64,000 nt of DNA from Candidatus Cloacimonadales bacterium (GCA_963677495.2 CAXXOU010000004.1:1344001-1408000); one strand, 5' to 3'; counted from the first letter of the stretch, positions 1 to 64,000 are shown. Numbers and translations: made by a program. Notes: generated by a model not told the origin, from the letters alone.

Positions 1-2596
1 TGATGTCATCCCATATCGTTGGGTTTGGGCTTTTGATTGCGAATTTGGTATGTCAGATATAGAGAATGAGATTCCTTCTGATATGTATTTTGCATGTCTG
101 GATAATAGCTGGGATTCTAATGGTAATGGCATATATGGTGAAGATGCTGATAATCCGGATTGGTATCCTGAACTGTTTGTGAGCAGAATTAGTTTTGATG
201 ATGCAAGTGAAGTACAAGGTTATATTGATAGATTAATCAGCTATGAAAAGGGATTAGAATATCCTGAGCGTGGATACAACTACTCAATCGGACTAAGCAC
301 AAACCTTTGGGATGATTCAAATAGCGTCATAGCACAAGAATATATTGTTAATCATTACTATCCCCCATATTACAATAGTACTATCTATAATGAGGAGGAG
401 AATACTATCAATAACTTCTCCAACGAGATAATGCAAAAGCCAAACATAATTCAGCATACCGGACACGCATTCCATTATGTTATGTCACTTTTTGATGAAT
501 ACCTAACAGTTGGATTCGCAGAAGCATTAAATTTACAAGCGACTACCGGTTCAATGTATTCGATTGGCTGTTGGTCAGGCGCAATAGATTTTGATTCAGT
601 TGCTGAATCATTTAGTTTGAATGCTCCCGTACTTGGGTTTCTTTGTAATTCACGCTATGGTTGGGGAGCTCCGGCTGCTGATGGTTTTGGTTTCTCAGAA
701 TATTTCCAAAAGGAGTTCTTTAGGCAGTATTTTGAAAATCCTACATACACTTTAGCTGAGCTCAATGCAGTACAAAAACTCCCTTTCACACCCTATCTGG
801 GTGGTGATTCAGTTTATAAGTGGGTTGCTTATCAAATGAATGCACTTGGAGATGCTACATATAGACCAATGCGTAACAATCCAAAGCCATTAGAACTCGA
901 AATTGTTAACGCAGGTGCAGAGGATGTATATTATGTTTCAGTGACTAGTTATGATAATAGTGTGGATAATGTCTTAATTACAGGTTCGAATGGCTATCAA
1001 CAATTTACTAATAGTACTGGGAGCTTAGAAGTTCATGATGCTGATTTACCATTAGTAGCTTATAAATATGGTTATATTTTCGCTGAAAGTTATCTCAATG
1101 AGCATGAATCAGGACTCAGTATTCTAGCTACAGAAGTAGATTGTCTGGATAATCCAAATATTTTTGTCCAGAACTCAAACTATGCAATTGACTTTGTTCT
1201 TCACTCAGAGTTCGCAGAAGCTAAAACATACGGAGTTGAATATGTACCTGATAACCCTGAATTCTTTGGTTTGACAGAGCAATTCGTAAGTGGTGTTATT
1301 CAACCGCAAGAGACGCTTGATATCGATGGATATGGATTCATCTTAGAGCCTGTCCCAGATGCTCCACAACTTGCAAATGGAGTTAGTTTAGGAATGACAA
1401 TCAATGTCTTTGATATATATGATAACACAATACTTGCAAGCAGAAACATACTATTACCTATAAAAGCCCCAAAACCTGTATTACGGTCAATGCTTACTGA
1501 ATCCTTACCTCTCACTTACAATGAAGAATTGACAATGTTTGTAGATTTATTTAATGAAGGTTCTCAAGATATGGAAGTCCCAATTGAAATCGAGCTTTAT
1601 TCAGAGTTGATGAATGAACCTGTTTCGATTACGATAAATAACAACTTAGAGTCATTACATAGTTTAACAACTGAAATCCCTTTTGAAATACTCGGTTCTT
1701 GGAATCAATCTACAGAGTTTTCATTGTCTATTGATTACCAGTTCAATGGGCAGACTATGAGTAGTAGCTATAGAAGTATTTTACCAATACTCTCTGCATC
1801 GGCGAATCCACCTATGTGGTCATGTGATTATGAAGATCCATTTATTTACACTCTCCCCTATCCATGGCAACGTCAGGAGATTGAAAATAATCAAGTTCTC
1901 ACATGTAGACCGGAATATTTAGGTGAATATACATATACCCTTCCACAAATGCTTTGGAACGATGGAATTGTTATGAATTTCGATTATGCTTACAGAATGC
2001 CTATGTATGGAGCTGATGGTATTTCAATCAATGTTAGCAGTGGTATTCACAGTGAAGAGATTTTGTTTATTGGTTCCGGAGGAGCGCTAACTCGAGAAAA
2101 TGGTTATATCTTTTCTGATTGGGCTGAATATAATCTACATTTGAGTGAACTGATTTCATATACAATTACTGAAAATGCTCCTTTCACTATTAGTTTGACC
2201 TTCAGTGCTGCTGATGGTGAGCTTCAACCTGACTACGAGAATGACAGCAATGTTGGTGTCTTTGTTGACAACTTACACTTTACAATACTACCGGCTACTA
2301 ATTCAGAAGATAACCTCATGCTTAACAAAGTATTAATGGTGGACACATACCCAAATCCTGTTCAAGATATCGTAACATTCAAATTGAATAGAAATGATAA
2401 ATCAGACTTAATTGTAGAAATTTTTAACATCAAAGGCCAGAAAATCTTTAAAAAGTTACTGGACAAAGAAACGAACAAATCAGAAATCCGTATAAATATA
2501 GATGATTTTACTGATAATCTTAGCTCAGGTATCCATTTCTACAAAGTAAGATCAGGTTCTGAGATTGTAACTGGTAAATATCTGTTTATGAAGTAA
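1..2596 (+). CDS. Gingipain-family (peptidase C25) cysteine protease with C-terminal T9SS-type sorting domain; 5' end lies outside the window
   Basis: Frame open from position 2 (DVIPYRWVWAFD...); SDMYFACLD..WD..G.G.YGE, ELFVSRI, His/Cys motifs QHTGHA and SIGCWSG; CTD YPNPVQ...IFNIKGQ...SGIHFY. Confidence 0.85.
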   Translation, partial: DVIPYRWVWAFDCEFGMSDIENEIPSDMYFACLDNSWDSNGNGIYGEDADNPDWYPELFVSRISFDDASEVQGYIDRLISYEKGLEYPERGYNYSIGLSTNLWDDSNSVIAQEYIVNHYYPPYYNSTIYNEEENTINNFSNEIMQKPNIIQHTGHAFHYVMSLFDEYLTVGFAEALNLQATTGSMYSIGCWSGAIDFDSVAESFSLNAPVLGFLCNSRYGWGAPAADGFGFSEYFQKEFFRQYFENPTYTLAELNAVQKLPFTPYLGGDSVYKWVAYQMNALGDATYRPMRNNPKPLELEIVNAGAEDVYYVSVTSYDNSVDNVLITGSNGYQQFTNSTGSLEVHDADLPLVAYKYGYIFAESYLNEHESGLSILATEVDCLDNPNIFVQNSNYAIDFVLHSEFAEAKTYGVEYVPDNPEFFGLTEQFVSGVIQPQETLDIDGYGFILEPVPDAPQLANGVSLGMTINVFDIYDNTILASRNILLPIKAPKPVLRSMLTESLPLTYNEELTMFVDLFNEGSQDMEVPIEIELYSELMNEPVSITINNNLESLHSLTTEIPFEILGSWNQSTEFSLSIDYQFNGQTMSSSYRSILPILSASANPPMWSCDYEDPFIYTLPYPWQRQEIENNQVLTCRPEYLGEYTYTLPQMLWNDGIVMNFDYAYRMPMYGADGISINVSSGIHSEEILFIGSGGALTRENGYIFSDWAEYNLHLSELISYTITENAPFTISLTFSAADGELQPDYENDSNVGVFVDNLHFTILPATNSEDNLMLNKVLMVDTYPNPVQDIVTFKLNRNDKSDLIVEIFNIKGQKIFKKLLDKETNKSEIRINIDDFTDNLSSGIHFYKVRSGSEIVTGKYLFMK

Positions 2597-2723
2597 GATG
2601 AGTAGTAAATAATCAGTGAAAGAGGTTGTTTACTCAATGAAACTAATATAGGAATGCTTCTTGCATTGAGTTGAAGTGAAATTTTAAATTAATATTGCGA
2701 TTAAAAACAATAAGGAGGATATA

Positions 2724-5700
2724 GTGAAAACTAAATTAAGCTTAGTTATACTATTATTCATATCGCTTACAGGTTTATTTGCACAAGTTGATACAGCTTG
2801 GGAAGTAGATACTCCTATTAGACAAGGTGTCAACATCGAGTGGTTCAGATCAGCCACTGCAACCGATGATGGTGCTCTTTATGTATGGTCAGACACCAGA
2901 GATGGTGGTAGAGATTTAAGATGTCAGTTTGTTTCTTCAGATCCAAACGCAACAATCGGAACACCTATTACTGTTGATAATAAGCCTAACAGACAGGAAG
3001 ATCCTGTTGTTGTTAAAGCAACAGATGGTAATTACATCATTGCTTGGGTTGATTTTTCAGCTGATCCTAACGGTGACGTATATGCTCAAAAAATTGATAC
3101 AAACGGAAACTTATTATGGCAAGATGGCGGAGTTCCATTATGTTCAAACAATGAAAACCAGATTTCATTGAACTTAGTACCAGACGATAACGGTGGTGCT
3201 TTCTGTCTTTGGGTAGACAGTAGAAACTTTAACAAAGACCTTTATGCACAGCATGTTCTTAGTGATGGTTCAATCCATGCTAACTGGGATGCTGATGGTA
3301 ATCCTATTGCAAATACTGCTAACAATGAGACTTCAAACTCAATGTGGGAAGATGGTCTTGGTGGCTTTGTTATAGCTTATAACGTTTCTAATCCAGCTCC
3401 TGCCGGTAAAGATATCTATATGAAGAGAATCCTTGGTGACGGAACTTCTGATTGGGGTGATGCAGTAGCATTATGTACTGAAAATGGTGACCAAACAGGT
3501 ATTAAAGTTCGCCCTATGGGTAATGACTCGATGCTTATTTTTTGGTCTGACAAAAGAAACATCGACCCGGATATTTATGCACAAAGAGTTATGTTCGATG
3601 GTACACTTTGGGCTAACGAACTTTTAATCTATGGTGATGCTACTAATGAAACATTCGCTCAGCAGTTTAACCCACGTGGTACAGCAACATCTGACGGTGC
3701 TGTTATTGTTGTTTGGGAAGATTTGAGAAACCAACCGGATTATCCTGACCTTTATGCTCAAAAGATTGATGCAAACGGTAATTTACTTTGGGACGCAAAT
3801 GCTGTAGCAGTTTCTATTGAAGAATATGCTCAGCAAGATCCGCGTATCACTGCTGATAATAACGGTGGTGCTATCATTGTTTGGGATGATACTAGAGATG
3901 GTAACGCTCCAAACTTCGATACTTACGCACAAAGATTAGATGCTAACGGTAACGTACTTCTTGATGCAAATGGTCTTATCATTTGCGATGAACCCGGTGA
4001 GCAGCTTGGTTCAATCATCAAATTCTCAAATGACAATGCTTACATTAACTGGCTCGACGCTCGTAACGGCTCACATGGTATCTATTATCAAGTTCTCGAT
4101 AACACTAACCAGTTAGTTATGGAAGATGGTGGTAAAGAAGTATTTTGGGGCCTCTCAGGTGATGCTCTTAAAGACCAGTTTATAATTGTTGAAAGAGAAA
4201 ACGATATTGTAGCTATCTGGGCTGACACTAGATATGCTAGCTTCGGATATCAGATTTTCTACCAAATCATTAATAGTGATGGTATCCTTGCCACAGAAAC
4301 TGCTGACTTAAACGGTTTCTCATTAACTGAACTTACTTACGGTTCTCAATCTCAGCCTTCTGCTACTGTTACTCCTGACGGACAAGTTTGTGTTGTTTGG
4401 GAAGAACAAAGAACTGCTTATCCTAAAGTTTATGCTCAGCTCATCGATGTTGATGGTAGCAGACTTTGGGGAGATACCGGTATTGAATTGACTGTTAGAA
4501 CTCCTCTCAGTCAGTCAAATCCTAAAGTAGATTTCCATAATGGTGCTTTCTATTTTGCATGGTCAGATCTTGACCCAACTTCACAGATTAACCAGGTTTA
4601 TGCTCAGAAAGTTGTCGATGGTAATATGCAATGGGGCGATGATGGTCTCTTAGTCTCTGTAACACCTGACGGTGAAGACGAAAGAGAAAGTCAGCTTGAA
4701 GAGATGAAAGGTCTTTATTTTGTTTGGACTAAATCACTTCCTACTTGGAATGTTGGACTTAACGTTAAAAGACTTAACGAAGACGGTACTACTGCAACAG
4801 GTTTCGCTGATGAAGGTATTACTATCTCTGATTTTGACGTTTCAGCTAGTTATACAAACCAGACTGCACCTACTGCACAACTTGTTAATGATGACTTATT
4901 GGTTTTCTGGCAAGACTTCAGACACAATTGGGTATCTTTCTACTATGGCATGATGATTGGTGCTGATGGTACTTACACATGGAATAACGACGGAGTTATC
5001 CTTGGTGATAATACTTCTGATACATCTCGTTCACAAGAACAACTTGACTTCGCTGTATCTGATGATGCAATTGTAGCAGCATGGACTGAGAATACTGTTG
5101 GTGTTGGTGACATCTATATGCAACAACTGGACTTTACAGGTGACCTTGCTTGGGCTACTACAGGTTTAGCTTCAATCGTTAAAGACTCAACACAGACTTC
5201 AGCCAGTGTTACTATGTTTGGAAACGAGTACTTCGGTGTTGTATGGGAAGATAATGTTACTTTCGAGTCTGACATCTTCTTCAATCTCTACGACCTGAAT
5301 GGAAACTCAATTATCACAGAAGGTGCTGATGGTTTCATGGTTTCAGATGCAATCAAACGCCAGTATACACCAAAAGTTGGTAATATTCATAATAATGAAG
5401 CTATCACAATCTGGTCAGATGGTCGTTCATCAGGTAAAACTGAGATTGTTGGTCTTTATGCTCAGAAACTTAATTTACCTTCTGTAGGTAACGATGATCA
5501 TACTGCTCCAACTGTAAATACTCTCAAAGTAGCTCAGAACTACCCTAACCCATTCAATCCTACAACTAATATTTCTTTCAATATCCCTAAGGATAGTGAT
5601 GTAGAAGTATCAGTTTATAACGTGTTAGGTCAGAAAGTGAAAACACTTGCAAAAGATAGATTCTCTGCTGGTACTAATACTATTACTTGGAATGGTGATG

Positions 5701-5795
5701 ATGATAATGAGAATGGTGTTGCTTCAGGTATCTATTTCTATAGAGTAGAGACTAAAGACAGTACAGTTACAAAGAAAATGGTAATGATGAAATAA
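2724..5795 (+). CDS. Secreted repeat protein (probable beta-propellers) with T9SS-type/FlgD-Ig C-terminal domain
   Basis: GTG start after SD AAGGAGG; signal peptide; many IVVWED.R...DIYAQKID.NG.LLW repeats; CTD QNYPNPFNPTT...YNVLGQKV...SGIYFY. Confidence 0.85.
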   Translation: MKTKLSLVILLFISLTGLFAQVDTAWEVDTPIRQGVNIEWFRSATATDDGALYVWSDTRDGGRDLRCQFVSSDPNATIGTPITVDNKPNRQEDPVVVKATDGNYIIAWVDFSADPNGDVYAQKIDTNGNLLWQDGGVPLCSNNENQISLNLVPDDNGGAFCLWVDSRNFNKDLYAQHVLSDGSIHANWDADGNPIANTANNETSNSMWEDGLGGFVIAYNVSNPAPAGKDIYMKRILGDGTSDWGDAVALCTENGDQTGIKVRPMGNDSMLIFWSDKRNIDPDIYAQRVMFDGTLWANELLIYGDATNETFAQQFNPRGTATSDGAVIVVWEDLRNQPDYPDLYAQKIDANGNLLWDANAVAVSIEEYAQQDPRITADNNGGAIIVWDDTRDGNAPNFDTYAQRLDANGNVLLDANGLIICDEPGEQLGSIIKFSNDNAYINWLDARNGSHGIYYQVLDNTNQLVMEDGGKEVFWGLSGDALKDQFIIVERENDIVAIWADTRYASFGYQIFYQIINSDGILATETADLNGFSLTELTYGSQSQPSATVTPDGQVCVVWEEQRTAYPKVYAQLIDVDGSRLWGDTGIELTVRTPLSQSNPKVDFHNGAFYFAWSDLDPTSQINQVYAQKVVDGNMQWGDDGLLVSVTPDGEDERESQLEEMKGLYFVWTKSLPTWNVGLNVKRLNEDGTTATGFADEGITISDFDVSASYTNQTAPTAQLVNDDLLVFWQDFRHNWVSFYYGMMIGADGTYTWNNDGVILGDNTSDTSRSQEQLDFAVSDDAIVAAWTENTVGVGDIYMQQLDFTGDLAWATTGLASIVKDSTQTSASVTMFGNEYFGVVWEDNVTFESDIFFNLYDLNGNSIITEGADGFMVSDAIKRQYTPKVGNIHNNEAITIWSDGRSSGKTEIVGLYAQKLNLPSVGNDDHTAPTVNTLKVAQNYPNPFNPTTNISFNIPKDSDVEVSVYNVLGQKVKTLAKDRFSAGTNTITWNGDDDNENGVASGIYFYRVETKDSTVTKKMVMMK

Positions 5796-5813
5796 TTCAT
5801 TTCATATATATTT

Positions 5814-5844
5814 AGGGGAAGTGTTTATACGCTTCCCCTTTTTT
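5814..5844 (+). terminator. Intrinsic terminator
   Basis: AGGGGAAGTG/CGCTTCCCCT stem followed by T run, just after the stop codon. Confidence 0.85.
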
Positions 5845-5894
5845 ATACACATTCTAACTTCCTCTTTATTCCCCCTCATGCCTCTGCATTAATT

Positions 5895-5989
5895 CTTGGA
5901 AGTCTCTTGGGTAACCCTTGGTAAACACTTGGCTAATCCTTGGCCTAATTACCAAGAATTACCCAACATATCCCCAAGTTATAACCAAT
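5895..5989. repeat. 11-bp-periodic inverted array (CTTGG x5, then CCAA(G) x4)
   Basis: CTTGG at 5895, 5906, 5917, 5928, 5939; CCAAN at 5952, 5963, 5974, 5985. Confidence 0.9.
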
Positions 5990-6157
5990 CTGGGATCACT
6001 AATTATTGCTGGAATAAGAAAGAGCAGAGAGAGCCTGAAAAAAGGTTTAAGCATGTGTGAATACTCTACTGTGCATTCAATTACATCTTGAGCCAAGATA
6101 TTCCTTGCATACTTAAATGAATCAAATATATCTGCTAAAAAAGCAAACGGAGTTATT

Positions 6158-7156
6158 ATGAAGAATCTTTATCTACTATTAATCATTACTTTACTATTAT
6201 TAGTCGGTTGTAAAGACCCACAGTTTTCTGATATACAAAAAGTGGATGCTTATGCTCATGAGATCAAGTTGCCACCCCCGTTTTCCAGTCAATTTGCAGA
6301 ATACTCTACAATGTGTTCATTTGGAGATAATTTGATGATAATTCCACAGTATCCTCATCTGCTTGGTGAAGATGGAATTCCCGGAAGAGCATTAGTAATA
6401 AGTAAAAATCTTATTTCAAAGTATGTTGCTGATAAATCAGAGATTCCAATTAATGTAGATGTATATGACTTTATGGGAATTAAAATACTTGAAGAGATAG
6501 AGTTTTATGAAGGTTTTGAAGCTGTTGCAACTGATGGCAAAAATTTCTATTTCGCAATCGAAACAGGTGGAGAACAACCAAGTACATATGCGATTAAAGC
6601 AACTCTTGTTGATGGAGCTAAGAAGCTTGAATTTGAGAAAGATTCATTAACAAAGCTAGAAACCCCAATCACATTGAACAATGCTAGTTATGAATCTTTA
6701 GTTCTTTATAAAAACAGACTTTTTTTTGGATATGAAGGTAATGGTGCAAACATTAATCCTAATCCTTATATGTTATCCACAGATTTAAACTTCAAAAATC
6801 ATAAAAAAGTTAATATGCAGAACTTAGAGTACAGATTAACAGATTTCACATCAGTAAATAGCAAGGGTGAGATATATGCAATCAATTACCATTGGGTTGG
6901 TGATACAAAGAAATATAAACCAATTGATGACCAGATAACCGGTACAGATTACAGTCAAATTGGTTTAGAAAGGTTCATCCCTATGAAGTTTAAATCAGGT
7001 AGATTAGTTCCGGATCCCAAGAGACCATATCTTAGTATTCCATATAAAGGGCGTAACTGGGAAGGAGTTGAATACTTAGATGACGGCATAATTGCTGTAA
7101 CAGATAAACATCCTAATTCTATCCTAATGTATTTTTATGAAGAAAGTGACATGTAG
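6158..7156 (+). CDS. Hypothetical lipoprotein, possibly a beta-propeller
   Basis: Lipobox LLLVGC; SD GGAG; repeated E(G/A/S)(V/L) strand motifs. Confidence 0.65.
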   Translation: MKNLYLLLIITLLLLVGCKDPQFSDIQKVDAYAHEIKLPPPFSSQFAEYSTMCSFGDNLMIIPQYPHLLGEDGIPGRALVISKNLISKYVADKSEIPINVDVYDFMGIKILEEIEFYEGFEAVATDGKNFYFAIETGGEQPSTYAIKATLVDGAKKLEFEKDSLTKLETPITLNNASYESLVLYKNRLFFGYEGNGANINPNPYMLSTDLNFKNHKKVNMQNLEYRLTDFTSVNSKGEIYAINYHWVGDTKKYKPIDDQITGTDYSQIGLERFIPMKFKSGRLVPDPKRPYLSIPYKGRNWEGVEYLDDGIIAVTDKHPNSILMYFYEESDM

Positions 7157-7244
7157 GTCATTTAATAGTGGTAAATAATTATTTTCTGGACAAATAAGCG
7201 GTCGAAAAAACTATGGTGGCAAAACGAATACACAGGAGTATTTA

Positions 7245-8729
7245 ATGACTGACGTAAAAGCAACAGATCAAGTTAAAACTAACACTGCTGATGATTATCA
7301 GAAGATGTTAGAGAAGTCCTTCACTCAGCCTACAAAACAGAGAAAAGGTGATGTAGTAGAAGGGGAAATCATTAACATTAATGAGAATGATATCTTTGTA
7401 AACTTAGGTGGAAAAGTAGATGGCATCGCTGCTAGAGCTGATTTCGCTGATAAAGATGGAAATCTCGAACTTAAAATCGGTGACAAACTTTCCGGTTTTA
7501 TCGTAGAAATCAAAGATTCATGCATCTCTATCGCACGTTCTCTCTCTAAAACAAATGTAGATAGATCTGCTCTTAAAGATGCTTTTATAAACAAGCTTCC
7601 TGTTAACGGTAAAGTTACTGCGAAGGTGAAAGGTGGATATAGTGTTGACTTACTTGGAGTAAGAGCATTCTGTCCTGTTTCACAAATCGATGTACGTCCT
7701 TCTGATAACGCTGAACTCTATGTTGGTAAGACTTTTGATTTCAGAGTAATCGAATTTGAAGAAAGAGGAAGAAATATTATTGCTTCCAGAAAAGCTATCC
7801 TCGATGAAGAACAAGCAGCTATGAAAGCTAAATTGCTTGAAAACCTTAATGAAGGTGACGTAATCGAAGGTACAGTTAGACGTTTCACAAACTTCGGTGC
7901 ATTTGTAGATTTAGGTGGATATGAAGGACTTCTTCATGTATCTGAAATCTCTTGGGCACACGTTGCAAAACCTGAAGATGTACTCGAAGCTAACCAGAAA
8001 ATCGAAGTTAAGATTATTGGTCTTCAGAAAGATAAAATCTCTTTATCACTCAAACAGCTTCAAGCTAACCCATTCGAACAAGCACTTTCTGAGCTTAACG
8101 AAGGTGATGACAAAGAAGTTAAAGTTCTTCGCTTACACCCATTTGGTGCATTTGTTGAGATTATGCCTGGTGTTGAAGGTCTTATCCCTGTTTCAGAGAT
8201 GGCTCGCGGCAGAATCATCAAACATCCAAAAGATGTTCTTACTTCAGGTGATATTGTAGAAGCAAGAATTCTTCGCATCGATCCTAACAACCAAAAGATT
8301 TCTCTTTCAATGAAAGCTTTACAACCAGACCCATGGGCTAATGTAGCTGAAGCTATCAAAGAAGGCGACGTTATCGAAGGTATCGTTGAAACAAATACAA
8401 AACATGGTGTTTTTGTAACTATTCGTGAAGGCCTCACAGGTCTCTTACCTATCTCAAGAATCAAAGAAGGTGAGCAGTTCAATACTGGTGACAAAATCGA
8501 GTTAAGAATTACAAGAATCAATGTTGAAGACAAGAGAATCTCATTGAACTATGTTGATGCTCCGGATGAGCCAGAAAAGCCACGTTTCAGAAGAAACAAT
8601 CAGGACAGAGACAATAACAACAGAGATTTCAGACGTCCTCGTAATAACAGAAGAGGCGATCAGTCTTGGCGTAAATTCGCTACCGATAATGCTGATGTAC
8701 CTGAAGATAATCCATTTGCTGATTTATAA
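7245..8729 (+). CDS. rpsA: Ribosomal protein S1-like protein with five S1 domains
   Basis: Five S1 repeats (e.g. FGAFVDLGGYEGLLHVSEISW); SD AGGAG; could be an rpsA paralog. Confidence 0.75.
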   Translation: MTDVKATDQVKTNTADDYQKMLEKSFTQPTKQRKGDVVEGEIININENDIFVNLGGKVDGIAARADFADKDGNLELKIGDKLSGFIVEIKDSCISIARSLSKTNVDRSALKDAFINKLPVNGKVTAKVKGGYSVDLLGVRAFCPVSQIDVRPSDNAELYVGKTFDFRVIEFEERGRNIIASRKAILDEEQAAMKAKLLENLNEGDVIEGTVRRFTNFGAFVDLGGYEGLLHVSEISWAHVAKPEDVLEANQKIEVKIIGLQKDKISLSLKQLQANPFEQALSELNEGDDKEVKVLRLHPFGAFVEIMPGVEGLIPVSEMARGRIIKHPKDVLTSGDIVEARILRIDPNNQKISLSMKALQPDPWANVAEAIKEGDVIEGIVETNTKHGVFVTIREGLTGLLPISRIKEGEQFNTGDKIELRITRINVEDKRISLNYVDAPDEPEKPRFRRNNQDRDNNNRDFRRPRNNRRGDQSWRKFATDNADVPEDNPFADL

Positions 8730-8747
8730 ACAATCACTATAGATATT

Positions 8748-8776
8748 AAAAGGGTAGCTTTTTGCTACCCTTTTTT
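8748..8776 (+). terminator. Intrinsic terminator
   Basis: AAAAGGGTAGC/GCTACCCTTTT hairpin plus T run. Confidence 0.85.
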
Positions 8777-8992
8777 GTTTTGACAAACTTTCATTATCTA
8801 TCCTGCCTTTGTGGTTTCTTGTTTTATTCTGACGGGACTCTGCTTAAAGTCTGAAATCCACACTTACTTTGCTCCTGCTCCTCCCCCGGGTCTCATTGTA
8901 AAACCCTGTAACTGAAATAACTCAGAAATGGTTTGACATTGGTTATATGAGGAGTAATGCTTGGTAAGATATAAAAAAGGAGTTGTTTATCT

Positions 8993-11956
8993 ATGATATC
9001 AGATAGTTTTGGCAGTCTACTCCGACAATCCCGATTTGGAAGTAATGATTTTCATCGTCTTATGAAGAAAAGAGTAAGTCGTATACTCTTGGTTTCATCT
9101 TTTTACGACGCTTATATATTTGAACAAGATGGTAATTTCTCTGAGCAGATCTTTGGAGAATATAGAGAGTATAACCTTTCAGCTGTACCAAGAATTGTGC
9201 ATGTTCCAACTATTGAAGATGCTCTAGCTAAATTAGATGAAGATCATTTTGATCTGGTTATCACTATGATGAGGATTGGAGAAACTATCCCCTATCGTCT
9301 TAGTAGCACTATTAAAGAACGCTTTCCTGAACTACCGGTGTTACTACTATTGAATGTTCAGTCTGACATTGCTTTGATTAGGAGTAATCCTGATAAAATG
9401 AAGTACATTGATGATGTTTTCCTTTGGAATGGTGATAGTAAACTATTCCTAGCGATGATTAAGAGTATAGAGGATAGGATTAATCTGGAAGAGGATACAA
9501 AAAACAGCTTTGTAAGTGTTATCCTGATTGTGGAAGACTCTGTTAATTTCTACTCCTCTTTCCTACCGCTCATTTACACTGAGATTATGATGCAAACTCA
9601 AAGAATCATTGAGTCTGAAATCAACGATATGAACAAGAGATATAGGATGCGTACTCGTCCAAAGGTTATTCTGGTTCATAACTACGAAGATGCGTTAGAT
9701 GTATACAAGAACTATAAAGAGTATATTATCGGTGTAATCACTGATATTGAGTATCCGGTAAACGGTAAACTGAATCCTCAAGCGGGAATCAATCTAATGA
9801 AGCAGATAAGGTCCTCTGATGGGCATTTGCCAATATTGCTACAATCATCTGATACACAATGGGCTAATTATGTAGAAAACTTCCATGCTCAGTTTGTAAG
9901 TAAGCAATCAAAGTCATTGCTTAAAGACCTAAAGAAATTTATACATTTCTACTTGGGTTATGGTGAGATTATCTTTTGCGACGAGCGTGGTAATGAGTTT
10001 ACTCGTGCTAATACACTGAATGACTTGGAGAAATGCCTTAATACTATCCCGGACTCCTCACTTCTGTATCATAGTAATTATAATCACTTCTCAACCTGGT
10101 TAATGGCTCATGGAGAGATAACAGCTGCAAGAAAGATAAAAGAGATACGACCCTGGGTTTTCTATACAACGAAAGAACTGAGAAACTATCTTAGAAGTAT
10201 TTTCAGAGAAGTTAGGATTGAGAAATCCAGAGGTAAGATTGTAAACTTCAACCCTAGTAACCTTAAGATAAGAAATCAGATTGTGAAGTTGTCTGAAGGG
10301 TCTTTAGGTGGTAAAGGTAGAGGTCTAGCTTTTCTAAATAATCTGCTGACTATTATTAGTAATGAAGAGAAATATGATTCCATTTTTATAACATTGCCCT
10401 TAACAGCCATTATTGGTACTCATGAGTATGATGACTTCATTGAAAATAACACGATAACTACTGCCATAACTCTGCTACCGGATGAGGAGATTGCCACAAT
10501 CTTCATGAAAGGGAAACTGTCAGTCGAACTTTTAAGAAAACTGGATATTTATCTTGATACAATTAGAAAACCAATTGCTGTGAGATCATCAGGTTTATTG
10601 GAAGATTCTCAGGCTCAACCTTTTGCAGGTATCTATTCTACCTATATGCTTCCTAATAACCATGAAGACAAGGAAGTACGATTAGAACGATTAACACAAG
10701 CTATAAAGCTCGTTTATGCTTCAGTTTATATGCGAACAGCACGATCTTACATTGAGAGTGTTAATTATAAAGTCGAAGAAGAGAAGATGGCTGTAATCAT
10801 TCAAGAAGTTGCAGGCGCTGAACATAAAGGTTTATATTATCCCCATATCTCCGGAGTCGGTCAGTCCTATAACTTCTATCCAACACACAGTCTTGAGCAT
10901 GAAGACGGTATCTGTTCAATGGCAATGGGACTGGGAATTTCTGTTGTTGAAGGTAGCAATATATACCACTTCTCCCCTAAGTATCCCCAAGTCCAATCCA
11001 TAAGTGAAACTGAGATTGTATCTAAGTCGCAGAAACATTTCTTTGCCTTAGACTTGAACAACCACGAATATAATATTCTTGATGGTGAAGATGCAAATCT
11101 GCAACGATTAAGCATCCAACAAGCTGTGCCACATAAGACCTTAACCCATTTAGTTTCAACCTGGGATTATCAGAACAACCGTTTAGTTGATGGTTTCCAG
11201 GAAAAGGGAATGAAGGTTCTTACTTTTGCCAATATTCTTAAATATGACCATATTCCTCTTGCAGAACTGTTAAATGATTTTCTTAAGATTGGTCAGATGG
11301 CTATGGGTGCTCCTGTTGAGATAGAGTTCGCTGTTACTTTACATAGGACGATGAACAAAAACGCTACTTTCAATATCCTACAAATAAGGCCACTCACTAC
11401 TAACTATGAACAGGTGAGAATTGATACTGATTCTCTTAACCCTAATGAGCTGTTCCTTCAAACAACTAGCAGTATGGGATTTGGCAAGAAAGATAACCTC
11501 TATGATATTATCTTTGTTAATCCTCAAAGGTTCAAGAGCACTGAAACTATGGATATGCTGGAAGAGCTTAATGAGCTTAATGCTCAAATGAGAGAGCAAA
11601 ACAGGCCATACATCCTCATCGGATTCGGACGCTGGGGTACAAGGGATGAATTCTTAGGAATTCCTGTAAAATGGGAGAATATAGATAAAGCGAACGTGAT
11701 TGTTGAAGCTGAACTTCCTGACTTCAGAGTTGACCCGTCCCAAGGCACACATTTCTTCCATAATATGGTTGCTATGAATATTGGTTATTTCTCTGTAAGC
11801 TATGATAAGAAAGGTAACAATATTGATTGGGAGTTCCTAATGAATCACCCTCGTCGTAAAGAGGGTAACTATTTCGTTCATATAAGGAGTCATAAGCCAT
11901 TTGAAGTTATGATGGATGGTGAGACCAATACAGCGATTATAAAGAAAGATTTTTAG
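8993..11956 (+). CDS. Receiver-domain-fused PEP synthase/PPDK N-terminal (ATP-grasp) family protein
   Basis: Receiver-like segments (ILIVEDS, VITDIEYP); GSLGGKGRGL, IAVRSSGLLEDS..QPFAGIY, PVEIEFA, GRWG, SQGTHFF motifs. Confidence 0.8.
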   Translation: MISDSFGSLLRQSRFGSNDFHRLMKKRVSRILLVSSFYDAYIFEQDGNFSEQIFGEYREYNLSAVPRIVHVPTIEDALAKLDEDHFDLVITMMRIGETIPYRLSSTIKERFPELPVLLLLNVQSDIALIRSNPDKMKYIDDVFLWNGDSKLFLAMIKSIEDRINLEEDTKNSFVSVILIVEDSVNFYSSFLPLIYTEIMMQTQRIIESEINDMNKRYRMRTRPKVILVHNYEDALDVYKNYKEYIIGVITDIEYPVNGKLNPQAGINLMKQIRSSDGHLPILLQSSDTQWANYVENFHAQFVSKQSKSLLKDLKKFIHFYLGYGEIIFCDERGNEFTRANTLNDLEKCLNTIPDSSLLYHSNYNHFSTWLMAHGEITAARKIKEIRPWVFYTTKELRNYLRSIFREVRIEKSRGKIVNFNPSNLKIRNQIVKLSEGSLGGKGRGLAFLNNLLTIISNEEKYDSIFITLPLTAIIGTHEYDDFIENNTITTAITLLPDEEIATIFMKGKLSVELLRKLDIYLDTIRKPIAVRSSGLLEDSQAQPFAGIYSTYMLPNNHEDKEVRLERLTQAIKLVYASVYMRTARSYIESVNYKVEEEKMAVIIQEVAGAEHKGLYYPHISGVGQSYNFYPTHSLEHEDGICSMAMGLGISVVEGSNIYHFSPKYPQVQSISETEIVSKSQKHFFALDLNNHEYNILDGEDANLQRLSIQQAVPHKTLTHLVSTWDYQNNRLVDGFQEKGMKVLTFANILKYDHIPLAELLNDFLKIGQMAMGAPVEIEFAVTLHRTMNKNATFNILQIRPLTTNYEQVRIDTDSLNPNELFLQTTSSMGFGKKDNLYDIIFVNPQRFKSTETMDMLEELNELNAQMREQNRPYILIGFGRWGTRDEFLGIPVKWENIDKANVIVEAELPDFRVDPSQGTHFFHNMVAMNIGYFSVSYDKKGNNIDWEFLMNHPRRKEGNYFVHIRSHKPFEVMMDGETNTAIIKKDF

Positions 11957-11979
11957 CAATATCATGCATTTTATGAGAT

Positions 11980-12010
11980 AACGTTGCATGGTTTTGAACC
12001 ATGCAACGTT
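11980..12010. terminator. Perfect 14-bp inverted repeat between convergent genes (bidirectional terminator or REP-like hairpin)
   Basis: AACGTTGCATGGTT-ttg-AACCATGCAACGTT. Confidence 0.65.
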
Positions 12011-12047
12011 TAACCTGGGAACACTAATTGATTGTTTTCAATTGTAT

Positions 12048-13139
12048 TTAATTCTTGAATATCCAGTCCAACCCTGTTTTTAATGATGATCTGTCTATAG
12101 TATGTGCACCTTCAAATCTAACATACTTAAGATTATTGTTTAGCATCTTTAGTCGATCAACTGCATCATCGCTCTTTGCAGGTTCTACTATCTTATCCTC
12201 AGTACCATGAGCTATAAATATTTTCATACCAGTACCTTTGGCTATCTCCTCTTCGGATATCTTCTCATGTAACCAACCACCGAAAGCTAATGCACCATCC
12301 ACGATATCAGGATTCCAGAAAGCTGTTTGTAAGCTTAAACCACTTCCTTGCGAAAAACCAAACAAGTAGACGTTCCCAACCATATATTTACCTTTATAAT
12401 GATCAATAACATCTCTTACATACTGATTGGTAGCCATTTCAACTCGTTCATTATACTCCATATCCTCACTCCAATCAAACCAGGAATACCCAACTCTATT
12501 GCCTGATTGGAAAGCATAATGAGCTTCAGGACAGATATAGATAACATTATATTCTTTAATTGTCTTCCAAATGTTTGAATAATTCTTAGCATTATCTCCC
12601 CAACCGTGAAGGCCGATAATTACATCATAGGTCTTTGCTTCATCAAACTCATCAGGTAAATACACAAAGCTTTTGGCAAAACTCTTCGTTGGGATATTAT
12701 CAACAATGAGCTTCTCATCCATACCATTACCAAGATAGTCATTGATTTTGTCTGTAATCTCCTGGAACTCAGGGTACTCTTTAACCTTATCAAAATCGGT
12801 ATCTTTAAGGACATGTGCATAGTCTTCGTATCCTGTTTGGAACGAGTACTTTAGAAATTTTGTTGCGTTCTCTCCGTCACCTTTAAGTCCATAACAACAA
12901 GCTAAATTATACAATCCAATCGAGTTCTTCTTATCCTGTTGTAAAGTAGCAGTATATACTTCGATTGCTTTATCAAGGTCCCCTTCCTGGTAATGCTTCC
13001 CGGCAACTTGATATAGTGAATCAAGATTAACAAATTCGTATTCAGATAAACCATGATTTGACGTTTCGACAATAACTGTGCTATTAGATGCACAACCTAT
13101 TAAAAAAGCTAATAAAATGAGACTTATAAAGTATTTCAT
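12048..13139 (-). CDS. Lipoprotein with TPR repeats and an alpha/beta-hydrolase (phospholipase/carboxylesterase) domain
   Basis: ATG at 13139 after SD GGAGG; lipobox FLIGC; TPR YNLACCY; LHGWG, GFSQG nucleophile, HGTED..V, GAH. Confidence 0.8.
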   Translation of the reverse strand: MKYFISLILLAFLIGCASNSTVIVETSNHGLSEYEFVNLDSLYQVAGKHYQEGDLDKAIEVYTATLQQDKKNSIGLYNLACCYGLKGDGENATKFLKYSFQTGYEDYAHVLKDTDFDKVKEYPEFQEITDKINDYLGNGMDEKLIVDNIPTKSFAKSFVYLPDEFDEAKTYDVIIGLHGWGDNAKNYSNIWKTIKEYNVIYICPEAHYAFQSGNRVGYSWFDWSEDMEYNERVEMATNQYVRDVIDHYKGKYMVGNVYLFGFSQGSGLSLQTAFWNPDIVDGALAFGGWLHEKISEEEIAKGTGMKIFIAHGTEDKIVEPAKSDDAVDRLKMLNNNLKYVRFEGAHTIDRSSLKTGLDWIFKN

Positions 13140-13211
13140 CTCTACCTCCAACCCCATCGATAAGTGAATTGAAATCAGTTGTCAAATAGTTTTAGGGATT
13201 TTTTAATATGT

Positions 13212-13240
13212 AAAAAAGCCCTATCCGAAGATAGGGCTTT
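13212..13240 (-). terminator. Intrinsic terminator of the selenoprotein gene
   Basis: AAAGCCCTATC/GATAGGGCTTT hairpin; A run on + strand gives a U tail on - strand. Confidence 0.8.
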
Positions 13241-13259
13241 AAATATGTATCTTTAAGTA

Positions 13260-15125
13260 TTATTTCATATAGATAGTCTTCATGTTTCTTACGAAATCAG
13301 AAGCTGTAACTCTGTAGAAATAGATACCATTAGGTACTGAGTTGTTTCTTGCATCTGTACCATTCCAAGTGATTTTATGATCACCTTGGTTAAGAGTACT
13401 ATTTACAAGAGTGTTGACCAACTGACCTTTCACATTGTAGATTTCAACTTTAACATCATCATTTTGTTTGAGTGAGAATGTAAGGTTAGAAACCTGTGAG
13501 AATGGGTTTGGTGAAATAGAGAGTGTATTGCCGATAGTAGCAACATTCTCATCATTACCTACAGTGCCATTCTCAACGATTACTGTTACAACATTTGAAG
13601 GTTCAGAATTAGTAAGAGGGTTATCATATATAGCTGTTACGTGATAATCATAAGTACCATCAGCAACATTAAAATCTGTATATGTAAGTGTGTTAGCATT
13701 TGGAATAGTAGCATGAGAAAGACCGTTCCTGAATAATCTGTATCCGAAAAGGGCACGCTGATCAGTCAGTGGATTTTCCCAGTTAAGTGTGATGTCGTTT
13801 CCATCAGCAACATAGTTTAAACCCCATGGTGCTTGTAACGGAATAATCATATCAGTTGCATTTGATTCTACAAGTGGACCAGGCATAGTATGTTCATCTA
13901 CAGGTAAAACTGTAAACTTAATCATATAGCCAATATAGTCAGCACTGATTTGCATAACCATTGGGTCGTTTGAGTTATGCTCAAATGTCTCCCAGTTTGT
14001 ACCATCTTGTGATTTATACCAAATAACTTCTGTCTCACCTTCCATATCACCATCAAGGTCAACGAAAGTATAACTTGCAGTTATAAACTCATTCTGCATT
14101 GCAACACCTGTTAGTGTTACAGTATCAGCCATTGGAGCCTGGTTAGTAAAACCAACACCATTTAATGGAATTTCAACATACTCAAATCCAGCAATGTCAG
14201 TAGAGATTGCGATTAAACCAGTATACTCCATATCAGCTGTAGGTGCAAATGAAACTGTATACTGCTGCTCTCCACCCGGTGCGAGTTGAAGAGTTGCAGG
14301 ATCAGTCATAGTGTAACCGTCACCAACTAATGTTAATGAGAAGTTAGCTGTGTTTGGAGAGATGTTGATAACTTTGAAAGTTTTCTCGAATACACCACCA
14401 ATGTATGAATCGCCAAAATCCATACCTGTAGATGTTACTGGAGAGCTACCACATTCAGCAGCTTGATAGATATAAGGATATGCTGAATCAAATGATTGAA
14501 TCATAACATACCCGGTAAGTGTTTCAGGATCCCATGATTGATCAACAGCAAGTTCCATACTGTAAGAACCTGAATCACCTGCTGTGTTGATAGGTAAATC
14601 CATATCTCCATAAGCTACAACACTACTGAAATATTCATCACTCTGATGTCTTGCAATAACAAAAACAACTTTGTTATTACCATATTGTAAATCATTCTCA
14701 AGCTGTACATCAGCGATTACATTGTAACCTGTAGCAGTTGGAACAAAGAAACCTGCTAATGCAACAGGGCTTGGATCGTCCCAAAGGTTGTTATAGATTG
14801 GTAAATATTGTGATGCGTAAGCTGTAGTAGCAGCACCAATTTCAAGCTCAACGCCCTGGAAAGCACATTGAGGGATACCATTAGATAATGATCCAACTAA
14901 ACCACGACGGGCAGAATAGTTAGGGGATGCATTAGCTGTGTCACCTTGCCAAATAAGGGGAACAACATTAGGATGGTTTTCATATAACGTAAGCAGACCT
15001 GCTCTTGCTCTTGGACAGTATCCTCACCAACTTTCCGTGAAGACTTCGCCCACAACATTTATCTGTGCGGCAAATGCTGATAAAGCAAGAAGCAATAAAG
15101 CGAAAAGTATTAGACTTCTCTTCAT
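13260..15125 (-). CDS. Secreted selenoprotein (621 aa, Sec34): Omp28/thioredoxin-like UxxC domain, Ig-like domains, FN3 domain and T9SS-type CTD
   Basis: SD AAAGGAG then ATG at 15125; MKRSLILFALLLLALSAFA signal; EVFTESW-TGA(15026-15024)-GYCP; frame otherwise open and continuous into ORF 14603..13260; SECIS-like hairpin downstream. Confidence 0.85.
14991..15004 (-). promoter_or_regulatory. Candidate bacterial SECIS element
   Basis: mRNA GAGCAGGUCUGCUU hairpin; core GCAGGUCUGC follows a 21-nt spacer after the UGA and matches the E. coli fdhF SECIS apical core. Confidence 0.75.
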
Positions 15126-15504
15126 AATTCACTCCTTTCTTATCGAAGATTTAACATAATATTGAAAAACCTTTGATAGTTGTCAAACAATTTTTGAGTA
15201 TTTCCTACATTTTATTTAGTGTCTTGATTCTTTACACTGTTAATCCCCAATACCCCTCTATAAAAGGGTATAGAGTAATTATTTACCAATAAAACTATAC
15301 ATATTCCAAGCCCAGCGCCCCCTTTTTTATGGGTGAAACTAGTATCACATTCTTTACCAAATCATTGCGTTTCTTCTAGAAAAGTTAGAAATTTGTTAAA
15401 CAAAAGCCTAAATATTTGGTTTAGCATTAGTTACTATTATGTTTTTTCTTGACTCCAAATTTCATTATGCTTAATCTTGTTTTAACAAAAAGGAGGAAGT
15501 TGTT

Positions 15505-16656
15505 ATGAAAAAAATCATACTTCTTTGTTTAGTGACTCTGATATCGCTTAGCGTGTTCGCTCAAAGCCCACGCTTAATGAGTATGGGAGATGTAGAAGGT
15601 TATTTAGCAGATTCTGAAGATATCTTCACATATCCTGCAACAATTCACAAATATGGTAACACTGCCTACGCTTATCTTGGTGGATGGTCCGGTGATCAAA
15701 ACAACTACAATTTCGGTGTAAATCTAGCAATAAACGAATTTATGTTAGGTGCTTACTTTAACAAGCCTGTTTTCGAATATGCAACAGATCCGGAGATAGT
15801 ATTGCCAGGTGTAGTATTAGACAAGCAGATGGAGTTATTCTTTGGTTTCAAAGAAAATATGGCTATCTATTTTGCTCTAGCTATGGATGGATTAACTGAA
15901 CCTGGTATTGATGCTGACAATGAGGATACAGAAGTTGCAATGAATTTTGCATTTGGTTATGGTTATTCAACTGATAAAATGGACATCGGTGTTCATTTCG
16001 CTATGCCAGTTTTTGCATCAGAAGTATATGTAGCTGATGGTGAATCTATTGAAGAAAGTGAAGCTGGTTTTGGATTTGGAATTGATGGAAGAATCACTTT
16101 TGCAAAAGTAGGCAAAGTAGATTTTGTTGGAAAAGGTGCATTAGGTTTCTTCGCTAGTGCATATGACGATGGTGTCGATGATACAAAAGATATTGAGAAC
16201 ACAATGTTCGGTTTAGATCTTGGTGTTGCCGGTATTTATAATCATGATGAGAACAATAAAGTCATTTTTGGTTGCACACCATTTGCAATTAATATGGATA
16301 ATAATGACGACGGTACAACAACAAACACAGAACTTGAGCTCTTTGCTCCTGTTTTTAACATTGGTTTGGAGTCAAAAGTATTGAGTTGGCTTGTAGTTCG
16401 TGCAGGTGCAACTCAAGAATATTGGTCAACAACAGAAAATGAAGAGATAGAAGTTGCAGATGCTGATAACATTGAGAACACAACTACTACATGGGATAGT
16501 GCATTTAACTATAACATGGGTATGGGCGTTAAATTCAAAAACTTCTGCCTTGACTTCACATTCGAAGAGGACTTCCTACATAACGGTCCGAACTTCATTA
16601 CAGGACAGAATACCGGAGATATAGCCGGTGAAATGATGCTTAAGTACAAGTTCTAA
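15505..16656 (+). CDS. Probable outer-membrane beta-barrel protein
   Basis: Signal peptide; alternating amphipathic strands; C-terminal aromatic LKYKF; SD AGGAGG. Confidence 0.65.
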   Translation: MKKIILLCLVTLISLSVFAQSPRLMSMGDVEGYLADSEDIFTYPATIHKYGNTAYAYLGGWSGDQNNYNFGVNLAINEFMLGAYFNKPVFEYATDPEIVLPGVVLDKQMELFFGFKENMAIYFALAMDGLTEPGIDADNEDTEVAMNFAFGYGYSTDKMDIGVHFAMPVFASEVYVADGESIEESEAGFGFGIDGRITFAKVGKVDFVGKGALGFFASAYDDGVDDTKDIENTMFGLDLGVAGIYNHDENNKVIFGCTPFAINMDNNDDGTTTNTELELFAPVFNIGLESKVLSWLVVRAGATQEYWSTTENEEIEVADADNIENTTTTWDSAFNYNMGMGVKFKNFCLDFTFEEDFLHNGPNFITGQNTGDIAGEMMLKYKF

Positions 16657-16675
16657 TTTATTAACTAATAATCTA

Positions 16676-16704
16676 GGCCTGCTGATTTTTATCCAGCAGG
16701 CTTT
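16676..16704 (+). terminator. Intrinsic terminator
   Basis: GCCTGCTG/CAGCAGGC stem plus TTTT. Confidence 0.7.
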
Positions 16705-16837
16705 TCTATTTATAGTTCATTACTCGAAACTCTATTGTTATGAGTATAAATTCACCTTTGATAATTTCTACAAGATTGCTTGACTATTTTTTTTACCTTC
16801 TGAAAGTAGGGAAAAATAACATTTAGTTGAGGAGTAG

Positions 16838-17161
16838 ATGATGGATAATAATCAAGGGCTACAGATAAATTTTGAGAACCTTATGAAGCTTGGTTTTGCT
16901 GTTATTGATGTTAGATTTAAAGAATATGAAGTTACCAATTCCCATTATAAATATGTGATTGCTGCTGTTGATTCTGATAGAGAAGAGTTTTACACACAAA
17001 TGCTTAAAACATATACTGGAAAAGAGTTCAAAATAGGTGAAGTTCAAGATGTCTGGATTGCTATCTTAGAGCACAAAATCAAAATGAGCATGATTCTCAA
17101 ACGTGATATTGCTATTAAAGTTGCAGCAATGGATTATGTGGAGACTCGTCTAGCTCAATAA
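16838..17161 (+). CDS. Small protein resembling the DUF4032 family
   Basis: W..ILEHK..MS....RDI...AA.DY motif recalled from DUF4032; SD GAGGAG. Confidence 0.55.
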   Translation: MMDNNQGLQINFENLMKLGFAVIDVRFKEYEVTNSHYKYVIAAVDSDREEFYTQMLKTYTGKEFKIGEVQDVWIAILEHKIKMSMILKRDIAIKVAAMDYVETRLAQ

Positions 17162-17163
17162 AT

Positions 17164-17565
17164 ATGGAAAAATCGCTTTTATTAATCAAACCGGATGCAA
17201 CTAAGGCTCGTAAAATCGGAGAGATTATCTCAATCCTGGAAGGAAAGAAATACAAAATTGAAGAGTTGGTCATGTTTAAATTTACTAAAGAACTCGCAGA
17301 ACAGTTCTATGCTGTTCATAGAGAAAAAGAGTTCTTTAAAGATTTACTAGGATTCATGTGCTCAGGAAAAACTGTCGCTATTACAGTGTCCGGACGCAAT
17401 GTTATATCAAGACTTAGGCATTTAATCGGACCAACTGACCCTGAAGAATGTGGACCGGAATCTATTCGAGGACGTTTTGCAACTTCAATTAGACGAAATG
17501 CAGTTCATGCATCAGATTCTGAAGAAAGTTTCAAGGCAGAACATAGTGCTATTTTTGGCTGTTAA
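17164..17565 (+). CDS. ndk: Nucleoside diphosphate kinase
   Basis: LLLIKPDA, FY.VH..K.FF, IGPTDP, SIRG.F, NAVHASDS. Confidence 0.95.
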   Translation: MEKSLLLIKPDATKARKIGEIISILEGKKYKIEELVMFKFTKELAEQFYAVHREKEFFKDLLGFMCSGKTVAITVSGRNVISRLRHLIGPTDPEECGPESIRGRFATSIRRNAVHASDSEESFKAEHSAIFGC

Positions 17566-17581
17566 AATATAACTTTTATAC

Positions 17582-17610
17582 GGCCTATCCTTTTTGATAG
17601 GCCTTTTTTT
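17582..17610 (+). terminator. Intrinsic terminator
   Basis: GGCCTATC/GATAGGCC stem plus T run. Confidence 0.85.
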
Positions 17611-17632
17611 ATTCCTACTGCTTTCCATTTAA

Positions 17633-17957
17633 CAAAACGCAATCATCCCACTGTTTTCCCACTGTGCACGCACTGTGCACCCAGTGAAACAGTGGGTTGA
17701 CAGTGCCTTCACAGTGGGATCACAGTGCGTGCACAGTGCGTTGGTAATTTGAGCAGTGAAAGTGCCTAAAAAGGGCAATAAATATAGCTAAGCTATTGCA
17801 AATTGCACTGTGTGTGTTAATCTAAAGCTGTCGCAAAAGCGACCAAAGGGAGATGGGCGAATAGCGCGAAATGGTAAAGATACAACGCTATGAGTCCAAC
17901 TCGTTTACTCGCTATGACTCCGATGTTGTAAGTCATTGCAAATGGCACTGAGTATGT
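17633..17957 (+). repeat. Composite intergenic repeat, copy 1 (11-bp-periodic CACTG/CAGTG array plus 29-bp direct-repeat module)
   Basis: Colinear similarity to 39859-40115 (+) and 57361-57685 (-). Confidence 0.9.
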
Positions 17958-18212
17958 CACCCTGAGCAAAGTCAAAACCGTCTTTCAACTGGAGTATGAC
18001 TGACAATTGACTTTCCTACTATCTCTCATAGGGCATCTTTGTAGCAGGCTTAGTCTATATGCATTTTTAGAAGTCCGTTTCCCCAACGCAAGATTCCCAT
18101 AAGACAAACTCCCAGAAATGCAGTAATCGTTATCAAACAAGCTAAGAAAAATAATGATTGACAACAACAATGATTAGTTCAGTATTTATTAAACATGAAA
18201 ACGGAGGTTGTT

Positions 18213-18770
18213 ATGTTAGAAGAACAAGAATTTGAGCATGTTGATGCTGAAGAGATAGATAAAGATGATATAAAAGATATCGAGGATAAGATCGTCTTTA
18301 CGGATGAAAAGAAACTCTTTCAATTCTATGAGAAGCTACGTTGCCATTGTACTCAGTCTGCCGGAAAAAAGACCGGGAAAATTGGCAAAGAAGTAACAGA
18401 ACTACTTCTATTCTTACCCGATTTCTTTATGCTGACTGTTAGACTTTTTATAGATAAGAGAACCCCACGAAGAGTGAAAGTAATTTTAGGTGGAGTTATA
18501 GCTTATCTTCTGATGCCTTGGGATATTATACCTGATTTCATCCCTATCATCGGTTATGTTGATGACCTTGTTTTGGTTGTGATTGCACTAAACAGTATGT
18601 TAAATGAAATTGAACCTGAAGTTGTACTTGATAACTGGAGTGGTAAAGAAAAACCGTTGACCATTATTCAACAGGTTATAGCTGTGACTGAGAAGTTTCT
18701 ATCTAAAAACATCCTTGTGAAGATAAAGAAGATAGTAACAACACTATTATCGGAGAATGAAAAGAGATGA
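18213..18770 (+). CDS. YkvA/DUF1232 family membrane protein
   Basis: AYLLMPWDIIPDFIPIIGYVDD motif; ATG at 18213 after SD GGAGG. Confidence 0.85.
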   Translation: MLEEQEFEHVDAEEIDKDDIKDIEDKIVFTDEKKLFQFYEKLRCHCTQSAGKKTGKIGKEVTELLLFLPDFFMLTVRLFIDKRTPRRVKVILGGVIAYLLMPWDIIPDFIPIIGYVDDLVLVVIALNSMLNEIEPEVVLDNWSGKEKPLTIIQQVIAVTEKFLSKNILVKIKKIVTTLLSENEKR

Positions 18771-19363
18771 AGTTAATGATTGGTTCAAAGAACCCTGACA
18801 AGATAAAAGAGATTAAGGAAATTTTAGCAAAACTAAACCTTGATATTGAATTGTATTCTATGGCTGATTTTGATAATCTACCGGATGTTGTTGAGGACTG
18901 TGATTCAATAGAGGGAAATGCAATTAAGAAAGCAACTGAGCTTGCCGATTTCACTAAAATGCCAACTCTGGCAGATGATACTGGCTTTTTCATTGATGCA
19001 CTGGATGGAGCACCGGGTGTTTACGCTGCACGTTTTGCAGGGGAAAACTGTAGCTATAGAGACAACAGAAACAAAGCACTAAAACTGATGGCTGACAAAA
19101 GCGATAGAACAGCAAGTTTTAGGACAGTAGTTGCACTTGCTGAGCCTGGAAGGCTTGTTGGTACAGCTAAGGGTGAAGTTTTAGGAGATCTTACTCACAA
19201 TGAACACGGAACGAGCGGATTTGGTTATGATTCAATATTCAGACTCCGTGAAACAGGTAAAACATTTGGTGAAATGCTTCCGCAAGAGAAGCATGGTATC
19301 AGTCATAGAGGTAGAGCATTGAAGGCTGTATTACCCATTATAAAAGAGTATTTTAAAGTATAG
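18767..19363 (+). CDS. rdgB: Non-canonical purine NTP pyrophosphatase (RdgB/HAM1)
   Basis: SKNPDKIKE, ADDTG, GAPGVYAARF, GFGYDSIF, ISHRGRA. Confidence 0.95.
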   Translation: MKLMIGSKNPDKIKEIKEILAKLNLDIELYSMADFDNLPDVVEDCDSIEGNAIKKATELADFTKMPTLADDTGFFIDALDGAPGVYAARFAGENCSYRDNRNKALKLMADKSDRTASFRTVVALAEPGRLVGTAKGEVLGDLTHNEHGTSGFGYDSIFRLRETGKTFGEMLPQEKHGISHRGRALKAVLPIIKEYFKV

Positions 19364-19372
19364 GAGGATAGA

Positions 19373-19816
19373 TTGAAGAAAGCATTATTAGGATTATTGA
19401 TTTTAGCTTTATTGCTTTTCGTTGGCTGTAAGAAGGTAGATAGATTCCCGCAATTAGAGCAAAATGACCAAAAAGATGAGATAGTAGATACCGATAATAC
19501 AGACGATGAAGAAGAGATTTACATTTCTGATTCTGAGAAAGTTGAAGCTATGTTCGGTGAAGCACCTGAAGACGGTCCAACGCAGAATGTAGAAGAAGTT
19601 GGGACACTTAATGAACCTGAAAGCATTCCTGAAGGTGCCATCGTAGAGCAAATTGAAGAAGAGGAAACAGAAGAACTTGAAGTAATCAAGAAAGTAGAAA
19701 AAGAAGATTACGGCATCTATAAAAAGGTTGAGAAAGATAGTTTAGCTGATTTCAAGAAGAATGAAACAGATGAATATGAGAAATTTAAGAAAACTAAAAA
19801 GCTATTCGGCAATTAG
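19373..19816 (+). CDS. Acidic hypothetical lipoprotein
   Basis: TTG start after SD AGGAGG; lipobox LFVGC. Confidence 0.7.
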   Translation: MKKALLGLLILALLLFVGCKKVDRFPQLEQNDQKDEIVDTDNTDDEEEIYISDSEKVEAMFGEAPEDGPTQNVEEVGTLNEPESIPEGAIVEQIEEEETEELEVIKKVEKEDYGIYKKVEKDSLADFKKNETDEYEKFKKTKKLFGN

Positions 19817-19828
19817 AAGGAGTTTGTA

Positions 19829-21184
19829 ATGGTTAATCCCCAAATATTCAGACAATATGATATCCGTGGTATAGTTGGTACTGACCTTACTGATGATTCA
19901 GTTTATCTTATCGGTAAAGGATTTGGTACATGGTTAAGAAGAAGAGATCTTAAGTGTGTTACACTTGGTGGTGATGCAAGACTCAGTACTCCTTCCTTCA
20001 AGAAACAGTTTGCTAAAGGACTTATGGAAACAGGCTGTGATGTGATTGATATTGGTATTGTAGCTACCCCAATTATGTATTTCTCAATCTGGAGTATTGA
20101 TGCTGATGCAGGTGCTATGATAACTGCAAGTCATAACCCTTCTGAGTACAATGGCATAAAACTTAATAATGGTTTAGCAAGTGTTTACGGTGGTGAAATT
20201 AAAGAAATACTTCAATTCATATTAGATAAAGACTTCGAAACAGGAGAAGGTAGCTTTATAGAAGACACCTCTATTGAGAAGAAATACTTCGATTATGTAT
20301 TAGATAATATCAAACTCGAAAGACCACTTAAAGTTGTTGTTGACGGTGGTAACGGAATGGGCGGCCCATATCTCCCCTATCTTCTTAAAGAGATGGGTTG
20401 TGATGTAACAGAAATATTCTGTGATCCTGACGGCACTTTCCCTAATCATCATCCGGATCCTACAGTTCTTAAGAACAATCAACATCTTATTGCTAAAGTT
20501 AAAGAAGTGGGAGCTGATGCCGGTATCGGCCTTGATGGTGATGCTGATAGAATCGGTGTTATTGATGAAAAAGGTAACATGCTTTATGGTGACCAGATTC
20601 TCAATATCCTAGCCAGAGACTTCCTGAAAGATAATCCCGGAGAACCTGTACTCGCTGACGTTAAGTGTTCAAAGAACCTATTCGACGATATTGCAAAATA
20701 CAATGGTAAACCTATCATGTATAAAACGGGTCATGCTAATATTAAGAACGAGATGAGAAGCAAAGGTATCAAAGTAGGTGGAGAGATGTCAGGTCATATT
20801 TTCCTTAAAGACAGATTCCTTGGTTTCGACGATGCTATCTATGTTAGCTGTCGTTTTGTAGAGATTATGTCTCGCACAAAAGAACCTGTAAGCAGCTTCT
20901 TAGCAGACCAGCCTAAGATGTATAATACACCTGAATTACACATCAAAGTACCTGAAACTGATAAGTTCAATATCGTTGCAAAGATTGTACAGAACTTCAA
21001 AGATGAAGGCTACAATGTTAATGACATTGATGGTGTAAGAGTTACTTTTGAAGATGGTTGGGGTTTATGTAGAGCTTCAAACACAACACCTGTACTTGTG
21101 CTCAGATTTGAAGCCACAACAGAAGCAAGAATGAAAGAGATAGAAGCATTGTTCAATAAAAAGCTGGACGCTATTCTCAAGTAA
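19829..21184 (+). CDS. Phosphomannomutase/phosphoglucomutase (AlgC-like)
   Basis: FRQYDIRG, ITASHNP, DGDADR, GEMSGH, RASNTTP. Confidence 0.95.
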   Translation: MVNPQIFRQYDIRGIVGTDLTDDSVYLIGKGFGTWLRRRDLKCVTLGGDARLSTPSFKKQFAKGLMETGCDVIDIGIVATPIMYFSIWSIDADAGAMITASHNPSEYNGIKLNNGLASVYGGEIKEILQFILDKDFETGEGSFIEDTSIEKKYFDYVLDNIKLERPLKVVVDGGNGMGGPYLPYLLKEMGCDVTEIFCDPDGTFPNHHPDPTVLKNNQHLIAKVKEVGADAGIGLDGDADRIGVIDEKGNMLYGDQILNILARDFLKDNPGEPVLADVKCSKNLFDDIAKYNGKPIMYKTGHANIKNEMRSKGIKVGGEMSGHIFLKDRFLGFDDAIYVSCRFVEIMSRTKEPVSSFLADQPKMYNTPELHIKVPETDKFNIVAKIVQNFKDEGYNVNDIDGVRVTFEDGWGLCRASNTTPVLVLRFEATTEARMKEIEALFNKKLDAILK

Positions 21185-21205
21185 ATAGACTTAGTTTTAA
21201 CTTAT

Positions 21206-21243
21206 ATGCAGGAAAGTGATTATTTGCTTTCCTGCATTACTTT
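21206..21243 (+). terminator. Hairpin, possible terminator, between PMM and ABC-F genes
   Basis: ATGCAGGAAAG/CTTTCCTGCAT inverted repeat followed by a short T run. Confidence 0.55.
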
Positions 21244-21260
21244 AATTAGGTGGTATAAAG

Positions 21261-23132
21261 ATCGGACGCATATTAATTACAGCTGAATATTTATGTAAAG
21301 CTTTCGGAGAAAAGACAATATTAGAAGATTGCTCCTTCGGTATTCACGAAGGCAGCAAGATTGGTATTATCGGTGCTAATGGTGCCGGGAAAAGTACTCT
21401 CATGAAGCTGATAGCAGAGGTTATCCCTCTTGATGATGGCAAGCTCACATACAGAAATCAAATACGAGTTGCCTATCTCCCCCAAAATCCTGAATTTGAT
21501 GAGAAGAACAGCATTATAGAGCAAGTCTATGAGTCAGATCACCCCCATTTCGATATAATCAGACAATACCACCACGTAAGACTGCAACTTGAAGCTTGTC
21601 CTACTGATGAGTTAACCAGTCAACTAACTGAGCTTAGTGAATTTATGGAAGTTAACAAGATTTGGGATATTGAATCTGAAGCTCGTTCCCTACTTTCGCA
21701 GTTTGGTTTGAAAGATTTCGATAAATCTGTTTCGCTACTTTCAGGTGGTCAAGGCAGAAAGCTTGATATTGTGCGTACTATCCTTGGTAAACCTGATGTA
21801 TTGCTTCTGGATGAGCCCACCAACCACCTTGATATCGACACTATTGAATGGCTACAAAACTATCTGGTAGAGTACAATGGAACAATTATGTTTGTTACAC
21901 ATGACAGGTACTTCCTTGATTCAATCTGTAATATGATTGCTGAGGTAGAACGTGGTCAAGTCCATTGGTTTCAAGGCAACTACTCCTATTATGTTGAGAA
22001 GAAACAGAACCAGATTATCGACATGAACCGTAAGGAAACACGTCGCAAAGCCCAACTTCAGAAGGAGTTGAAATGGTTACAGCGTGGAGCTCAAGCTCGT
22101 ACTTCAAAGCCTAAAAACCACATTGATAGAGTTAAAGAGCTTTTAGACAAATCATACCTTGTCGAGAATAAAGAGCTTGAAATCTCTTTTACAAGTCATC
22201 GTCTTGGTAAAACTATTCTTGAAATAGGTCATCTAAATAAAGCTTATGGAGATGAAGTTCTTTTAGATGATTTCTCTCACATGTTCCAGAAGAATGAGAG
22301 AATTGGTATTCTCGGACCTAACGGTTGTGGTAAAACTACCCTTCTGAAGCTCATAACAGGGGAAATAGAGCCCGATTCAGGAAAAATTAAGGTAGGAGTC
22401 AACACACATTTTGCTTATTTCTCACAAGCCTTAGAGGAGCTCCCACCGGAAAAGAGAGTTTTAGAGTATATTACTGACTTCGCTGAAAACATTCGTACAA
22501 AAGATGGCGTATTGCATTCAGCAACAGAGATGTTAGATCGTTTCCTCTTTGATGGTAAACACCAGCAAAGCAAGATTAAGAGCCTTTCCGGTGGTGAAAA
22601 GAAGCGTCTATATCTTCTTAAATCTCTCATGTTCGGTTCTAACTTCATTATCCTTGATGAGCCAACAAATGACCTTGATTTGAAAACATTAGAGATACTG
22701 GAAGACTATCTTGATGCTTTCAAAGGTTGCGTACTGGTAGTATCACATGACAGATACTTCCTAGATAGAGTCGTGGATGAACTCTTTATCTTTGAACCGG
22801 GTAAGGTTCGTAAGTTTGCAGGAAACTATTCAGATTACCTTCTCGTAAAGCGTTTCCACAAAAGCGAAAAGCTTGAGAAGAAGAAAGCAGAACCGATTAA
22901 AGAGAATAAACCATCTAGTAAACTATCATACAAATTTGTCAGAGAGCTTGAATCTATTCAAATAAGAATTGAAGAGATAGAAACACGACAAACAGAGCTA
23001 TCTGATACTATAAATACTAAAGCTGCTGAACTCACAGCAGATCAGTTCACAGAGATAGATGAAGAGAACAAAGCTCTTGAATCAGAGATGGATGATCTAC
23101 TCATGAGGTGGGAAGAGATAGAATCAATGTAA
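21261..23132 (+). CDS. ABC-F family ATPase (Uup-like); probable non-canonical ATC start
   Basis: Two ABC domains; first Walker A (GANGAGKST) lies upstream of the first ATG at 21402; no in-frame ATG/GTG/TTG back to the stop at 21243; SD AGGTGG 7 nt before ATC 21261. Confidence 0.85.
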   Translation: MGRILITAEYLCKAFGEKTILEDCSFGIHEGSKIGIIGANGAGKSTLMKLIAEVIPLDDGKLTYRNQIRVAYLPQNPEFDEKNSIIEQVYESDHPHFDIIRQYHHVRLQLEACPTDELTSQLTELSEFMEVNKIWDIESEARSLLSQFGLKDFDKSVSLLSGGQGRKLDIVRTILGKPDVLLLDEPTNHLDIDTIEWLQNYLVEYNGTIMFVTHDRYFLDSICNMIAEVERGQVHWFQGNYSYYVEKKQNQIIDMNRKETRRKAQLQKELKWLQRGAQARTSKPKNHIDRVKELLDKSYLVENKELEISFTSHRLGKTILEIGHLNKAYGDEVLLDDFSHMFQKNERIGILGPNGCGKTTLLKLITGEIEPDSGKIKVGVNTHFAYFSQALEELPPEKRVLEYITDFAENIRTKDGVLHSATEMLDRFLFDGKHQQSKIKSLSGGEKKRLYLLKSLMFGSNFIILDEPTNDLDLKTLEILEDYLDAFKGCVLVVSHDRYFLDRVVDELFIFEPGKVRKFAGNYSDYLLVKRFHKSEKLEKKKAEPIKENKPSSKLSYKFVRELESIQIRIEEIETRQTELSDTINTKAAELTADQFTEIDEENKALESEMDDLLMRWEEIESM

Positions 23133-23169
23133 ACTCTTTCTAATCAGTAGTTTGCATCCACTTATCGAG

Positions 23170-23847
23170 CTATTTACTGAGTCGTTTCTTTTTCTTCCTC
23201 GCTACCCTCTGTGCAGCCATCCTATAGATTCTTTGGTAAGCAACATTATCAGGACTTGCCTTAAGAGCTATCTCAAGGTATGGTAATGCTTTTTCGTAGT
23301 CATGGGAGTCCATGATTATTGAAGTACCCATAAGGTAATTTATTGTAGCATTCTCTCGGTCTAAACCAACAGCTTCTTCTAAGCTGGTAATAGCATCACC
23401 AAACTCTTTATTATCATACTTGAGTAGAGCGTGTTTAAGTAACTTCTGGACTCTTATATGAAGGTTCCTCTTCTCAGAATCCATCATTGTAGCCAAATAC
23501 TTCTTATAGTTGATATTGGTAGGATGCTCCTTAACAAGGGTTTTCATAATACTAACTGCTTCTTGCCAATCTTCAGTATGAAGCTTACATTCAGCCATAG
23601 ACACTTTAGCAATCTCATTATTGGGATACACTTCCAGAACCTTAGTTAAGTAAGACTCTGCTTCCCCGTATTTAGCACAGGAAAGCAAAGTCAATGCATA
23701 GTTATATTGGTTTTCGGGACTGTTATCAATTAAAAGAAGCTTCTCAAAGGTTTTAGAAGCCTTTTCGATTCTTCCACGCGTCATTAAATTCTGTCCCTTT
23801 ATTCTGAGACGTTTCTTTCTGAAATCTTTCAACATCTCCATTACCAT
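23170..23847 (-). CDS. TPR repeat protein
   Basis: Multiple TPR-like helix pairs; start overlaps upstream stop (TAATG). Confidence 0.75.
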   Translation of the reverse strand: MVMEMLKDFRKKRLRIKGQNLMTRGRIEKASKTFEKLLLIDNSPENQYNYALTLLSCAKYGEAESYLTKVLEVYPNNEIAKVSMAECKLHTEDWQEAVSIMKTLVKEHPTNINYKKYLATMMDSEKRNLHIRVQKLLKHALLKYDNKEFGDAITSLEEAVGLDRENATINYLMGTSIIMDSHDYEKALPYLEIALKASPDNVAYQRIYRMAAQRVARKKKKRLSK

Positions 23848-25610
23848 TATTTCTTCTCCGTTTTCTTCAGCATTATCTGGTTGTATAAGTCGCTGTTTTG
23901 TAACAACTCCTGATTAGAACCTTCTGCTTTGATAGTTCCTTCGTCAAGAACAATTATTCTATCAGCATGTTTTGCAGTTGCTAAACGGTGAGTAACTACA
24001 ATACTTGTCAGGCTCTCATTCATATCTCTAAGTTTCATCCAGAATCTGTTCTCTGTCTCTGCATCCATAGCTGCAGTACAGTCATCCATAAGAATAACCT
24101 GTGGCTTACGAATCAATGTTCTCGCAATTGATAACCTCTGCTTCTGACCACCCGATAGGCTGATACCTTTCTGTCCCAACTTAGTATTCATCTTCAATGG
24201 GAAAGCGTTCACTTCATCTGTCATTAATGATATATCAAGACTATTCATTATCTCCTGCTCATTAAACTCGTTACCAAGCATTAGATTGTGATGTATAGTC
24301 TCACTGAAGAGAATATTCTCCTGTCTGATATATCCAAACACTTCTCCAATATCTTTACTATTGAATTCATGGATATTCTTACCATTCACATTGATAACAC
24401 CATGCGTTGCTTCCAAGTTCCCTGCTATCAGCTCAAGAAGAGTAGTTTTACCACTACCTACCTTACCGACAACAGCTATTGTCTCTCCCCTCTTCACGTG
24501 GAGATTTATATCTTTCAATACAGGCTCTTCCGCATCAAAGAATTGGAAGCTCAAGTCTTTCAACTCTATTGTATCAGCAGAACTGAGGTTCTTATCACCT
24601 GTTTCATGATGTCCCACAGGGAAGCTATCAGCAGTTTCATCCAATCTATCAACATATTTAAACACCTGCTTAGAAGATGCATAGAACCAGGATAATGTCC
24701 AGATAGGTTCAATCAGTCTACGCATATATGTGATAAATAGTAGGAATGTACCCAATGTTATTGATCCCTTAATTACGAGGATACTTCCTAAGAATATCAC
24801 AACTATGCTTCCGGCATGATTCACCAGCATGGAATAGAAATGGATAACCTGATTCATCTTAAGGAAATTCTTTTCCTTAGTGATTCTTTCATCCAGAGCT
24901 TCATTATATTTCTTCAACTGGTCATCTTCACTGATAGTTGTCTTAATCACTCTTATTCCTGAGAAACAAGCTTCCAAAATATTATTACATGTTGAAATGG
25001 ATTTCTGTCTTTCAAGCGTGTACCTTGTCATTTTATCTTCAGCTTTTGCCAGTATCAACACAAGAAACGGCAAGAGCACGAAGGATGACAATGTTAGTAC
25101 AATCGAGTAGCTGAACATCACCCCAAGTGTCATACCAAGAATCAGAATTGCTTCCAATGGACGCATTAATCCTGAGCATGAGTACCAACAAAGTCTATCC
25201 CAGTCACCATCTATATCTGCTGTTAAACGTGTAAGAAGGTCACCTGTTCGGAACTTCTTAAAGAATGCACTAACCTTATTCGTATAGAGGTGATAATACT
25301 TATTCCTTAAGTTACGAGCAAAAAGGTTATTCATTAAACCTCTGGAATAAGGTAAAGCATGCATCACAAACTCATGTATCACTGTAAAGATAAGGTAAAT
25401 CCCTATCATGTGATACACATTCGCAGGAACATAATCTCCTGTGAGCTCATCAATTATGTTCTTCAATAAGACCGGATAAGCAGTCTTAATTCCAATCGTT
25501 ATTATAGTAAAGAGCACGACACCAGTAATCTGCAATGGATATTCTCTCCAAAGCTTGAAGAACCATTTGAAATAGTATACCGTCCTTTGGTTCTGTTTAG
25601 AGTTCATCAT
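23847..25610 (-). CDS. ABC exporter half-transporter (TMD+NBD), MdlA-like subunit
   Basis: GKVGSGKTT, LSGGQKQR, Walker B ILMDDC; probable start 25610 after SD GGAG. Confidence 0.88.
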   Translation of the reverse strand: MMNSKQNQRTVYYFKWFFKLWREYPLQITGVVLFTIITIGIKTAYPVLLKNIIDELTGDYVPANVYHMIGIYLIFTVIHEFVMHALPYSRGLMNNLFARNLRNKYYHLYTNKVSAFFKKFRTGDLLTRLTADIDGDWDRLCWYSCSGLMRPLEAILILGMTLGVMFSYSIVLTLSSFVLLPFLVLILAKAEDKMTRYTLERQKSISTCNNILEACFSGIRVIKTTISEDDQLKKYNEALDERITKEKNFLKMNQVIHFYSMLVNHAGSIVVIFLGSILVIKGSITLGTFLLFITYMRRLIEPIWTLSWFYASSKQVFKYVDRLDETADSFPVGHHETGDKNLSSADTIELKDLSFQFFDAEEPVLKDINLHVKRGETIAVVGKVGSGKTTLLELIAGNLEATHGVINVNGKNIHEFNSKDIGEVFGYIRQENILFSETIHHNLMLGNEFNEQEIMNSLDISLMTDEVNAFPLKMNTKLGQKGISLSGGQKQRLSIARTLIRKPQVILMDDCTAAMDAETENRFWMKLRDMNESLTSIVVTHRLATAKHADRIIVLDEGTIKAEGSNQELLQNSDLYNQIMLKKTEKK

Positions 25611-27360
25611 GTGCTCCCATTTGGGTTCTATATAGTTTTGCGTATTCACCATCAAGGTTGAGTAGCTCAATATGAGTTCCCTCTTCTACTACTCTACCTT
25701 CTTTGATTAATACGATCTTGTCTGCATGGACAATTGTAGATAATCGATGTGCAATAATAATCGATGTTCTACCTTTAAGTAGTTTCTCCATACTTAATCT
25801 TATTTTCTCTTCTGTATATGGATCTACTGAACTTGTAGCTTCATCCATGATAAGTATCTCAGGGTCAAAAGTAAGTGCTCTCGAGAAGGATAACAACTGT
25901 CTTTCCCCGAAGCTAAGGTTTCCACCCTCTTCAGCTACCGGTGTATCAAATCCTTCCGGCATCTTGTTTATTATATTATCAATCCCCATCAACTCAGTTG
26001 CATGGTGTGCATTCTCTTGCGGTATATCTGATCTTAACACTCTCAGGTTATCGAGTACAGAACCGGGGAACAGATAGATATCCTGCAACACAAGACTCAT
26101 TAGTGACCTTAACCTCTTACGTGATACGGAGCGTAGGTCGTGACCATCAATAGTAATCTTACCTTTCTGTGGGTCATAGAACCTTGCGAGAAGCGATATC
26201 GTTGTAGTCTTACCTGAACCGGTAGGTCCTACAATCGCTAAGGTCTTTCCCTTCTTAATGGAGATGTTAACATCCTTAAGCACAGGCTTCTCCGGATCAT
26301 AAGCAAAGCTTACATTCTCAAACTTAATCTCATCTTCGAATGTGAACTCACTATCCTCATTTCCATCTAAAAGCTCAGATTCAGTATCTAAAATCTCAAA
26401 GATTCGATCAGTAGCACTAAGCGCTCTCTGTACCTGACCAATCTGTTCAGAGATCATTATCAAAGGCTCAATAGCCATCATTAGATAAGTAACAAACATC
26501 CAGACTGTACCGATAGTAATGGAATCGGCTTGAATCCATGTTACACTCTTATAAAGCAACAATATTATAACCATTTGAGGTAAAAGCATTACAAAGAACC
26601 AGAGTCCCTGATCCAAAGCTTCAAGCTTAACCAGCATCTTAAAGAAGTCATGATTAACTGCTCTGTTCTTTGCTCGTGACCAATCAAGATTATTCAGATT
26701 TCTTAACACTGGTATGCTCTTCAGGTGCTCTCCAAGAAAACCTGAAATCTGCGCATACTTCTCTCTCTCCTGCCTATATAGAGGACGCATAACTTTATAA
26801 AAAAAGACAGCAACTCCTGCATAAACAGGGACTAATGCTAACACGACAAGCGTAAGACTCTTGTTAGTCATAAACATGATTGTGAAGGATATAATGATAT
26901 TCAGAATAGCCCATACGAAGTTCAAACCAATTGATGAGAACAGCATATATAGCTTCTGAGAATCACTTTCAACTCTACTGATAAGTTTACCTGGAAGGTG
27001 CTTATCGTAGAAGCTGATTGGTAAATCCAGCAGATGCCTTAGTATCTTCTGCTTCAAATCATTCACAATTTCAATTCCCATATAGCCGACTATGAGAGAC
27101 TGGATGTACTGGAATCCGCCCTGTAAAACCAGGAGACCAAGATAGACCACACCGATTGCTATAATCTGTGTCATCACCTTAGATGGAATAGCTGTATCCA
27201 AAAGGTGACGGAACACTAATGGCAGTGCACTGGTTAGACCGGTGGTTAGCACTACCAGTATAACTGCAAGTGATAACTGTTTGCCATGTCCTTTGAAGAA
27301 GGGTACTACCCGTTTCAAGGAAGACAATTTAGGCTTATTCACACTACTTTTTTCTTTCAT
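25597..27360 (-). CDS. ABC exporter half-transporter (TMD+NBD), MdlB-like subunit
   Basis: GPTGSGKTT, LSFGERQ, ILIMDEATSSVD, IAHRLST; probable start MKEKSS at 27360. Confidence 0.88.
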   Translation of the reverse strand: MKEKSSVNKPKLSSLKRVVPFFKGHGKQLSLAVILVVLTTGLTSALPLVFRHLLDTAIPSKVMTQIIAIGVVYLGLLVLQGGFQYIQSLIVGYMGIEIVNDLKQKILRHLLDLPISFYDKHLPGKLISRVESDSQKLYMLFSSIGLNFVWAILNIIISFTIMFMTNKSLTLVVLALVPVYAGVAVFFYKVMRPLYRQEREKYAQISGFLGEHLKSIPVLRNLNNLDWSRAKNRAVNHDFFKMLVKLEALDQGLWFFVMLLPQMVIILLLYKSVTWIQADSITIGTVWMFVTYLMMAIEPLIMISEQIGQVQRALSATDRIFEILDTESELLDGNEDSEFTFEDEIKFENVSFAYDPEKPVLKDVNISIKKGKTLAIVGPTGSGKTTTISLLARFYDPQKGKITIDGHDLRSVSRKRLRSLMSLVLQDIYLFPGSVLDNLRVLRSDIPQENAHHATELMGIDNIINKMPEGFDTPVAEEGGNLSFGERQLLSFSRALTFDPEILIMDEATSSVDPYTEEKIRLSMEKLLKGRTSIIIAHRLSTIVHADKIVLIKEGRVVEEGTHIELLNLDGEYAKLYRTQMGAHDEL

Positions 27361-27874
27361 TTGTGGATTCCTAATAATTATTTGTTTTTTGCCGTAACTA
27401 AGGGATATGTGCACACTTTTTGATATTGTCTATTCTGGCAATCTTTTTCTTAATCTTTGTTGTGTGACAACTTATATAGCTAATTTACTGTTTTATAGTT
27501 AACTATATAATTGACTTTAGATTGCATCTCCCCCTATTCTATTCTCAATAAAAGTATTTATTGGTATAACCGATTAGGCATAAACTGAAAACACAAAGCA
27601 GAATATTACTTAACCTCAAGATAGAATTTGTACTTGAGAGAATTCTTATCAATCTAGTGATATTTTTCTTAGCAAAACCAGTTTCTACTCCAAACTAAGG
27701 AAGATTTTTGTGTAAAATAGAGACTATCTAAATATCATAATCATACGATACATCATCCCTATATAGAGAAGATAAGGCATAATCAGTTTAGTATGTTTTT
27801 TTGTTAGTTTAGATTATTAACTTTCTAATTCTACTTATCAATCACAGCTTAGAAGAAATATGCACCAAAGAACA

Positions 27875-27936
27875 CTAGCAATCCCATTCATCATCTGCTA
27901 ATTTCTATTGACAAGAAATTCTACTGCAAATAAATA
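27875..27936 (+). promoter_or_regulatory. Degenerate CIRCE-like operator and sigma70-type promoter upstream of htpG
   Basis: CTAGCAATC-N9-ATCTGCTAA (consensus TTAGCACTC-N9-GAGTGCTAA), then TTGACA (27908)-17 nt-TAAATA. Confidence 0.5.
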
Positions 27937-27969
27937 GTATCTGAAATCAATATTAAAAGGAGTTTGAAG

Positions 27970-29973
27970 ATGGCTGATAAGTTAGAAAAGGGTCAACTAT
28001 CGATCCATACTGAGAATATCTTTCCGATAATAAAAAAGTGGCTCTATTCTGAGCATGACATTTTCCTTAGAGAGCTTGTATCTAATTCTGTAGATGCGAT
28101 GAATAAGCGTAAACTCGAAGATGAGTCTGTAGAAGAAAACGATGATTATAAGTTAGAAGTAGTACTTGATAAAAAGAACCAAACCATACAAGTAATAGAT
28201 AAAGGTATTGGTATGACAGCCGAGGAGATTGAGAAGTATATCAATCAAATCGCTTTCTCCGGTGCTGAAGACTTTATCGAGAAATATAAGGATAAACAAA
28301 GCAATATTATTGGCCACTTTGGGCTTGGTTTTTATTCTTCGTTCATGGTCGCAGATAAAGTGACAATCGATTCACTTTCATGGCAGAAGGATGCAAAGCC
28401 TGCTTATTGGGAATGTGATGGATCCACTGATTACTCAATTGGTGATGGAACTCGTACAGAGGTTGGTACTACAATCACTATCCATGTAAATAAAGACAAC
28501 AAGCATTACCTCGAAGAAGCAAAGATTACTGAAATCCTTAAGAAGTATTGTAACTTCATGCCTTTCCCAATTCAGTTTGGTGAAGAGATTGTGAATCAGA
28601 AGGAAGCTATCTGGAATCGCAAGCCGAAAGATGTAACTGACGAGGAATATAAAGAGTTTTATAAGCAATTCTTTGGTGAGTGGACAGATCCTCTTTTTTG
28701 GATTCATCTCAATGTGGACTTCCCTCACAGAGTTAAAGGTATCCTTTACTTCCCACAAGTTAAGAACGAGTTTGATGTAAACAAAGGGCAGGTTAAATTA
28801 TTCTGTAACAATGTATTTGTTGCTGACAACTTAAAAGACTTGCTCCCTGAATTCTTGCTTCTTCTTAAGGGTGGAATTGATATTCCTGATATTCCTCTTA
28901 ATGTTTCTAGAAGCTTCTTGCAGAATGACCAGATGGTTCAGAAGATATCACAGTATATCGTTAAAAAAGTTGGAGATCATTTCAAGAAGACTTTCACTAA
29001 AGACCGTGATAAATATGAAGGTTACTGGGATGATATTAGCAATTTTATTAAGTATGGTCTGCTAACAAATGATAAGTTCTATGATACGTTGAAAGATCAG
29101 ATTATATATCAAACACTTAATGATGACCATGTAACTATCGAAGAGTATCTAAACAGATATCGCTCCGAAGAGAAACCTCATAAAATTTACTACACAAACA
29201 GTAAGGACACACAGGTTACTTATCAGAAGCTACTTAAAGAGCAAGGAATCGAAGTCATTATAGCTGATTCAGTGATTGATGGACATCTCTTCCAGCAGAT
29301 AGAGATGAAGAACACTGAAGTTAGATTTGTGCGTGTTGACTCAGAATTGAATGACACACTTGTTGATAATTCGACTGACGAAGAGAAAGATGCAAGTGGT
29401 CAGACATTTAGTAGTAAAGTTAAAGAGATTTTCCTTAAAGCCCTTAATCCCAAAATCGAAGCAAGCTTTGGTAAAGAGCCATTTGAAGAGATGATTAAGA
29501 AGTTCCCTGACGCAACTGAGACTATTTCTAAATATTCACGTACTGAAGGTGAACAGACTCTTATCCGTCCTTTCGATATTCCTTTAAAAGCAAGAACCGA
29601 GATTGGTGATGCTGCTTTTGATGAGATTATGAGTCATGTCTATACTGATACTAAAGTAGAGGTTAAGAATCTTAAATCTGAGGATATTCCTGCGATGGTG
29701 ATGTTTGAAGAGTTCATGCGTCGTTTCCAGGAGATGAACTCTATGATGTCTCATGGAGACAATGATATGTTGAAAATGCATACTCTCGCTGTAAATAAGA
29801 ATAACCCGACTGTTAAAAAAGTTATTAAGTTCCACGATGAAGGTAAGTATGATGAAGCAAAACTGCTAGTGAACTTCGTACATGAGCTTGCACTTTTGGA
29901 GCAGAAACGTTTCTCAGGAGCTGAGCTTCAGAGTTTTGTTAACAAAGCAAACGACATTCTAAAGCTGCTCTAA
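27970..29973 (+). CDS. htpG: Chaperone HtpG (Hsp90)
   Basis: IFLRELVSNSVDA, DKGIGMT, IGHFGLGFYSSF, IPLNVSRSFLQ; SD AAGGAG. Confidence 0.95.
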   Translation: MADKLEKGQLSIHTENIFPIIKKWLYSEHDIFLRELVSNSVDAMNKRKLEDESVEENDDYKLEVVLDKKNQTIQVIDKGIGMTAEEIEKYINQIAFSGAEDFIEKYKDKQSNIIGHFGLGFYSSFMVADKVTIDSLSWQKDAKPAYWECDGSTDYSIGDGTRTEVGTTITIHVNKDNKHYLEEAKITEILKKYCNFMPFPIQFGEEIVNQKEAIWNRKPKDVTDEEYKEFYKQFFGEWTDPLFWIHLNVDFPHRVKGILYFPQVKNEFDVNKGQVKLFCNNVFVADNLKDLLPEFLLLLKGGIDIPDIPLNVSRSFLQNDQMVQKISQYIVKKVGDHFKKTFTKDRDKYEGYWDDISNFIKYGLLTNDKFYDTLKDQIIYQTLNDDHVTIEEYLNRYRSEEKPHKIYYTNSKDTQVTYQKLLKEQGIEVIIADSVIDGHLFQQIEMKNTEVRFVRVDSELNDTLVDNSTDEEKDASGQTFSSKVKEIFLKALNPKIEASFGKEPFEEMIKKFPDATETISKYSRTEGEQTLIRPFDIPLKARTEIGDAAFDEIMSHVYTDTKVEVKNLKSEDIPAMVMFEEFMRRFQEMNSMMSHGDNDMLKMHTLAVNKNNPTVKKVIKFHDEGKYDEAKLLVNFVHELALLEQKRFSGAELQSFVNKANDILKLL

Positions 29974-29992
29974 GAAGCAGAGACTATAGATA

Positions 29993-30026
29993 AAGCCAAG
30001 AGTAATATGCTCTTGGCTTATTTTTT
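29993..30026 (+). terminator. Intrinsic terminator
   Basis: AAGCCAAGAG/CTCTTGGCTT stem plus T run. Confidence 0.8.
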
Positions 30027-30252
30027 AACGGACTACCGGGGATTTACACGTAATTAAACACAGGCTATTGAGAAGACTTGCTGATGGTTAAAAAATGGAG
30101 TTTCAGAGAGAGTGTAAAAGAAGCGGTCAAAGGTAAAATATTGACGTTATATATTGTTACATGAAGTAAAAAGTTCTTGCCTGTTAAATAAATCATTCAA
30201 AGTATTGTTTTAATAGACTTAATGCTATTTTACTGCCCTGCAAGAGGTTTCT

Positions 30253-30711
30253 ATGAAAAATGATGTAACTGATTATTTTGTTAAAGATGAAGAAGTTTTT
30301 GAGTTATCTAATTTAATTCAGGAACTTACACAAATTTTCTGTGCGTATTTTACTGAAGAGGGTGATGAAACACGTTCGAAACTTACAGAAAATGAAAATG
30401 ATCATTCCATGCTTAAAAGAAAGTTTATCGAATATCTTGAGATTAATAACTTCCCTGTATATGACTATCAGCACCCGATCATGCAACGTTGCCGAGAAAG
30501 TAATATTCAATCATTTGAAGAGATGAAGCACTGGGTTGACTCAGAGCGTAAGAAACTCAAAGACCATATAATTAAAGACGGTGAATGCAATTTAAGTGAA
30601 TGTAGGATTACACCTGTGTCTGTCTATGCTGCAAACGGGATGATTTCACTCATAGACCAGCATCTTGATACAGTATCTGCAATAAGAATCCCAAAAGTAA
30701 GCAAGAAGTAA
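30253..30711 (+). CDS. Hypothetical protein
   Basis: 152-aa ORF with SD GAGG; no family recognised. Confidence 0.6.
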   Translation: MKNDVTDYFVKDEEVFELSNLIQELTQIFCAYFTEEGDETRSKLTENENDHSMLKRKFIEYLEINNFPVYDYQHPIMQRCRESNIQSFEEMKHWVDSERKKLKDHIIKDGECNLSECRITPVSVYAANGMISLIDQHLDTVSAIRIPKVSKK

Positions 30712-30882
30712 ACATTATGCTATATAATAACTTAACTCCACTCAATTAAACTCTCTCCACTTGAGCACCTAGCTGATTTAGCAATTTAATGCTACTCAAT
30801 GAGTTGCAAAAAGTTTTATAAAAAACTTGATTTATATGAGAATATGTATAAATTGTCTAAAAATATAGAGGCTCGGTACGCG

Positions 30883-32361
30883 ATGGATAGTTTCCCTAAT
30901 ATTAACATTCTCATCAAAACAGATGACAGTTTTACGAATAAAGCTGAGTATGTGCTACGTACGTTTTGTAGTATCCTTCGCTTAAACCCTAAGTTCTTCT
31001 ATGGTTCTACTTATGACCATGTGCATATCTACTATGGTAAGGAAACATCAAACTCTTACCCAATTAAGATTTACCATAACCCTGATGCACCTAAATTCTA
31101 TGAAGGTGATGAAGTGTATCAAGCGAATAAACTCCGTTACAACAAGTATAAAGGCAACTATATACCATTCCTCTTCTCACCTCAGGGGCAGATACATAAT
31201 ATCTCCAGAGCCCACGCTAAAGTAAATAAAGATATCATTGCCTCAGGCTTCTATTTCCTCTCCTGCTGGCATGAAAAAATACTCTGTAAGAAAGCTAAAG
31301 TTGAGAACAGGTTTGATTTCTACAGATCCCTGCAGTACCAGGGTGGATTTATTGAGCTACCGGTGTTTGACATATATGCAGATATATTAAGAAATATTCT
31401 TGAAGTTGTACTTCCTGAATTCACAAGAGAAAATGAATGGGGAAACAGGAAGCAGTTCTATGCTACACTTAGTCATGATATAGATTATTGGAACTATTGG
31501 ACTCAAGAGCATCATAACTTTACAATTAAATATAACAGTAAACGTCTTTTGAAAAGACCATTGAATGCATTATATAAGATCGTCGCTCATACATTCAGAC
31601 GTATATTATCGCATTCTTATCAGAGAATGAGAAAGATAGTAAGACATGAGGAATATACATCAATCAATGCAACTTACTTCCTCTTAGCAGGTGATTTAGA
31701 TGATGAGTTCAGATTGCCAAATAAGAAAATTGTGAAGTATGAGAACAATAGACATGCTTACCTGCAACACCCAAAATACAGAACTCAGATTGAGGGACTT
31801 CTTCATGATCATGATGTCCAACTTCATGGGACACCTAAAAGTTCTTTTGATGCTGATGTTCTAAATTATGAGTTAAACAACTTAAGTGAAGTAGCTGAGC
31901 AGACAATTGGGTATCGTTCACATACACTTTCATTTGATTACCACACATCATTTGATGTCTTGGAAAAATCGAATATTCTCTACGATTCAACAGTTGGATT
32001 TTGGGAACACATAGGTTACAGATGTGGAACAGCCTATCCCTTCTTCCCATTCAACTTCAAAGAGAATCGACCATATAGAATCTTAGAGATTCCGCTTACC
32101 GTTATGGATACAACATTGATGTCAAGTCATTGTATGCATTTAAAGCCATGGCAAGCTTACGGAAGAATCAAAAAATTAATCGATAATGCAATTAAATATA
32201 ATTCGCATGTGAATATCCTATGGCATAACACAAGTTTTGAATCAATTGACTATCCGTTCTGGGGAAACCTGTTTTGGATGGTGCTGAAATACATTAAGAA
32301 GAGAAATGGAATGGTTATTTCAATTTCAGATCTCTATCAAACATGGAACGAAAGAATTTAG
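30883..32361 (+). CDS. Polysaccharide deacetylase-like protein (CE4-related)
   Basis: TLSHDID, VQLHG, GYRSHTL, YDSTVGF, EIPLTVMDTTL, ILWHN; start uncertain (30799-30883). Confidence 0.75.
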   Translation: MDSFPNINILIKTDDSFTNKAEYVLRTFCSILRLNPKFFYGSTYDHVHIYYGKETSNSYPIKIYHNPDAPKFYEGDEVYQANKLRYNKYKGNYIPFLFSPQGQIHNISRAHAKVNKDIIASGFYFLSCWHEKILCKKAKVENRFDFYRSLQYQGGFIELPVFDIYADILRNILEVVLPEFTRENEWGNRKQFYATLSHDIDYWNYWTQEHHNFTIKYNSKRLLKRPLNALYKIVAHTFRRILSHSYQRMRKIVRHEEYTSINATYFLLAGDLDDEFRLPNKKIVKYENNRHAYLQHPKYRTQIEGLLHDHDVQLHGTPKSSFDADVLNYELNNLSEVAEQTIGYRSHTLSFDYHTSFDVLEKSNILYDSTVGFWEHIGYRCGTAYPFFPFNFKENRPYRILEIPLTVMDTTLMSSHCMHLKPWQAYGRIKKLIDNAIKYNSHVNILWHNTSFESIDYPFWGNLFWMVLKYIKKRNGMVISISDLYQTWNERI

Positions 32362-32398
32362 ATAAGATAAATAGAATATATATAAACAAGGAGAATTG

Positions 32399-34654
32399 AT
32401 GCAACTCACCGACAATGCAATTACAGTTTTGAAGAAACGTTACTTTAAAAAGGACCAGGAAGGAAACCTAATTGAGGACTGGAAAGCTCTCACTACACGT
32501 GTAGCTAAAGATATCGGCCAAGGGGATGAAGATAAGTTTACCAAATATTTTGATTTACTTAATTCAGGTCGTTTTCTTCCAAACTCACCGACTTTAATGA
32601 ATGCCGGTAACGACTTACAACAGTTATCAGCATGCTTTGTGTTACCTATTGATGATAGTATGGATAGTATATTCACAACGATAAAGAATGCCGCCCTTAT
32701 CCACAAAAGTGGTGGAGGAACCGGTTTCAGCTTTAGTAGACTTAGAGAATCTAATGCACGTGTTAGATCTACTAATGGAGTTTCAAGTGGTCCGATCTCT
32801 TTCTTGAAGGTGTTTAATGCAGCCACAGACGCTGTGAAACAAGGTGGAACAAGACGTGGTGCTAACATGGCTATTCTTAGTATCGACCATCCACAGATTC
32901 TTGAATTTATTAGCTGTAAGGAAGATACAACTAAACTTACTAACTTCAATATAAGCGTAGGTTTAACAGCTGATTTTATGCAAGCTGTTAGAAGAGATGA
33001 GGATTACAACCTTATCTCACCACATACAAAAGAAGTTACAGATACACTTAAAGCTAGGGACGTGTTCGAACTTATCGTTGAAATGGCACATAAGAATGGT
33101 GAGCCGGGTTTAATTTTCTTAGATAGGATTAATGCTCATAACCCAACCCCACATTTAGGTGAGATTGAAGCCACAAATCCTTGCGGGGAGCAACCTCTAC
33201 TACCTAATGAAGCTTGTAACCTTGGTTCCATAAACTTATCCGCATTCTATGATGATGGCAATCTTGACTGGGACGCTTTGAAAGAAACTACTGCACTCGC
33301 AACTGAGTTCCTTGATGATGTTATTGAGCGCTCCAATTTCCCATTACCTGAGATTGATGAGACCGTTAAAAAGAACAGAAAGATTGGTCTCGGTATTATG
33401 GGTTGGGCTGACCTGCTTTTCCAAATGAAGATTCCTTACAACAGTGAAGAAGCAGTAGCTCTCGCTGAAGAGATAATGGAGTTCATCGATTACCATTCCA
33501 AGAAACGTTCTATTGAGCTTGCTGTTACAAATGGATCATTCCCAAGTTTCGAAGGTAGTATCTATTCAAAAGGTTTATTGAAAAGAGAATCAAATAAGTT
33601 AGATTGGGATACCCTGAGCAAAGAGATGGCAGAAAAAGGCCTCAGAAACGCTACTGTAACTACTATCGCACCAACAGGTACATTGAGTATGATTATGGAT
33701 ACATCCGGTGGAGTTGAACCCCAGTTCTCCCTCGTCTACGTTAAAAATGTTATGGATGGAGAAAAACTTCTCTATGTTAACAAACATCTTGAAAATACTC
33801 TCAAGGAACATGGTATTTACTCAAAAGAGTTGATGGAGAAGATCTCTGACAATGGAACACTTCACGGGATTGATGAGATTCCTGAAGAGATAAAGAAAAT
33901 CTATGTTGTATCACATGATATTTCTCCTGAATGGCATATAAGAATGCAGGCTGCTTTCCAGAAATACACTGATAATGCCGTTTCTAAGACTATCAACTTC
34001 TCAAGGGAAGCTACTAGAGAAGACATTAAGATAGCTTATGAGTTAGCATACGACCTGAATTGTAAGGGTATCACTGTATATCGTGACGGTAGCCGTGAAA
34101 ACCAGGTTCTCAATGTTGGTACAACTGTTAATGACGGTACTGCTCCGGCTATACATGCCTTAGAGCCAAGAAAACGTCCTGAAATTACACAAGGCATTAC
34201 TCAAAGAATGCATACAGGTTGTGGACATCTTTATGTTACTATCAACGCAGATGAACATGGAGCTTGCGAACTCTTTACTCAGATGGGTAAAGTTGGTGGT
34301 TGTGCTTCTGCGCAGTTAGAAGGTATTGCAAGACTGGTTTCTATCTCTTTAAGAGCAAATATTGATTTAGACTCAATCATCAAGCATTTAAAAGGTATCA
34401 GATGCCCATCCCCAATGTGGAATAAGGGTAAACTGATAACTTCCTGCTCTGATGCTGTTGCTCAGGCTTTAGAAAACTATAGAAATATCTATGGTAACAA
34501 GACAATTACAAACTTCGAGGTTCAAGAGTCTGATACAGACGATGCACCTGCTATGCCTATGGGAATGATGAAAACATGCCCTGAATGTGGAAGTAGCATT
34601 GAGCATGCAGAGGGTTGTTTAAAATGTAATTCATGTGGTTGGTCTAAGTGCTAA
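32399..34654 (+). CDS. nrdJ: Vitamin B12-dependent (class II) ribonucleotide reductase with TSCPD domain and C-terminal zinc ribbon
   Basis: FLPNSPTLMNAG, LSACF, ATNPCGEQPL, CNLGSINL, TIAPTGT, SKTIN, CPECG..EGC..C..CGWSKC. Confidence 0.93.
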   Translation: MQLTDNAITVLKKRYFKKDQEGNLIEDWKALTTRVAKDIGQGDEDKFTKYFDLLNSGRFLPNSPTLMNAGNDLQQLSACFVLPIDDSMDSIFTTIKNAALIHKSGGGTGFSFSRLRESNARVRSTNGVSSGPISFLKVFNAATDAVKQGGTRRGANMAILSIDHPQILEFISCKEDTTKLTNFNISVGLTADFMQAVRRDEDYNLISPHTKEVTDTLKARDVFELIVEMAHKNGEPGLIFLDRINAHNPTPHLGEIEATNPCGEQPLLPNEACNLGSINLSAFYDDGNLDWDALKETTALATEFLDDVIERSNFPLPEIDETVKKNRKIGLGIMGWADLLFQMKIPYNSEEAVALAEEIMEFIDYHSKKRSIELAVTNGSFPSFEGSIYSKGLLKRESNKLDWDTLSKEMAEKGLRNATVTTIAPTGTLSMIMDTSGGVEPQFSLVYVKNVMDGEKLLYVNKHLENTLKEHGIYSKELMEKISDNGTLHGIDEIPEEIKKIYVVSHDISPEWHIRMQAAFQKYTDNAVSKTINFSREATREDIKIAYELAYDLNCKGITVYRDGSRENQVLNVGTTVNDGTAPAIHALEPRKRPEITQGITQRMHTGCGHLYVTINADEHGACELFTQMGKVGGCASAQLEGIARLVSISLRANIDLDSIIKHLKGIRCPSPMWNKGKLITSCSDAVAQALENYRNIYGNKTITNFEVQESDTDDAPAMPMGMMKTCPECGSSIEHAEGCLKCNSCGWSKC

Positions 34655-34675
34655 CCTTATCATAATGAGGTATTA

Positions 34676-35293
34676 ATGAATCTATTTAGTATTTTCATGA
34701 AGGGTGGACTCTTAATGTTCGCCCTTCTAATCTGCGGTATTGTTGTAGTGGCAATTGCGATTGCAAAGCTTATGGAATTCAAGAAAATCAAGGATGTAGA
34801 TAATGTTATGGTTGAGGAACTGAACACTATCACCAACATCTCACATCTGAAAGGATTTCTCGAAACTCAGCTTTCTCCCACTCCCTTAGCAAGAATCATT
34901 GCTAAACTTGTAGAATTAAAAGAGATGAACCCAAAAGCATTGAAAGAAAATGCTGTGGGGATAGCAGAACGTGAAGTGCATAAGCTTGATAAACATCTTG
35001 GCGTACTTGCTACTTTTGCTGCAATTTCCCCTCTCATTGGTTTCTTGGGAACAGTAACGGGTATGGTTCGTGTGTTTATGAATATTGAGCGTTCACCTGT
35101 CGGAGTTGATGTTAGTGCTTTTGCCGGTGGTATCTGGGAAGCTCTATTAACAACTGTAGGGGGGCTTGTAATAGGTATAATCTCTATTCTTTTCTACAAC
35201 TACTTTGTTAGTTTCGTTGAGAACTATGCAAAGATGATTGAAGAAGCTCTTACAAGCCTGCTTATTAAGCTTGAAAGCAATGATTTGGATTAA
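34676..35293 (+). CDS. exbB: MotA/TolQ/ExbB proton channel protein
   Basis: SPLIGFLGTVTGM, GIWEALLTTVGGL. Confidence 0.88.
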   Translation: MNLFSIFMKGGLLMFALLICGIVVVAIAIAKLMEFKKIKDVDNVMVEELNTITNISHLKGFLETQLSPTPLARIIAKLVELKEMNPKALKENAVGIAEREVHKLDKHLGVLATFAAISPLIGFLGTVTGMVRVFMNIERSPVGVDVSAFAGGIWEALLTTVGGLVIGIISILFYNYFVSFVENYAKMIEEALTSLLIKLESNDLD

Positions 35294-35295
35294 TT

Positions 35296-35697
35296 ATGAA
35301 GATTAACACTCAGAAGAAGCGCATAAAAGAAACTGTCCTTATCTCTATGACCGACGTGATGTTTCTTTTGATTATATTTCTGCTGATATCTTCCAACTTC
35401 AATAACAATAAAGGGATGCAGGTTAAGCTTCCATCAGCTAAATCACAAACTCAAGCAAACGCTAATATCATACACGTTATGTATGATGAAAACTATAACC
35501 TATATTTGGAAGATAAGCAGGTTAACTGGAATGAACTTCCACTAAAACTCTCAACTCTACATGAGAAGAAACCTGACTTCACAGTTTTTATAAGAGCTGA
35601 TAAGAATATAGCCCTTGAAAACATTGTGAAACTTATGGATGCGATCAAGCTTGCCGGTTTCCAAAAACTCTATATAGCGACTAAAAATGGGCAATGA
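35296..35697 (+). CDS. exbD: ExbD/TolR protein
   Basis: SMTDVMFLLIIF, V.LP.A, IRADK. Confidence 0.88.
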   Translation: MKINTQKKRIKETVLISMTDVMFLLIIFLLISSNFNNNKGMQVKLPSAKSQTQANANIIHVMYDENYNLYLEDKQVNWNELPLKLSTLHEKKPDFTVFIRADKNIALENIVKLMDAIKLAGFQKLYIATKNGQ

Positions 35698-36421
35698 TAG
35701 CTATTTAAAGAAAGGATTAATCTATTCAATAGCATTACACTTGCTATTATTCATCATTGGTTCTTTAATTAATTTTAGTGCCTTTCCATCATCTGCAAGC
35801 AGCGATATGCAAATATGGGAATTTGACTTATCTGATGAAGTAAACCTTCCTAAAGGATATCACCGATCTGATGAAAGAGTAAGTTCTGAAGAGCAAAAGT
35901 TTAGCAATGCACCTGTTGAAGAGGATTATTCAGCTAAGACTCTTACAAACATGGCTGATGACCTTTCTATTGATGATCTGATTAAAAGTAGAAATAGATT
36001 CGATAAAAGTGACCTGTTCAAAAGATCAGCTGAAGAAACTCCCGAAATCAAACGTCTTGAGATGAGAGACTACGATCCTCAAACTGAGATTAAAAGTAAG
36101 TATTTGGAACAGTTTGTTGAGTCAGTGTCAGGTAAAAGGCGAGACAATTCACCATTCCTTTTAGAGGGTGATGTTTTAATGCGACAAGTACTTTCCAAGA
36201 AGATTCCTGAGTATCCAAAGAACATAAGAAAGAATGCTAAAGTTACTCTTGAGTTTCAGGTCAACCCAAATGGTACTGTCTCTAATATTATTGTTTTGAA
36301 GAAGGCATTCCCTGAAATGGAAACTATCAGTATTAAAGCGTTGAAAGAATGGAAATTCAATGCAGTAGGACATGAAAAACCTATCAAGGGTAAGATTACA
36401 TTCATATATCAGGTAAACTAA
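35687..36421 (+). CDS. tonB: TonB family energy transducer
   Basis: N-terminal TM with S..LH motif; TonB_C PEYP...V.LEF.V...G.V...A...WKF. Confidence 0.8.
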   Translation: MGNDSYLKKGLIYSIALHLLLFIIGSLINFSAFPSSASSDMQIWEFDLSDEVNLPKGYHRSDERVSSEEQKFSNAPVEEDYSAKTLTNMADDLSIDDLIKSRNRFDKSDLFKRSAEETPEIKRLEMRDYDPQTEIKSKYLEQFVESVSGKRRDNSPFLLEGDVLMRQVLSKKIPEYPKNIRKNAKVTLEFQVNPNGTVSNIIVLKKAFPEMETISIKALKEWKFNAVGHEKPIKGKITFIYQVN

Positions 36422-37479
36422 TGAATTACATTATTAAATTCTCATCAGTCGGAGATGTAATTAAATATTTAGAGATTCTTGGAATTCCTATTAGCAATGA
36501 TGATGCGATAAAACTATTAGGATTAAATATAGTCAGTAGATCTAAACTTTTAACTGAATCCACTTTGTTTTCTGATATCTGTTTCACAAAACTGACCCCA
36601 TCAAACTATAAGAATCTGCTAACTTTCACTGAAAGCAAGCAGTTTATTCTAGAACAACTGTTAGGCTTAAAAGCGCTTAGTAAACCTTCAATTATGGGTA
36701 TATTGAACGTAACACCAGACTCTTTTAGTGATGGGAGTTTGTATTATCTAAAGCTTGATGCAGTAGAACATGCAGATGAACTGACCCAAAACGGTGCTCA
36801 TATCTTAGATATTGGTGGAGAGTCCACACGACCGGGAGCTGAAAAAGTTGAGTTAACTGAAGAGTTTGATCGAGTTGTACCAATTGTTAACCATATCATC
36901 TCCAACAGAGAAGTTACAATCTCAGTTGATACATATAAATCAGTTATAGCTCAGAAATCCATCGAGGCCGGTGCAAAGATTATTAACGATATTAGCGCTC
37001 TGCAATTCGATGAAGTTATGATTAGAGTCTTAGTGGAGAATCCCAAAGTAAAAGTAGTTATCATGCATATGCTAGGAACTCCTAGAACAATGCAAAGTAA
37101 CCCTGTGTACGAGAACGTTATTGAAGACATTCTAACCTTTTTCGAAGAGAGAATAGATTTTTGCTTAAAACATGGTATTACAAAAGACCGAATCATCATC
37201 GATCCCGGAATAGGTTTTGGTAAACGACATGAAGATAACTTGAATATCCTAAGATATTTATCCACATTTCATTCATTAGGGTGTGAAGTTCTCTTGGGAG
37301 CTAGTCGGAAAAGCTTCATCAATAGGATTGTTGAGTCAGATCCTATGGAAAGATTACCCGGAACCTTGGCAACAACATCTATTGCATATGATAATGCAAT
37401 TCAATATATACGCGTCCATGATGTAAAAGAGAACAAGCAGTACTTAGATGTTTTAGAAGCTACAAAAGGTGGTGTATAA
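36421..37479 (+). CDS. folP: Dihydropteroate synthase with N-terminal extension
   Basis: MGILNVTPDSFSDG, DIGGESTRPG, DPGIGFGK, SRKSF, RVHDV. Confidence 0.93.
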   Translation: MNYIIKFSSVGDVIKYLEILGIPISNDDAIKLLGLNIVSRSKLLTESTLFSDICFTKLTPSNYKNLLTFTESKQFILEQLLGLKALSKPSIMGILNVTPDSFSDGSLYYLKLDAVEHADELTQNGAHILDIGGESTRPGAEKVELTEEFDRVVPIVNHIISNREVTISVDTYKSVIAQKSIEAGAKIINDISALQFDEVMIRVLVENPKVKVVIMHMLGTPRTMQSNPVYENVIEDILTFFEERIDFCLKHGITKDRIIIDPGIGFGKRHEDNLNILRYLSTFHSLGCEVLLGASRKSFINRIVESDPMERLPGTLATTSIAYDNAIQYIRVHDVKENKQYLDVLEATKGGV

Positions 37480-38222
37480 TGGGTCTATTGGTTCCATCTT
37501 TAATTGATTTAGTTGATATCCTTCTGATTGGAGGAGTGATTTTTCTCTTCTTGAACCTTACAAAGCAAACAAGCTATTGGTACTTTGTTTTTGGTTTGGT
37601 TGCTGCAGTAGTTCTATACTTTGTCGCTAACCTGCTTCATTTAAGGTTATTTTCATCTCTATTCAAGAGTGTTAAAGATTATTGGCTTATTATTATACTC
37701 ATCATCTTCCAACCGGAGATTAGAAAATTTTTCACAAGAAGTGGTATCTCCAGAATTTGGGAAGACACAAACACTAGAAAGGATAAAGACTTCTACTTCG
37801 AGCTCTTGGAATCTGTAACAGCTCTTGCTCACCAGCGTATTGGAGCTATCTTCGTTATTGAGAACAAGAGACGCCTTAACGACTATATCACAAGTGGTAT
37901 TGAAATTGATGCAAAGCTTTCATTGCCTATAATTACTAACATCTTCTCTCCTCTATCCAAGCTTCACGATGGTGCTGTAATTGTGAGAAAAGATAGAATA
38001 GTAGCTGCTAAAGTGATTCTTCCACTGGGAAACGATGAATTGACCAAGGAGAAACATGGGACAAGACATCTGGCCGGTGTGGGCATTTCTGATGTTACAG
38101 ATGCCTTTGTAATAATCGTTTCAGAAGAAACAGGTAATATCTCTTTTGCTTTCAATGGGAAACTAACTCGTAACATCTCTTCTGAAGAGCTACATCACAA
38201 GCTTAAAGATGCCTTTATCTAA
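37479..38222 (+). CDS. cdaA: Diadenylate cyclase CdaA/DacA
   Basis: Three TM helices, FQPEIR, LHDGAV, GTRHLA, VSEETG. Confidence 0.9.
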   Translation: MGLLVPSLIDLVDILLIGGVIFLFLNLTKQTSYWYFVFGLVAAVVLYFVANLLHLRLFSSLFKSVKDYWLIIILIIFQPEIRKFFTRSGISRIWEDTNTRKDKDFYFELLESVTALAHQRIGAIFVIENKRRLNDYITSGIEIDAKLSLPIITNIFSPLSKLHDGAVIVRKDRIVAAKVILPLGNDELTKEKHGTRHLAGVGISDVTDAFVIIVSEETGNISFAFNGKLTRNISSEELHHKLKDAFI

Positions 38223-38850
38223 TAAACCGATACTAATTGCAATCACCGGTGGCATTGCTTCAGGAAAATCTACATTCTGCCAACTACTTCGAGAGCATGG
38301 CTATCAGGTACATTCAGCTGATACAATAGCACATAATCAATACTCCAAACTCTCAGTACAACAAAGTCTTGTAGATATGTTTGGTGAGCAGATACTTGTT
38401 AATGGTGTCTTAAGCAGAGAAGTAATTGGTGATATTGTTTTTAAAGATAAAGAGAAAAGACTGGCATTAAATGAGTTGTTACACCCACTCATATTGCATG
38501 ATATGCAAAATATTTATGATAAATCAACTGAGCAATACTGTTTTTTTGAAGTTCCCCTCCTTTTTGAAGCAAAACTGGAACAATGCTTCGATTGTAATGT
38601 TTTAGTGTACAGTGAAAGGAGAATACAAGTTGGAAGGTTAGTTCAAAACCGAAACATTAGTAAGGAAAAAGCATTAGCTATAATCGATTCCCAGTTTAAA
38701 ATAGAGGATAAAAAACGCTTATCAGACTATATCATTTTAAACAACAATACTATCGATGCTTTAAAGACTAGTTTAGCTGATTTCCAAACCTACCTCCCTT
38801 CAATTATTGCGAAAAGTAAAATCAAACTCACCGAAAGTTACTCAAGCTAA
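38209..38850 (+). CDS. coaE: Dephospho-CoA kinase
   Basis: ITGGIASGKST, LHPLI, EVPLLFE. Confidence 0.93.
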   Translation: MPLSNKPILIAITGGIASGKSTFCQLLREHGYQVHSADTIAHNQYSKLSVQQSLVDMFGEQILVNGVLSREVIGDIVFKDKEKRLALNELLHPLILHDMQNIYDKSTEQYCFFEVPLLFEAKLEQCFDCNVLVYSERRIQVGRLVQNRNISKEKALAIIDSQFKIEDKKRLSDYIILNNNTIDALKTSLADFQTYLPSIIAKSKIKLTESYSS

Positions 38851-38935
38851 TATCTTTCTATGATAAATAGTTGGTTTCATGACTAATTGATATATTATAT
38901 TTATAGTTCTTAAAATTAAGCAATGGAGGTATGAA

Positions 38936-39427
38936 ATGAAAGAACTTATGTTAAAGGCTATCCGGGGTGGAATGAAAGCAGAGATGGATTCTGTAACACT
39001 TTATGAAAATGCAGCATCCAAGACTGATGATCCTGAGGTAAAGAAGTTCTTCTTAGATAGAGCTGAAGAAGAAAAAAAGCATTACAATTTCCTTCTCAGC
39101 TATTATGATGCTATGGATGGTGTGGGTGATATAGCTGAGATTGAATTGAAAGACCCATCAATTAGTCCTGCAATCTCTGAAAACTTTGTCAAAAGAATCA
39201 GTGAGGATCAGTTCCTATTCTCAGCAATTTCAACTGCAGTCTTACTCGAAAAAAATGGTATTGATTATTACAAGAAATGTGCTCAAGATACTAAAGATAT
39301 TAAAGCTCTCAGTGACTTCTTCCATATCTTAGCAGATTGGGAAATGAAGCATTACGATGAACTTTTAAAGATTCAGAAAGACGCTGAAGAGATCTATTGG
39401 AGACTTAATAGATTCGAACCGTTTTAG
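38936..39427 (+). CDS. Ferritin-like/rubrerythrin family protein
   Basis: Two E..H di-iron motifs (EEKKHY, WEMKHY). Confidence 0.85.
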   Translation: MKELMLKAIRGGMKAEMDSVTLYENAASKTDDPEVKKFFLDRAEEEKKHYNFLLSYYDAMDGVGDIAEIELKDPSISPAISENFVKRISEDQFLFSAISTAVLLEKNGIDYYKKCAQDTKDIKALSDFFHILADWEMKHYDELLKIQKDAEEIYWRLNRFEPF

Positions 39428-39451
39428 TCTGTAACTTAATGAGATTTGAGT

Positions 39452-39482
39452 AGAGTAGTGTTTAAAAGCACTACTCTTTTTT
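39452..39482 (+). terminator. Intrinsic terminator
   Basis: AGAGTAGTG/CACTACTCT stem plus T run. Confidence 0.85.
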
Positions 39483-39530
39483 ATATCTACGATTCCGTAC
39501 TCATCTCTCATCGAAGTTGTATACTTAACA

Positions 39531-39600
39531 ACGGGTAAACGACGGGTTGACCACGGCTCCCGTGGATTAGGCGTGGTTTACCCGTGGTTCATCTGTGGTT
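39531..39600. repeat. 11-bp-periodic inverted array (ACGG x3, then (C/T)GTGG x4)
   Basis: ACGG at 39531, 39542, 39553; CGTGG at 39561, 39572, 39583; TGTGG at 39594. Confidence 0.8.
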
Positions 39601-39858
39601 GGAAATCTTTCTGGAGTTAACCGACTACTTGTCAGGACATAGCTTCAAACAAAACAAAGACTTAGGTCGGTTTATCTGCCCACATAAACTCGGACTTACG
39701 TCGCAGCGATAACGTGACAGTGACGCAAGAACGAAACTGGCTTCTAGTTGTCGGAATTAGCGATTCCCACTTTGTTGTGTGTGTGAATCACTTCTTCCTT
39801 AGTCATCAAACATCTACAACTCTTCTGCGATAACACAAACTTTAACTAAACTCTTTAT

Positions 39859-40115
39859 CAAAACGCAGACATCCCACTGTTTTCCCACTGTGCACGCACT
39901 GTGCACCCAGTGAAACAGTGGGTTGGCAGTGCCTTCACAGTGCGTGCACAGTGCAGACACAGTGCGTTGGTAGATAGAGTAGTAAAAGAGTGTGAATAGG
40001 GCAATAAATATAGCTAAGTTATTGCAAAAGGCACTGTGTATGTCTACGATAGCTGGAGTCATAGTAAAAGTGTCAAAAACACAACGTTATGACTCAAATG
40101 TTGAAAGTTATGGCA
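39859..40115 (+). repeat. Composite intergenic repeat, copy 2 (shortened 3' module)
   Basis: CACTG at 39875, 39886, 39897; CAGTG at 39908, then 39916-39960 every 11 bp; same linker as copy 1. Confidence 0.9.
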
Positions 40116-40123
40116 TAGACGAT

Positions 40124-40462
40124 TTATACTTTTAACTCAACCCACGTATCTATAGCTCTTCTAAGATGCGGAATTACAATTGAACCACCGACTATGAGAG
40201 CTACATTTAAAGTCTCTATTACTTCCTCATCAGTTACACCTTCTTGCATACATCTATCCAGGTGGTACATGATGCAATCATCGCATCGAAGGACAGCAGA
40301 AGCAACTAACCCAAGCATCTCTTTTGTTTTTTCAGCTAGAGCACCCTCTTTATAAGTATTTGTATCCAAGTTAAGAAAACGTTTGGTTGTCTTATTTCCA
40401 TACTGGTCTAAAAGCTTATTAAGTCTTTCTCTTTCCACTCTAAAAGCATCAATTTTATTCAT
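40124..40462 (-). CDS. Carboxymuconolactone decarboxylase/AhpD family protein
   Basis: KTKEMLGLVAS.VLRCDDCIMYH. Confidence 0.88.
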   Translation of the reverse strand: MNKIDAFRVERERLNKLLDQYGNKTTKRFLNLDTNTYKEGALAEKTKEMLGLVASAVLRCDDCIMYHLDRCMQEGVTDEEVIETLNVALIVGGSIVIPHLRRAIDTWVELKV

Positions 40463-40589
40463 AGTATTGCTCCAAAAGTAATTTTTGATTATTTTATAGT
40501 TGACTATAGAGCAAAGATGATTTGTAAAGATATTTATGGACTAGAACTAAGTGAGAAATAGATAGAATTTTGATAAACATGGAGATACA

Positions 40590-42629
40590 ATGAGAAAAGT
40601 TATTCTATTATGCCTTTTGGCAGTAAGTTTGAGTGGTCTGTTTTCTGCAGAAAGCGAACTTTTTTACAGAACCCAAAGGTGGTTTGAGTTTAATCCATCT
40701 TCCCTACCAAATTGGATGACTCCGGAAGAATCAGCAAGAGTTGATGAAATTGGGCGTAACTTTCAGGAGACACCTCCCCCACCTGCACCTGTAAGAGCTG
40801 TTGCAGAATATGAACCAATGGATGCTGTTATGATTAGATACCCACTAGGTATCCCTGTTGATTTTATTGCGATGATGTCTCAAGAAATTGAGGTTATCAC
40901 TCTTGTAAGCAGTTATGAGCAGAGTAGCTGTAGCTCTACTTTCCAATCAGGTGGCGTGAATATGAGTAATGTGACTTACTTAAATACTTCCACTGACTCA
41001 TATTGGGCAAGAGATTACGGTCCTTGGTTTATTATGGATGGCAATGATGAATTAAGTGTTGTTGACTTCGTTTATAATAGACCTCGTCCAAATGATGACG
41101 AAGTGCCGATTACTTTTGCAAACACTTATGGTTTAAACCTATTTGGCATGAACCTTGAGCAAACAGGTGGTAATTATATGTGTAATGACCTTGGTGTTGC
41201 TGCACAAAGTCATATTGCATATACTGAGAATGGGAATAATCAAGCAAATGTTGATAATCTGATGCAACAATATTTAGGCATCACTGACCTTCATGTGATA
41301 CAGGACCCTAATAACACATATATTGATCATATAGACTGCTGGGGTAAATTCTTAGCACCGGATAAAGTACTTATCAGAAGTGTTGCACAATCTCATGCTC
41401 AATACGATGAATTGGAAGAAGTAGCTGCTTACTTTGCAACTTTAGATTGTGGTTGGGGATATCCTTTCGAAGTGATTCGTGTTTATACTCCGAATGACCA
41501 GCCATATTCAAATTCTCTTATTTTGAATAATAGAGTTTTTGTTCCTATTACAGGCAGTTCACATGATGCTGCTGCTTTACAGGTTTATGCTGACGCTATG
41601 CCCGGTTATGAAATTAATGGAATAGTGAACAATACATGGAATGGTTGGGAATCAACAGATGCCCTTCACTGTAGAACTCACGAGCTTGCTGATGAAGATA
41701 TGCTCTATGTTCAACACATACCTTATTTTGGTGAGCAACCTTTTGCTCCTATGACATTTGAAGCTTATATCTACCCATATAGTGGTTCTGCATTGTATGC
41801 AGACTCTTTATATGTTGAGATAGTACAGCCAGATAGCCCAACCCGAATGATGTACCCTTTAACTCAATTAAGTGGAAATGTTTATACTACTCAAGAGTTC
41901 TATCCGGAGCCTGGAGCAACATATCAATATGCGATTCATGCAGCTGATGAATCAGGTCGTTCAGCGAGTCAACCAATAATGGGTTTAACAGATCCACATG
42001 AGTTTACAACTGAAGCGGATCAAATAGCCCCCAGTATTGTTCATACTGCTCTAGAATCATCTGATGATACGGTTTTACCTTTACCAATATCTGCTGAAGT
42101 TACAGATAATTACCAGGTTCTCTCAGTGTACATGGAATATGAGATTGGTGGTGAAACTAGTATATTATCGTTAGTTAATCAGGGAAATGATACATTTAGT
42201 GCTGACTTTAATCATGACTCCACAGGAACATTCAGTGTGAGTTACAGAATTGTTGCTGAAGATGGTACTAACACAACTTACTATCCTGAGGGTAGATGGT
42301 ATAACTTCACAATTACATCAACAAATAATGAAGATAATCTACAGGTAATTGCAGCAAACTCCTTTGATTCTGTATACCCTTCACCAGCACTATTGAATTC
42401 AAGAACTGTCACCTTAAAATACAGCTCAGATTCAGAGCCTACATTTACTGTTTTCAACGTGAAAGGACAGAAAATGAAGACTATTACAGGGTCATACGGT
42501 AAGAATCAGAGCTCTGTGAACTGGGATTTAACAGATACTAACAACAAACAAGTTCCATCTGGGATTTACTTCATTCATATGAAGAATGCAAACTTTAAAG
42601 CTACAACTAAATTACTCGTTATAGAGTAG
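40590..42629 (+). CDS. Secreted agmatine/peptidylarginine deiminase family protein with T9SS-type CTD
   Basis: Signal peptide; AEYEP, W.RDYGP, GGN, HIDC, ALHCRT catalytic motifs; CTD FNVKGQ...SGIYF. Confidence 0.88.
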   Translation: MRKVILLCLLAVSLSGLFSAESELFYRTQRWFEFNPSSLPNWMTPEESARVDEIGRNFQETPPPPAPVRAVAEYEPMDAVMIRYPLGIPVDFIAMMSQEIEVITLVSSYEQSSCSSTFQSGGVNMSNVTYLNTSTDSYWARDYGPWFIMDGNDELSVVDFVYNRPRPNDDEVPITFANTYGLNLFGMNLEQTGGNYMCNDLGVAAQSHIAYTENGNNQANVDNLMQQYLGITDLHVIQDPNNTYIDHIDCWGKFLAPDKVLIRSVAQSHAQYDELEEVAAYFATLDCGWGYPFEVIRVYTPNDQPYSNSLILNNRVFVPITGSSHDAAALQVYADAMPGYEINGIVNNTWNGWESTDALHCRTHELADEDMLYVQHIPYFGEQPFAPMTFEAYIYPYSGSALYADSLYVEIVQPDSPTRMMYPLTQLSGNVYTTQEFYPEPGATYQYAIHAADESGRSASQPIMGLTDPHEFTTEADQIAPSIVHTALESSDDTVLPLPISAEVTDNYQVLSVYMEYEIGGETSILSLVNQGNDTFSADFNHDSTGTFSVSYRIVAEDGTNTTYYPEGRWYNFTITSTNNEDNLQVIAANSFDSVYPSPALLNSRTVTLKYSSDSEPTFTVFNVKGQKMKTITGSYGKNQSSVNWDLTDTNNKQVPSGIYFIHMKNANFKATTKLLVIE

Positions 42630-42648
42630 AATTTAAACTTATATATTT

Positions 42649-42673
42649 GGGCAGTTTATACTGCCCTTTTTTT
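42649..42673 (+). terminator. Intrinsic terminator
   Basis: GGGCAG/CTGCCC stem plus T run. Confidence 0.8.
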
Positions 42674-42779
42674 GTATATGTTGAATCTTCATTTCAAAAT
42701 TACATAAAAAAGCTTGATTCTTATCATTTAACTATGCATAATGACATTATATTACTAACTCGCGATCATAGGGGACTAA

Positions 42780-44093
42780 ATGGATGCATATATTGCTATA
42801 TGTATAGCACTGATTTTTATTGATATTGCTCTTCTTTATGCTCTTTCTAAAATGAAAAAGGCAAACAAAGAGCTATCCGATAAGATAATTAAACTTACCG
42901 GACACATGGGATCAGATTCAGATCTGCAGATTCCGGAAGCATCGGATGCACAACAAGCACGAAAACTGGAAATACTTGGTCGCCTAGCTATAGGTATCGC
43001 ACATGATTTCAATAATGTACTTCAAGTTATAAATGGGCAATCTGAGTTAATGTTAAACAAGTTTTCTGACCAACCTGAAGTGATAAAGAACCTTCATACT
43101 GTTATTATAGCAGGTGAAAAAGGTGCTTCACTTGCAAGGCAATTATTAGTATTCTCCAGAAAAAAAGAGACTGAGCTAAAACCGGTAGATGTTAATGATG
43201 TAATAAAACCTATGAAAAAGATGCTTGAAAGAGTGATTGGTGAAAACATTCGATTAAATGTACAATTCAACCCCAGGTGTAGTATGGTGATGGCTGATGA
43301 AGTACTTATTGAAGAGATTCTAATGAATCTTACAGTTAATGCTCGTGATGCTATGCTGTTTGGTGGAAATATCACAATTAAAATCGAGGATATACTACCC
43401 GATAAATCAGTGGTTGCGAGAATAACTGAAGCTGAGCATATAAACTATCTTCGATTAACCATTCAAGATGAAGGTGAAGGCATACCAGAAGAGATTCTGG
43501 GAAACATATTTGATCCATTCTTCACTACGAAAGCAGATGATAAAGGTACAGGACTTGGTTTAGCAACTGTATATGGAATCACCCGACAGCTAGGAGGATT
43601 TATTGATGTTGTATCTAAACTTGGTATCGGTACTACATTCCATATTTACCTACCGGCTACTGATGAACGACGTGACATGGAACTAAACTTCCCTACAGAA
43701 GATGAGGTTTGTGTAAATAAAGATAAGAACATTCTAATCCTTGAAGATGATGCCATGGTCAATAAGTTAATCAATGACGTTATCTCATGTGATGGAATGA
43801 ATGTATATAGTGTTTATGATATTGCAGAAGCAACTGCAGTCTATGAGGAGCGAAAAGATGAATTAGACTTAATAATCTCTGATATTATACTTCCGGATGG
43901 AAATGGACCGGAGTTTGTTAAAGGTCTAATCGAAAATGGTATGGATCTTCCATTTATCCTTATTAGTGGTTACACAGAAGATAAGTTGCAGGTTGAAAAG
44001 ATTATTGATAAGGAACACTATTTCTTACATAAGCCATTTACAGTTCCGGATTTGAGAAACACTGTAAACAAAGCTTTATCACAGTCAGATTAG
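42780..44093 (+). CDS. Hybrid histidine kinase/response regulator (CckA-like)
   Basis: AHDFNN H-box, NL.VNARDAM, PFFTTK..GTGLGL, receiver ILEDD...SDIILP. Confidence 0.9.
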   Translation: MDAYIAICIALIFIDIALLYALSKMKKANKELSDKIIKLTGHMGSDSDLQIPEASDAQQARKLEILGRLAIGIAHDFNNVLQVINGQSELMLNKFSDQPEVIKNLHTVIIAGEKGASLARQLLVFSRKKETELKPVDVNDVIKPMKKMLERVIGENIRLNVQFNPRCSMVMADEVLIEEILMNLTVNARDAMLFGGNITIKIEDILPDKSVVARITEAEHINYLRLTIQDEGEGIPEEILGNIFDPFFTTKADDKGTGLGLATVYGITRQLGGFIDVVSKLGIGTTFHIYLPATDERRDMELNFPTEDEVCVNKDKNILILEDDAMVNKLINDVISCDGMNVYSVYDIAEATAVYEERKDELDLIISDIILPDGNGPEFVKGLIENGMDLPFILISGYTEDKLQVEKIIDKEHYFLHKPFTVPDLRNTVNKALSQSD

Positions 44094-44096
44094 TTG

Positions 44097-45068
44097 TTAT
44101 TTACCCCTTAAAACTGTCCTGATTTTACTTCTAATCAATTTGTTAACTGATTGTAGTATGTTTCTCTTTGTTCTAATCTGAGCTATTGCTGTTTCTTTTG
44201 ATTGATTATTCAGCAAATCATTATAAACCTCCGATAAACCGGCAAATCTATACCCCTTACTTTTGCAGTACTTGATAAAGTCATGTAGTTTCTGAATATC
44301 ACCTAAATCAGGCTTAAACTGCGTATAAGTCGGGTTCCACTTAATAAGAGAATAACTATGAAGAAAGAGAGTGACATATTTCATCCCACTAATATTTAAA
44401 GCGTCTACTGCAAGTGTTAACTCCTCTAATGAACAGCTGTCAATATCCAACTTCTTCATAAGTGTTCTTTGTTTTATAGAAAATGGACCAAACTTGTAAT
44501 TTATACTATTATTGAATACGGTAACAGGGAACTCAGTAACTCTACCTTGTTGAGAAAGAATGTTTGGTTTCATGTTTTCAATTGAGCAATTTCTATGATT
44601 TGGAAAGAATGATGAATCCAGATGAATGCCAAACTCGGTCATGACTTCGAGAGTTGCGTTATTAGCGCCATAACCACCAGCTCTGAAGGCAATCGGTTTT
44701 ACCTTAGTAGTTTCCCTCATCTTCTTCAGAGATGCTTCAAATATGCATCTTTGCTCATCAAAAGAGTAATCTCGGAGCAGTGGTCTTTCAGCATCTAAGC
44801 AAAACTGTGGGTGAATATGTAGCTGTATATCACTTCCTTGCTCTAGAATGCTATAATTGAGCTTAGAAAACTTGTCATTAGAATGACCAATCTCGGCAAA
44901 ATCGACAAAGAAACTTCCATGGATATTATGCTCTGAGAACACATCAAGTATTCTTGGCACTCCATAGCTTTCCTTCCCGATTTTACCGAGAATCAGTCTA
45001 TCAAAATCTCCTAATCTTGTAAGCGATCTAATCGCTTCTACATCTATTGTTGGTATGATTGTTAGCAT
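44097..45068 (-). CDS. Polysaccharide deacetylase family protein
   Basis: TIDVE, QLHIHP, FRAGGY, DSS. Confidence 0.8.
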   Translation of the reverse strand: MLTIIPTIDVEAIRSLTRLGDFDRLILGKIGKESYGVPRILDVFSEHNIHGSFFVDFAEIGHSNDKFSKLNYSILEQGSDIQLHIHPQFCLDAERPLLRDYSFDEQRCIFEASLKKMRETTKVKPIAFRAGGYGANNATLEVMTEFGIHLDSSFFPNHRNCSIENMKPNILSQQGRVTEFPVTVFNNSINYKFGPFSIKQRTLMKKLDIDSCSLEELTLAVDALNISGMKYVTLFLHSYSLIKWNPTYTQFKPDLGDIQKLHDFIKYCKSKGYRFAGLSEVYNDLLNNQSKETAIAQIRTKRNILQSVNKLIRSKIRTVLRGK

Positions 45069-45820
45069 TTCTTTTGAGCAATCAGAAGATATCCAGTTGT
45101 AAAATCTGAATCATATTCCAGTTTATCTAAGCTGAGTAGTATATATATTAATACATTTAACCAGATTGGTGCAAGAAGAGCTCTTAACAGAATTACCAGG
45201 CTTAAGAGAAGATATCCGATTTTAACAAAACCCTTACTCTGTCTGGTTTTGCTAATCACCCATGCCATTTTTGTTCTTATGAATCTCTTCTTTAGTCTGG
45301 CTTGCATTGCGTAATAACCACCCAATGGCACAGCTTTTATCGAAGTAAATCCGTTTTGTTCAGCTAGTAATTTCAGACCATATTCTGTTGTCCGCCAATA
45401 ATTATCCGGTGCATTCCATATTGGATATAGAAAATCACTAGATAGGAAAAGATAACCTTTTGGTTTTAGGACTCGATTTATCTCTTTAAAGAATTCATGC
45501 ATGTCTTTAAATACTGGTAAAACCTGAAAGTTTAAAACAGAATCAAAAGACTCATTTTCAAAAGGAAGTTTAGTTCCATCATTGCAAATGACATCTGTAT
45601 CAGAAGGTAATTTATCCAAATTACTATAATAATCTTCTGAATTAGTTCCGATCATAGTATCAACATTCTTAAACAGTTTTTGATATGGTTTCTTTCCACA
45701 ACCAATATCAAGTACTTTACCGTTTACCAAGTATTGATTCTTTTTTATTGCAGAACCCAATAGATGGTGGAATGTTTGGAATATCCACCTATCAACGAAA
45801 CTATAATATAGTTTTCTCAT
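45062..45820 (-). CDS. Class I SAM-dependent methyltransferase
   Basis: VLDIGCG, LPF..ESFD, RVLKPKG. Confidence 0.85.
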   Translation of the reverse strand: MRKLYYSFVDRWIFQTFHHLLGSAIKKNQYLVNGKVLDIGCGKKPYQKLFKNVDTMIGTNSEDYYSNLDKLPSDTDVICNDGTKLPFENESFDSVLNFQVLPVFKDMHEFFKEINRVLKPKGYLFLSSDFLYPIWNAPDNYWRTTEYGLKLLAEQNGFTSIKAVPLGGYYAMQARLKKRFIRTKMAWVISKTRQSKGFVKIGYLLLSLVILLRALLAPIWLNVLIYILLSLDKLEYDSDFTTGYLLIAQKKC

Positions 45821-45932
45821 TAACTCTCAAATTATATAACTTTAAAATACATACACTAATCTGTACAAGCATTTTGTACTTGAATTCTTTTATCAATCTC
45901 ATCATCCAATAACTCTCTAGTAATAATTTGAT

Positions 45933-48686
45933 TTAGCGAATTATAAGCAGTTTTTTTATCAAGCTATTTTTTCCATCTTTATATTTGTAGAAATAGATGC
46001 CTGAAGCAACTTTCTCATTTCTGTCAGATAAGCCATCCCATTTGTAAGAATTTTTTCCAGCTAGATAATCAGTATTCACTCTTTTAACTAGTTGTCCTCT
46101 TAGATTAAATACTTCTAAGGATGCTTGTGAGTTATTTTCTTTAACTGGCAGGATAAATGTCAATTCATTATCTAAACTCAAGTTGAAAGGATTTGGGAAA
46201 TGTGTGAGGCAAGTGTTGATCAGTTCTACATTCTCTGATAAAACTGATTGATTTACAATGGTTGCGATTATAGGATAGTAATCCAAATTAGTTCTGTTAA
46301 TCGACAAAGATTCTATAGCTATGTAAGTAGAGTCGAAAAATGTTTCACTACGTACTTGCATAACGACTTGACTCAATATTCCTGTTTCAGGTAACGGATT
46401 TATTCCAGCTGCTGTGAGGTATATTAGAGAATTTTGACTACTAAAAGAGTATTGCCAATTATCAGGGATATCGAATAGGTCAAATCTTTGAAAATCAAAC
46501 AGCTCATCATTATATGAAAGAATCAAATCAAGACTATATATACTATTCGATGCAGTGTATATTACAGGAACAGAAAAGATTTCAGTGTTCTCATTGACTT
46601 CACGATTTAGATGTAAGTATTCAATACTTTCATTAGAGATATCGAAGCACTCAGAGTTTGGTAATGAAGGAATAGTTTCGTTTATATAAGCACTCAAAGT
46701 TGCTGAATCATAAGCTGTTACATACTCATCAGTATCAACGTCAGCATTCTGTAACTGAACGTTTGTCAATTCTCTTGATCCAGAACATGCATCAAGTATA
46801 TACTGGCAATCAGATTCATCAAGAGAATAGTCAAGATTTACATCCCCAATTAAATCACTGTAAGATAATATTGCTCCATCAGAAGTATCATCAAAACTAT
46901 AAATCTCATTATAAGTGCCTTCAATGATTACACAATCTGTATAAGTACACTCAACATCAAGTCTAAAAATAAATGAAAAGATTGTATTTGATGTAATATA
47001 AACAGGATCACCGGACGCCTCTATTGTGACTATTCCATTAATATTGGAGACATCGAATGACCAGTTATTGTCAGTTAGCTCTGTATTAACTTCTGAGATC
47101 CCTAGATTAGTTAAAATGTTTTCCTCATATTGGACAGAAACATCAAAATTATCAATATAACAGTTCATATCACAGAAATCAATGTCCATTTCTGCAGTTT
47201 GACCAACTTGTACATTCTCTTCACTCAAGCTAACAGTTTTATATACTCTTCCAGATTGATTGAATCTGTGAAATGAGTTAACTGGTAATCCGGAATCTGT
47301 AGTAACTGTTCCATCTACCCACTCAATTACAATTGAATCTATTACTGTTGCTTGTCCAAGTCCAAAATGACTAACTATCGTATCTTGACTATTTCTACTT
47401 GATTGAACAAGAACTTTCCTCATTTGCCATTCAGAAGAGCCATCATCATCTGTATCAGCTAGAACCTTTATAATCGCACCAATACTTGTATACTCTCCAG
47501 GTATTTCTTGAAGAGGTATTTGTACCCAGTTATTGCTATTGCCAAGGTTACTATACAAGTTGTTCATCTCAGCCATTCCGGCATAACCGGCTCCACTAGA
47601 TTCAAAAAAGTCTAAACATCCATCATTATTGAAGTCTGCTACTGCCATTGAAATAGTAGGAAGGTTTGCTACATTAACTGATGAAGTAAAGTCTTCCATA
47701 TCAAATGTTCCATCTCCTTGATTCAGATAGAGATAGTTCTCGTATAAATTCCCAATTATTAAATCCAGCCAACCATTGTTATCAAAGTCTCCCCAACATG
47801 CTGTCCTAGAAAAGTTTTGTCCTGCAACAATATCAAAATCATTTGAAAGGGCAAATTGATTATCGTTATTTATAAGCAAATAGTTATCTGCATCCCCTGC
47901 AGCAGTTATGAATACATCTAAATCTAAGTCATTGTCAAAATCGGCCCATGTTGCTGAATTTCCACCTGGACATAATTCATATATAGTATGTTCTTCCGTA
48001 TATTCATATGTTCCATCAGCATTATTCATGAAAACAGCAGGTGGTTCATACATATTTTGAATGTATAGATCTTCGAGCCCATCAGAATTTAAATCAATCC
48101 ATGTACTACCATGCGTAGTGTAAGATGTATTCGAAAGTCCACATGAAAGATCTCGAGTAAAAGTTCCAGTACCATTATTTATGAAAAGTTGGTTGAAACC
48201 GGGTCCTAGGTCCCCAATAAACAAATCAATATCCCCATCGTGGTCAATATCACTCCAACTACAGCAATAACTTTGTTGCATGAAATCAAATTCTGAGCTT
48301 GTTAATGTATTCCAACTCCCATAAGCATACTGATATGCCAAGTAGTGAGGGGTGGAGTTCTCTGATAATAAGAGAATATCCATTAACCCATTACATGTAA
48401 AATCAGTTATTGTTCCCATGATATAAGGACCACTAACATTGCATAAGGGGTGGTCATTGTATGATGAGAAGTAGTTTCCATTGACATTCAGATAGATTTC
48501 ATTGTTTCTATCATTAAAATTGACAATTATCAAATCCTGAAATGTGTCATTATTGAGGTCACCCCAGGAACAACCTAATGAGTTTGAAGGTCTTGTAGAT
48601 ATGCCTAATGGTGTACGTTGAAAAACTTGTGCTTGCAAAACTACTATGAGCAGCTGGGAAACGACTAATAGAATTATTCTTTTCAT
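45933..48686 (-). CDS. Secreted FG-GAP/ASPIC-UnbV (CRTAC1-like) protein with cohesin-dockerin-cohesin modules and T9SS-type CTD
   Basis: Signal peptide; W.DFDNDG..D repeats; IGA.I.V...HFGLG; duplicated dockerin motif GDVN.D...ADVD.D..VTAYD; CTD FPNPFN...FNLRGQLV. Confidence 0.8.
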   Translation of the reverse strand: MKRIILLVVSQLLIVVLQAQVFQRTPLGISTRPSNSLGCSWGDLNNDTFQDLIIVNFNDRNNEIYLNVNGNYFSSYNDHPLCNVSGPYIMGTITDFTCNGLMDILLLSENSTPHYLAYQYAYGSWNTLTSSEFDFMQQSYCCSWSDIDHDGDIDLFIGDLGPGFNQLFINNGTGTFTRDLSCGLSNTSYTTHGSTWIDLNSDGLEDLYIQNMYEPPAVFMNNADGTYEYTEEHTIYELCPGGNSATWADFDNDLDLDVFITAAGDADNYLLINNDNQFALSNDFDIVAGQNFSRTACWGDFDNNGWLDLIIGNLYENYLYLNQGDGTFDMEDFTSSVNVANLPTISMAVADFNNDGCLDFFESSGAGYAGMAEMNNLYSNLGNSNNWVQIPLQEIPGEYTSIGAIIKVLADTDDDGSSEWQMRKVLVQSSRNSQDTIVSHFGLGQATVIDSIVIEWVDGTVTTDSGLPVNSFHRFNQSGRVYKTVSLSEENVQVGQTAEMDIDFCDMNCYIDNFDVSVQYEENILTNLGISEVNTELTDNNWSFDVSNINGIVTIEASGDPVYITSNTIFSFIFRLDVECTYTDCVIIEGTYNEIYSFDDTSDGAILSYSDLIGDVNLDYSLDESDCQYILDACSGSRELTNVQLQNADVDTDEYVTAYDSATLSAYINETIPSLPNSECFDISNESIEYLHLNREVNENTEIFSVPVIYTASNSIYSLDLILSYNDELFDFQRFDLFDIPDNWQYSFSSQNSLIYLTAAGINPLPETGILSQVVMQVRSETFFDSTYIAIESLSINRTNLDYYPIIATIVNQSVLSENVELINTCLTHFPNPFNLSLDNELTFILPVKENNSQASLEVFNLRGQLVKRVNTDYLAGKNSYKWDGLSDRNEKVASGIYFYKYKDGKNSLIKKLLIIR

Positions 48687-48734
48687 GGTATCCTCCTATA
48701 ATGTTAATTAAGAGGATAATTTTCTAGTAGTCAA

Positions 48735-49940
48735 TTAATTAATTAATATTTCTAGTATTTTTTTCGTAGCAGACAATGCTTTTTCTCGAAGTTCTTCTGA
48801 AGTAATGCCTTTTGGTGCTATTTTGGCATTCTCATACATCTTATACAAATCCACTTCATCAAGTTCCCAATATTGTGCTAGATTACCATCTATTTCTAAC
48901 CATTCCATCATCTCTTCATATTTCCAATGCCATCCTATTGCTAGAGTTGGGACATTCGATGAAGTTGCTGCTATCAAGGAATGGAATCTTGAGCCAATGA
49001 AGAAATCACATTTACTGATTAGATACTTCACTTCCTCAGCTTCCATTTCCAATGTTTCAACTATTCTCAACCTATCGCTAGAAACTCTAGCTTGAATTCT
49101 TCTGCATAAGCTCAAATCATCTTTATCACCGAGTCCCTTTTTAGCGATTGTATGTGGAATTAAGAGAATCTCAGTATCCTGTTCATGCTTTAAGATCTTG
49201 TTTACAAGATCAATTAGTTTAGGTAAATACAAACCCTTTTCATCTAATCGATTACACACTTCATTGGGAGATAAACCGATGATTTTTCTTCCTTTAAACA
49301 TAGAGTATAAATTATCAACATAATCTGATTTCTTGATCTCAAGAGTTAACGCAATATCAGGATAAACCTCAACATTCTTCGTTACTCCAAGTTCTTGAAG
49401 GTTTTCATAAGAATGCCTTCCTCTAGCCATGATTAAATCTATGTGTGGGAATAACAGTGATGCCATCTTTCGATTATACTTAGACTTAAATGGTCCTAAC
49501 GACTGAGTAAACTTAACTACTTTTGTATTGTTTAAGATAGGTATCTGGAGAAATTTGCTGTAATGATACAGTTTCACTATCCCGAAGTTATCAATAAAAC
49601 TTATGCCTGAAGTACTAATTGCAAGATCACAATTATCATAGACTTCCAACACCTTATCTTTAGTAAACAAACCCTTCTTAACCCCTATTATGGATAGTAA
49701 AAACCTTATCCAAATCTTAACTAACGCTTTATCGAACTCGAACAAATGGTCTGTTAATATCTCTACTTCTTCCCCATTTGATAATGTGTAGGAGCCCTCT
49801 TTTACGTACTTAGAAGTGACATATACCTTAATATCAGGAATAGCTTTACGCAACTCCCTCACAATACAGTTGACCATCGCAACCGCACCTTTATTCCCTA
49901 CTACATCTGCTTCCGTTATAATTACTTGTTTTTGTCTCAT
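48735..49940 (-). CDS. Polysaccharide pyruvyl transferase family (WcaK-like)
   Basis: GNKGA.AM, QSLGPF, PDIA, IGSRFHS. Confidence 0.85.
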   Translation of the reverse strand: MRQKQVIITEADVVGNKGAVAMVNCIVRELRKAIPDIKVYVTSKYVKEGSYTLSNGEEVEILTDHLFEFDKALVKIWIRFLLSIIGVKKGLFTKDKVLEVYDNCDLAISTSGISFIDNFGIVKLYHYSKFLQIPILNNTKVVKFTQSLGPFKSKYNRKMASLLFPHIDLIMARGRHSYENLQELGVTKNVEVYPDIALTLEIKKSDYVDNLYSMFKGRKIIGLSPNEVCNRLDEKGLYLPKLIDLVNKILKHEQDTEILLIPHTIAKKGLGDKDDLSLCRRIQARVSSDRLRIVETLEMEAEEVKYLISKCDFFIGSRFHSLIAATSSNVPTLAIGWHWKYEEMMEWLEIDGNLAQYWELDEVDLYKMYENAKIAPKGITSEELREKALSATKKILEILIN

Positions 49941-51196
49941 TTATCTCTTTTTTTTGAATCAGGTTTCATTACAAAGTGGAAGAAATAGCCTTTAAGCTTG
50001 AAGAATCTTCCTTTAGTACCTATATGCAAATCATCCATGTGGAAAGTCATATATTCTATGACAGCATTGATGTAATGCTTTAGCTTATACTTAATCCCTG
50101 CGTATGGCTTTATGTTTGGAACACTATTTCCAAAGAACTTACTAACCTTTGCATTTACTTCTGAGAATCTTTGTCTATAACTCTTTAAGTTATGTGACAT
50201 TATAAGGTCATTTTCAGAAGCTTCTTTAAGGTTCATGTTCTCAAGATAGGGCAAGACCTTTGTTTTTCTCACAACTATTATGTTCTCTGCCCCATCAGAA
50301 TCTTTGCACCAATTATCTCCAACTGATACATCTGCTAAATCTGCTAGGAAATCAAAGCAATAATAACACCTTTTCAAGTAACCCGACTTAAAGTACTCAT
50401 CTCTGGTGACATAATAATCATTCCCATCTTTAGTGGATACTTTCATCTTTCCTGGCCATGAGCCCCATCTATAATCGATTCTTTTTACATTCTCAGGAGA
50501 AACAAGCATATCCTTTAGCTTATTAATTACAGCTTTCCCATTATATGTCCCACCGCAGAACAACCCGATAGAAAATCTTATATATTCACGCAACTCAGGC
50601 TTTATCTGAATGATTTTGTTTAATGCATGTAGATGACAAGGCAAACCAACAACTGCTGTTCTTAATCTTAACTGCTGAATTTCGTGCAAAGGTTCAGCCC
50701 AATGAACATTAGTGTATATTGACCTTTGATATTTACCAAGATTATATGTATCTCTCAGCAGATAAGTTTGTGCCATATTTAGTTTTCCATCTTCCATTCC
50801 GGCAACCAATACAGCATCAACTGCCTTAGCATTTAGTAAGTTTGCCAGCAATTGTGTTATAAACCCACCTGATGCACCTTTTTGTCTATACTCATCATTT
50901 GTTGAAGATGCTATCATAATCTTCTTGTAAACACCAATATAAGGATTCTCAGGTTGCTTTCTATGAACAATTTCGGATAGTTTAGGGTGGTTTATATCAT
51001 CACCGGGGCAAACACTCAAACACAATCGGCATTTAGTACATTTGATATTGTTGATAAATGGGATATATTGCCCTCTATCTTCAGAATAGATTATCTCAAT
51101 TGCATTTACAGGGCATACAATCTCACACATTCCACAACCAAGGCAGAAACCTGCATCTCTAACTTTTACTACCGTTCGTTTGTTTATAGGACTCAT
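49937..51196 (-). CDS. Coenzyme F420 hydrogenase beta-subunit-like Fe-S protein (polysaccharide-locus type)
   Basis: Two CxxCxxCxxxCP ferredoxin motifs, ASGG, VGLPC, IGLFCGG, ADVSVGD.W. Confidence 0.85.
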   Translation of the reverse strand: MSPINKRTVVKVRDAGFCLGCGMCEIVCPVNAIEIIYSEDRGQYIPFINNIKCTKCRLCLSVCPGDDINHPKLSEIVHRKQPENPYIGVYKKIMIASSTNDEYRQKGASGGFITQLLANLLNAKAVDAVLVAGMEDGKLNMAQTYLLRDTYNLGKYQRSIYTNVHWAEPLHEIQQLRLRTAVVGLPCHLHALNKIIQIKPELREYIRFSIGLFCGGTYNGKAVINKLKDMLVSPENVKRIDYRWGSWPGKMKVSTKDGNDYYVTRDEYFKSGYLKRCYYCFDFLADLADVSVGDNWCKDSDGAENIIVVRKTKVLPYLENMNLKEASENDLIMSHNLKSYRQRFSEVNAKVSKFFGNSVPNIKPYAGIKYKLKHYINAVIEYMTFHMDDLHIGTKGRFFKLKGYFFHFVMKPDSKKRDK

Positions 51197-52350
51197 AATG
51201 CTTTATATAATTCCTTCAACTCTTCCGCATGGTATTTCCATAGATAGTTTTGTTTCACAGCATCTTTGCCATTTGTACCCATTTTGAGCATCATATTCTT
51301 ATCGTTATATAGTTTTTCAATCTGCTTCATCAGCTCATTAACATTGTCAAACTCATATATCAAACCACATTCGGAAGTTTCAACAATTCTTACAATAGGA
51401 TCACAATTAGAAGCTAACACAGGTATTCCCTTTGCCATGTATTGGAATAGTTTATGTGGGATTGTAGAATCAGTGTGTTCAGATTTCACATGAGGAATAA
51501 GAGCTATATCAGCTTTTGAAAGCTCAATCATCAAGTTCTCACTTGGAGTCCAACCCTCAAACACAACATTTGCTCCGGTCGATTCAACCAAATCTCTTAA
51601 CTCAGGTTCATATCTACCTTTTCCAAAAATCCTGAGAACAATGGCGGGATATTGTTTTGAAAGTTTACCCATAGCTTCAACAACATACTGAAGTCCTCTA
51701 TGGATAGTAATCCCACCACCATAGAAAAGAGTGAAACCTGCATGTTCTTTGCTCTCAATCTCTTTGAACTTATAATCAGGATAAGTATTAGAAACAACGG
51801 TTATCTTGGTGTCTTGAACACGCATTTGCTTTAATCGTTGCTTAGCTTCTTCCACAACCACTATCACATTGTCCGCAGCTTCAATCGAGTCTTTCTCATA
51901 ATCTTGCCACTGCTTTAGGTCGAACAATATATTAGCAGGGAATCGTTTTATATGCTCGGATAAACTAAGTAAGATTGGATAGTTCTCATGTATATCAAGC
52001 ACAAACTTAAACCCAAACTGCCTTCTTAAATCAATAATAACATCGCTTAGTGGTAGGTCATGCAGATGCACAGCATCAAACTTGTTATCTTCTAAAATCT
52101 CTCTCAGATACTTCTTCCACCATCCGAAATAGAATGATGTTTTCAAGCAACCAACAGAGCTTTTATATATCAGGCTTGGCATTAACTTTCTATGAATAGT
52201 AACTCCCGGATACTCATTATTGTTTTCTCCGGCAACGAGTTCACGACATGCAAGATGCACCTCATGTCCGGCTTCACTAAGAGCATCAATCTCATTTTCA
52301 ACCCTTAGATCAGGTGGAAAGTTACTTTCAAGAACCATCAATATCTTCAT
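51193..52350 (-). CDS. Glycosyltransferase family 4
   Basis: FPPD.RV, HLHDLP, YGGGI...RG, PHKLFQYMA.G.PV. Confidence 0.88.
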   Translation of the reverse strand: MKILMVLESNFPPDLRVENEIDALSEAGHEVHLACRELVAGENNNEYPGVTIHRKLMPSLIYKSSVGCLKTSFYFGWWKKYLREILEDNKFDAVHLHDLPLSDVIIDLRRQFGFKFVLDIHENYPILLSLSEHIKRFPANILFDLKQWQDYEKDSIEAADNVIVVVEEAKQRLKQMRVQDTKITVVSNTYPDYKFKEIESKEHAGFTLFYGGGITIHRGLQYVVEAMGKLSKQYPAIVLRIFGKGRYEPELRDLVESTGANVVFEGWTPSENLMIELSKADIALIPHVKSEHTDSTIPHKLFQYMAKGIPVLASNCDPIVRIVETSECGLIYEFDNVNELMKQIEKLYNDKNMMLKMGTNGKDAVKQNYLWKYHAEELKELYKAL

Positions 52351-52800
52351 CTATCTTCCAAAATTCTTTAGAGCTCTTTCAGTTTCACGTTTTATATCTT
52401 TAGCTTGCTTATCATGCTTCTTATCGAATGTGTGCTTACCTTTAGCCGTTCCAATTACCACTTTACATAGTCCCTTAGCATTGATGAAAACTTCTAAAGG
52501 CACTATTGTCATGCCTGATTCCTGCACTTTCCGATTGATTTTCTCTGTCTCACTTTTATGCAGAAGAAGCTTACGTTTTCTTGTAGCTTCGTGGTTATCA
52601 TAAGTTCCTTTTTCATATGGACTGATATGGAGATTTAGTAACCACATCTCACCTTGTTGAACACGGGCATAACTGTCCTTGAAGCTAACTTTTCCCATTC
52701 TCACGGATTTAATCTCTGTTCCGGTAAGAACTATTCCTGCTTCATAAGTATCAACTATACTGTATTCATGTCTTGCTTTTCTATTTTTTATGGATAGCAT
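52351..52800 (-). CDS. smpB: SsrA-binding protein
   Basis: NRKARHEY, EAGIVLTGTEIKS, RKLLLHK, AKGK..FDK. Confidence 0.97.
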   Translation of the reverse strand: MLSIKNRKARHEYSIVDTYEAGIVLTGTEIKSVRMGKVSFKDSYARVQQGEMWLLNLHISPYEKGTYDNHEATRKRKLLLHKSETEKINRKVQESGMTIVPLEVFINAKGLCKVVIGTAKGKHTFDKKHDKQAKDIKRETERALKNFGR

Positions 52801-52948
52801 TATTTCCTCAATTTGTAAGTATTTTATGTTTAAAATAGTATTGCTACTTCAATGTAGCATATTGATTTATATCACTGTCATATCTTACTGATATAAAATA
52901 GATATCTTATTCTCTATGTCAATGTCTAAATTAGTTTAGTACAGACTT

Positions 52949-53151
52949 TGTCACCCTGAACGGAGTGAATGAAGAGAAGCAAAATGAACGAAGTCGAACG
53001 GGTCGCTCTGATGGCTTCAGTGGATTTATGATAGAGTATTGACTTATCTTCTGACTGTTTTCCTTCGAAAAATGGCTCTTTTTTAGTTGGTAGACTAAAG
53101 CTATCTGAAAGTTCCCTCTACTCGTTCATACTTCACTCGATCGGGATGACA
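52949..53151. mobile_element. REP/MITE-like element with imperfect terminal inverted repeats
   Basis: Left TGTCACCCTGAACGGAGTGAATGAAGAG versus reverse complement of right end TGTCATCCCGATCGAGTGAAGTATGAACGAG; related left end at 17955. Confidence 0.6.
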
Positions 53152-53200
53152 GGCATGGTTATCGAATTTGCAACAGCCAAGTGAAAGATGATATAAGCAG

Positions 53201-53977
53201 TTACTCAATCAGCCCAGAAATAAGCCTACATAAATCCATTTTATCATTATCAATATGTTCAAGACCATAAGCATCAAGGAAGATATTTTTGTATTTATCA
53301 GTCTTTAAATTGAATTGAAGAGTCCAAACTCCCCAGAAAAGATCCCAATGCCTGTCCCCTACTCCTCCTGAACCTAAGTCTACAAAACCCTTTAGCTTAA
53401 AATCGTTTAGTATTATATTTGGCAAGCAGTAATCACCGTGAAGAACAACTTCATCAGTACTAAGATGTTTCAATTGATTGAATCTGTCTGTTATTGTCGC
53501 AATTGGTTCAGGTAGAAAGATTTTGTCTATCTTCTTCATTTCAAGGTTGAGTTCTGCTTCATGAATCATTTCACTCATGCGATTTGGGAAAGGACAGTTA
53601 TCTGTAGGGAGCTCATGTATTAATCTAAGACTTTCACCATAAACTTTAGCTAATTGCTTAGGGTTATCAAGATGAATCTTATTAATCCCATCTTCACCCT
53701 TAATTTCTCTTGTGATAAGATAATCATGCTCATCAATGGTCTTATAGAACACAACCTCAGAAGCTAAACGATGTTTATGGAAGAATTTTGTAAGCTCTGC
53801 TTCTCGAAGGAGTCTGCCCATTTTCTCGACTTTTAGATATAGGCTTTCCTCTCCCTTTAAAAGATATGTTTTCGCTAACTCTGAGCAACTACTGTCATAT
53901 AGTGTTTTGTTTTCTAAGAACGGATGTAACTCTTTAGGAAAATCATTTAACACCAAATCTATTTTCTTTCTTTGCAT
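53201..53977 (-). CDS. Aminoglycoside 3'-phosphotransferase (APH(3')) family kinase
   Basis: LYLK, HGDYCLPNII, GFVDLG..GVGDRHWDL; probable start MQRKKI at 53977. Confidence 0.8.
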   Translation of the reverse strand: MQRKKIDLVLNDFPKELHPFLENKTLYDSSCSELAKTYLLKGEESLYLKVEKMGRLLREAELTKFFHKHRLASEVVFYKTIDEHDYLITREIKGEDGINKIHLDNPKQLAKVYGESLRLIHELPTDNCPFPNRMSEMIHEAELNLEMKKIDKIFLPEPIATITDRFNQLKHLSTDEVVLHGDYCLPNIILNDFKLKGFVDLGSGGVGDRHWDLFWGVWTLQFNLKTDKYKNIFLDAYGLEHIDNDKMDLCRLISGLIE

Positions 53978-54000
53978 ACTACTTACCCAACTAGTAAGGC

Positions 54001-55797
54001 TTAATCTTTGTACCAAACATACTCGTATAACCACATAGTTTCATCAACTAATTTTATAAACTCTTCCCGCTTATTATAGTAATCAAGACCTTTTGAACGA
54101 GATGCAACATCATGTACAAAGTCAAAATCTTCTTCTGTCATGTTATTGATATTATTCATCATCTCCCCATACTTGGCTACAGCTACAGAAAAACGAAAGT
54201 CATCACTACATGCTTCAAAAGCAGTTACATTGGAGTCTATATTCTCAATAAGAGATTTCTTAAGAGGTTTATTCTTTGGTCGATAGCTAAATACAACTTC
54301 TGCTAAATCATTTGAGTCTTTATTTTCCCATGATTTGAAAGTCCCACTACACTGTTGAAAGCCTAAGGAATCATACACAGACTTATCATAGTCAACTCCA
54401 ACCGGTATTATCTCATACAATCCGGTAACGGAATGACCGGGATAAATATCGGTGGATTCAAAATCAAGTTTGGCAGCATATTTTAAAGGTTCTTTATCAG
54501 AACTTAATAGTCTAAAAGCTTGAACTTGATGGGGATTAAAGTTGACTTCTAATTTAACATTATTCGCAAGAATGTCACTAAATAAAGCGTCATTATCGAA
54601 CAACTCTACAGCTTCTCCAATATTTCTAACACTATGAAAATCAGCGTCTATCTGATCTGCAAAGAACTCAATTTTTCTATTGTTTGCATCATGTGGAGCG
54701 TAACTTATTAGGGAGACTGGAACATTGCTTTTAGAATAATTCGAAACTAAATCTTTCAAGTGAACATTTTCTTGCTCATCTTGCAAGTATCCGCAGTTAG
54801 AGAAAATGATTATACGGTTTTCGCCTTTTTGAATATAGCTTTTTTGAATGTCAATATAAGCTTTATCTAAGATTTTCGAATAATCAGTACATGAATTTTG
54901 ATTACCGGTTATCTCTCCAATAGCATATATAATAATGTCTTTTTTATCACCTGATGTTGTTGGTAATACTCTGTCGTCTCTCTGTCTTAATAGAATTGAA
55001 ATCTTATCATTCTCATCCAGATTTCTTGCTATCATTCTTAGTGATTCTCTCACTAACGGCATATGTGACATCATATAAGGATCAACAATAACAACTAAGT
55101 TCTTGGATTGGTCCAAATTAGGAATGTTGTTTTTTGCTTTTATGCCAATATGAACTATAAAACTATCTGCATTCCAAGGACACTTTCCTATCTCAGAATA
55201 GATTTTAAACAGATTATTATGTTTAGGAAGGGGGTAATCATACTCAAAATAGTTAACTAACTCTTCGATAATGATAGCTCTTTTACTCTTCTGATTTCTA
55301 GAGGTGATTCTTTTTTTCAGGATATCAAACGAATTGGTTTTAGGATTTATCGGAAATGAAGATGTTGTCTTTTTCCGAAAAAGCCCATCAATAAAATGAC
55401 CACGATGACTTATCGATTCTGAGTATCTGATGAAGAGATTCATTCCCCCTGTAGTATATTTATGAAGTTTAATCTTATACAAAGCCGTTGTATCTGCATA
55501 GACACTAACCTTCTTCTCCAGTCGATTATCATTACGACTTTGGATCCGGACAGTGTGTTCACCTAAGGGTAGATGTGAATAGAAGTACTTTCCGAATTCG
55601 TTATTGATTTTTCGGGCTGAAAAATGATTGTTATCAATCTGTAGACCTAAACTTCCATCATATAATGCACCATTTTCATGTCTAACTTCAAGAATTATTG
55701 CACCTAACTCCTTTGTCTCATCTTGCAGGTTAAGCTCAATTGCAATTGAAAGTTTTATAACTAAAAGCAGTAAAGCTATAGTCCAAGTATGTTTCAA
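54001..55797 (-). CDS. Secreted YfbK-like vWA/DUF3520 protein with degenerate MIDAS
   Basis: IEELVNYFEYDYP, PWN, V.FNP..V..FRL, GHSVTGLYEI, DFRFS.AVA; TTG start. Confidence 0.72.
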   Translation of the reverse strand: MKHTWTIALLLLVIKLSIAIELNLQDETKELGAIILEVRHENGALYDGSLGLQIDNNHFSARKINNEFGKYFYSHLPLGEHTVRIQSRNDNRLEKKVSVYADTTALYKIKLHKYTTGGMNLFIRYSESISHRGHFIDGLFRKKTTSSFPINPKTNSFDILKKRITSRNQKSKRAIIIEELVNYFEYDYPLPKHNNLFKIYSEIGKCPWNADSFIVHIGIKAKNNIPNLDQSKNLVVIVDPYMMSHMPLVRESLRMIARNLDENDKISILLRQRDDRVLPTTSGDKKDIIIYAIGEITGNQNSCTDYSKILDKAYIDIQKSYIQKGENRIIIFSNCGYLQDEQENVHLKDLVSNYSKSNVPVSLISYAPHDANNRKIEFFADQIDADFHSVRNIGEAVELFDNDALFSDILANNVKLEVNFNPHQVQAFRLLSSDKEPLKYAAKLDFESTDIYPGHSVTGLYEIIPVGVDYDKSVYDSLGFQQCSGTFKSWENKDSNDLAEVVFSYRPKNKPLKKSLIENIDSNVTAFEACSDDFRFSVAVAKYGEMMNNINNMTEEDFDFVHDVASRSKGLDYYNKREEFIKLVDETMWLYEYVWYKD

Positions 55798-55805
55798 ATT
55801 AGTCC

Positions 55806-57146
55806 CTACTTCATCAATATCATTTTCTTAGTATCATTAGTTATCTTTGATTTAAGTCTATAGAAGTAAACACCAGATGCACATTTTTTGTTTTTTTTAT
55901 CCAGACCTTCCCAAACAATTTGATGCTTACCTTCAGTAAAGCCTTTGTAGTTCTTAACTAATTGACCACGGATATTGTATATGCTCAATTCTGCTCTGTC
56001 GTTTTTAGCTACATCGAAGCTGATTGTAGTAGTTGGATTGAACGGATTGGGGTATGCATTGAATAATGCTGTCTGCATTTGGGGTTGAGAACCAATCTCT
56101 TCATCAATGCCAACTGATTGTTCTAATGCAACAAGATATGGATAACCATTATTCAATACTGGATTGATAGTCCAAATATCCTCTGTCCCATTATTTGTCT
56201 CTCCATAGAAATCCCAAAAAAGATTAGTATAAGTTGTTACATCTCTCATTTGTGCTTCAGTACAATCAATGACATTGGTTAATATGCTTGTACTATCTTC
56301 AAAACACGCACCAAGACTGTTAATGTCACTACTCCAAACACAATTCTCAATCAATCCTGAGTTCAAACCAACAAGGGCATGAACATTTATAGGATTATTA
56401 GCAACCAAAGAGTAAGAATTACTCAAAATAGAAGAGTTGGAATTAACACCTACTAATCCCCCACAATTGCCAGAAGTAGTATCCATTATTCCGTAATAGA
56501 AGCAATCGTTGATATACGAGTTGGAGTTTTCACAAGCAAGCCCACCACCAGTAACTTGAGAGTTTATATTCACTTTACTTGAACATCTACTAACAATTGA
56601 ACCATTACAAGCATAACCTATTAAACCTCCAGCAAATGCACCGTATAGATTTCCGGAAACATGGCAGTTAGTTATCACAGTATTGCCTATTGTCCCTGCT
56701 AGACCACCACATATTCCCCACGAAATAGTAGGAACAGAAAAATCGAATGAAGTCAGTTTTATATTGGCAAACGTTGAATTGAGTGCATATGTCCATAAAC
56801 CCATAATAGTAATTTGAAAAGAATCAGCATTGTTAAAGAATAGGTTAGTTATCTCATAGTCTTGACCATCATAATGCCCTGTAAAAGGTAAATTCCAATA
56901 AGCTATAGGATTAAATCCCTCTCCTCCATTCCAGTTCTCTGTATCAGAAGCATCAATATCAGCTGTCTGTAAAAAATATGAGTTATCATCCCAAACATCC
57001 GGGGTTGTACTTAACCAAAGAAGGTTATCAAGATTTACAACTAAATACGGATCTGTTTCTGTTCCACTACCAGATGGCTGAACACCATCAGCTAAAACGA
57101 ACTGAGATGCAACAACAAATAATACTATCAATAGAATGCTTCTCAT
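55806..57146 (-). CDS. Secreted GLUG-motif protein with T9SS-type CTD
   Basis: GSGT..DPY, GGL.G repeats, NNGYPYL, CTD YPNPFNPTT...YNIRGQLV. Confidence 0.82.
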   Translation of the reverse strand: MRSILLIVLFVVASQFVLADGVQPSGSGTETDPYLVVNLDNLLWLSTTPDVWDDNSYFLQTADIDASDTENWNGGEGFNPIAYWNLPFTGHYDGQDYEITNLFFNNADSFQITIMGLWTYALNSTFANIKLTSFDFSVPTISWGICGGLAGTIGNTVITNCHVSGNLYGAFAGGLIGYACNGSIVSRCSSKVNINSQVTGGGLACENSNSYINDCFYYGIMDTTSGNCGGLVGVNSNSSILSNSYSLVANNPINVHALVGLNSGLIENCVWSSDINSLGACFEDSTSILTNVIDCTEAQMRDVTTYTNLFWDFYGETNNGTEDIWTINPVLNNGYPYLVALEQSVGIDEEIGSQPQMQTALFNAYPNPFNPTTTISFDVAKNDRAELSIYNIRGQLVKNYKGFTEGKHQIVWEGLDKKNKKCASGVYFYRLKSKITNDTKKMILMK

Positions 57147-57360
57147 AACTCCTCCAAGAAATCATTATGCCTTATTCGAATCTCAATACTATTCTCTACA
57201 TACAAATTTTCAATATCAAGTGATTTATTGTTTTTTTAATTTTTAGGTGTTAGTAGTGTATTATCTGTAATACTTCCTTCATACTTAATCATATTTTAAG
57301 GAGTTTACGGGCCTGTCAGGGTGTAGTTCTAAACGAAAACTGATGCAAGTCTGTAAGGGA

Positions 57361-57685
57361 TATACACAGTGTCTTTTTCAATGACTTACATCATTGGAGT
57401 CATAGCGACCGAAAGGAGTTGGACTCATAGTGATGTACTTTCATCATTTTCACTATTCGCCCATCTCCCTATGGTCACTATTGCGACAGCTACAGAAATA
57501 TCTACACAGTGCCTTTACCAATTACTTAACTATATTTGCTGCCCTTTTTGCTTCCTTTCTCTGCTCTATCCACCAACCCACTGTGTTTGCACTGTGCACG
57601 CACTGTGAAGGCACTGTTATCGCACTGTTTCAGTGGGATCACAGTGCGTGCACAGTGGGAAAACAGTGGGTAAACTGCGTTTTGA
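57361..57685 (-). repeat. Composite intergenic repeat, copy 3 (inverted)
   Basis: Reverse complement aligns along the whole of copy 1; CACTG 57579-57623 and CAGTG 57631-57664 at 11-bp steps. Confidence 0.9.
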
Positions 57686-57808
57686 TTAATAGATTAGTTA
57701 AGGAGGGCAAAAACCGATAGGAACGAAAACAAAACTTATGTTTTGACATGCATGAAAGTAATCTGTTAAATGACATAATTGAAGGAAGAAACTGCAACAG
57801 GAGAATAT

Positions 57809-60637
57809 ATGAAAAAGGTAATTACAATATTATTGTGTTTAATAGCACTTACAATCACAGCCAAAGTTCCCGAAGAACTTGAATCCATATTGCGTGATAT
57901 TAAAGCTCAAAGTATGGAGTTCAAAGACTCTGAAGAACATAAAACGATAAGAAACTCACGAGAAACAAGAGATTATGCTTTAGGAGATACTGAGACATTC
58001 TGGAGATGGGATTTAAGCAATATGCCACCATCCTGGATTCAAACACCTTCAACATGTAGAGCTGTTGGGAATCACTGCTATATTTTTGTAGCAGACAGTG
58101 AGTGGAATACTCATATGACTCAAGCTGATGTTGATACTGCTTTGAATCATTTCGAGAACACTACTCCTAACCACCCTACGCAAGGAATTTATGACCTGAA
58201 TACTTCAAATTTCGGTCCTGTACCGGATGAACTTGATAATGATCCCAAAATGATTATTTTCTACTCAGCATTAGGCAGTTTTAATGGATCTTCATTTGAT
58301 GGCTACTTTAGTTCATATAATCAGGTAACTGAAAGTCAAGCCCAACAAATGAATCCTCCTGGTCATAGTAATGAATGTGAAATGATCTATATGACATGCC
58401 ATCCATTAGATCCGATTGAGCCAATCAGGCTTTCAGTTCTTGCCCATGAAATGCAGCACTTGATCCATTGGGGTATGGATATTAACGAGGATACTTGGGT
58501 GGATGAAGGATGCGCAGAATTTGCAATGCATCTGTATGGCGTACCAGATCCTATTGTATCTTTCCCCAGTAATCCTGATGATAATTTGACATCTTGGGAC
58601 CAGCATTTTGCTGACTATGTGCAAACCTATCTCTTTATGGTGTATCTTTCAGAAAACTATGGAGGAAATTCAATTATCTCTCAGATAGTTTCTGAACCTG
58701 CAAATAGTATTAACGGTATACAAGATGCCCTTTCACACCTTGGTGAAACAGATTCGTTTGAAACAATCTTTGCGAACTGGACAAACTCAAACTTTCTAGA
58801 TGATTATCAGACAATAGATCTACCAAACTTCAGTGTTTCCGGTTCATACAGTAATCTACCCATTCAAGATACAGGAACTGTTCAGGGATGGGCATCAGAC
58901 TATTATAGAATCAATTCAGGTGATAATCCATTTACAATCAACTTTACCGGTGCAACAGGTCAGTACTACGTAAGTGCATTAATGATTGATAATGATGATG
59001 ATTCAATTATAGTTCCTATGCCAATCACTGCAAATACAGGCACATTGAACATTCCAGCCTTTGATCCAGATTATGATAGTGTAGTAATCAATATCTGCAA
59101 CATATCTAATACTCCTGGAACTTACAGTTTTGAAGTTAATGAAATCCTTGAAGATCAGAGAGAGTTCTACGTTTACAACTATCTAAGCAGTACCCATAGT
59201 ATAGTTACTGCAACTTCCCATGGTTGGGGAGATCATTGTAACGTTTATGTTGATGATAGTCTTTGGGAGCTGGAAGTTACACAAGCTGATGTTGACCTTG
59301 TTGTTAGAGTATTTGAAGATTCAACAGCAGCTAACCCAAACCAAGGTATTTTTGAGATAGATACAGCAACTTTTGGTATGCCTTCTGATATAGACAATAA
59401 TGGTAAAATCAATATCCTAATCTTTGATATTGATGATGATGGCATCAATGGTTACTTCTCTGGTCTTGATCTTATGAATGCAGGTGGAAGTAACCAAATG
59501 GAGATTATCTATATTGATAAAAACCCTCATGGCTCAGGCATAAATAGTACATATTGCTTCTCTACTATAGCACATGAATTACAACATCTTATTCACTTTG
59601 AACATGATACTGATGAAGAGACCTGGGTGAATGAAGGTTTATCAGGATTGGCACAGTCAGTAACCGGTTGGATAAGTCCATATTGGATGATGATGTATAC
59701 AGCTAATCCGGATAATAATCTAACCGAGTGGAGTGCCGGAGCTGATTATCCACAATGCTATCTTTTCATGCAATATCTTTATGAGCACTATAATCTTAAT
59801 GATCAACAGATTATTGAAAACATTGTTGCAAATGATACAAACGGGATGAGTGGGATTGCATCTTCACTAAATACAACAGGTTGGGTTGACATCACTATTG
59901 AAGAGGTTTACATGAACTGGTTAACTGCGAATTATGTAAACAACAGCTCAGTTGAAAACGGTTTATATAGTTATCAATCAAACCCGATTGGTACAGGTCA
60001 GTTCAGTATAAACAATGCAGCCACACATACTACATATCCTGCTTCCGGGAGCTTGGATACTCAACATTGGGGAGTTGATTACTTGAAGTTTAACTCTTTC
60101 CAAGAGAGTTTCAAACTAACCTTCTTCCCTGAAGACACAAACCAATCTTTCACAGTAAGAGCAGTTGCATATGACAATGGAAATCCTGTTGCTGTTATCG
60201 ATTTAGATAATACAGGAGAAATGGAATTAGCATCTGATGTATACACTTATGATGAAGTTGTTCTGATTGTAACTTGTACAGAGGATGGCACAGGTACAGC
60301 AGGATATTACTATTTAGTTGAGGATTTACCAATCTCAAACGAAGATAATGTTAACTCGTTAGTGGATAGTTTCCATAGTTACCCAAATCCATTTATTGAT
60401 AATGTTTCTCTACAGATAAATCTCAAGCAAAGATCAAACATCTCAATTTCTGTTTACAATGTAAAAGGGCAACTAGTCAGAGAACTAGTTAAGGATATAG
60501 ATGTTTTAGATAGCTATTCTTTAGAGTGGGATGGAAAGCAAGAAGATGGTTCTCAGTCCGGGAATGGTATTTATTTCTTAAGAATGAGTATTAATAATGA
60601 GAGCTTTATACGCAAAGTTATGCTACTAAAGAAGTAA
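57809..60637 (+). CDS. Secreted zinc metallopeptidase with two tandem HExxH domains and T9SS-type CTD
   Basis: ATG at 57809 after SD AGGAG; AHEMQH...W.DEG and AHELQH...W.NEG; CTD YPNPF...YNVKGQLV. Confidence 0.82.
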   Translation: MKKVITILLCLIALTITAKVPEELESILRDIKAQSMEFKDSEEHKTIRNSRETRDYALGDTETFWRWDLSNMPPSWIQTPSTCRAVGNHCYIFVADSEWNTHMTQADVDTALNHFENTTPNHPTQGIYDLNTSNFGPVPDELDNDPKMIIFYSALGSFNGSSFDGYFSSYNQVTESQAQQMNPPGHSNECEMIYMTCHPLDPIEPIRLSVLAHEMQHLIHWGMDINEDTWVDEGCAEFAMHLYGVPDPIVSFPSNPDDNLTSWDQHFADYVQTYLFMVYLSENYGGNSIISQIVSEPANSINGIQDALSHLGETDSFETIFANWTNSNFLDDYQTIDLPNFSVSGSYSNLPIQDTGTVQGWASDYYRINSGDNPFTINFTGATGQYYVSALMIDNDDDSIIVPMPITANTGTLNIPAFDPDYDSVVINICNISNTPGTYSFEVNEILEDQREFYVYNYLSSTHSIVTATSHGWGDHCNVYVDDSLWELEVTQADVDLVVRVFEDSTAANPNQGIFEIDTATFGMPSDIDNNGKINILIFDIDDDGINGYFSGLDLMNAGGSNQMEIIYIDKNPHGSGINSTYCFSTIAHELQHLIHFEHDTDEETWVNEGLSGLAQSVTGWISPYWMMMYTANPDNNLTEWSAGADYPQCYLFMQYLYEHYNLNDQQIIENIVANDTNGMSGIASSLNTTGWVDITIEEVYMNWLTANYVNNSSVENGLYSYQSNPIGTGQFSINNAATHTTYPASGSLDTQHWGVDYLKFNSFQESFKLTFFPEDTNQSFTVRAVAYDNGNPVAVIDLDNTGEMELASDVYTYDEVVLIVTCTEDGTGTAGYYYLVEDLPISNEDNVNSLVDSFHSYPNPFIDNVSLQINLKQRSNISISVYNVKGQLVRELVKDIDVLDSYSLEWDGKQEDGSQSGNGIYFLRMSINNESFIRKVMLLKK

Positions 60638-60644
60638 TCAATTA

Positions 60645-60680
60645 TAAACAAGCCTACTGTCATTCAGTAGGCTTGTTTTA
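60645..60680. terminator. Bidirectional terminator
   Basis: AAACAAGCCTACTG/CAGTAGGCTTGTTT between convergent genes. Confidence 0.8.
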
Positions 60681-60728
60681 TATTATGATTAGCATTAAAC
60701 TAAGTCATTTCTTCCCTATGATTAAGGA

Positions 60729-61520
60729 TCAACTCCTCTTAAATATATCCTCTCTCAATGTATCAAACTCGGAAAAAGCTGTTCTCTTGATTATGGCAAT
60801 TAGCATCATTGATGATAACGACATTGTTGAGAAGATAGCTATCATTATGGCAATCTGATATTTGATAGCTGTCATTGGATTTGATCCGCCAAGTATCTGA
60901 CCGGTCATCATACCGGGTAAAGAAACAAGCCCAATATTCGCCATTGATGCTATGGTTGGCTCTAAAGCAGTTCTCATACTTTCAATAACTATCTCCTTCA
61001 AAGCTTCGCTCCTTGATGCTCCTAAAGAAAGGGCGAAATAGTACTCCTGTTCCCTATTCTTGAAATAGTTTAAGAATGTTCTTGTTACAATAATATTCGC
61101 TCTCATAGTGTTACCAAGAAGCATCCCCGCAATAGGTATTAAGTACTTAGCCGTAAATAGAAACTCCAAGTTTATGATTAGTTTTGTGAAATAGATAGTA
61201 TTAAACAATAATGGAACTACAATAGAGAACATTATTGGTAGAATGAAATGCTTTAATTTAAGTCCATTAGAATTGATGATAGTGATTGTAGAAACTACAC
61301 CCATTGCTACTAACCATCCAATGTTTACGAAGAGATTATCAAGAATGAATATATACTTCAGGTAGAACCCTATTAACGATAGTTGTACAATCATCCTAAA
61401 TACTGATACTAGAACCTTGAAAGATATCTTCAGTTTTGAAATAAGAATAACAGCAAAAGGTACTAATAGAAGCAATAGTGTAAATATTACTGAGCTTATA
61501 CCAAGATCCTTAGCACCCAT
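60729..61520 (-). CDS. ABC permease, UPF0014/FetB (YbbM) family
   Basis: RM.VQL...G, IPIAGMLLGN, GLVSLPGMMTGQILGG..P..A..YQI. Confidence 0.88.
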   Translation of the reverse strand: MGAKDLGISSVIFTLLLLLVPFAVILISKLKISFKVLVSVFRMIVQLSLIGFYLKYIFILDNLFVNIGWLVAMGVVSTITIINSNGLKLKHFILPIMFSIVVPLLFNTIYFTKLIINLEFLFTAKYLIPIAGMLLGNTMRANIIVTRTFLNYFKNREQEYYFALSLGASRSEALKEIVIESMRTALEPTIASMANIGLVSLPGMMTGQILGGSNPMTAIKYQIAIMIAIFSTMSLSSMMLIAIIKRTAFSEFDTLREDIFKRS

Positions 61521-61521
61521 G

Positions 61522-62133
61522 TTACCACCTTACCTTTCTTATATCATCCATATTCCAGACTTCATCATGTGACACAATGATTACTGTATTTGGAAGAGAT
61601 ATAAAGTAGTCTCTTATTATCTCTTTAAGTTCTGTATTTAAAGCTGAAGTTATTTCATCGAGTAGATAGTATTCCCGCTTTAGTAGTCTCATCAATACTA
61701 TCCCTATACGCTGTTTCTCCCCACCAGACAGTTCAGTTGTATTCCTCTGTAGGATTGATTCTTCCAAATGTAACCCAGCTAAGAGATTCAGTACTTCCCT
61801 TTTTTTATAGGAAAGATGCTTATTAGCATGATAGCTGAATACGTTTTGAATGATATCTTCAACTCTACCTTTCTGAAAAGAAACTGATTGTGGTAAATAT
61901 GCGAACTTCTGTCGTAGTTGCGTAATCGACTCTTTGTTGAGTTCATCACTTCCAATCAGTATCGTTCCTGAATCCGGTTGTTTGAAACCCATAATGAGCT
62001 TCAATAAGGTAGTCTTACCACTTCCTGACCCCATATTCAATAGAACCTTTTCTCCTTTCTCAATCGAAAGGTTGAGATGGTTGAAGATATCCTTGGAACC
62101 GTATTTTAATGATATATCATCTATTTTTATCAA
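61522..62133 (-). CDS. ABC ATP-binding protein (FetA/YbbL-like)
   Basis: GSGSGKTT, LSGGEKQR, LLDEITSAL, VSHD. Confidence 0.88.
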   Translation of the reverse strand: MIKIDDISLKYGSKDIFNHLNLSIEKGEKVLLNMGSGSGKTTLLKLIMGFKQPDSGTILIGSDELNKESITQLRQKFAYLPQSVSFQKGRVEDIIQNVFSYHANKHLSYKKREVLNLLAGLHLEESILQRNTTELSGGEKQRIGIVLMRLLKREYYLLDEITSALNTELKEIIRDYFISLPNTVIIVSHDEVWNMDDIRKVRW

Positions 62134-62142
62134 TGTAATTTC

Positions 62143-62382
62143 CTAAATTAAGTTTTTAATCTCAGCTTTTCTTTCAGTTGAAAGATTATGCCATCTAATC
62201 CCCTGCTTTGCTCCTTCTAAAGCATATAATTTGTTTAGACATACCGAAAAACCACTTTCTTTAAGCTTCATAACCAGTTCTTCCAAGCTTATCAGGTTAA
62301 ACTCTTCAATTGAAGAAACTCCTGATACTGTCAATTCTTCAGCTAGAGTCTTCCCAATATTTTGTAAATCAGTTAACTTCAT
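62143..62382 (-). CDS. TfoX C-terminal domain protein
   Basis: LTDL.NIG..L...L...G, LYALEGA..GIRW. Confidence 0.8.
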   Translation of the reverse strand: MKLTDLQNIGKTLAEELTVSGVSSIEEFNLISLEELVMKLKESGFSVCLNKLYALEGAKQGIRWHNLSTERKAEIKNLI

Positions 62383-62529
62383 AACTACTCCAAATAGTTT
62401 GATGATTTAGTAGCTAACTCAATCCTCTTTATCTGTCAAGTTAGATAAAACTCATTGTTCTTCATTTATTTGCTTTACAAAAATATAGAGAGCAAAATTC
62501 TTTCAAAAATATATAAACGGAAGGTTGAA

Positions 62530-63309
62530 ATGAGAAACATTTTAGTAGCCGGAAATTGGAAAATGAATAAGACTCCACAAGAAGCTGTAGAGTTTTTAAG
62601 CAGTCTTAGTAAATTTAGTAATGAAAACAACCATCCAGAAGTTGATGTCATGATTGCCCCGACTTATTTAGCTTTAACTGATTCAAAGAAAGCAGTTGAA
62701 GGCTCAAAGGTAAACATTGCAGGTCAGGATGTCAGCATGAACATAAATGGTGCCTTTACAGGTGAGATTTCAGCTTCAATGCTAAAATCAATCTCGGTAG
62801 ATATGTGTATAATCGGTCATTCGGAAAGACGATCGTATCATAACGAAACTGATTCCAAAGTATATAGAAAACTTCATGTCCTTCTTGCAAATGGGATAAC
62901 TCCTGTTGTTTGTGTTGGTGAAACTCTTGAGCAAAGAGAAGCCGGTGAGACAATGGAAGTTGTTATTGAGCAAATTGATGAGAGCTTAAATGACCTTAAC
63001 CTTGAAACAGGTAAAGAAGTAGTAATTGCTTACGAACCTGTTTGGGCTATCGGAACCGGTGTTACTGCTACTCCTGAACAAGCAGAAGAGGTACATGCTC
63101 TTATCAGAAGAAGACTTGCAAAGCGTTTCAGTCCTGAAATTGCTGATAATATGATTATTCTCTATGGTGGTAGTATGAAGCCTGCAAATATGAGAGAACT
63201 ACTTGCATGCCCCAACATTGATGGTGGCTTAATTGGTGGAGCTTCACTTAATATAGATAGCTTCACTGAAATGATAAAAATAGCGATAAGTGTTAAAGAG
63301 GAGAATTAA
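62530..63309 (+). CDS. tpiA: Triosephosphate isomerase
   Basis: AGNWKMN, IGHSERR, AYEPVWAIGTG, YGGS, LIGGAS; true start likely 62530. Confidence 0.97.
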   Translation: MRNILVAGNWKMNKTPQEAVEFLSSLSKFSNENNHPEVDVMIAPTYLALTDSKKAVEGSKVNIAGQDVSMNINGAFTGEISASMLKSISVDMCIIGHSERRSYHNETDSKVYRKLHVLLANGITPVVCVGETLEQREAGETMEVVIEQIDESLNDLNLETGKEVVIAYEPVWAIGTGVTATPEQAEEVHALIRRRLAKRFSPEIADNMIILYGGSMKPANMRELLACPNIDGGLIGGASLNIDSFTEMIKIAISVKEEN

Positions 63310-64000
63310 TGCTTGATCTTAGATATATAAGAGAAAACAGAGAGCTTGTTAAACAAGCAATTATAAATAAAAAAGCCAAAGCTGATATTGATACAATTAT
63401 CGAGCTTGATGAACAAAAACGTAAGCTTCAGTTCGACTTCGACCAAAAGAAAGCCCATCAAAACAAAGTCTCAAAAGAGATTGGTATGCGTAAGCGTAAC
63501 AAAGAGAGTGCTGATGATCTTTTACAAGAGATGCAAAGCATTGCAGGTGCTATCAAGGAGATGAAGAAAGAGGTTGATGAGATTGATGCTAAACTCAATG
63601 AGCAACTTCTCTGGATACCAAACATCCCACATCCTGACGTACTCGTTGGGGGTGAAGAGGATAATGAAGTATTAAGCTATCACGGTGATAAACCTGAGTA
63701 TGCTTTTGATCCAAAAGACCATCTTGATTTAGCAGAAACAAACAAGCTTTTAGATCTTGAAAGAGGTGGAAAGATTTCAGGTAGTGGTTTCCCTGTTTAC
63801 ACCGGGAAAGGTGCCAGACTCGAACGTGCCCTTATCAACTTTATGCTTGATTATCAGGTTGAGAAGAATGGTTATGAAGAGGTTGCAGTACCACTTCTTG
63901 TTAATAGAGCTACAATGACGGGAACAGGCCAGCTTCCTAAGATGGAAGATGACATGTATAAGATGACAGAAGATGACCTTTTCCTCATCCCAACAGCTGA
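63309..64000 (+). CDS. serS: Seryl-tRNA synthetase (3' end runs off the window; absent from the ORF track)
   Basis: ATG overlaps tpiA stop; MLDLRYIREN, IPNIPH, KISGSGF, LERALINFML, GTGQLPKMEDDMY, LIPTA. Confidence 0.95.
   Translation, partial: MLDLRYIRENRELVKQAIINKKAKADIDTIIELDEQKRKLQFDFDQKKAHQNKVSKEIGMRKRNKESADDLLQEMQSIAGAIKEMKKEVDEIDAKLNEQLLWIPNIPHPDVLVGGEEDNEVLSYHGDKPEYAFDPKDHLDLAETNKLLDLERGGKISGSGFPVYTGKGARLERALINFMLDYQVEKNGYEEVAVPLLVNRATMTGTGQLPKMEDDMYKMTEDDLFLIPTA

Follow-up and report, generated by a model that had tools for sequence, protein, structure and literature searches.

Phased 11-bp word arrays of a Cloacimonadota genome are mobile repeat families linked to a small-protein family, their likely reader

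Introduction

In the parC locus of plasmid R1, 11-bp repeats form two sets, each of about five, close to the promoter of the binder's gene; ParR binds these repeats cooperatively and is autoregulated (excerpt of PMC2241845). At the E. coli origin oriC, low-affinity DnaA sites form two opposed arrays with an 11-bp period (excerpt of PMC6070618). Proteins of the BldC/Xis type assemble cooperatively into multimers, head-to-tail on phased direct repeats (excerpt of PMC5859096). REPIN-RAYT systems pair a gene, bordered by copies of its own repeat family, with many extragenic palindromic orphans of about 100–200 bp (excerpt of 10.1101/2021.07.10.451892).

Here we analyse a window of 64,000 nucleotides from a 3.41-Mb Cloacimonadota genome (G000), together with genus relatives (G001–G003) and more distant genomes. 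Gene content and Atlas taxa assign G000 to Cloacimonadota. An initial annotation of the window had described five intergenic arrays in which a short word recurs at 11-bp steps, followed by its reverse complement at the same steps, and had read them as either a platform for a DNA-binding protein or a long hairpin. What is added here is a link between such arrays and a set of Cloacimonadota paralogues, with candidate protein–word pairs for all three words of the window. Literature coverage, which was incomplete, yielded no published description of an array–protein system of this kind.

Results

Arrays of the window

All five arrays are present and their word positions were confirmed exactly (Table 1). 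The CTTGG/CCAAG array (family C) has the 5+4 words ascribed to it, two of the four reverse words matching at four of five letters. The three CACTG/CAGTG arrays (family A) have nine sites each. Those at 17649 and 39875 consist of three CACTG, one CAGTG in forward phase, an 8-bp step and then five CAGTG, and the one at 57579, with five CACTG and four CAGTG, is a minus-strand copy of the same element. The remaining array (family B) had been described as three ACGG and four CGTGG words; three of each and a degenerate fourth CGTGG are found, but the real word pair is CCACG/CGTGG. The five arrays do share one geometry, as described, but they did not arise independently: the three with CACTG are members of one family of about 190 bp. 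Three of the five have a terminator-like hairpin on their left, consistent with the reported position of three arrays shortly downstream of terminators. Family A tail modules accompany their arrays: for 97 of 102, a family A array is no more than 600 bp away.

Contigs assembled from four sequencing runs of one sample match positions 4500–17661 and 17716–18500 with no differences, so the arrays are not an assembly artefact. Read depth across the 17649 array is about 40–70 times background.

Table 1. Features of the window, in positions counted from its first nucleotide.
Feature	Position	Strand	Remark
Intrinsic-terminator-like hairpin of upstream gene	5814..5839	+	Family C element inserted directly after
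Family C (CTTGG/CCAAG) element, gene-less copy	5869..6019	+	Array 5895–5989 inside imperfect outer inverted repeats
Family C array, forward words (CTTGG)	5895, 5906, 5917, 5928, 5939
Family C array, reverse words	5952 (CCAAG), 5963 (CCAA), 5974 (CCAAG), 5985 (CCAA)
Family A (CACTG/CAGTG) element core, gene-less copy	17625..17820	+	Array 17649–17738
Two family A tail modules (TAAGT..TTG..CACTG) either side of a hairpin-repeat module	17789..17955	+
Family B (CCACG/CGTGG) element, gene-less copy	39520..39610	+	Array 39531–39598
Family A element	39857..40050	+	Array 39875–39964
Family A element, reverse orientation	57490..57690	-	Array 57579–57668

Abundance and conservation of the arrays

The genome-wide scan for period-11 flipped words that had been suggested for the window returned, in a strict form, 91 arrays in G000, compared with none at any period in three shuffled sequences. 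Other periods gave no array at 5–10, 12–18, 21 and 23, one each at 19 and 20, and two at 22. This excess at period 11, together with the empty shuffles, indicates that the arrays are not due to chance. By word the 91 divide into CACTG (62), CCACG (17) and CTTG(G) (12) groups. The more sensitive lag scan found 299 period-11 arrays, 295 outside long ORFs and four inside ORFs of at least 450 bp; periods 9, 10, 12 and 13 gave 23, 11, 13 and 3. Clustering produced 13 groups of at least three arrays plus 15 small ones, and one group of 48 chains several families together. A search of 41 genomes found the CACTG family, which has 62–66 copies in G000, in four, and these belong to a single genus. An Rfam search, also suggested earlier, gave no match to the arrays.

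Across 62 family A copies, word columns are 99.4% identical versus 91.5% for spacer columns, and 128 of the 129 forward steps measure exactly 11 bp. The spacers, described as variable, do differ along a single array but are conserved to that degree between copies. Folding is good in comparison with spacer-shuffled controls, with z-scores of −3.7 (family A consensus) and −4.8 for the array families. Paired spacer columns, however, are no better conserved than unpaired ones (90.7% and 93.2%, respectively), and among changed pairs 128 were broken, 58 kept by one change and 4 compensated; the proposed long hairpin with regular bulges is not supported. Words more conserved than spacers, without compensatory pairing, indicate that the word matters in duplex DNA and not as a hairpin. 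Selection therefore acts on word and phase.

The period itself could be taken to point elsewhere. The pitch of an A-form helix is 11 nt, equal to that of the arrays, and an array might work at the RNA level, as a hairpin in a leader or small RNA with conserved pairs at each A-form turn, or be read by a neighbouring Xis/BldC-type protein. The period of exactly 11 nt and the location of arrays in possible leaders suit the RNA version, but no compensatory signal is seen, the arms are unequal and several arrays are one-armed. As for a neighbouring reader, G000 has three genes with an HTH_17 domain, none closer than about 30 kb to a paralogue of the protein family described below, and the four HTH_17 genes of the relative G013 lie far from its homologues. 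Of all readings weighed here we regard this one as the least probable.

Movement of the elements

At the site of the 5895 array, G000 has an intergenic gap of 362 bp, compared with roughly 85–125 bp between the same two genes in G001–G003. The terminator-like hairpin is kept at these orthologous sites, and the array is absent in all three. Copies therefore insert, in this case just behind a terminator. Gene order differs in the relatives at the array sites next to ndk and the CMD gene. Imperfect outer inverted repeats occur in several families and are weak in A and B. Inspection by eye of 23 family H flanks revealed no target-site duplication, and the empty sites are too diverged to show one. 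The phased central words are the most conserved part of the elements, the ends being less so, and one array family is a consistent landing site for an insertion sequence. The arrays are mobile, multi-copy, dispersed repeat families, a mobility that the initial annotation had missed.

These features bring to mind REPIN- or MITE-like hairpins that a transposase, of Y1 or another type, would copy, with the period an inherited relic lacking current function. Such elements would account for the outer inverted repeats, good folding, insertion and adjoining hairpin-repeat modules, and G000 has 12 transposase-like genes which, from their motifs, we take to be of Y1 type. However, these genes are not flanked by arrays, their distances to the nearest one ranging from 100 to 18,683 bp with 3 of the 12 below 700 bp; it is the words and not the pairing that are conserved above the spacers; and the position of arrays upstream of genes in two phyla (see below) is left unexplained. 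We consider this reading very improbable, although copying of the REPIN/MITE type may explain how orphans move.

Linkage of arrays to a family of small proteins

Proteome clustering of G000 identified 22 paralogues of an unnamed protein of about 150 amino acids. Within the order, 28 of 41 genomes have homologues, and there are 366 cluster representatives. The loci fetched among these matches provided 111 homologue rows, 107 of which had at least 400 bp of upstream sequence. A period-11 array lies within 900 bp upstream in 44 of the 107, and downstream in 1 of 104; periods 10, 12 and 13 gave 5, 2 and 1 upstream in the same rows. Under a stricter score, period 11 was found upstream of 26 of 107 homologues versus 1, 1 and 0 of 104. 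Outside the genus, 18 of 67 homologues have an upstream period-11 array. The arrays stand 15–500 bp upstream of the genes and are often flipped. Sixty-three of the 107 homologues lack an upstream array, entire clades among them.

Counted from the arrays, 23 of the 28 found in 724 kb fetched around homologues lie upstream of a homologue (9/10 in G013, 5/5 in G025, 6/7 in G001, 2/3 in G026 and 1/3 in G014). Random windows held no array in two genomes where homologues went undetected (160 kb) and none in 60 kb of G004; there were six in 80 kb of G001 and two in 80 kb of G013, the latter with the same words as its gene-linked arrays. For G000 itself, upstream arrays at 900 bp or less accompany 14 of the 22 paralogues, and downstream arrays none. 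This 64% for all 22 compares with 46% of 626 genes preceded by gaps of at least 300 bp (p=0.08), and a subfamily chosen after the fact gives 13 of 15 (p=0.002). Gene-linked arrays in G000 are also enriched for rare families (p=0.004). The relatives give a clearer picture than G000 because they have few orphans. Taken together, the linkage of arrays to these genes is well supported, and we hold it with high confidence.

Words differ between paralogue clades in a quick IQ-TREE tree (SH-aLRT support only), and two sister paralogue pairs carry different words. Several orthologue sets have a common word across genomes, which can be plain co-inheritance. Aligned over 151 bp, the family C element at 5869 shares 74% identity with the array preceding paralogue G000:C4:946602, and the family B element at 39520 is 81% identical over 84 bp to the one preceding G000:C4:453917. 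Both the 17625 and the 39857 element of family A resemble the array upstream of G001:C1:852178 (75% over 126 bp and 79% over 123 bp, respectively). By these alignments, each of the three window families has a gene-linked copy. The G000 orthologue of G001:C1:852178 is 91% identical and lies 39.8 kb beyond the window. The CACTG array near it is inverted and about 800 bp away, so the family A pairing rests on G001; that array could be a chance orphan. No close relative of the family A-linked paralogue was confirmed among 294 metagenome pattern matches.

In one recent duplicate pair, 96.8% identity extends from the left edge of the array (−364) to a point shortly after the stop codon (+458); the matching span of a duplicate pair in G013 is −380 to +474. 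Array and gene thus form one duplication unit of about 0.8–0.9 kb.

Movement as a unit, with a patchy, multi-copy distribution, would also fit a minimal virus-like or satellite element, in which the gene encodes a nucleocapsid-like protein, the array is a nucleation, packaging or replication signal, and the orphans are defective mini-elements. The basic N-terminus of the protein and the DnaA boxes beside some families are compatible with this. Against it, the linked proteins have no relatives in viral contigs, BFVD or PHROGs, the word patterns occur in one viral contig across three scans, and no excision joint is evident between 4500 and 18500 in the one-sample contigs, which drop rare variants. 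We judge this origin very improbable.

Phage replication-origin iterons were considered separately as an identity for the arrays and rejected; the viral-contig scans gave 0, 1 and 0 matches, the single match lying in no recognisable initiator gene.

The candidate reader

The structure model of the protein (pLDDT 95.7) has strands at residues 14–16, 19–24 and 29–34, followed by helices. Residues 1–40 are basic, with a mean net charge of +5.3. An alignment of 133 rows shows K2, G14, R33, Y72, L109 and L136 to be near-invariant, with no His among them and no conserved catalytic motif. Searches of the PDB by Foldseek and by sequence, and of BFVD, Pfam and PHROGs, gave no match to any known family or fold, DNA-binding or other, and an Atlas search returned unnamed clusters only. 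The best VIA-align scores were Z 4.0 and 3.9, with residues 1–38 barely covered; rows with ribbon-helix-helix proteins, the highest at Z 3.9 (49 positions aligned, rmsd 2.4), are within noise. Position, charge and word conservation lead us to infer that the protein binds DNA, and the linked family is the likely reader of the arrays.

The three-strand N-terminus had suggested an integrase arm-binding domain to us; this likeness found no significant support.

Arrays and genes outside the phylum

Scanning 185,579 genomes for the word pattern gave 52 loci: 38 in Cloacimonadota, five in Niastella, two in Bacteroidales and seven occurring singly elsewhere. At two of the Niastella loci an unnamed 222-aa gene follows a CACTG array at a distance of about 85 bp; the three other copies are orphans. 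Members of this 222-aa family have arrays upstream at 8 of 10 loci and downstream at 0 of 9. Profile similarity between this family and the Cloacimonadota proteins is not significant (p=0.048).

The N-terminal motif of the ~150-aa family is, we believe, reminiscent of DUF6266. Arrays with an 11-bp period lie upstream of DUF6266 genes at 28 of the 30 best-scoring loci, mostly from Niastella relatives, and downstream at 0 of 29; the same 30 loci give 8 at period 10 and none at 12 and 13. Among Bacteroidales relatives the best-scoring loci have upstream arrays in 11 of 25 and downstream arrays in 0 of 27, while periods 10 and 12 give four each. Loci in both sets include kin and are not independent. 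An even draw of the Niastella order has DUF6266 in 1 of 61 genomes. By hhalign, a 58-row DUF6266 profile shows a weak likeness to the Cloacimonadota family over 78 columns (E 2.3e-4, probability 44%), the alignment scoring 30.8 compared with at most 18.4 in 30 shuffled controls. PF19781 has no match in G000 and five relatives, nor in any of the 133 members among the Pfam matches listed, and in the Atlas DUF6266 finds by structure only itself. The domain is not named in the literature searched.

Discussion

In geometry the G000 system comes closest to parC/ParR, in organisation to REPIN-RAYT. The likeness to parC, which concerns geometry and position only, is that 11-bp repeats stand upstream of the gene for a candidate binder. 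In the excerpt of PMC2241845, the parC repeats are all direct, flank the promoter, form a single copy and work with a ParM partner, whereas the G000 arrays have opposed arms, many words and paralogues, and hundreds of chromosomal orphans. The ~150-aa protein may also differ from ParR, having no clear ribbon-helix-helix match (Z under 4). Unlike BldC/Xis-type proteins it has no HTH_17 match, and no such gene lies beside the Cloacimonadota paralogues.

With REPIN-RAYT, as far as the excerpted source describes it, the system shares a two-part design, many extragenic palindromic orphans of about 100–200 bp, several families per genome and use as an insertion-sequence target. However, the linked protein has neither an HUH nor a Y1 motif and no Pfam transposase match, conservation falls on the phased words instead of two terminal REP hairpins, and the gene itself duplicates with the array. 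No repeat family flanking a RAYT-type gene was found in G000. In these defining features, the system departs from REPIN-RAYT.

DUF6266 (PF19781), an uncharacterised domain of Bacteroidota, appears to have a similar N-terminal SGK hairpin with helices, and shares the paralogue expansions and the upstream 11-bp arrays with paralogue-specific words. The Cloacimonadota proteins differ in their length of about 150 residues and diverge after about residue 115.

Likeness to oriC lies in the opposed 11-bp arrays and in the DnaA boxes that adjoin some G000 families. It raises the alternative that the reader is a host protein, either DnaA or a nucleoid protein, which treats the arrays as low-affinity tracks, and that the linked genes are only regulated by the arrays. 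The geometry is that of the E. coli low-affinity sites, 9-mers 2 bp apart (excerpt of PMC6070618). Of 154 perfect TTATCCACA boxes, 97 have an array within 60 bp, 46 being expected genome-wide, and the same box occurs beside dnaA. There are 58 inverted DnaA-box pairs, all with a 3-bp spacer and none with spacers of 0–2 or 4–11. Several G000 families stand beside such pairs, so a host factor takes part there. The window families A, B and C, however, have no box pair and no anchoring high-affinity DnaA box, and in four arrays checked only one to three positions per array come within two mismatches of the DnaA box. Unlike oriC sites, the arrays are dispersed far from oriC, with diverse words mostly unlike the DnaA box, and the great diversity of gene-linked words would be hard for one host protein to read. 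We therefore think this alternative unlikely.

We propose instead a two-part protein-plus-DNA-address system, to which the arrays would contribute the DNA and the ~150-aa family the protein. Each paralogue would recognise its own duplex-DNA word, with a protomer at every helical turn, and would build two opposed cooperative tracks on the array, as ParR does on parC. Binding at the gene-linked copy would probably autoregulate the gene. Binding at the ~280 orphan copies would mark or organise chromosomal sites and keep the words under selection. Gene-less copies, including the five arrays of the window, have spread into intergenic sites. Our confidence in this account, cooperative reading of own words together with the spread of gene-less arrays as orphans, is evenly poised, and cognate word binding taken by itself seems to us about equally open to either answer. 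Of the initial interpretation, the protein-binding platform with paralogous specificities is favoured by word conservation and by paralogue-specific words, which make binding plausible; nucleoid organisation or recombinase loading, also put forward initially, may be among its roles; the bulged hairpin was not supported, and the linked gene, like mobility, had gone unnoticed.

More tentatively, and with less confidence than in binding, these may be a class of minimal selfish modules, undescribed so far, shared by Cloacimonadota and Bacteroidota: small-protein paralogues of an unrecognised fold, each addressing its own word once per helical turn, whose tracks would mark, and possibly copy or package, their own gene and hundreds of orphans. 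If that is true, the modules would amount to a natural library of orthogonal protein–DNA address pairs.

The analysis turns an unexplained repeat class into a testable hypothesis with named protein–word pairs, and offers a first way into the function of DUF6266 and related proteins. Should every paralogue prove to read a word of its own, the family would be a DNA-binding module of a new kind, with natural specificities numbering in the dozens, and would provide a second case, besides REPIN-RAYT, of a gene that keeps up orphan repeats, here without a recognisable transposase. Some 295 arrays in 3.4 Mb, together with a family serving as an insertion-sequence landing site, would shape the genome.

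Mobile elements and modules beside the arrays

In the source genome (G000, contigs C1–C4), all six copies of one insertion sequence, which we take to be IS3-like, begin close to a CCAAG-type array, 13–47 bp from its final word. All six lie on the same side of the array and the sequences at the insertion points differ, suggesting that the element is tethered by something bound to the array. A second element, presumably IS21-like, is present in 17 copies and has repeatedly inserted within repeat elements, including family A (CACTG/CAGTG) and a site adjoining a DnaA-box pair.

Family A is followed by a module of ~28 bp. Direct repeats of this module flank hairpin-repeat modules that are exchangeable, and of the 102 copies of the ~28-bp module, 97 lie ≤600 bp from a family A array. 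Its TAA-N4-TTG core is similar to an IHF site.

DnaA-box-like pairs and array orientation

Genome-wide in G000, an inverted pair of DnaA-box-like 9-mers adjoins at least three array families. In 58 such pairs the spacer is exactly 3 bp, and no pair has any other spacer from 0 to 11 bp. These array-side pairs could be DnaA titration or reactivation sites. The likely replication origin is located directly after dnaA.

Array orientation is biased relative to local GC skew across G000, both for family A (45 versus 21, p=0.004) and for the cluster that holds family B (CCACG/CGTGG; 34 versus 14, p=0.006). This bias may reflect gene direction.

Coordinates of array-associated features
Feature	Source	Position or record	Remarks
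Family A tail module and hairpin-repeat regions	Window	17789-17955, 40009-40045, 57360-57535	
Insertion sequence adjoining arrays	G000	C2:359474, C2:235670, C2:143089, C3:93959, C4:220987, C4:1237818	
17-copy element	G000	C1:469954, C4:1304964	Examples
Array families beside DnaA-box-like pair	G000	C1:46841, C1:2665, C4:58269	Examples
Likely replication origin	G000	C1:869600-869900 (= L022:1750-2040)	DnaA boxes; near GC-skew minimum
Single CACTG/CAGTG flipped arrays	Records outside Cloacimonadota/Bacteroidota	L114, L118, L121, L125, L130, L142, L144	

Surroundings of the paralogues

Period-7 tandem arrays are also enriched in G000 (counted at 4 copies, 20 versus none after shuffling) and often adjoin the paralogues, the ~150-aa proteins proposed to read the arrays. 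Many paralogues of G000 and its genus relatives G001 and G002 share a motif ending TATA..TAGAGG, 45–380 bp upstream, which is present both with and without arrays and is possibly a promoter or factor site. Separately, a CRISPR-like short repeat-spacer run adjoins a CMD-family gene in G001 (L214, G001:C1:756571-759903).

Arrays in other records

A viral contig carries an intergenic CCACGG array that is phased at 11 bp and has a flipped arm, which is short (L001:1360-1560). One CACTG/CAGTG flipped array each was found in records of Pseudonocardia, Marmoricola, Streptomyces, Undibacterium, Sphingobium, Verrucomicrobiaceae and Saccharopolyspora, and the flipped-array design may therefore extend past Cloacimonadota and Bacteroidota.
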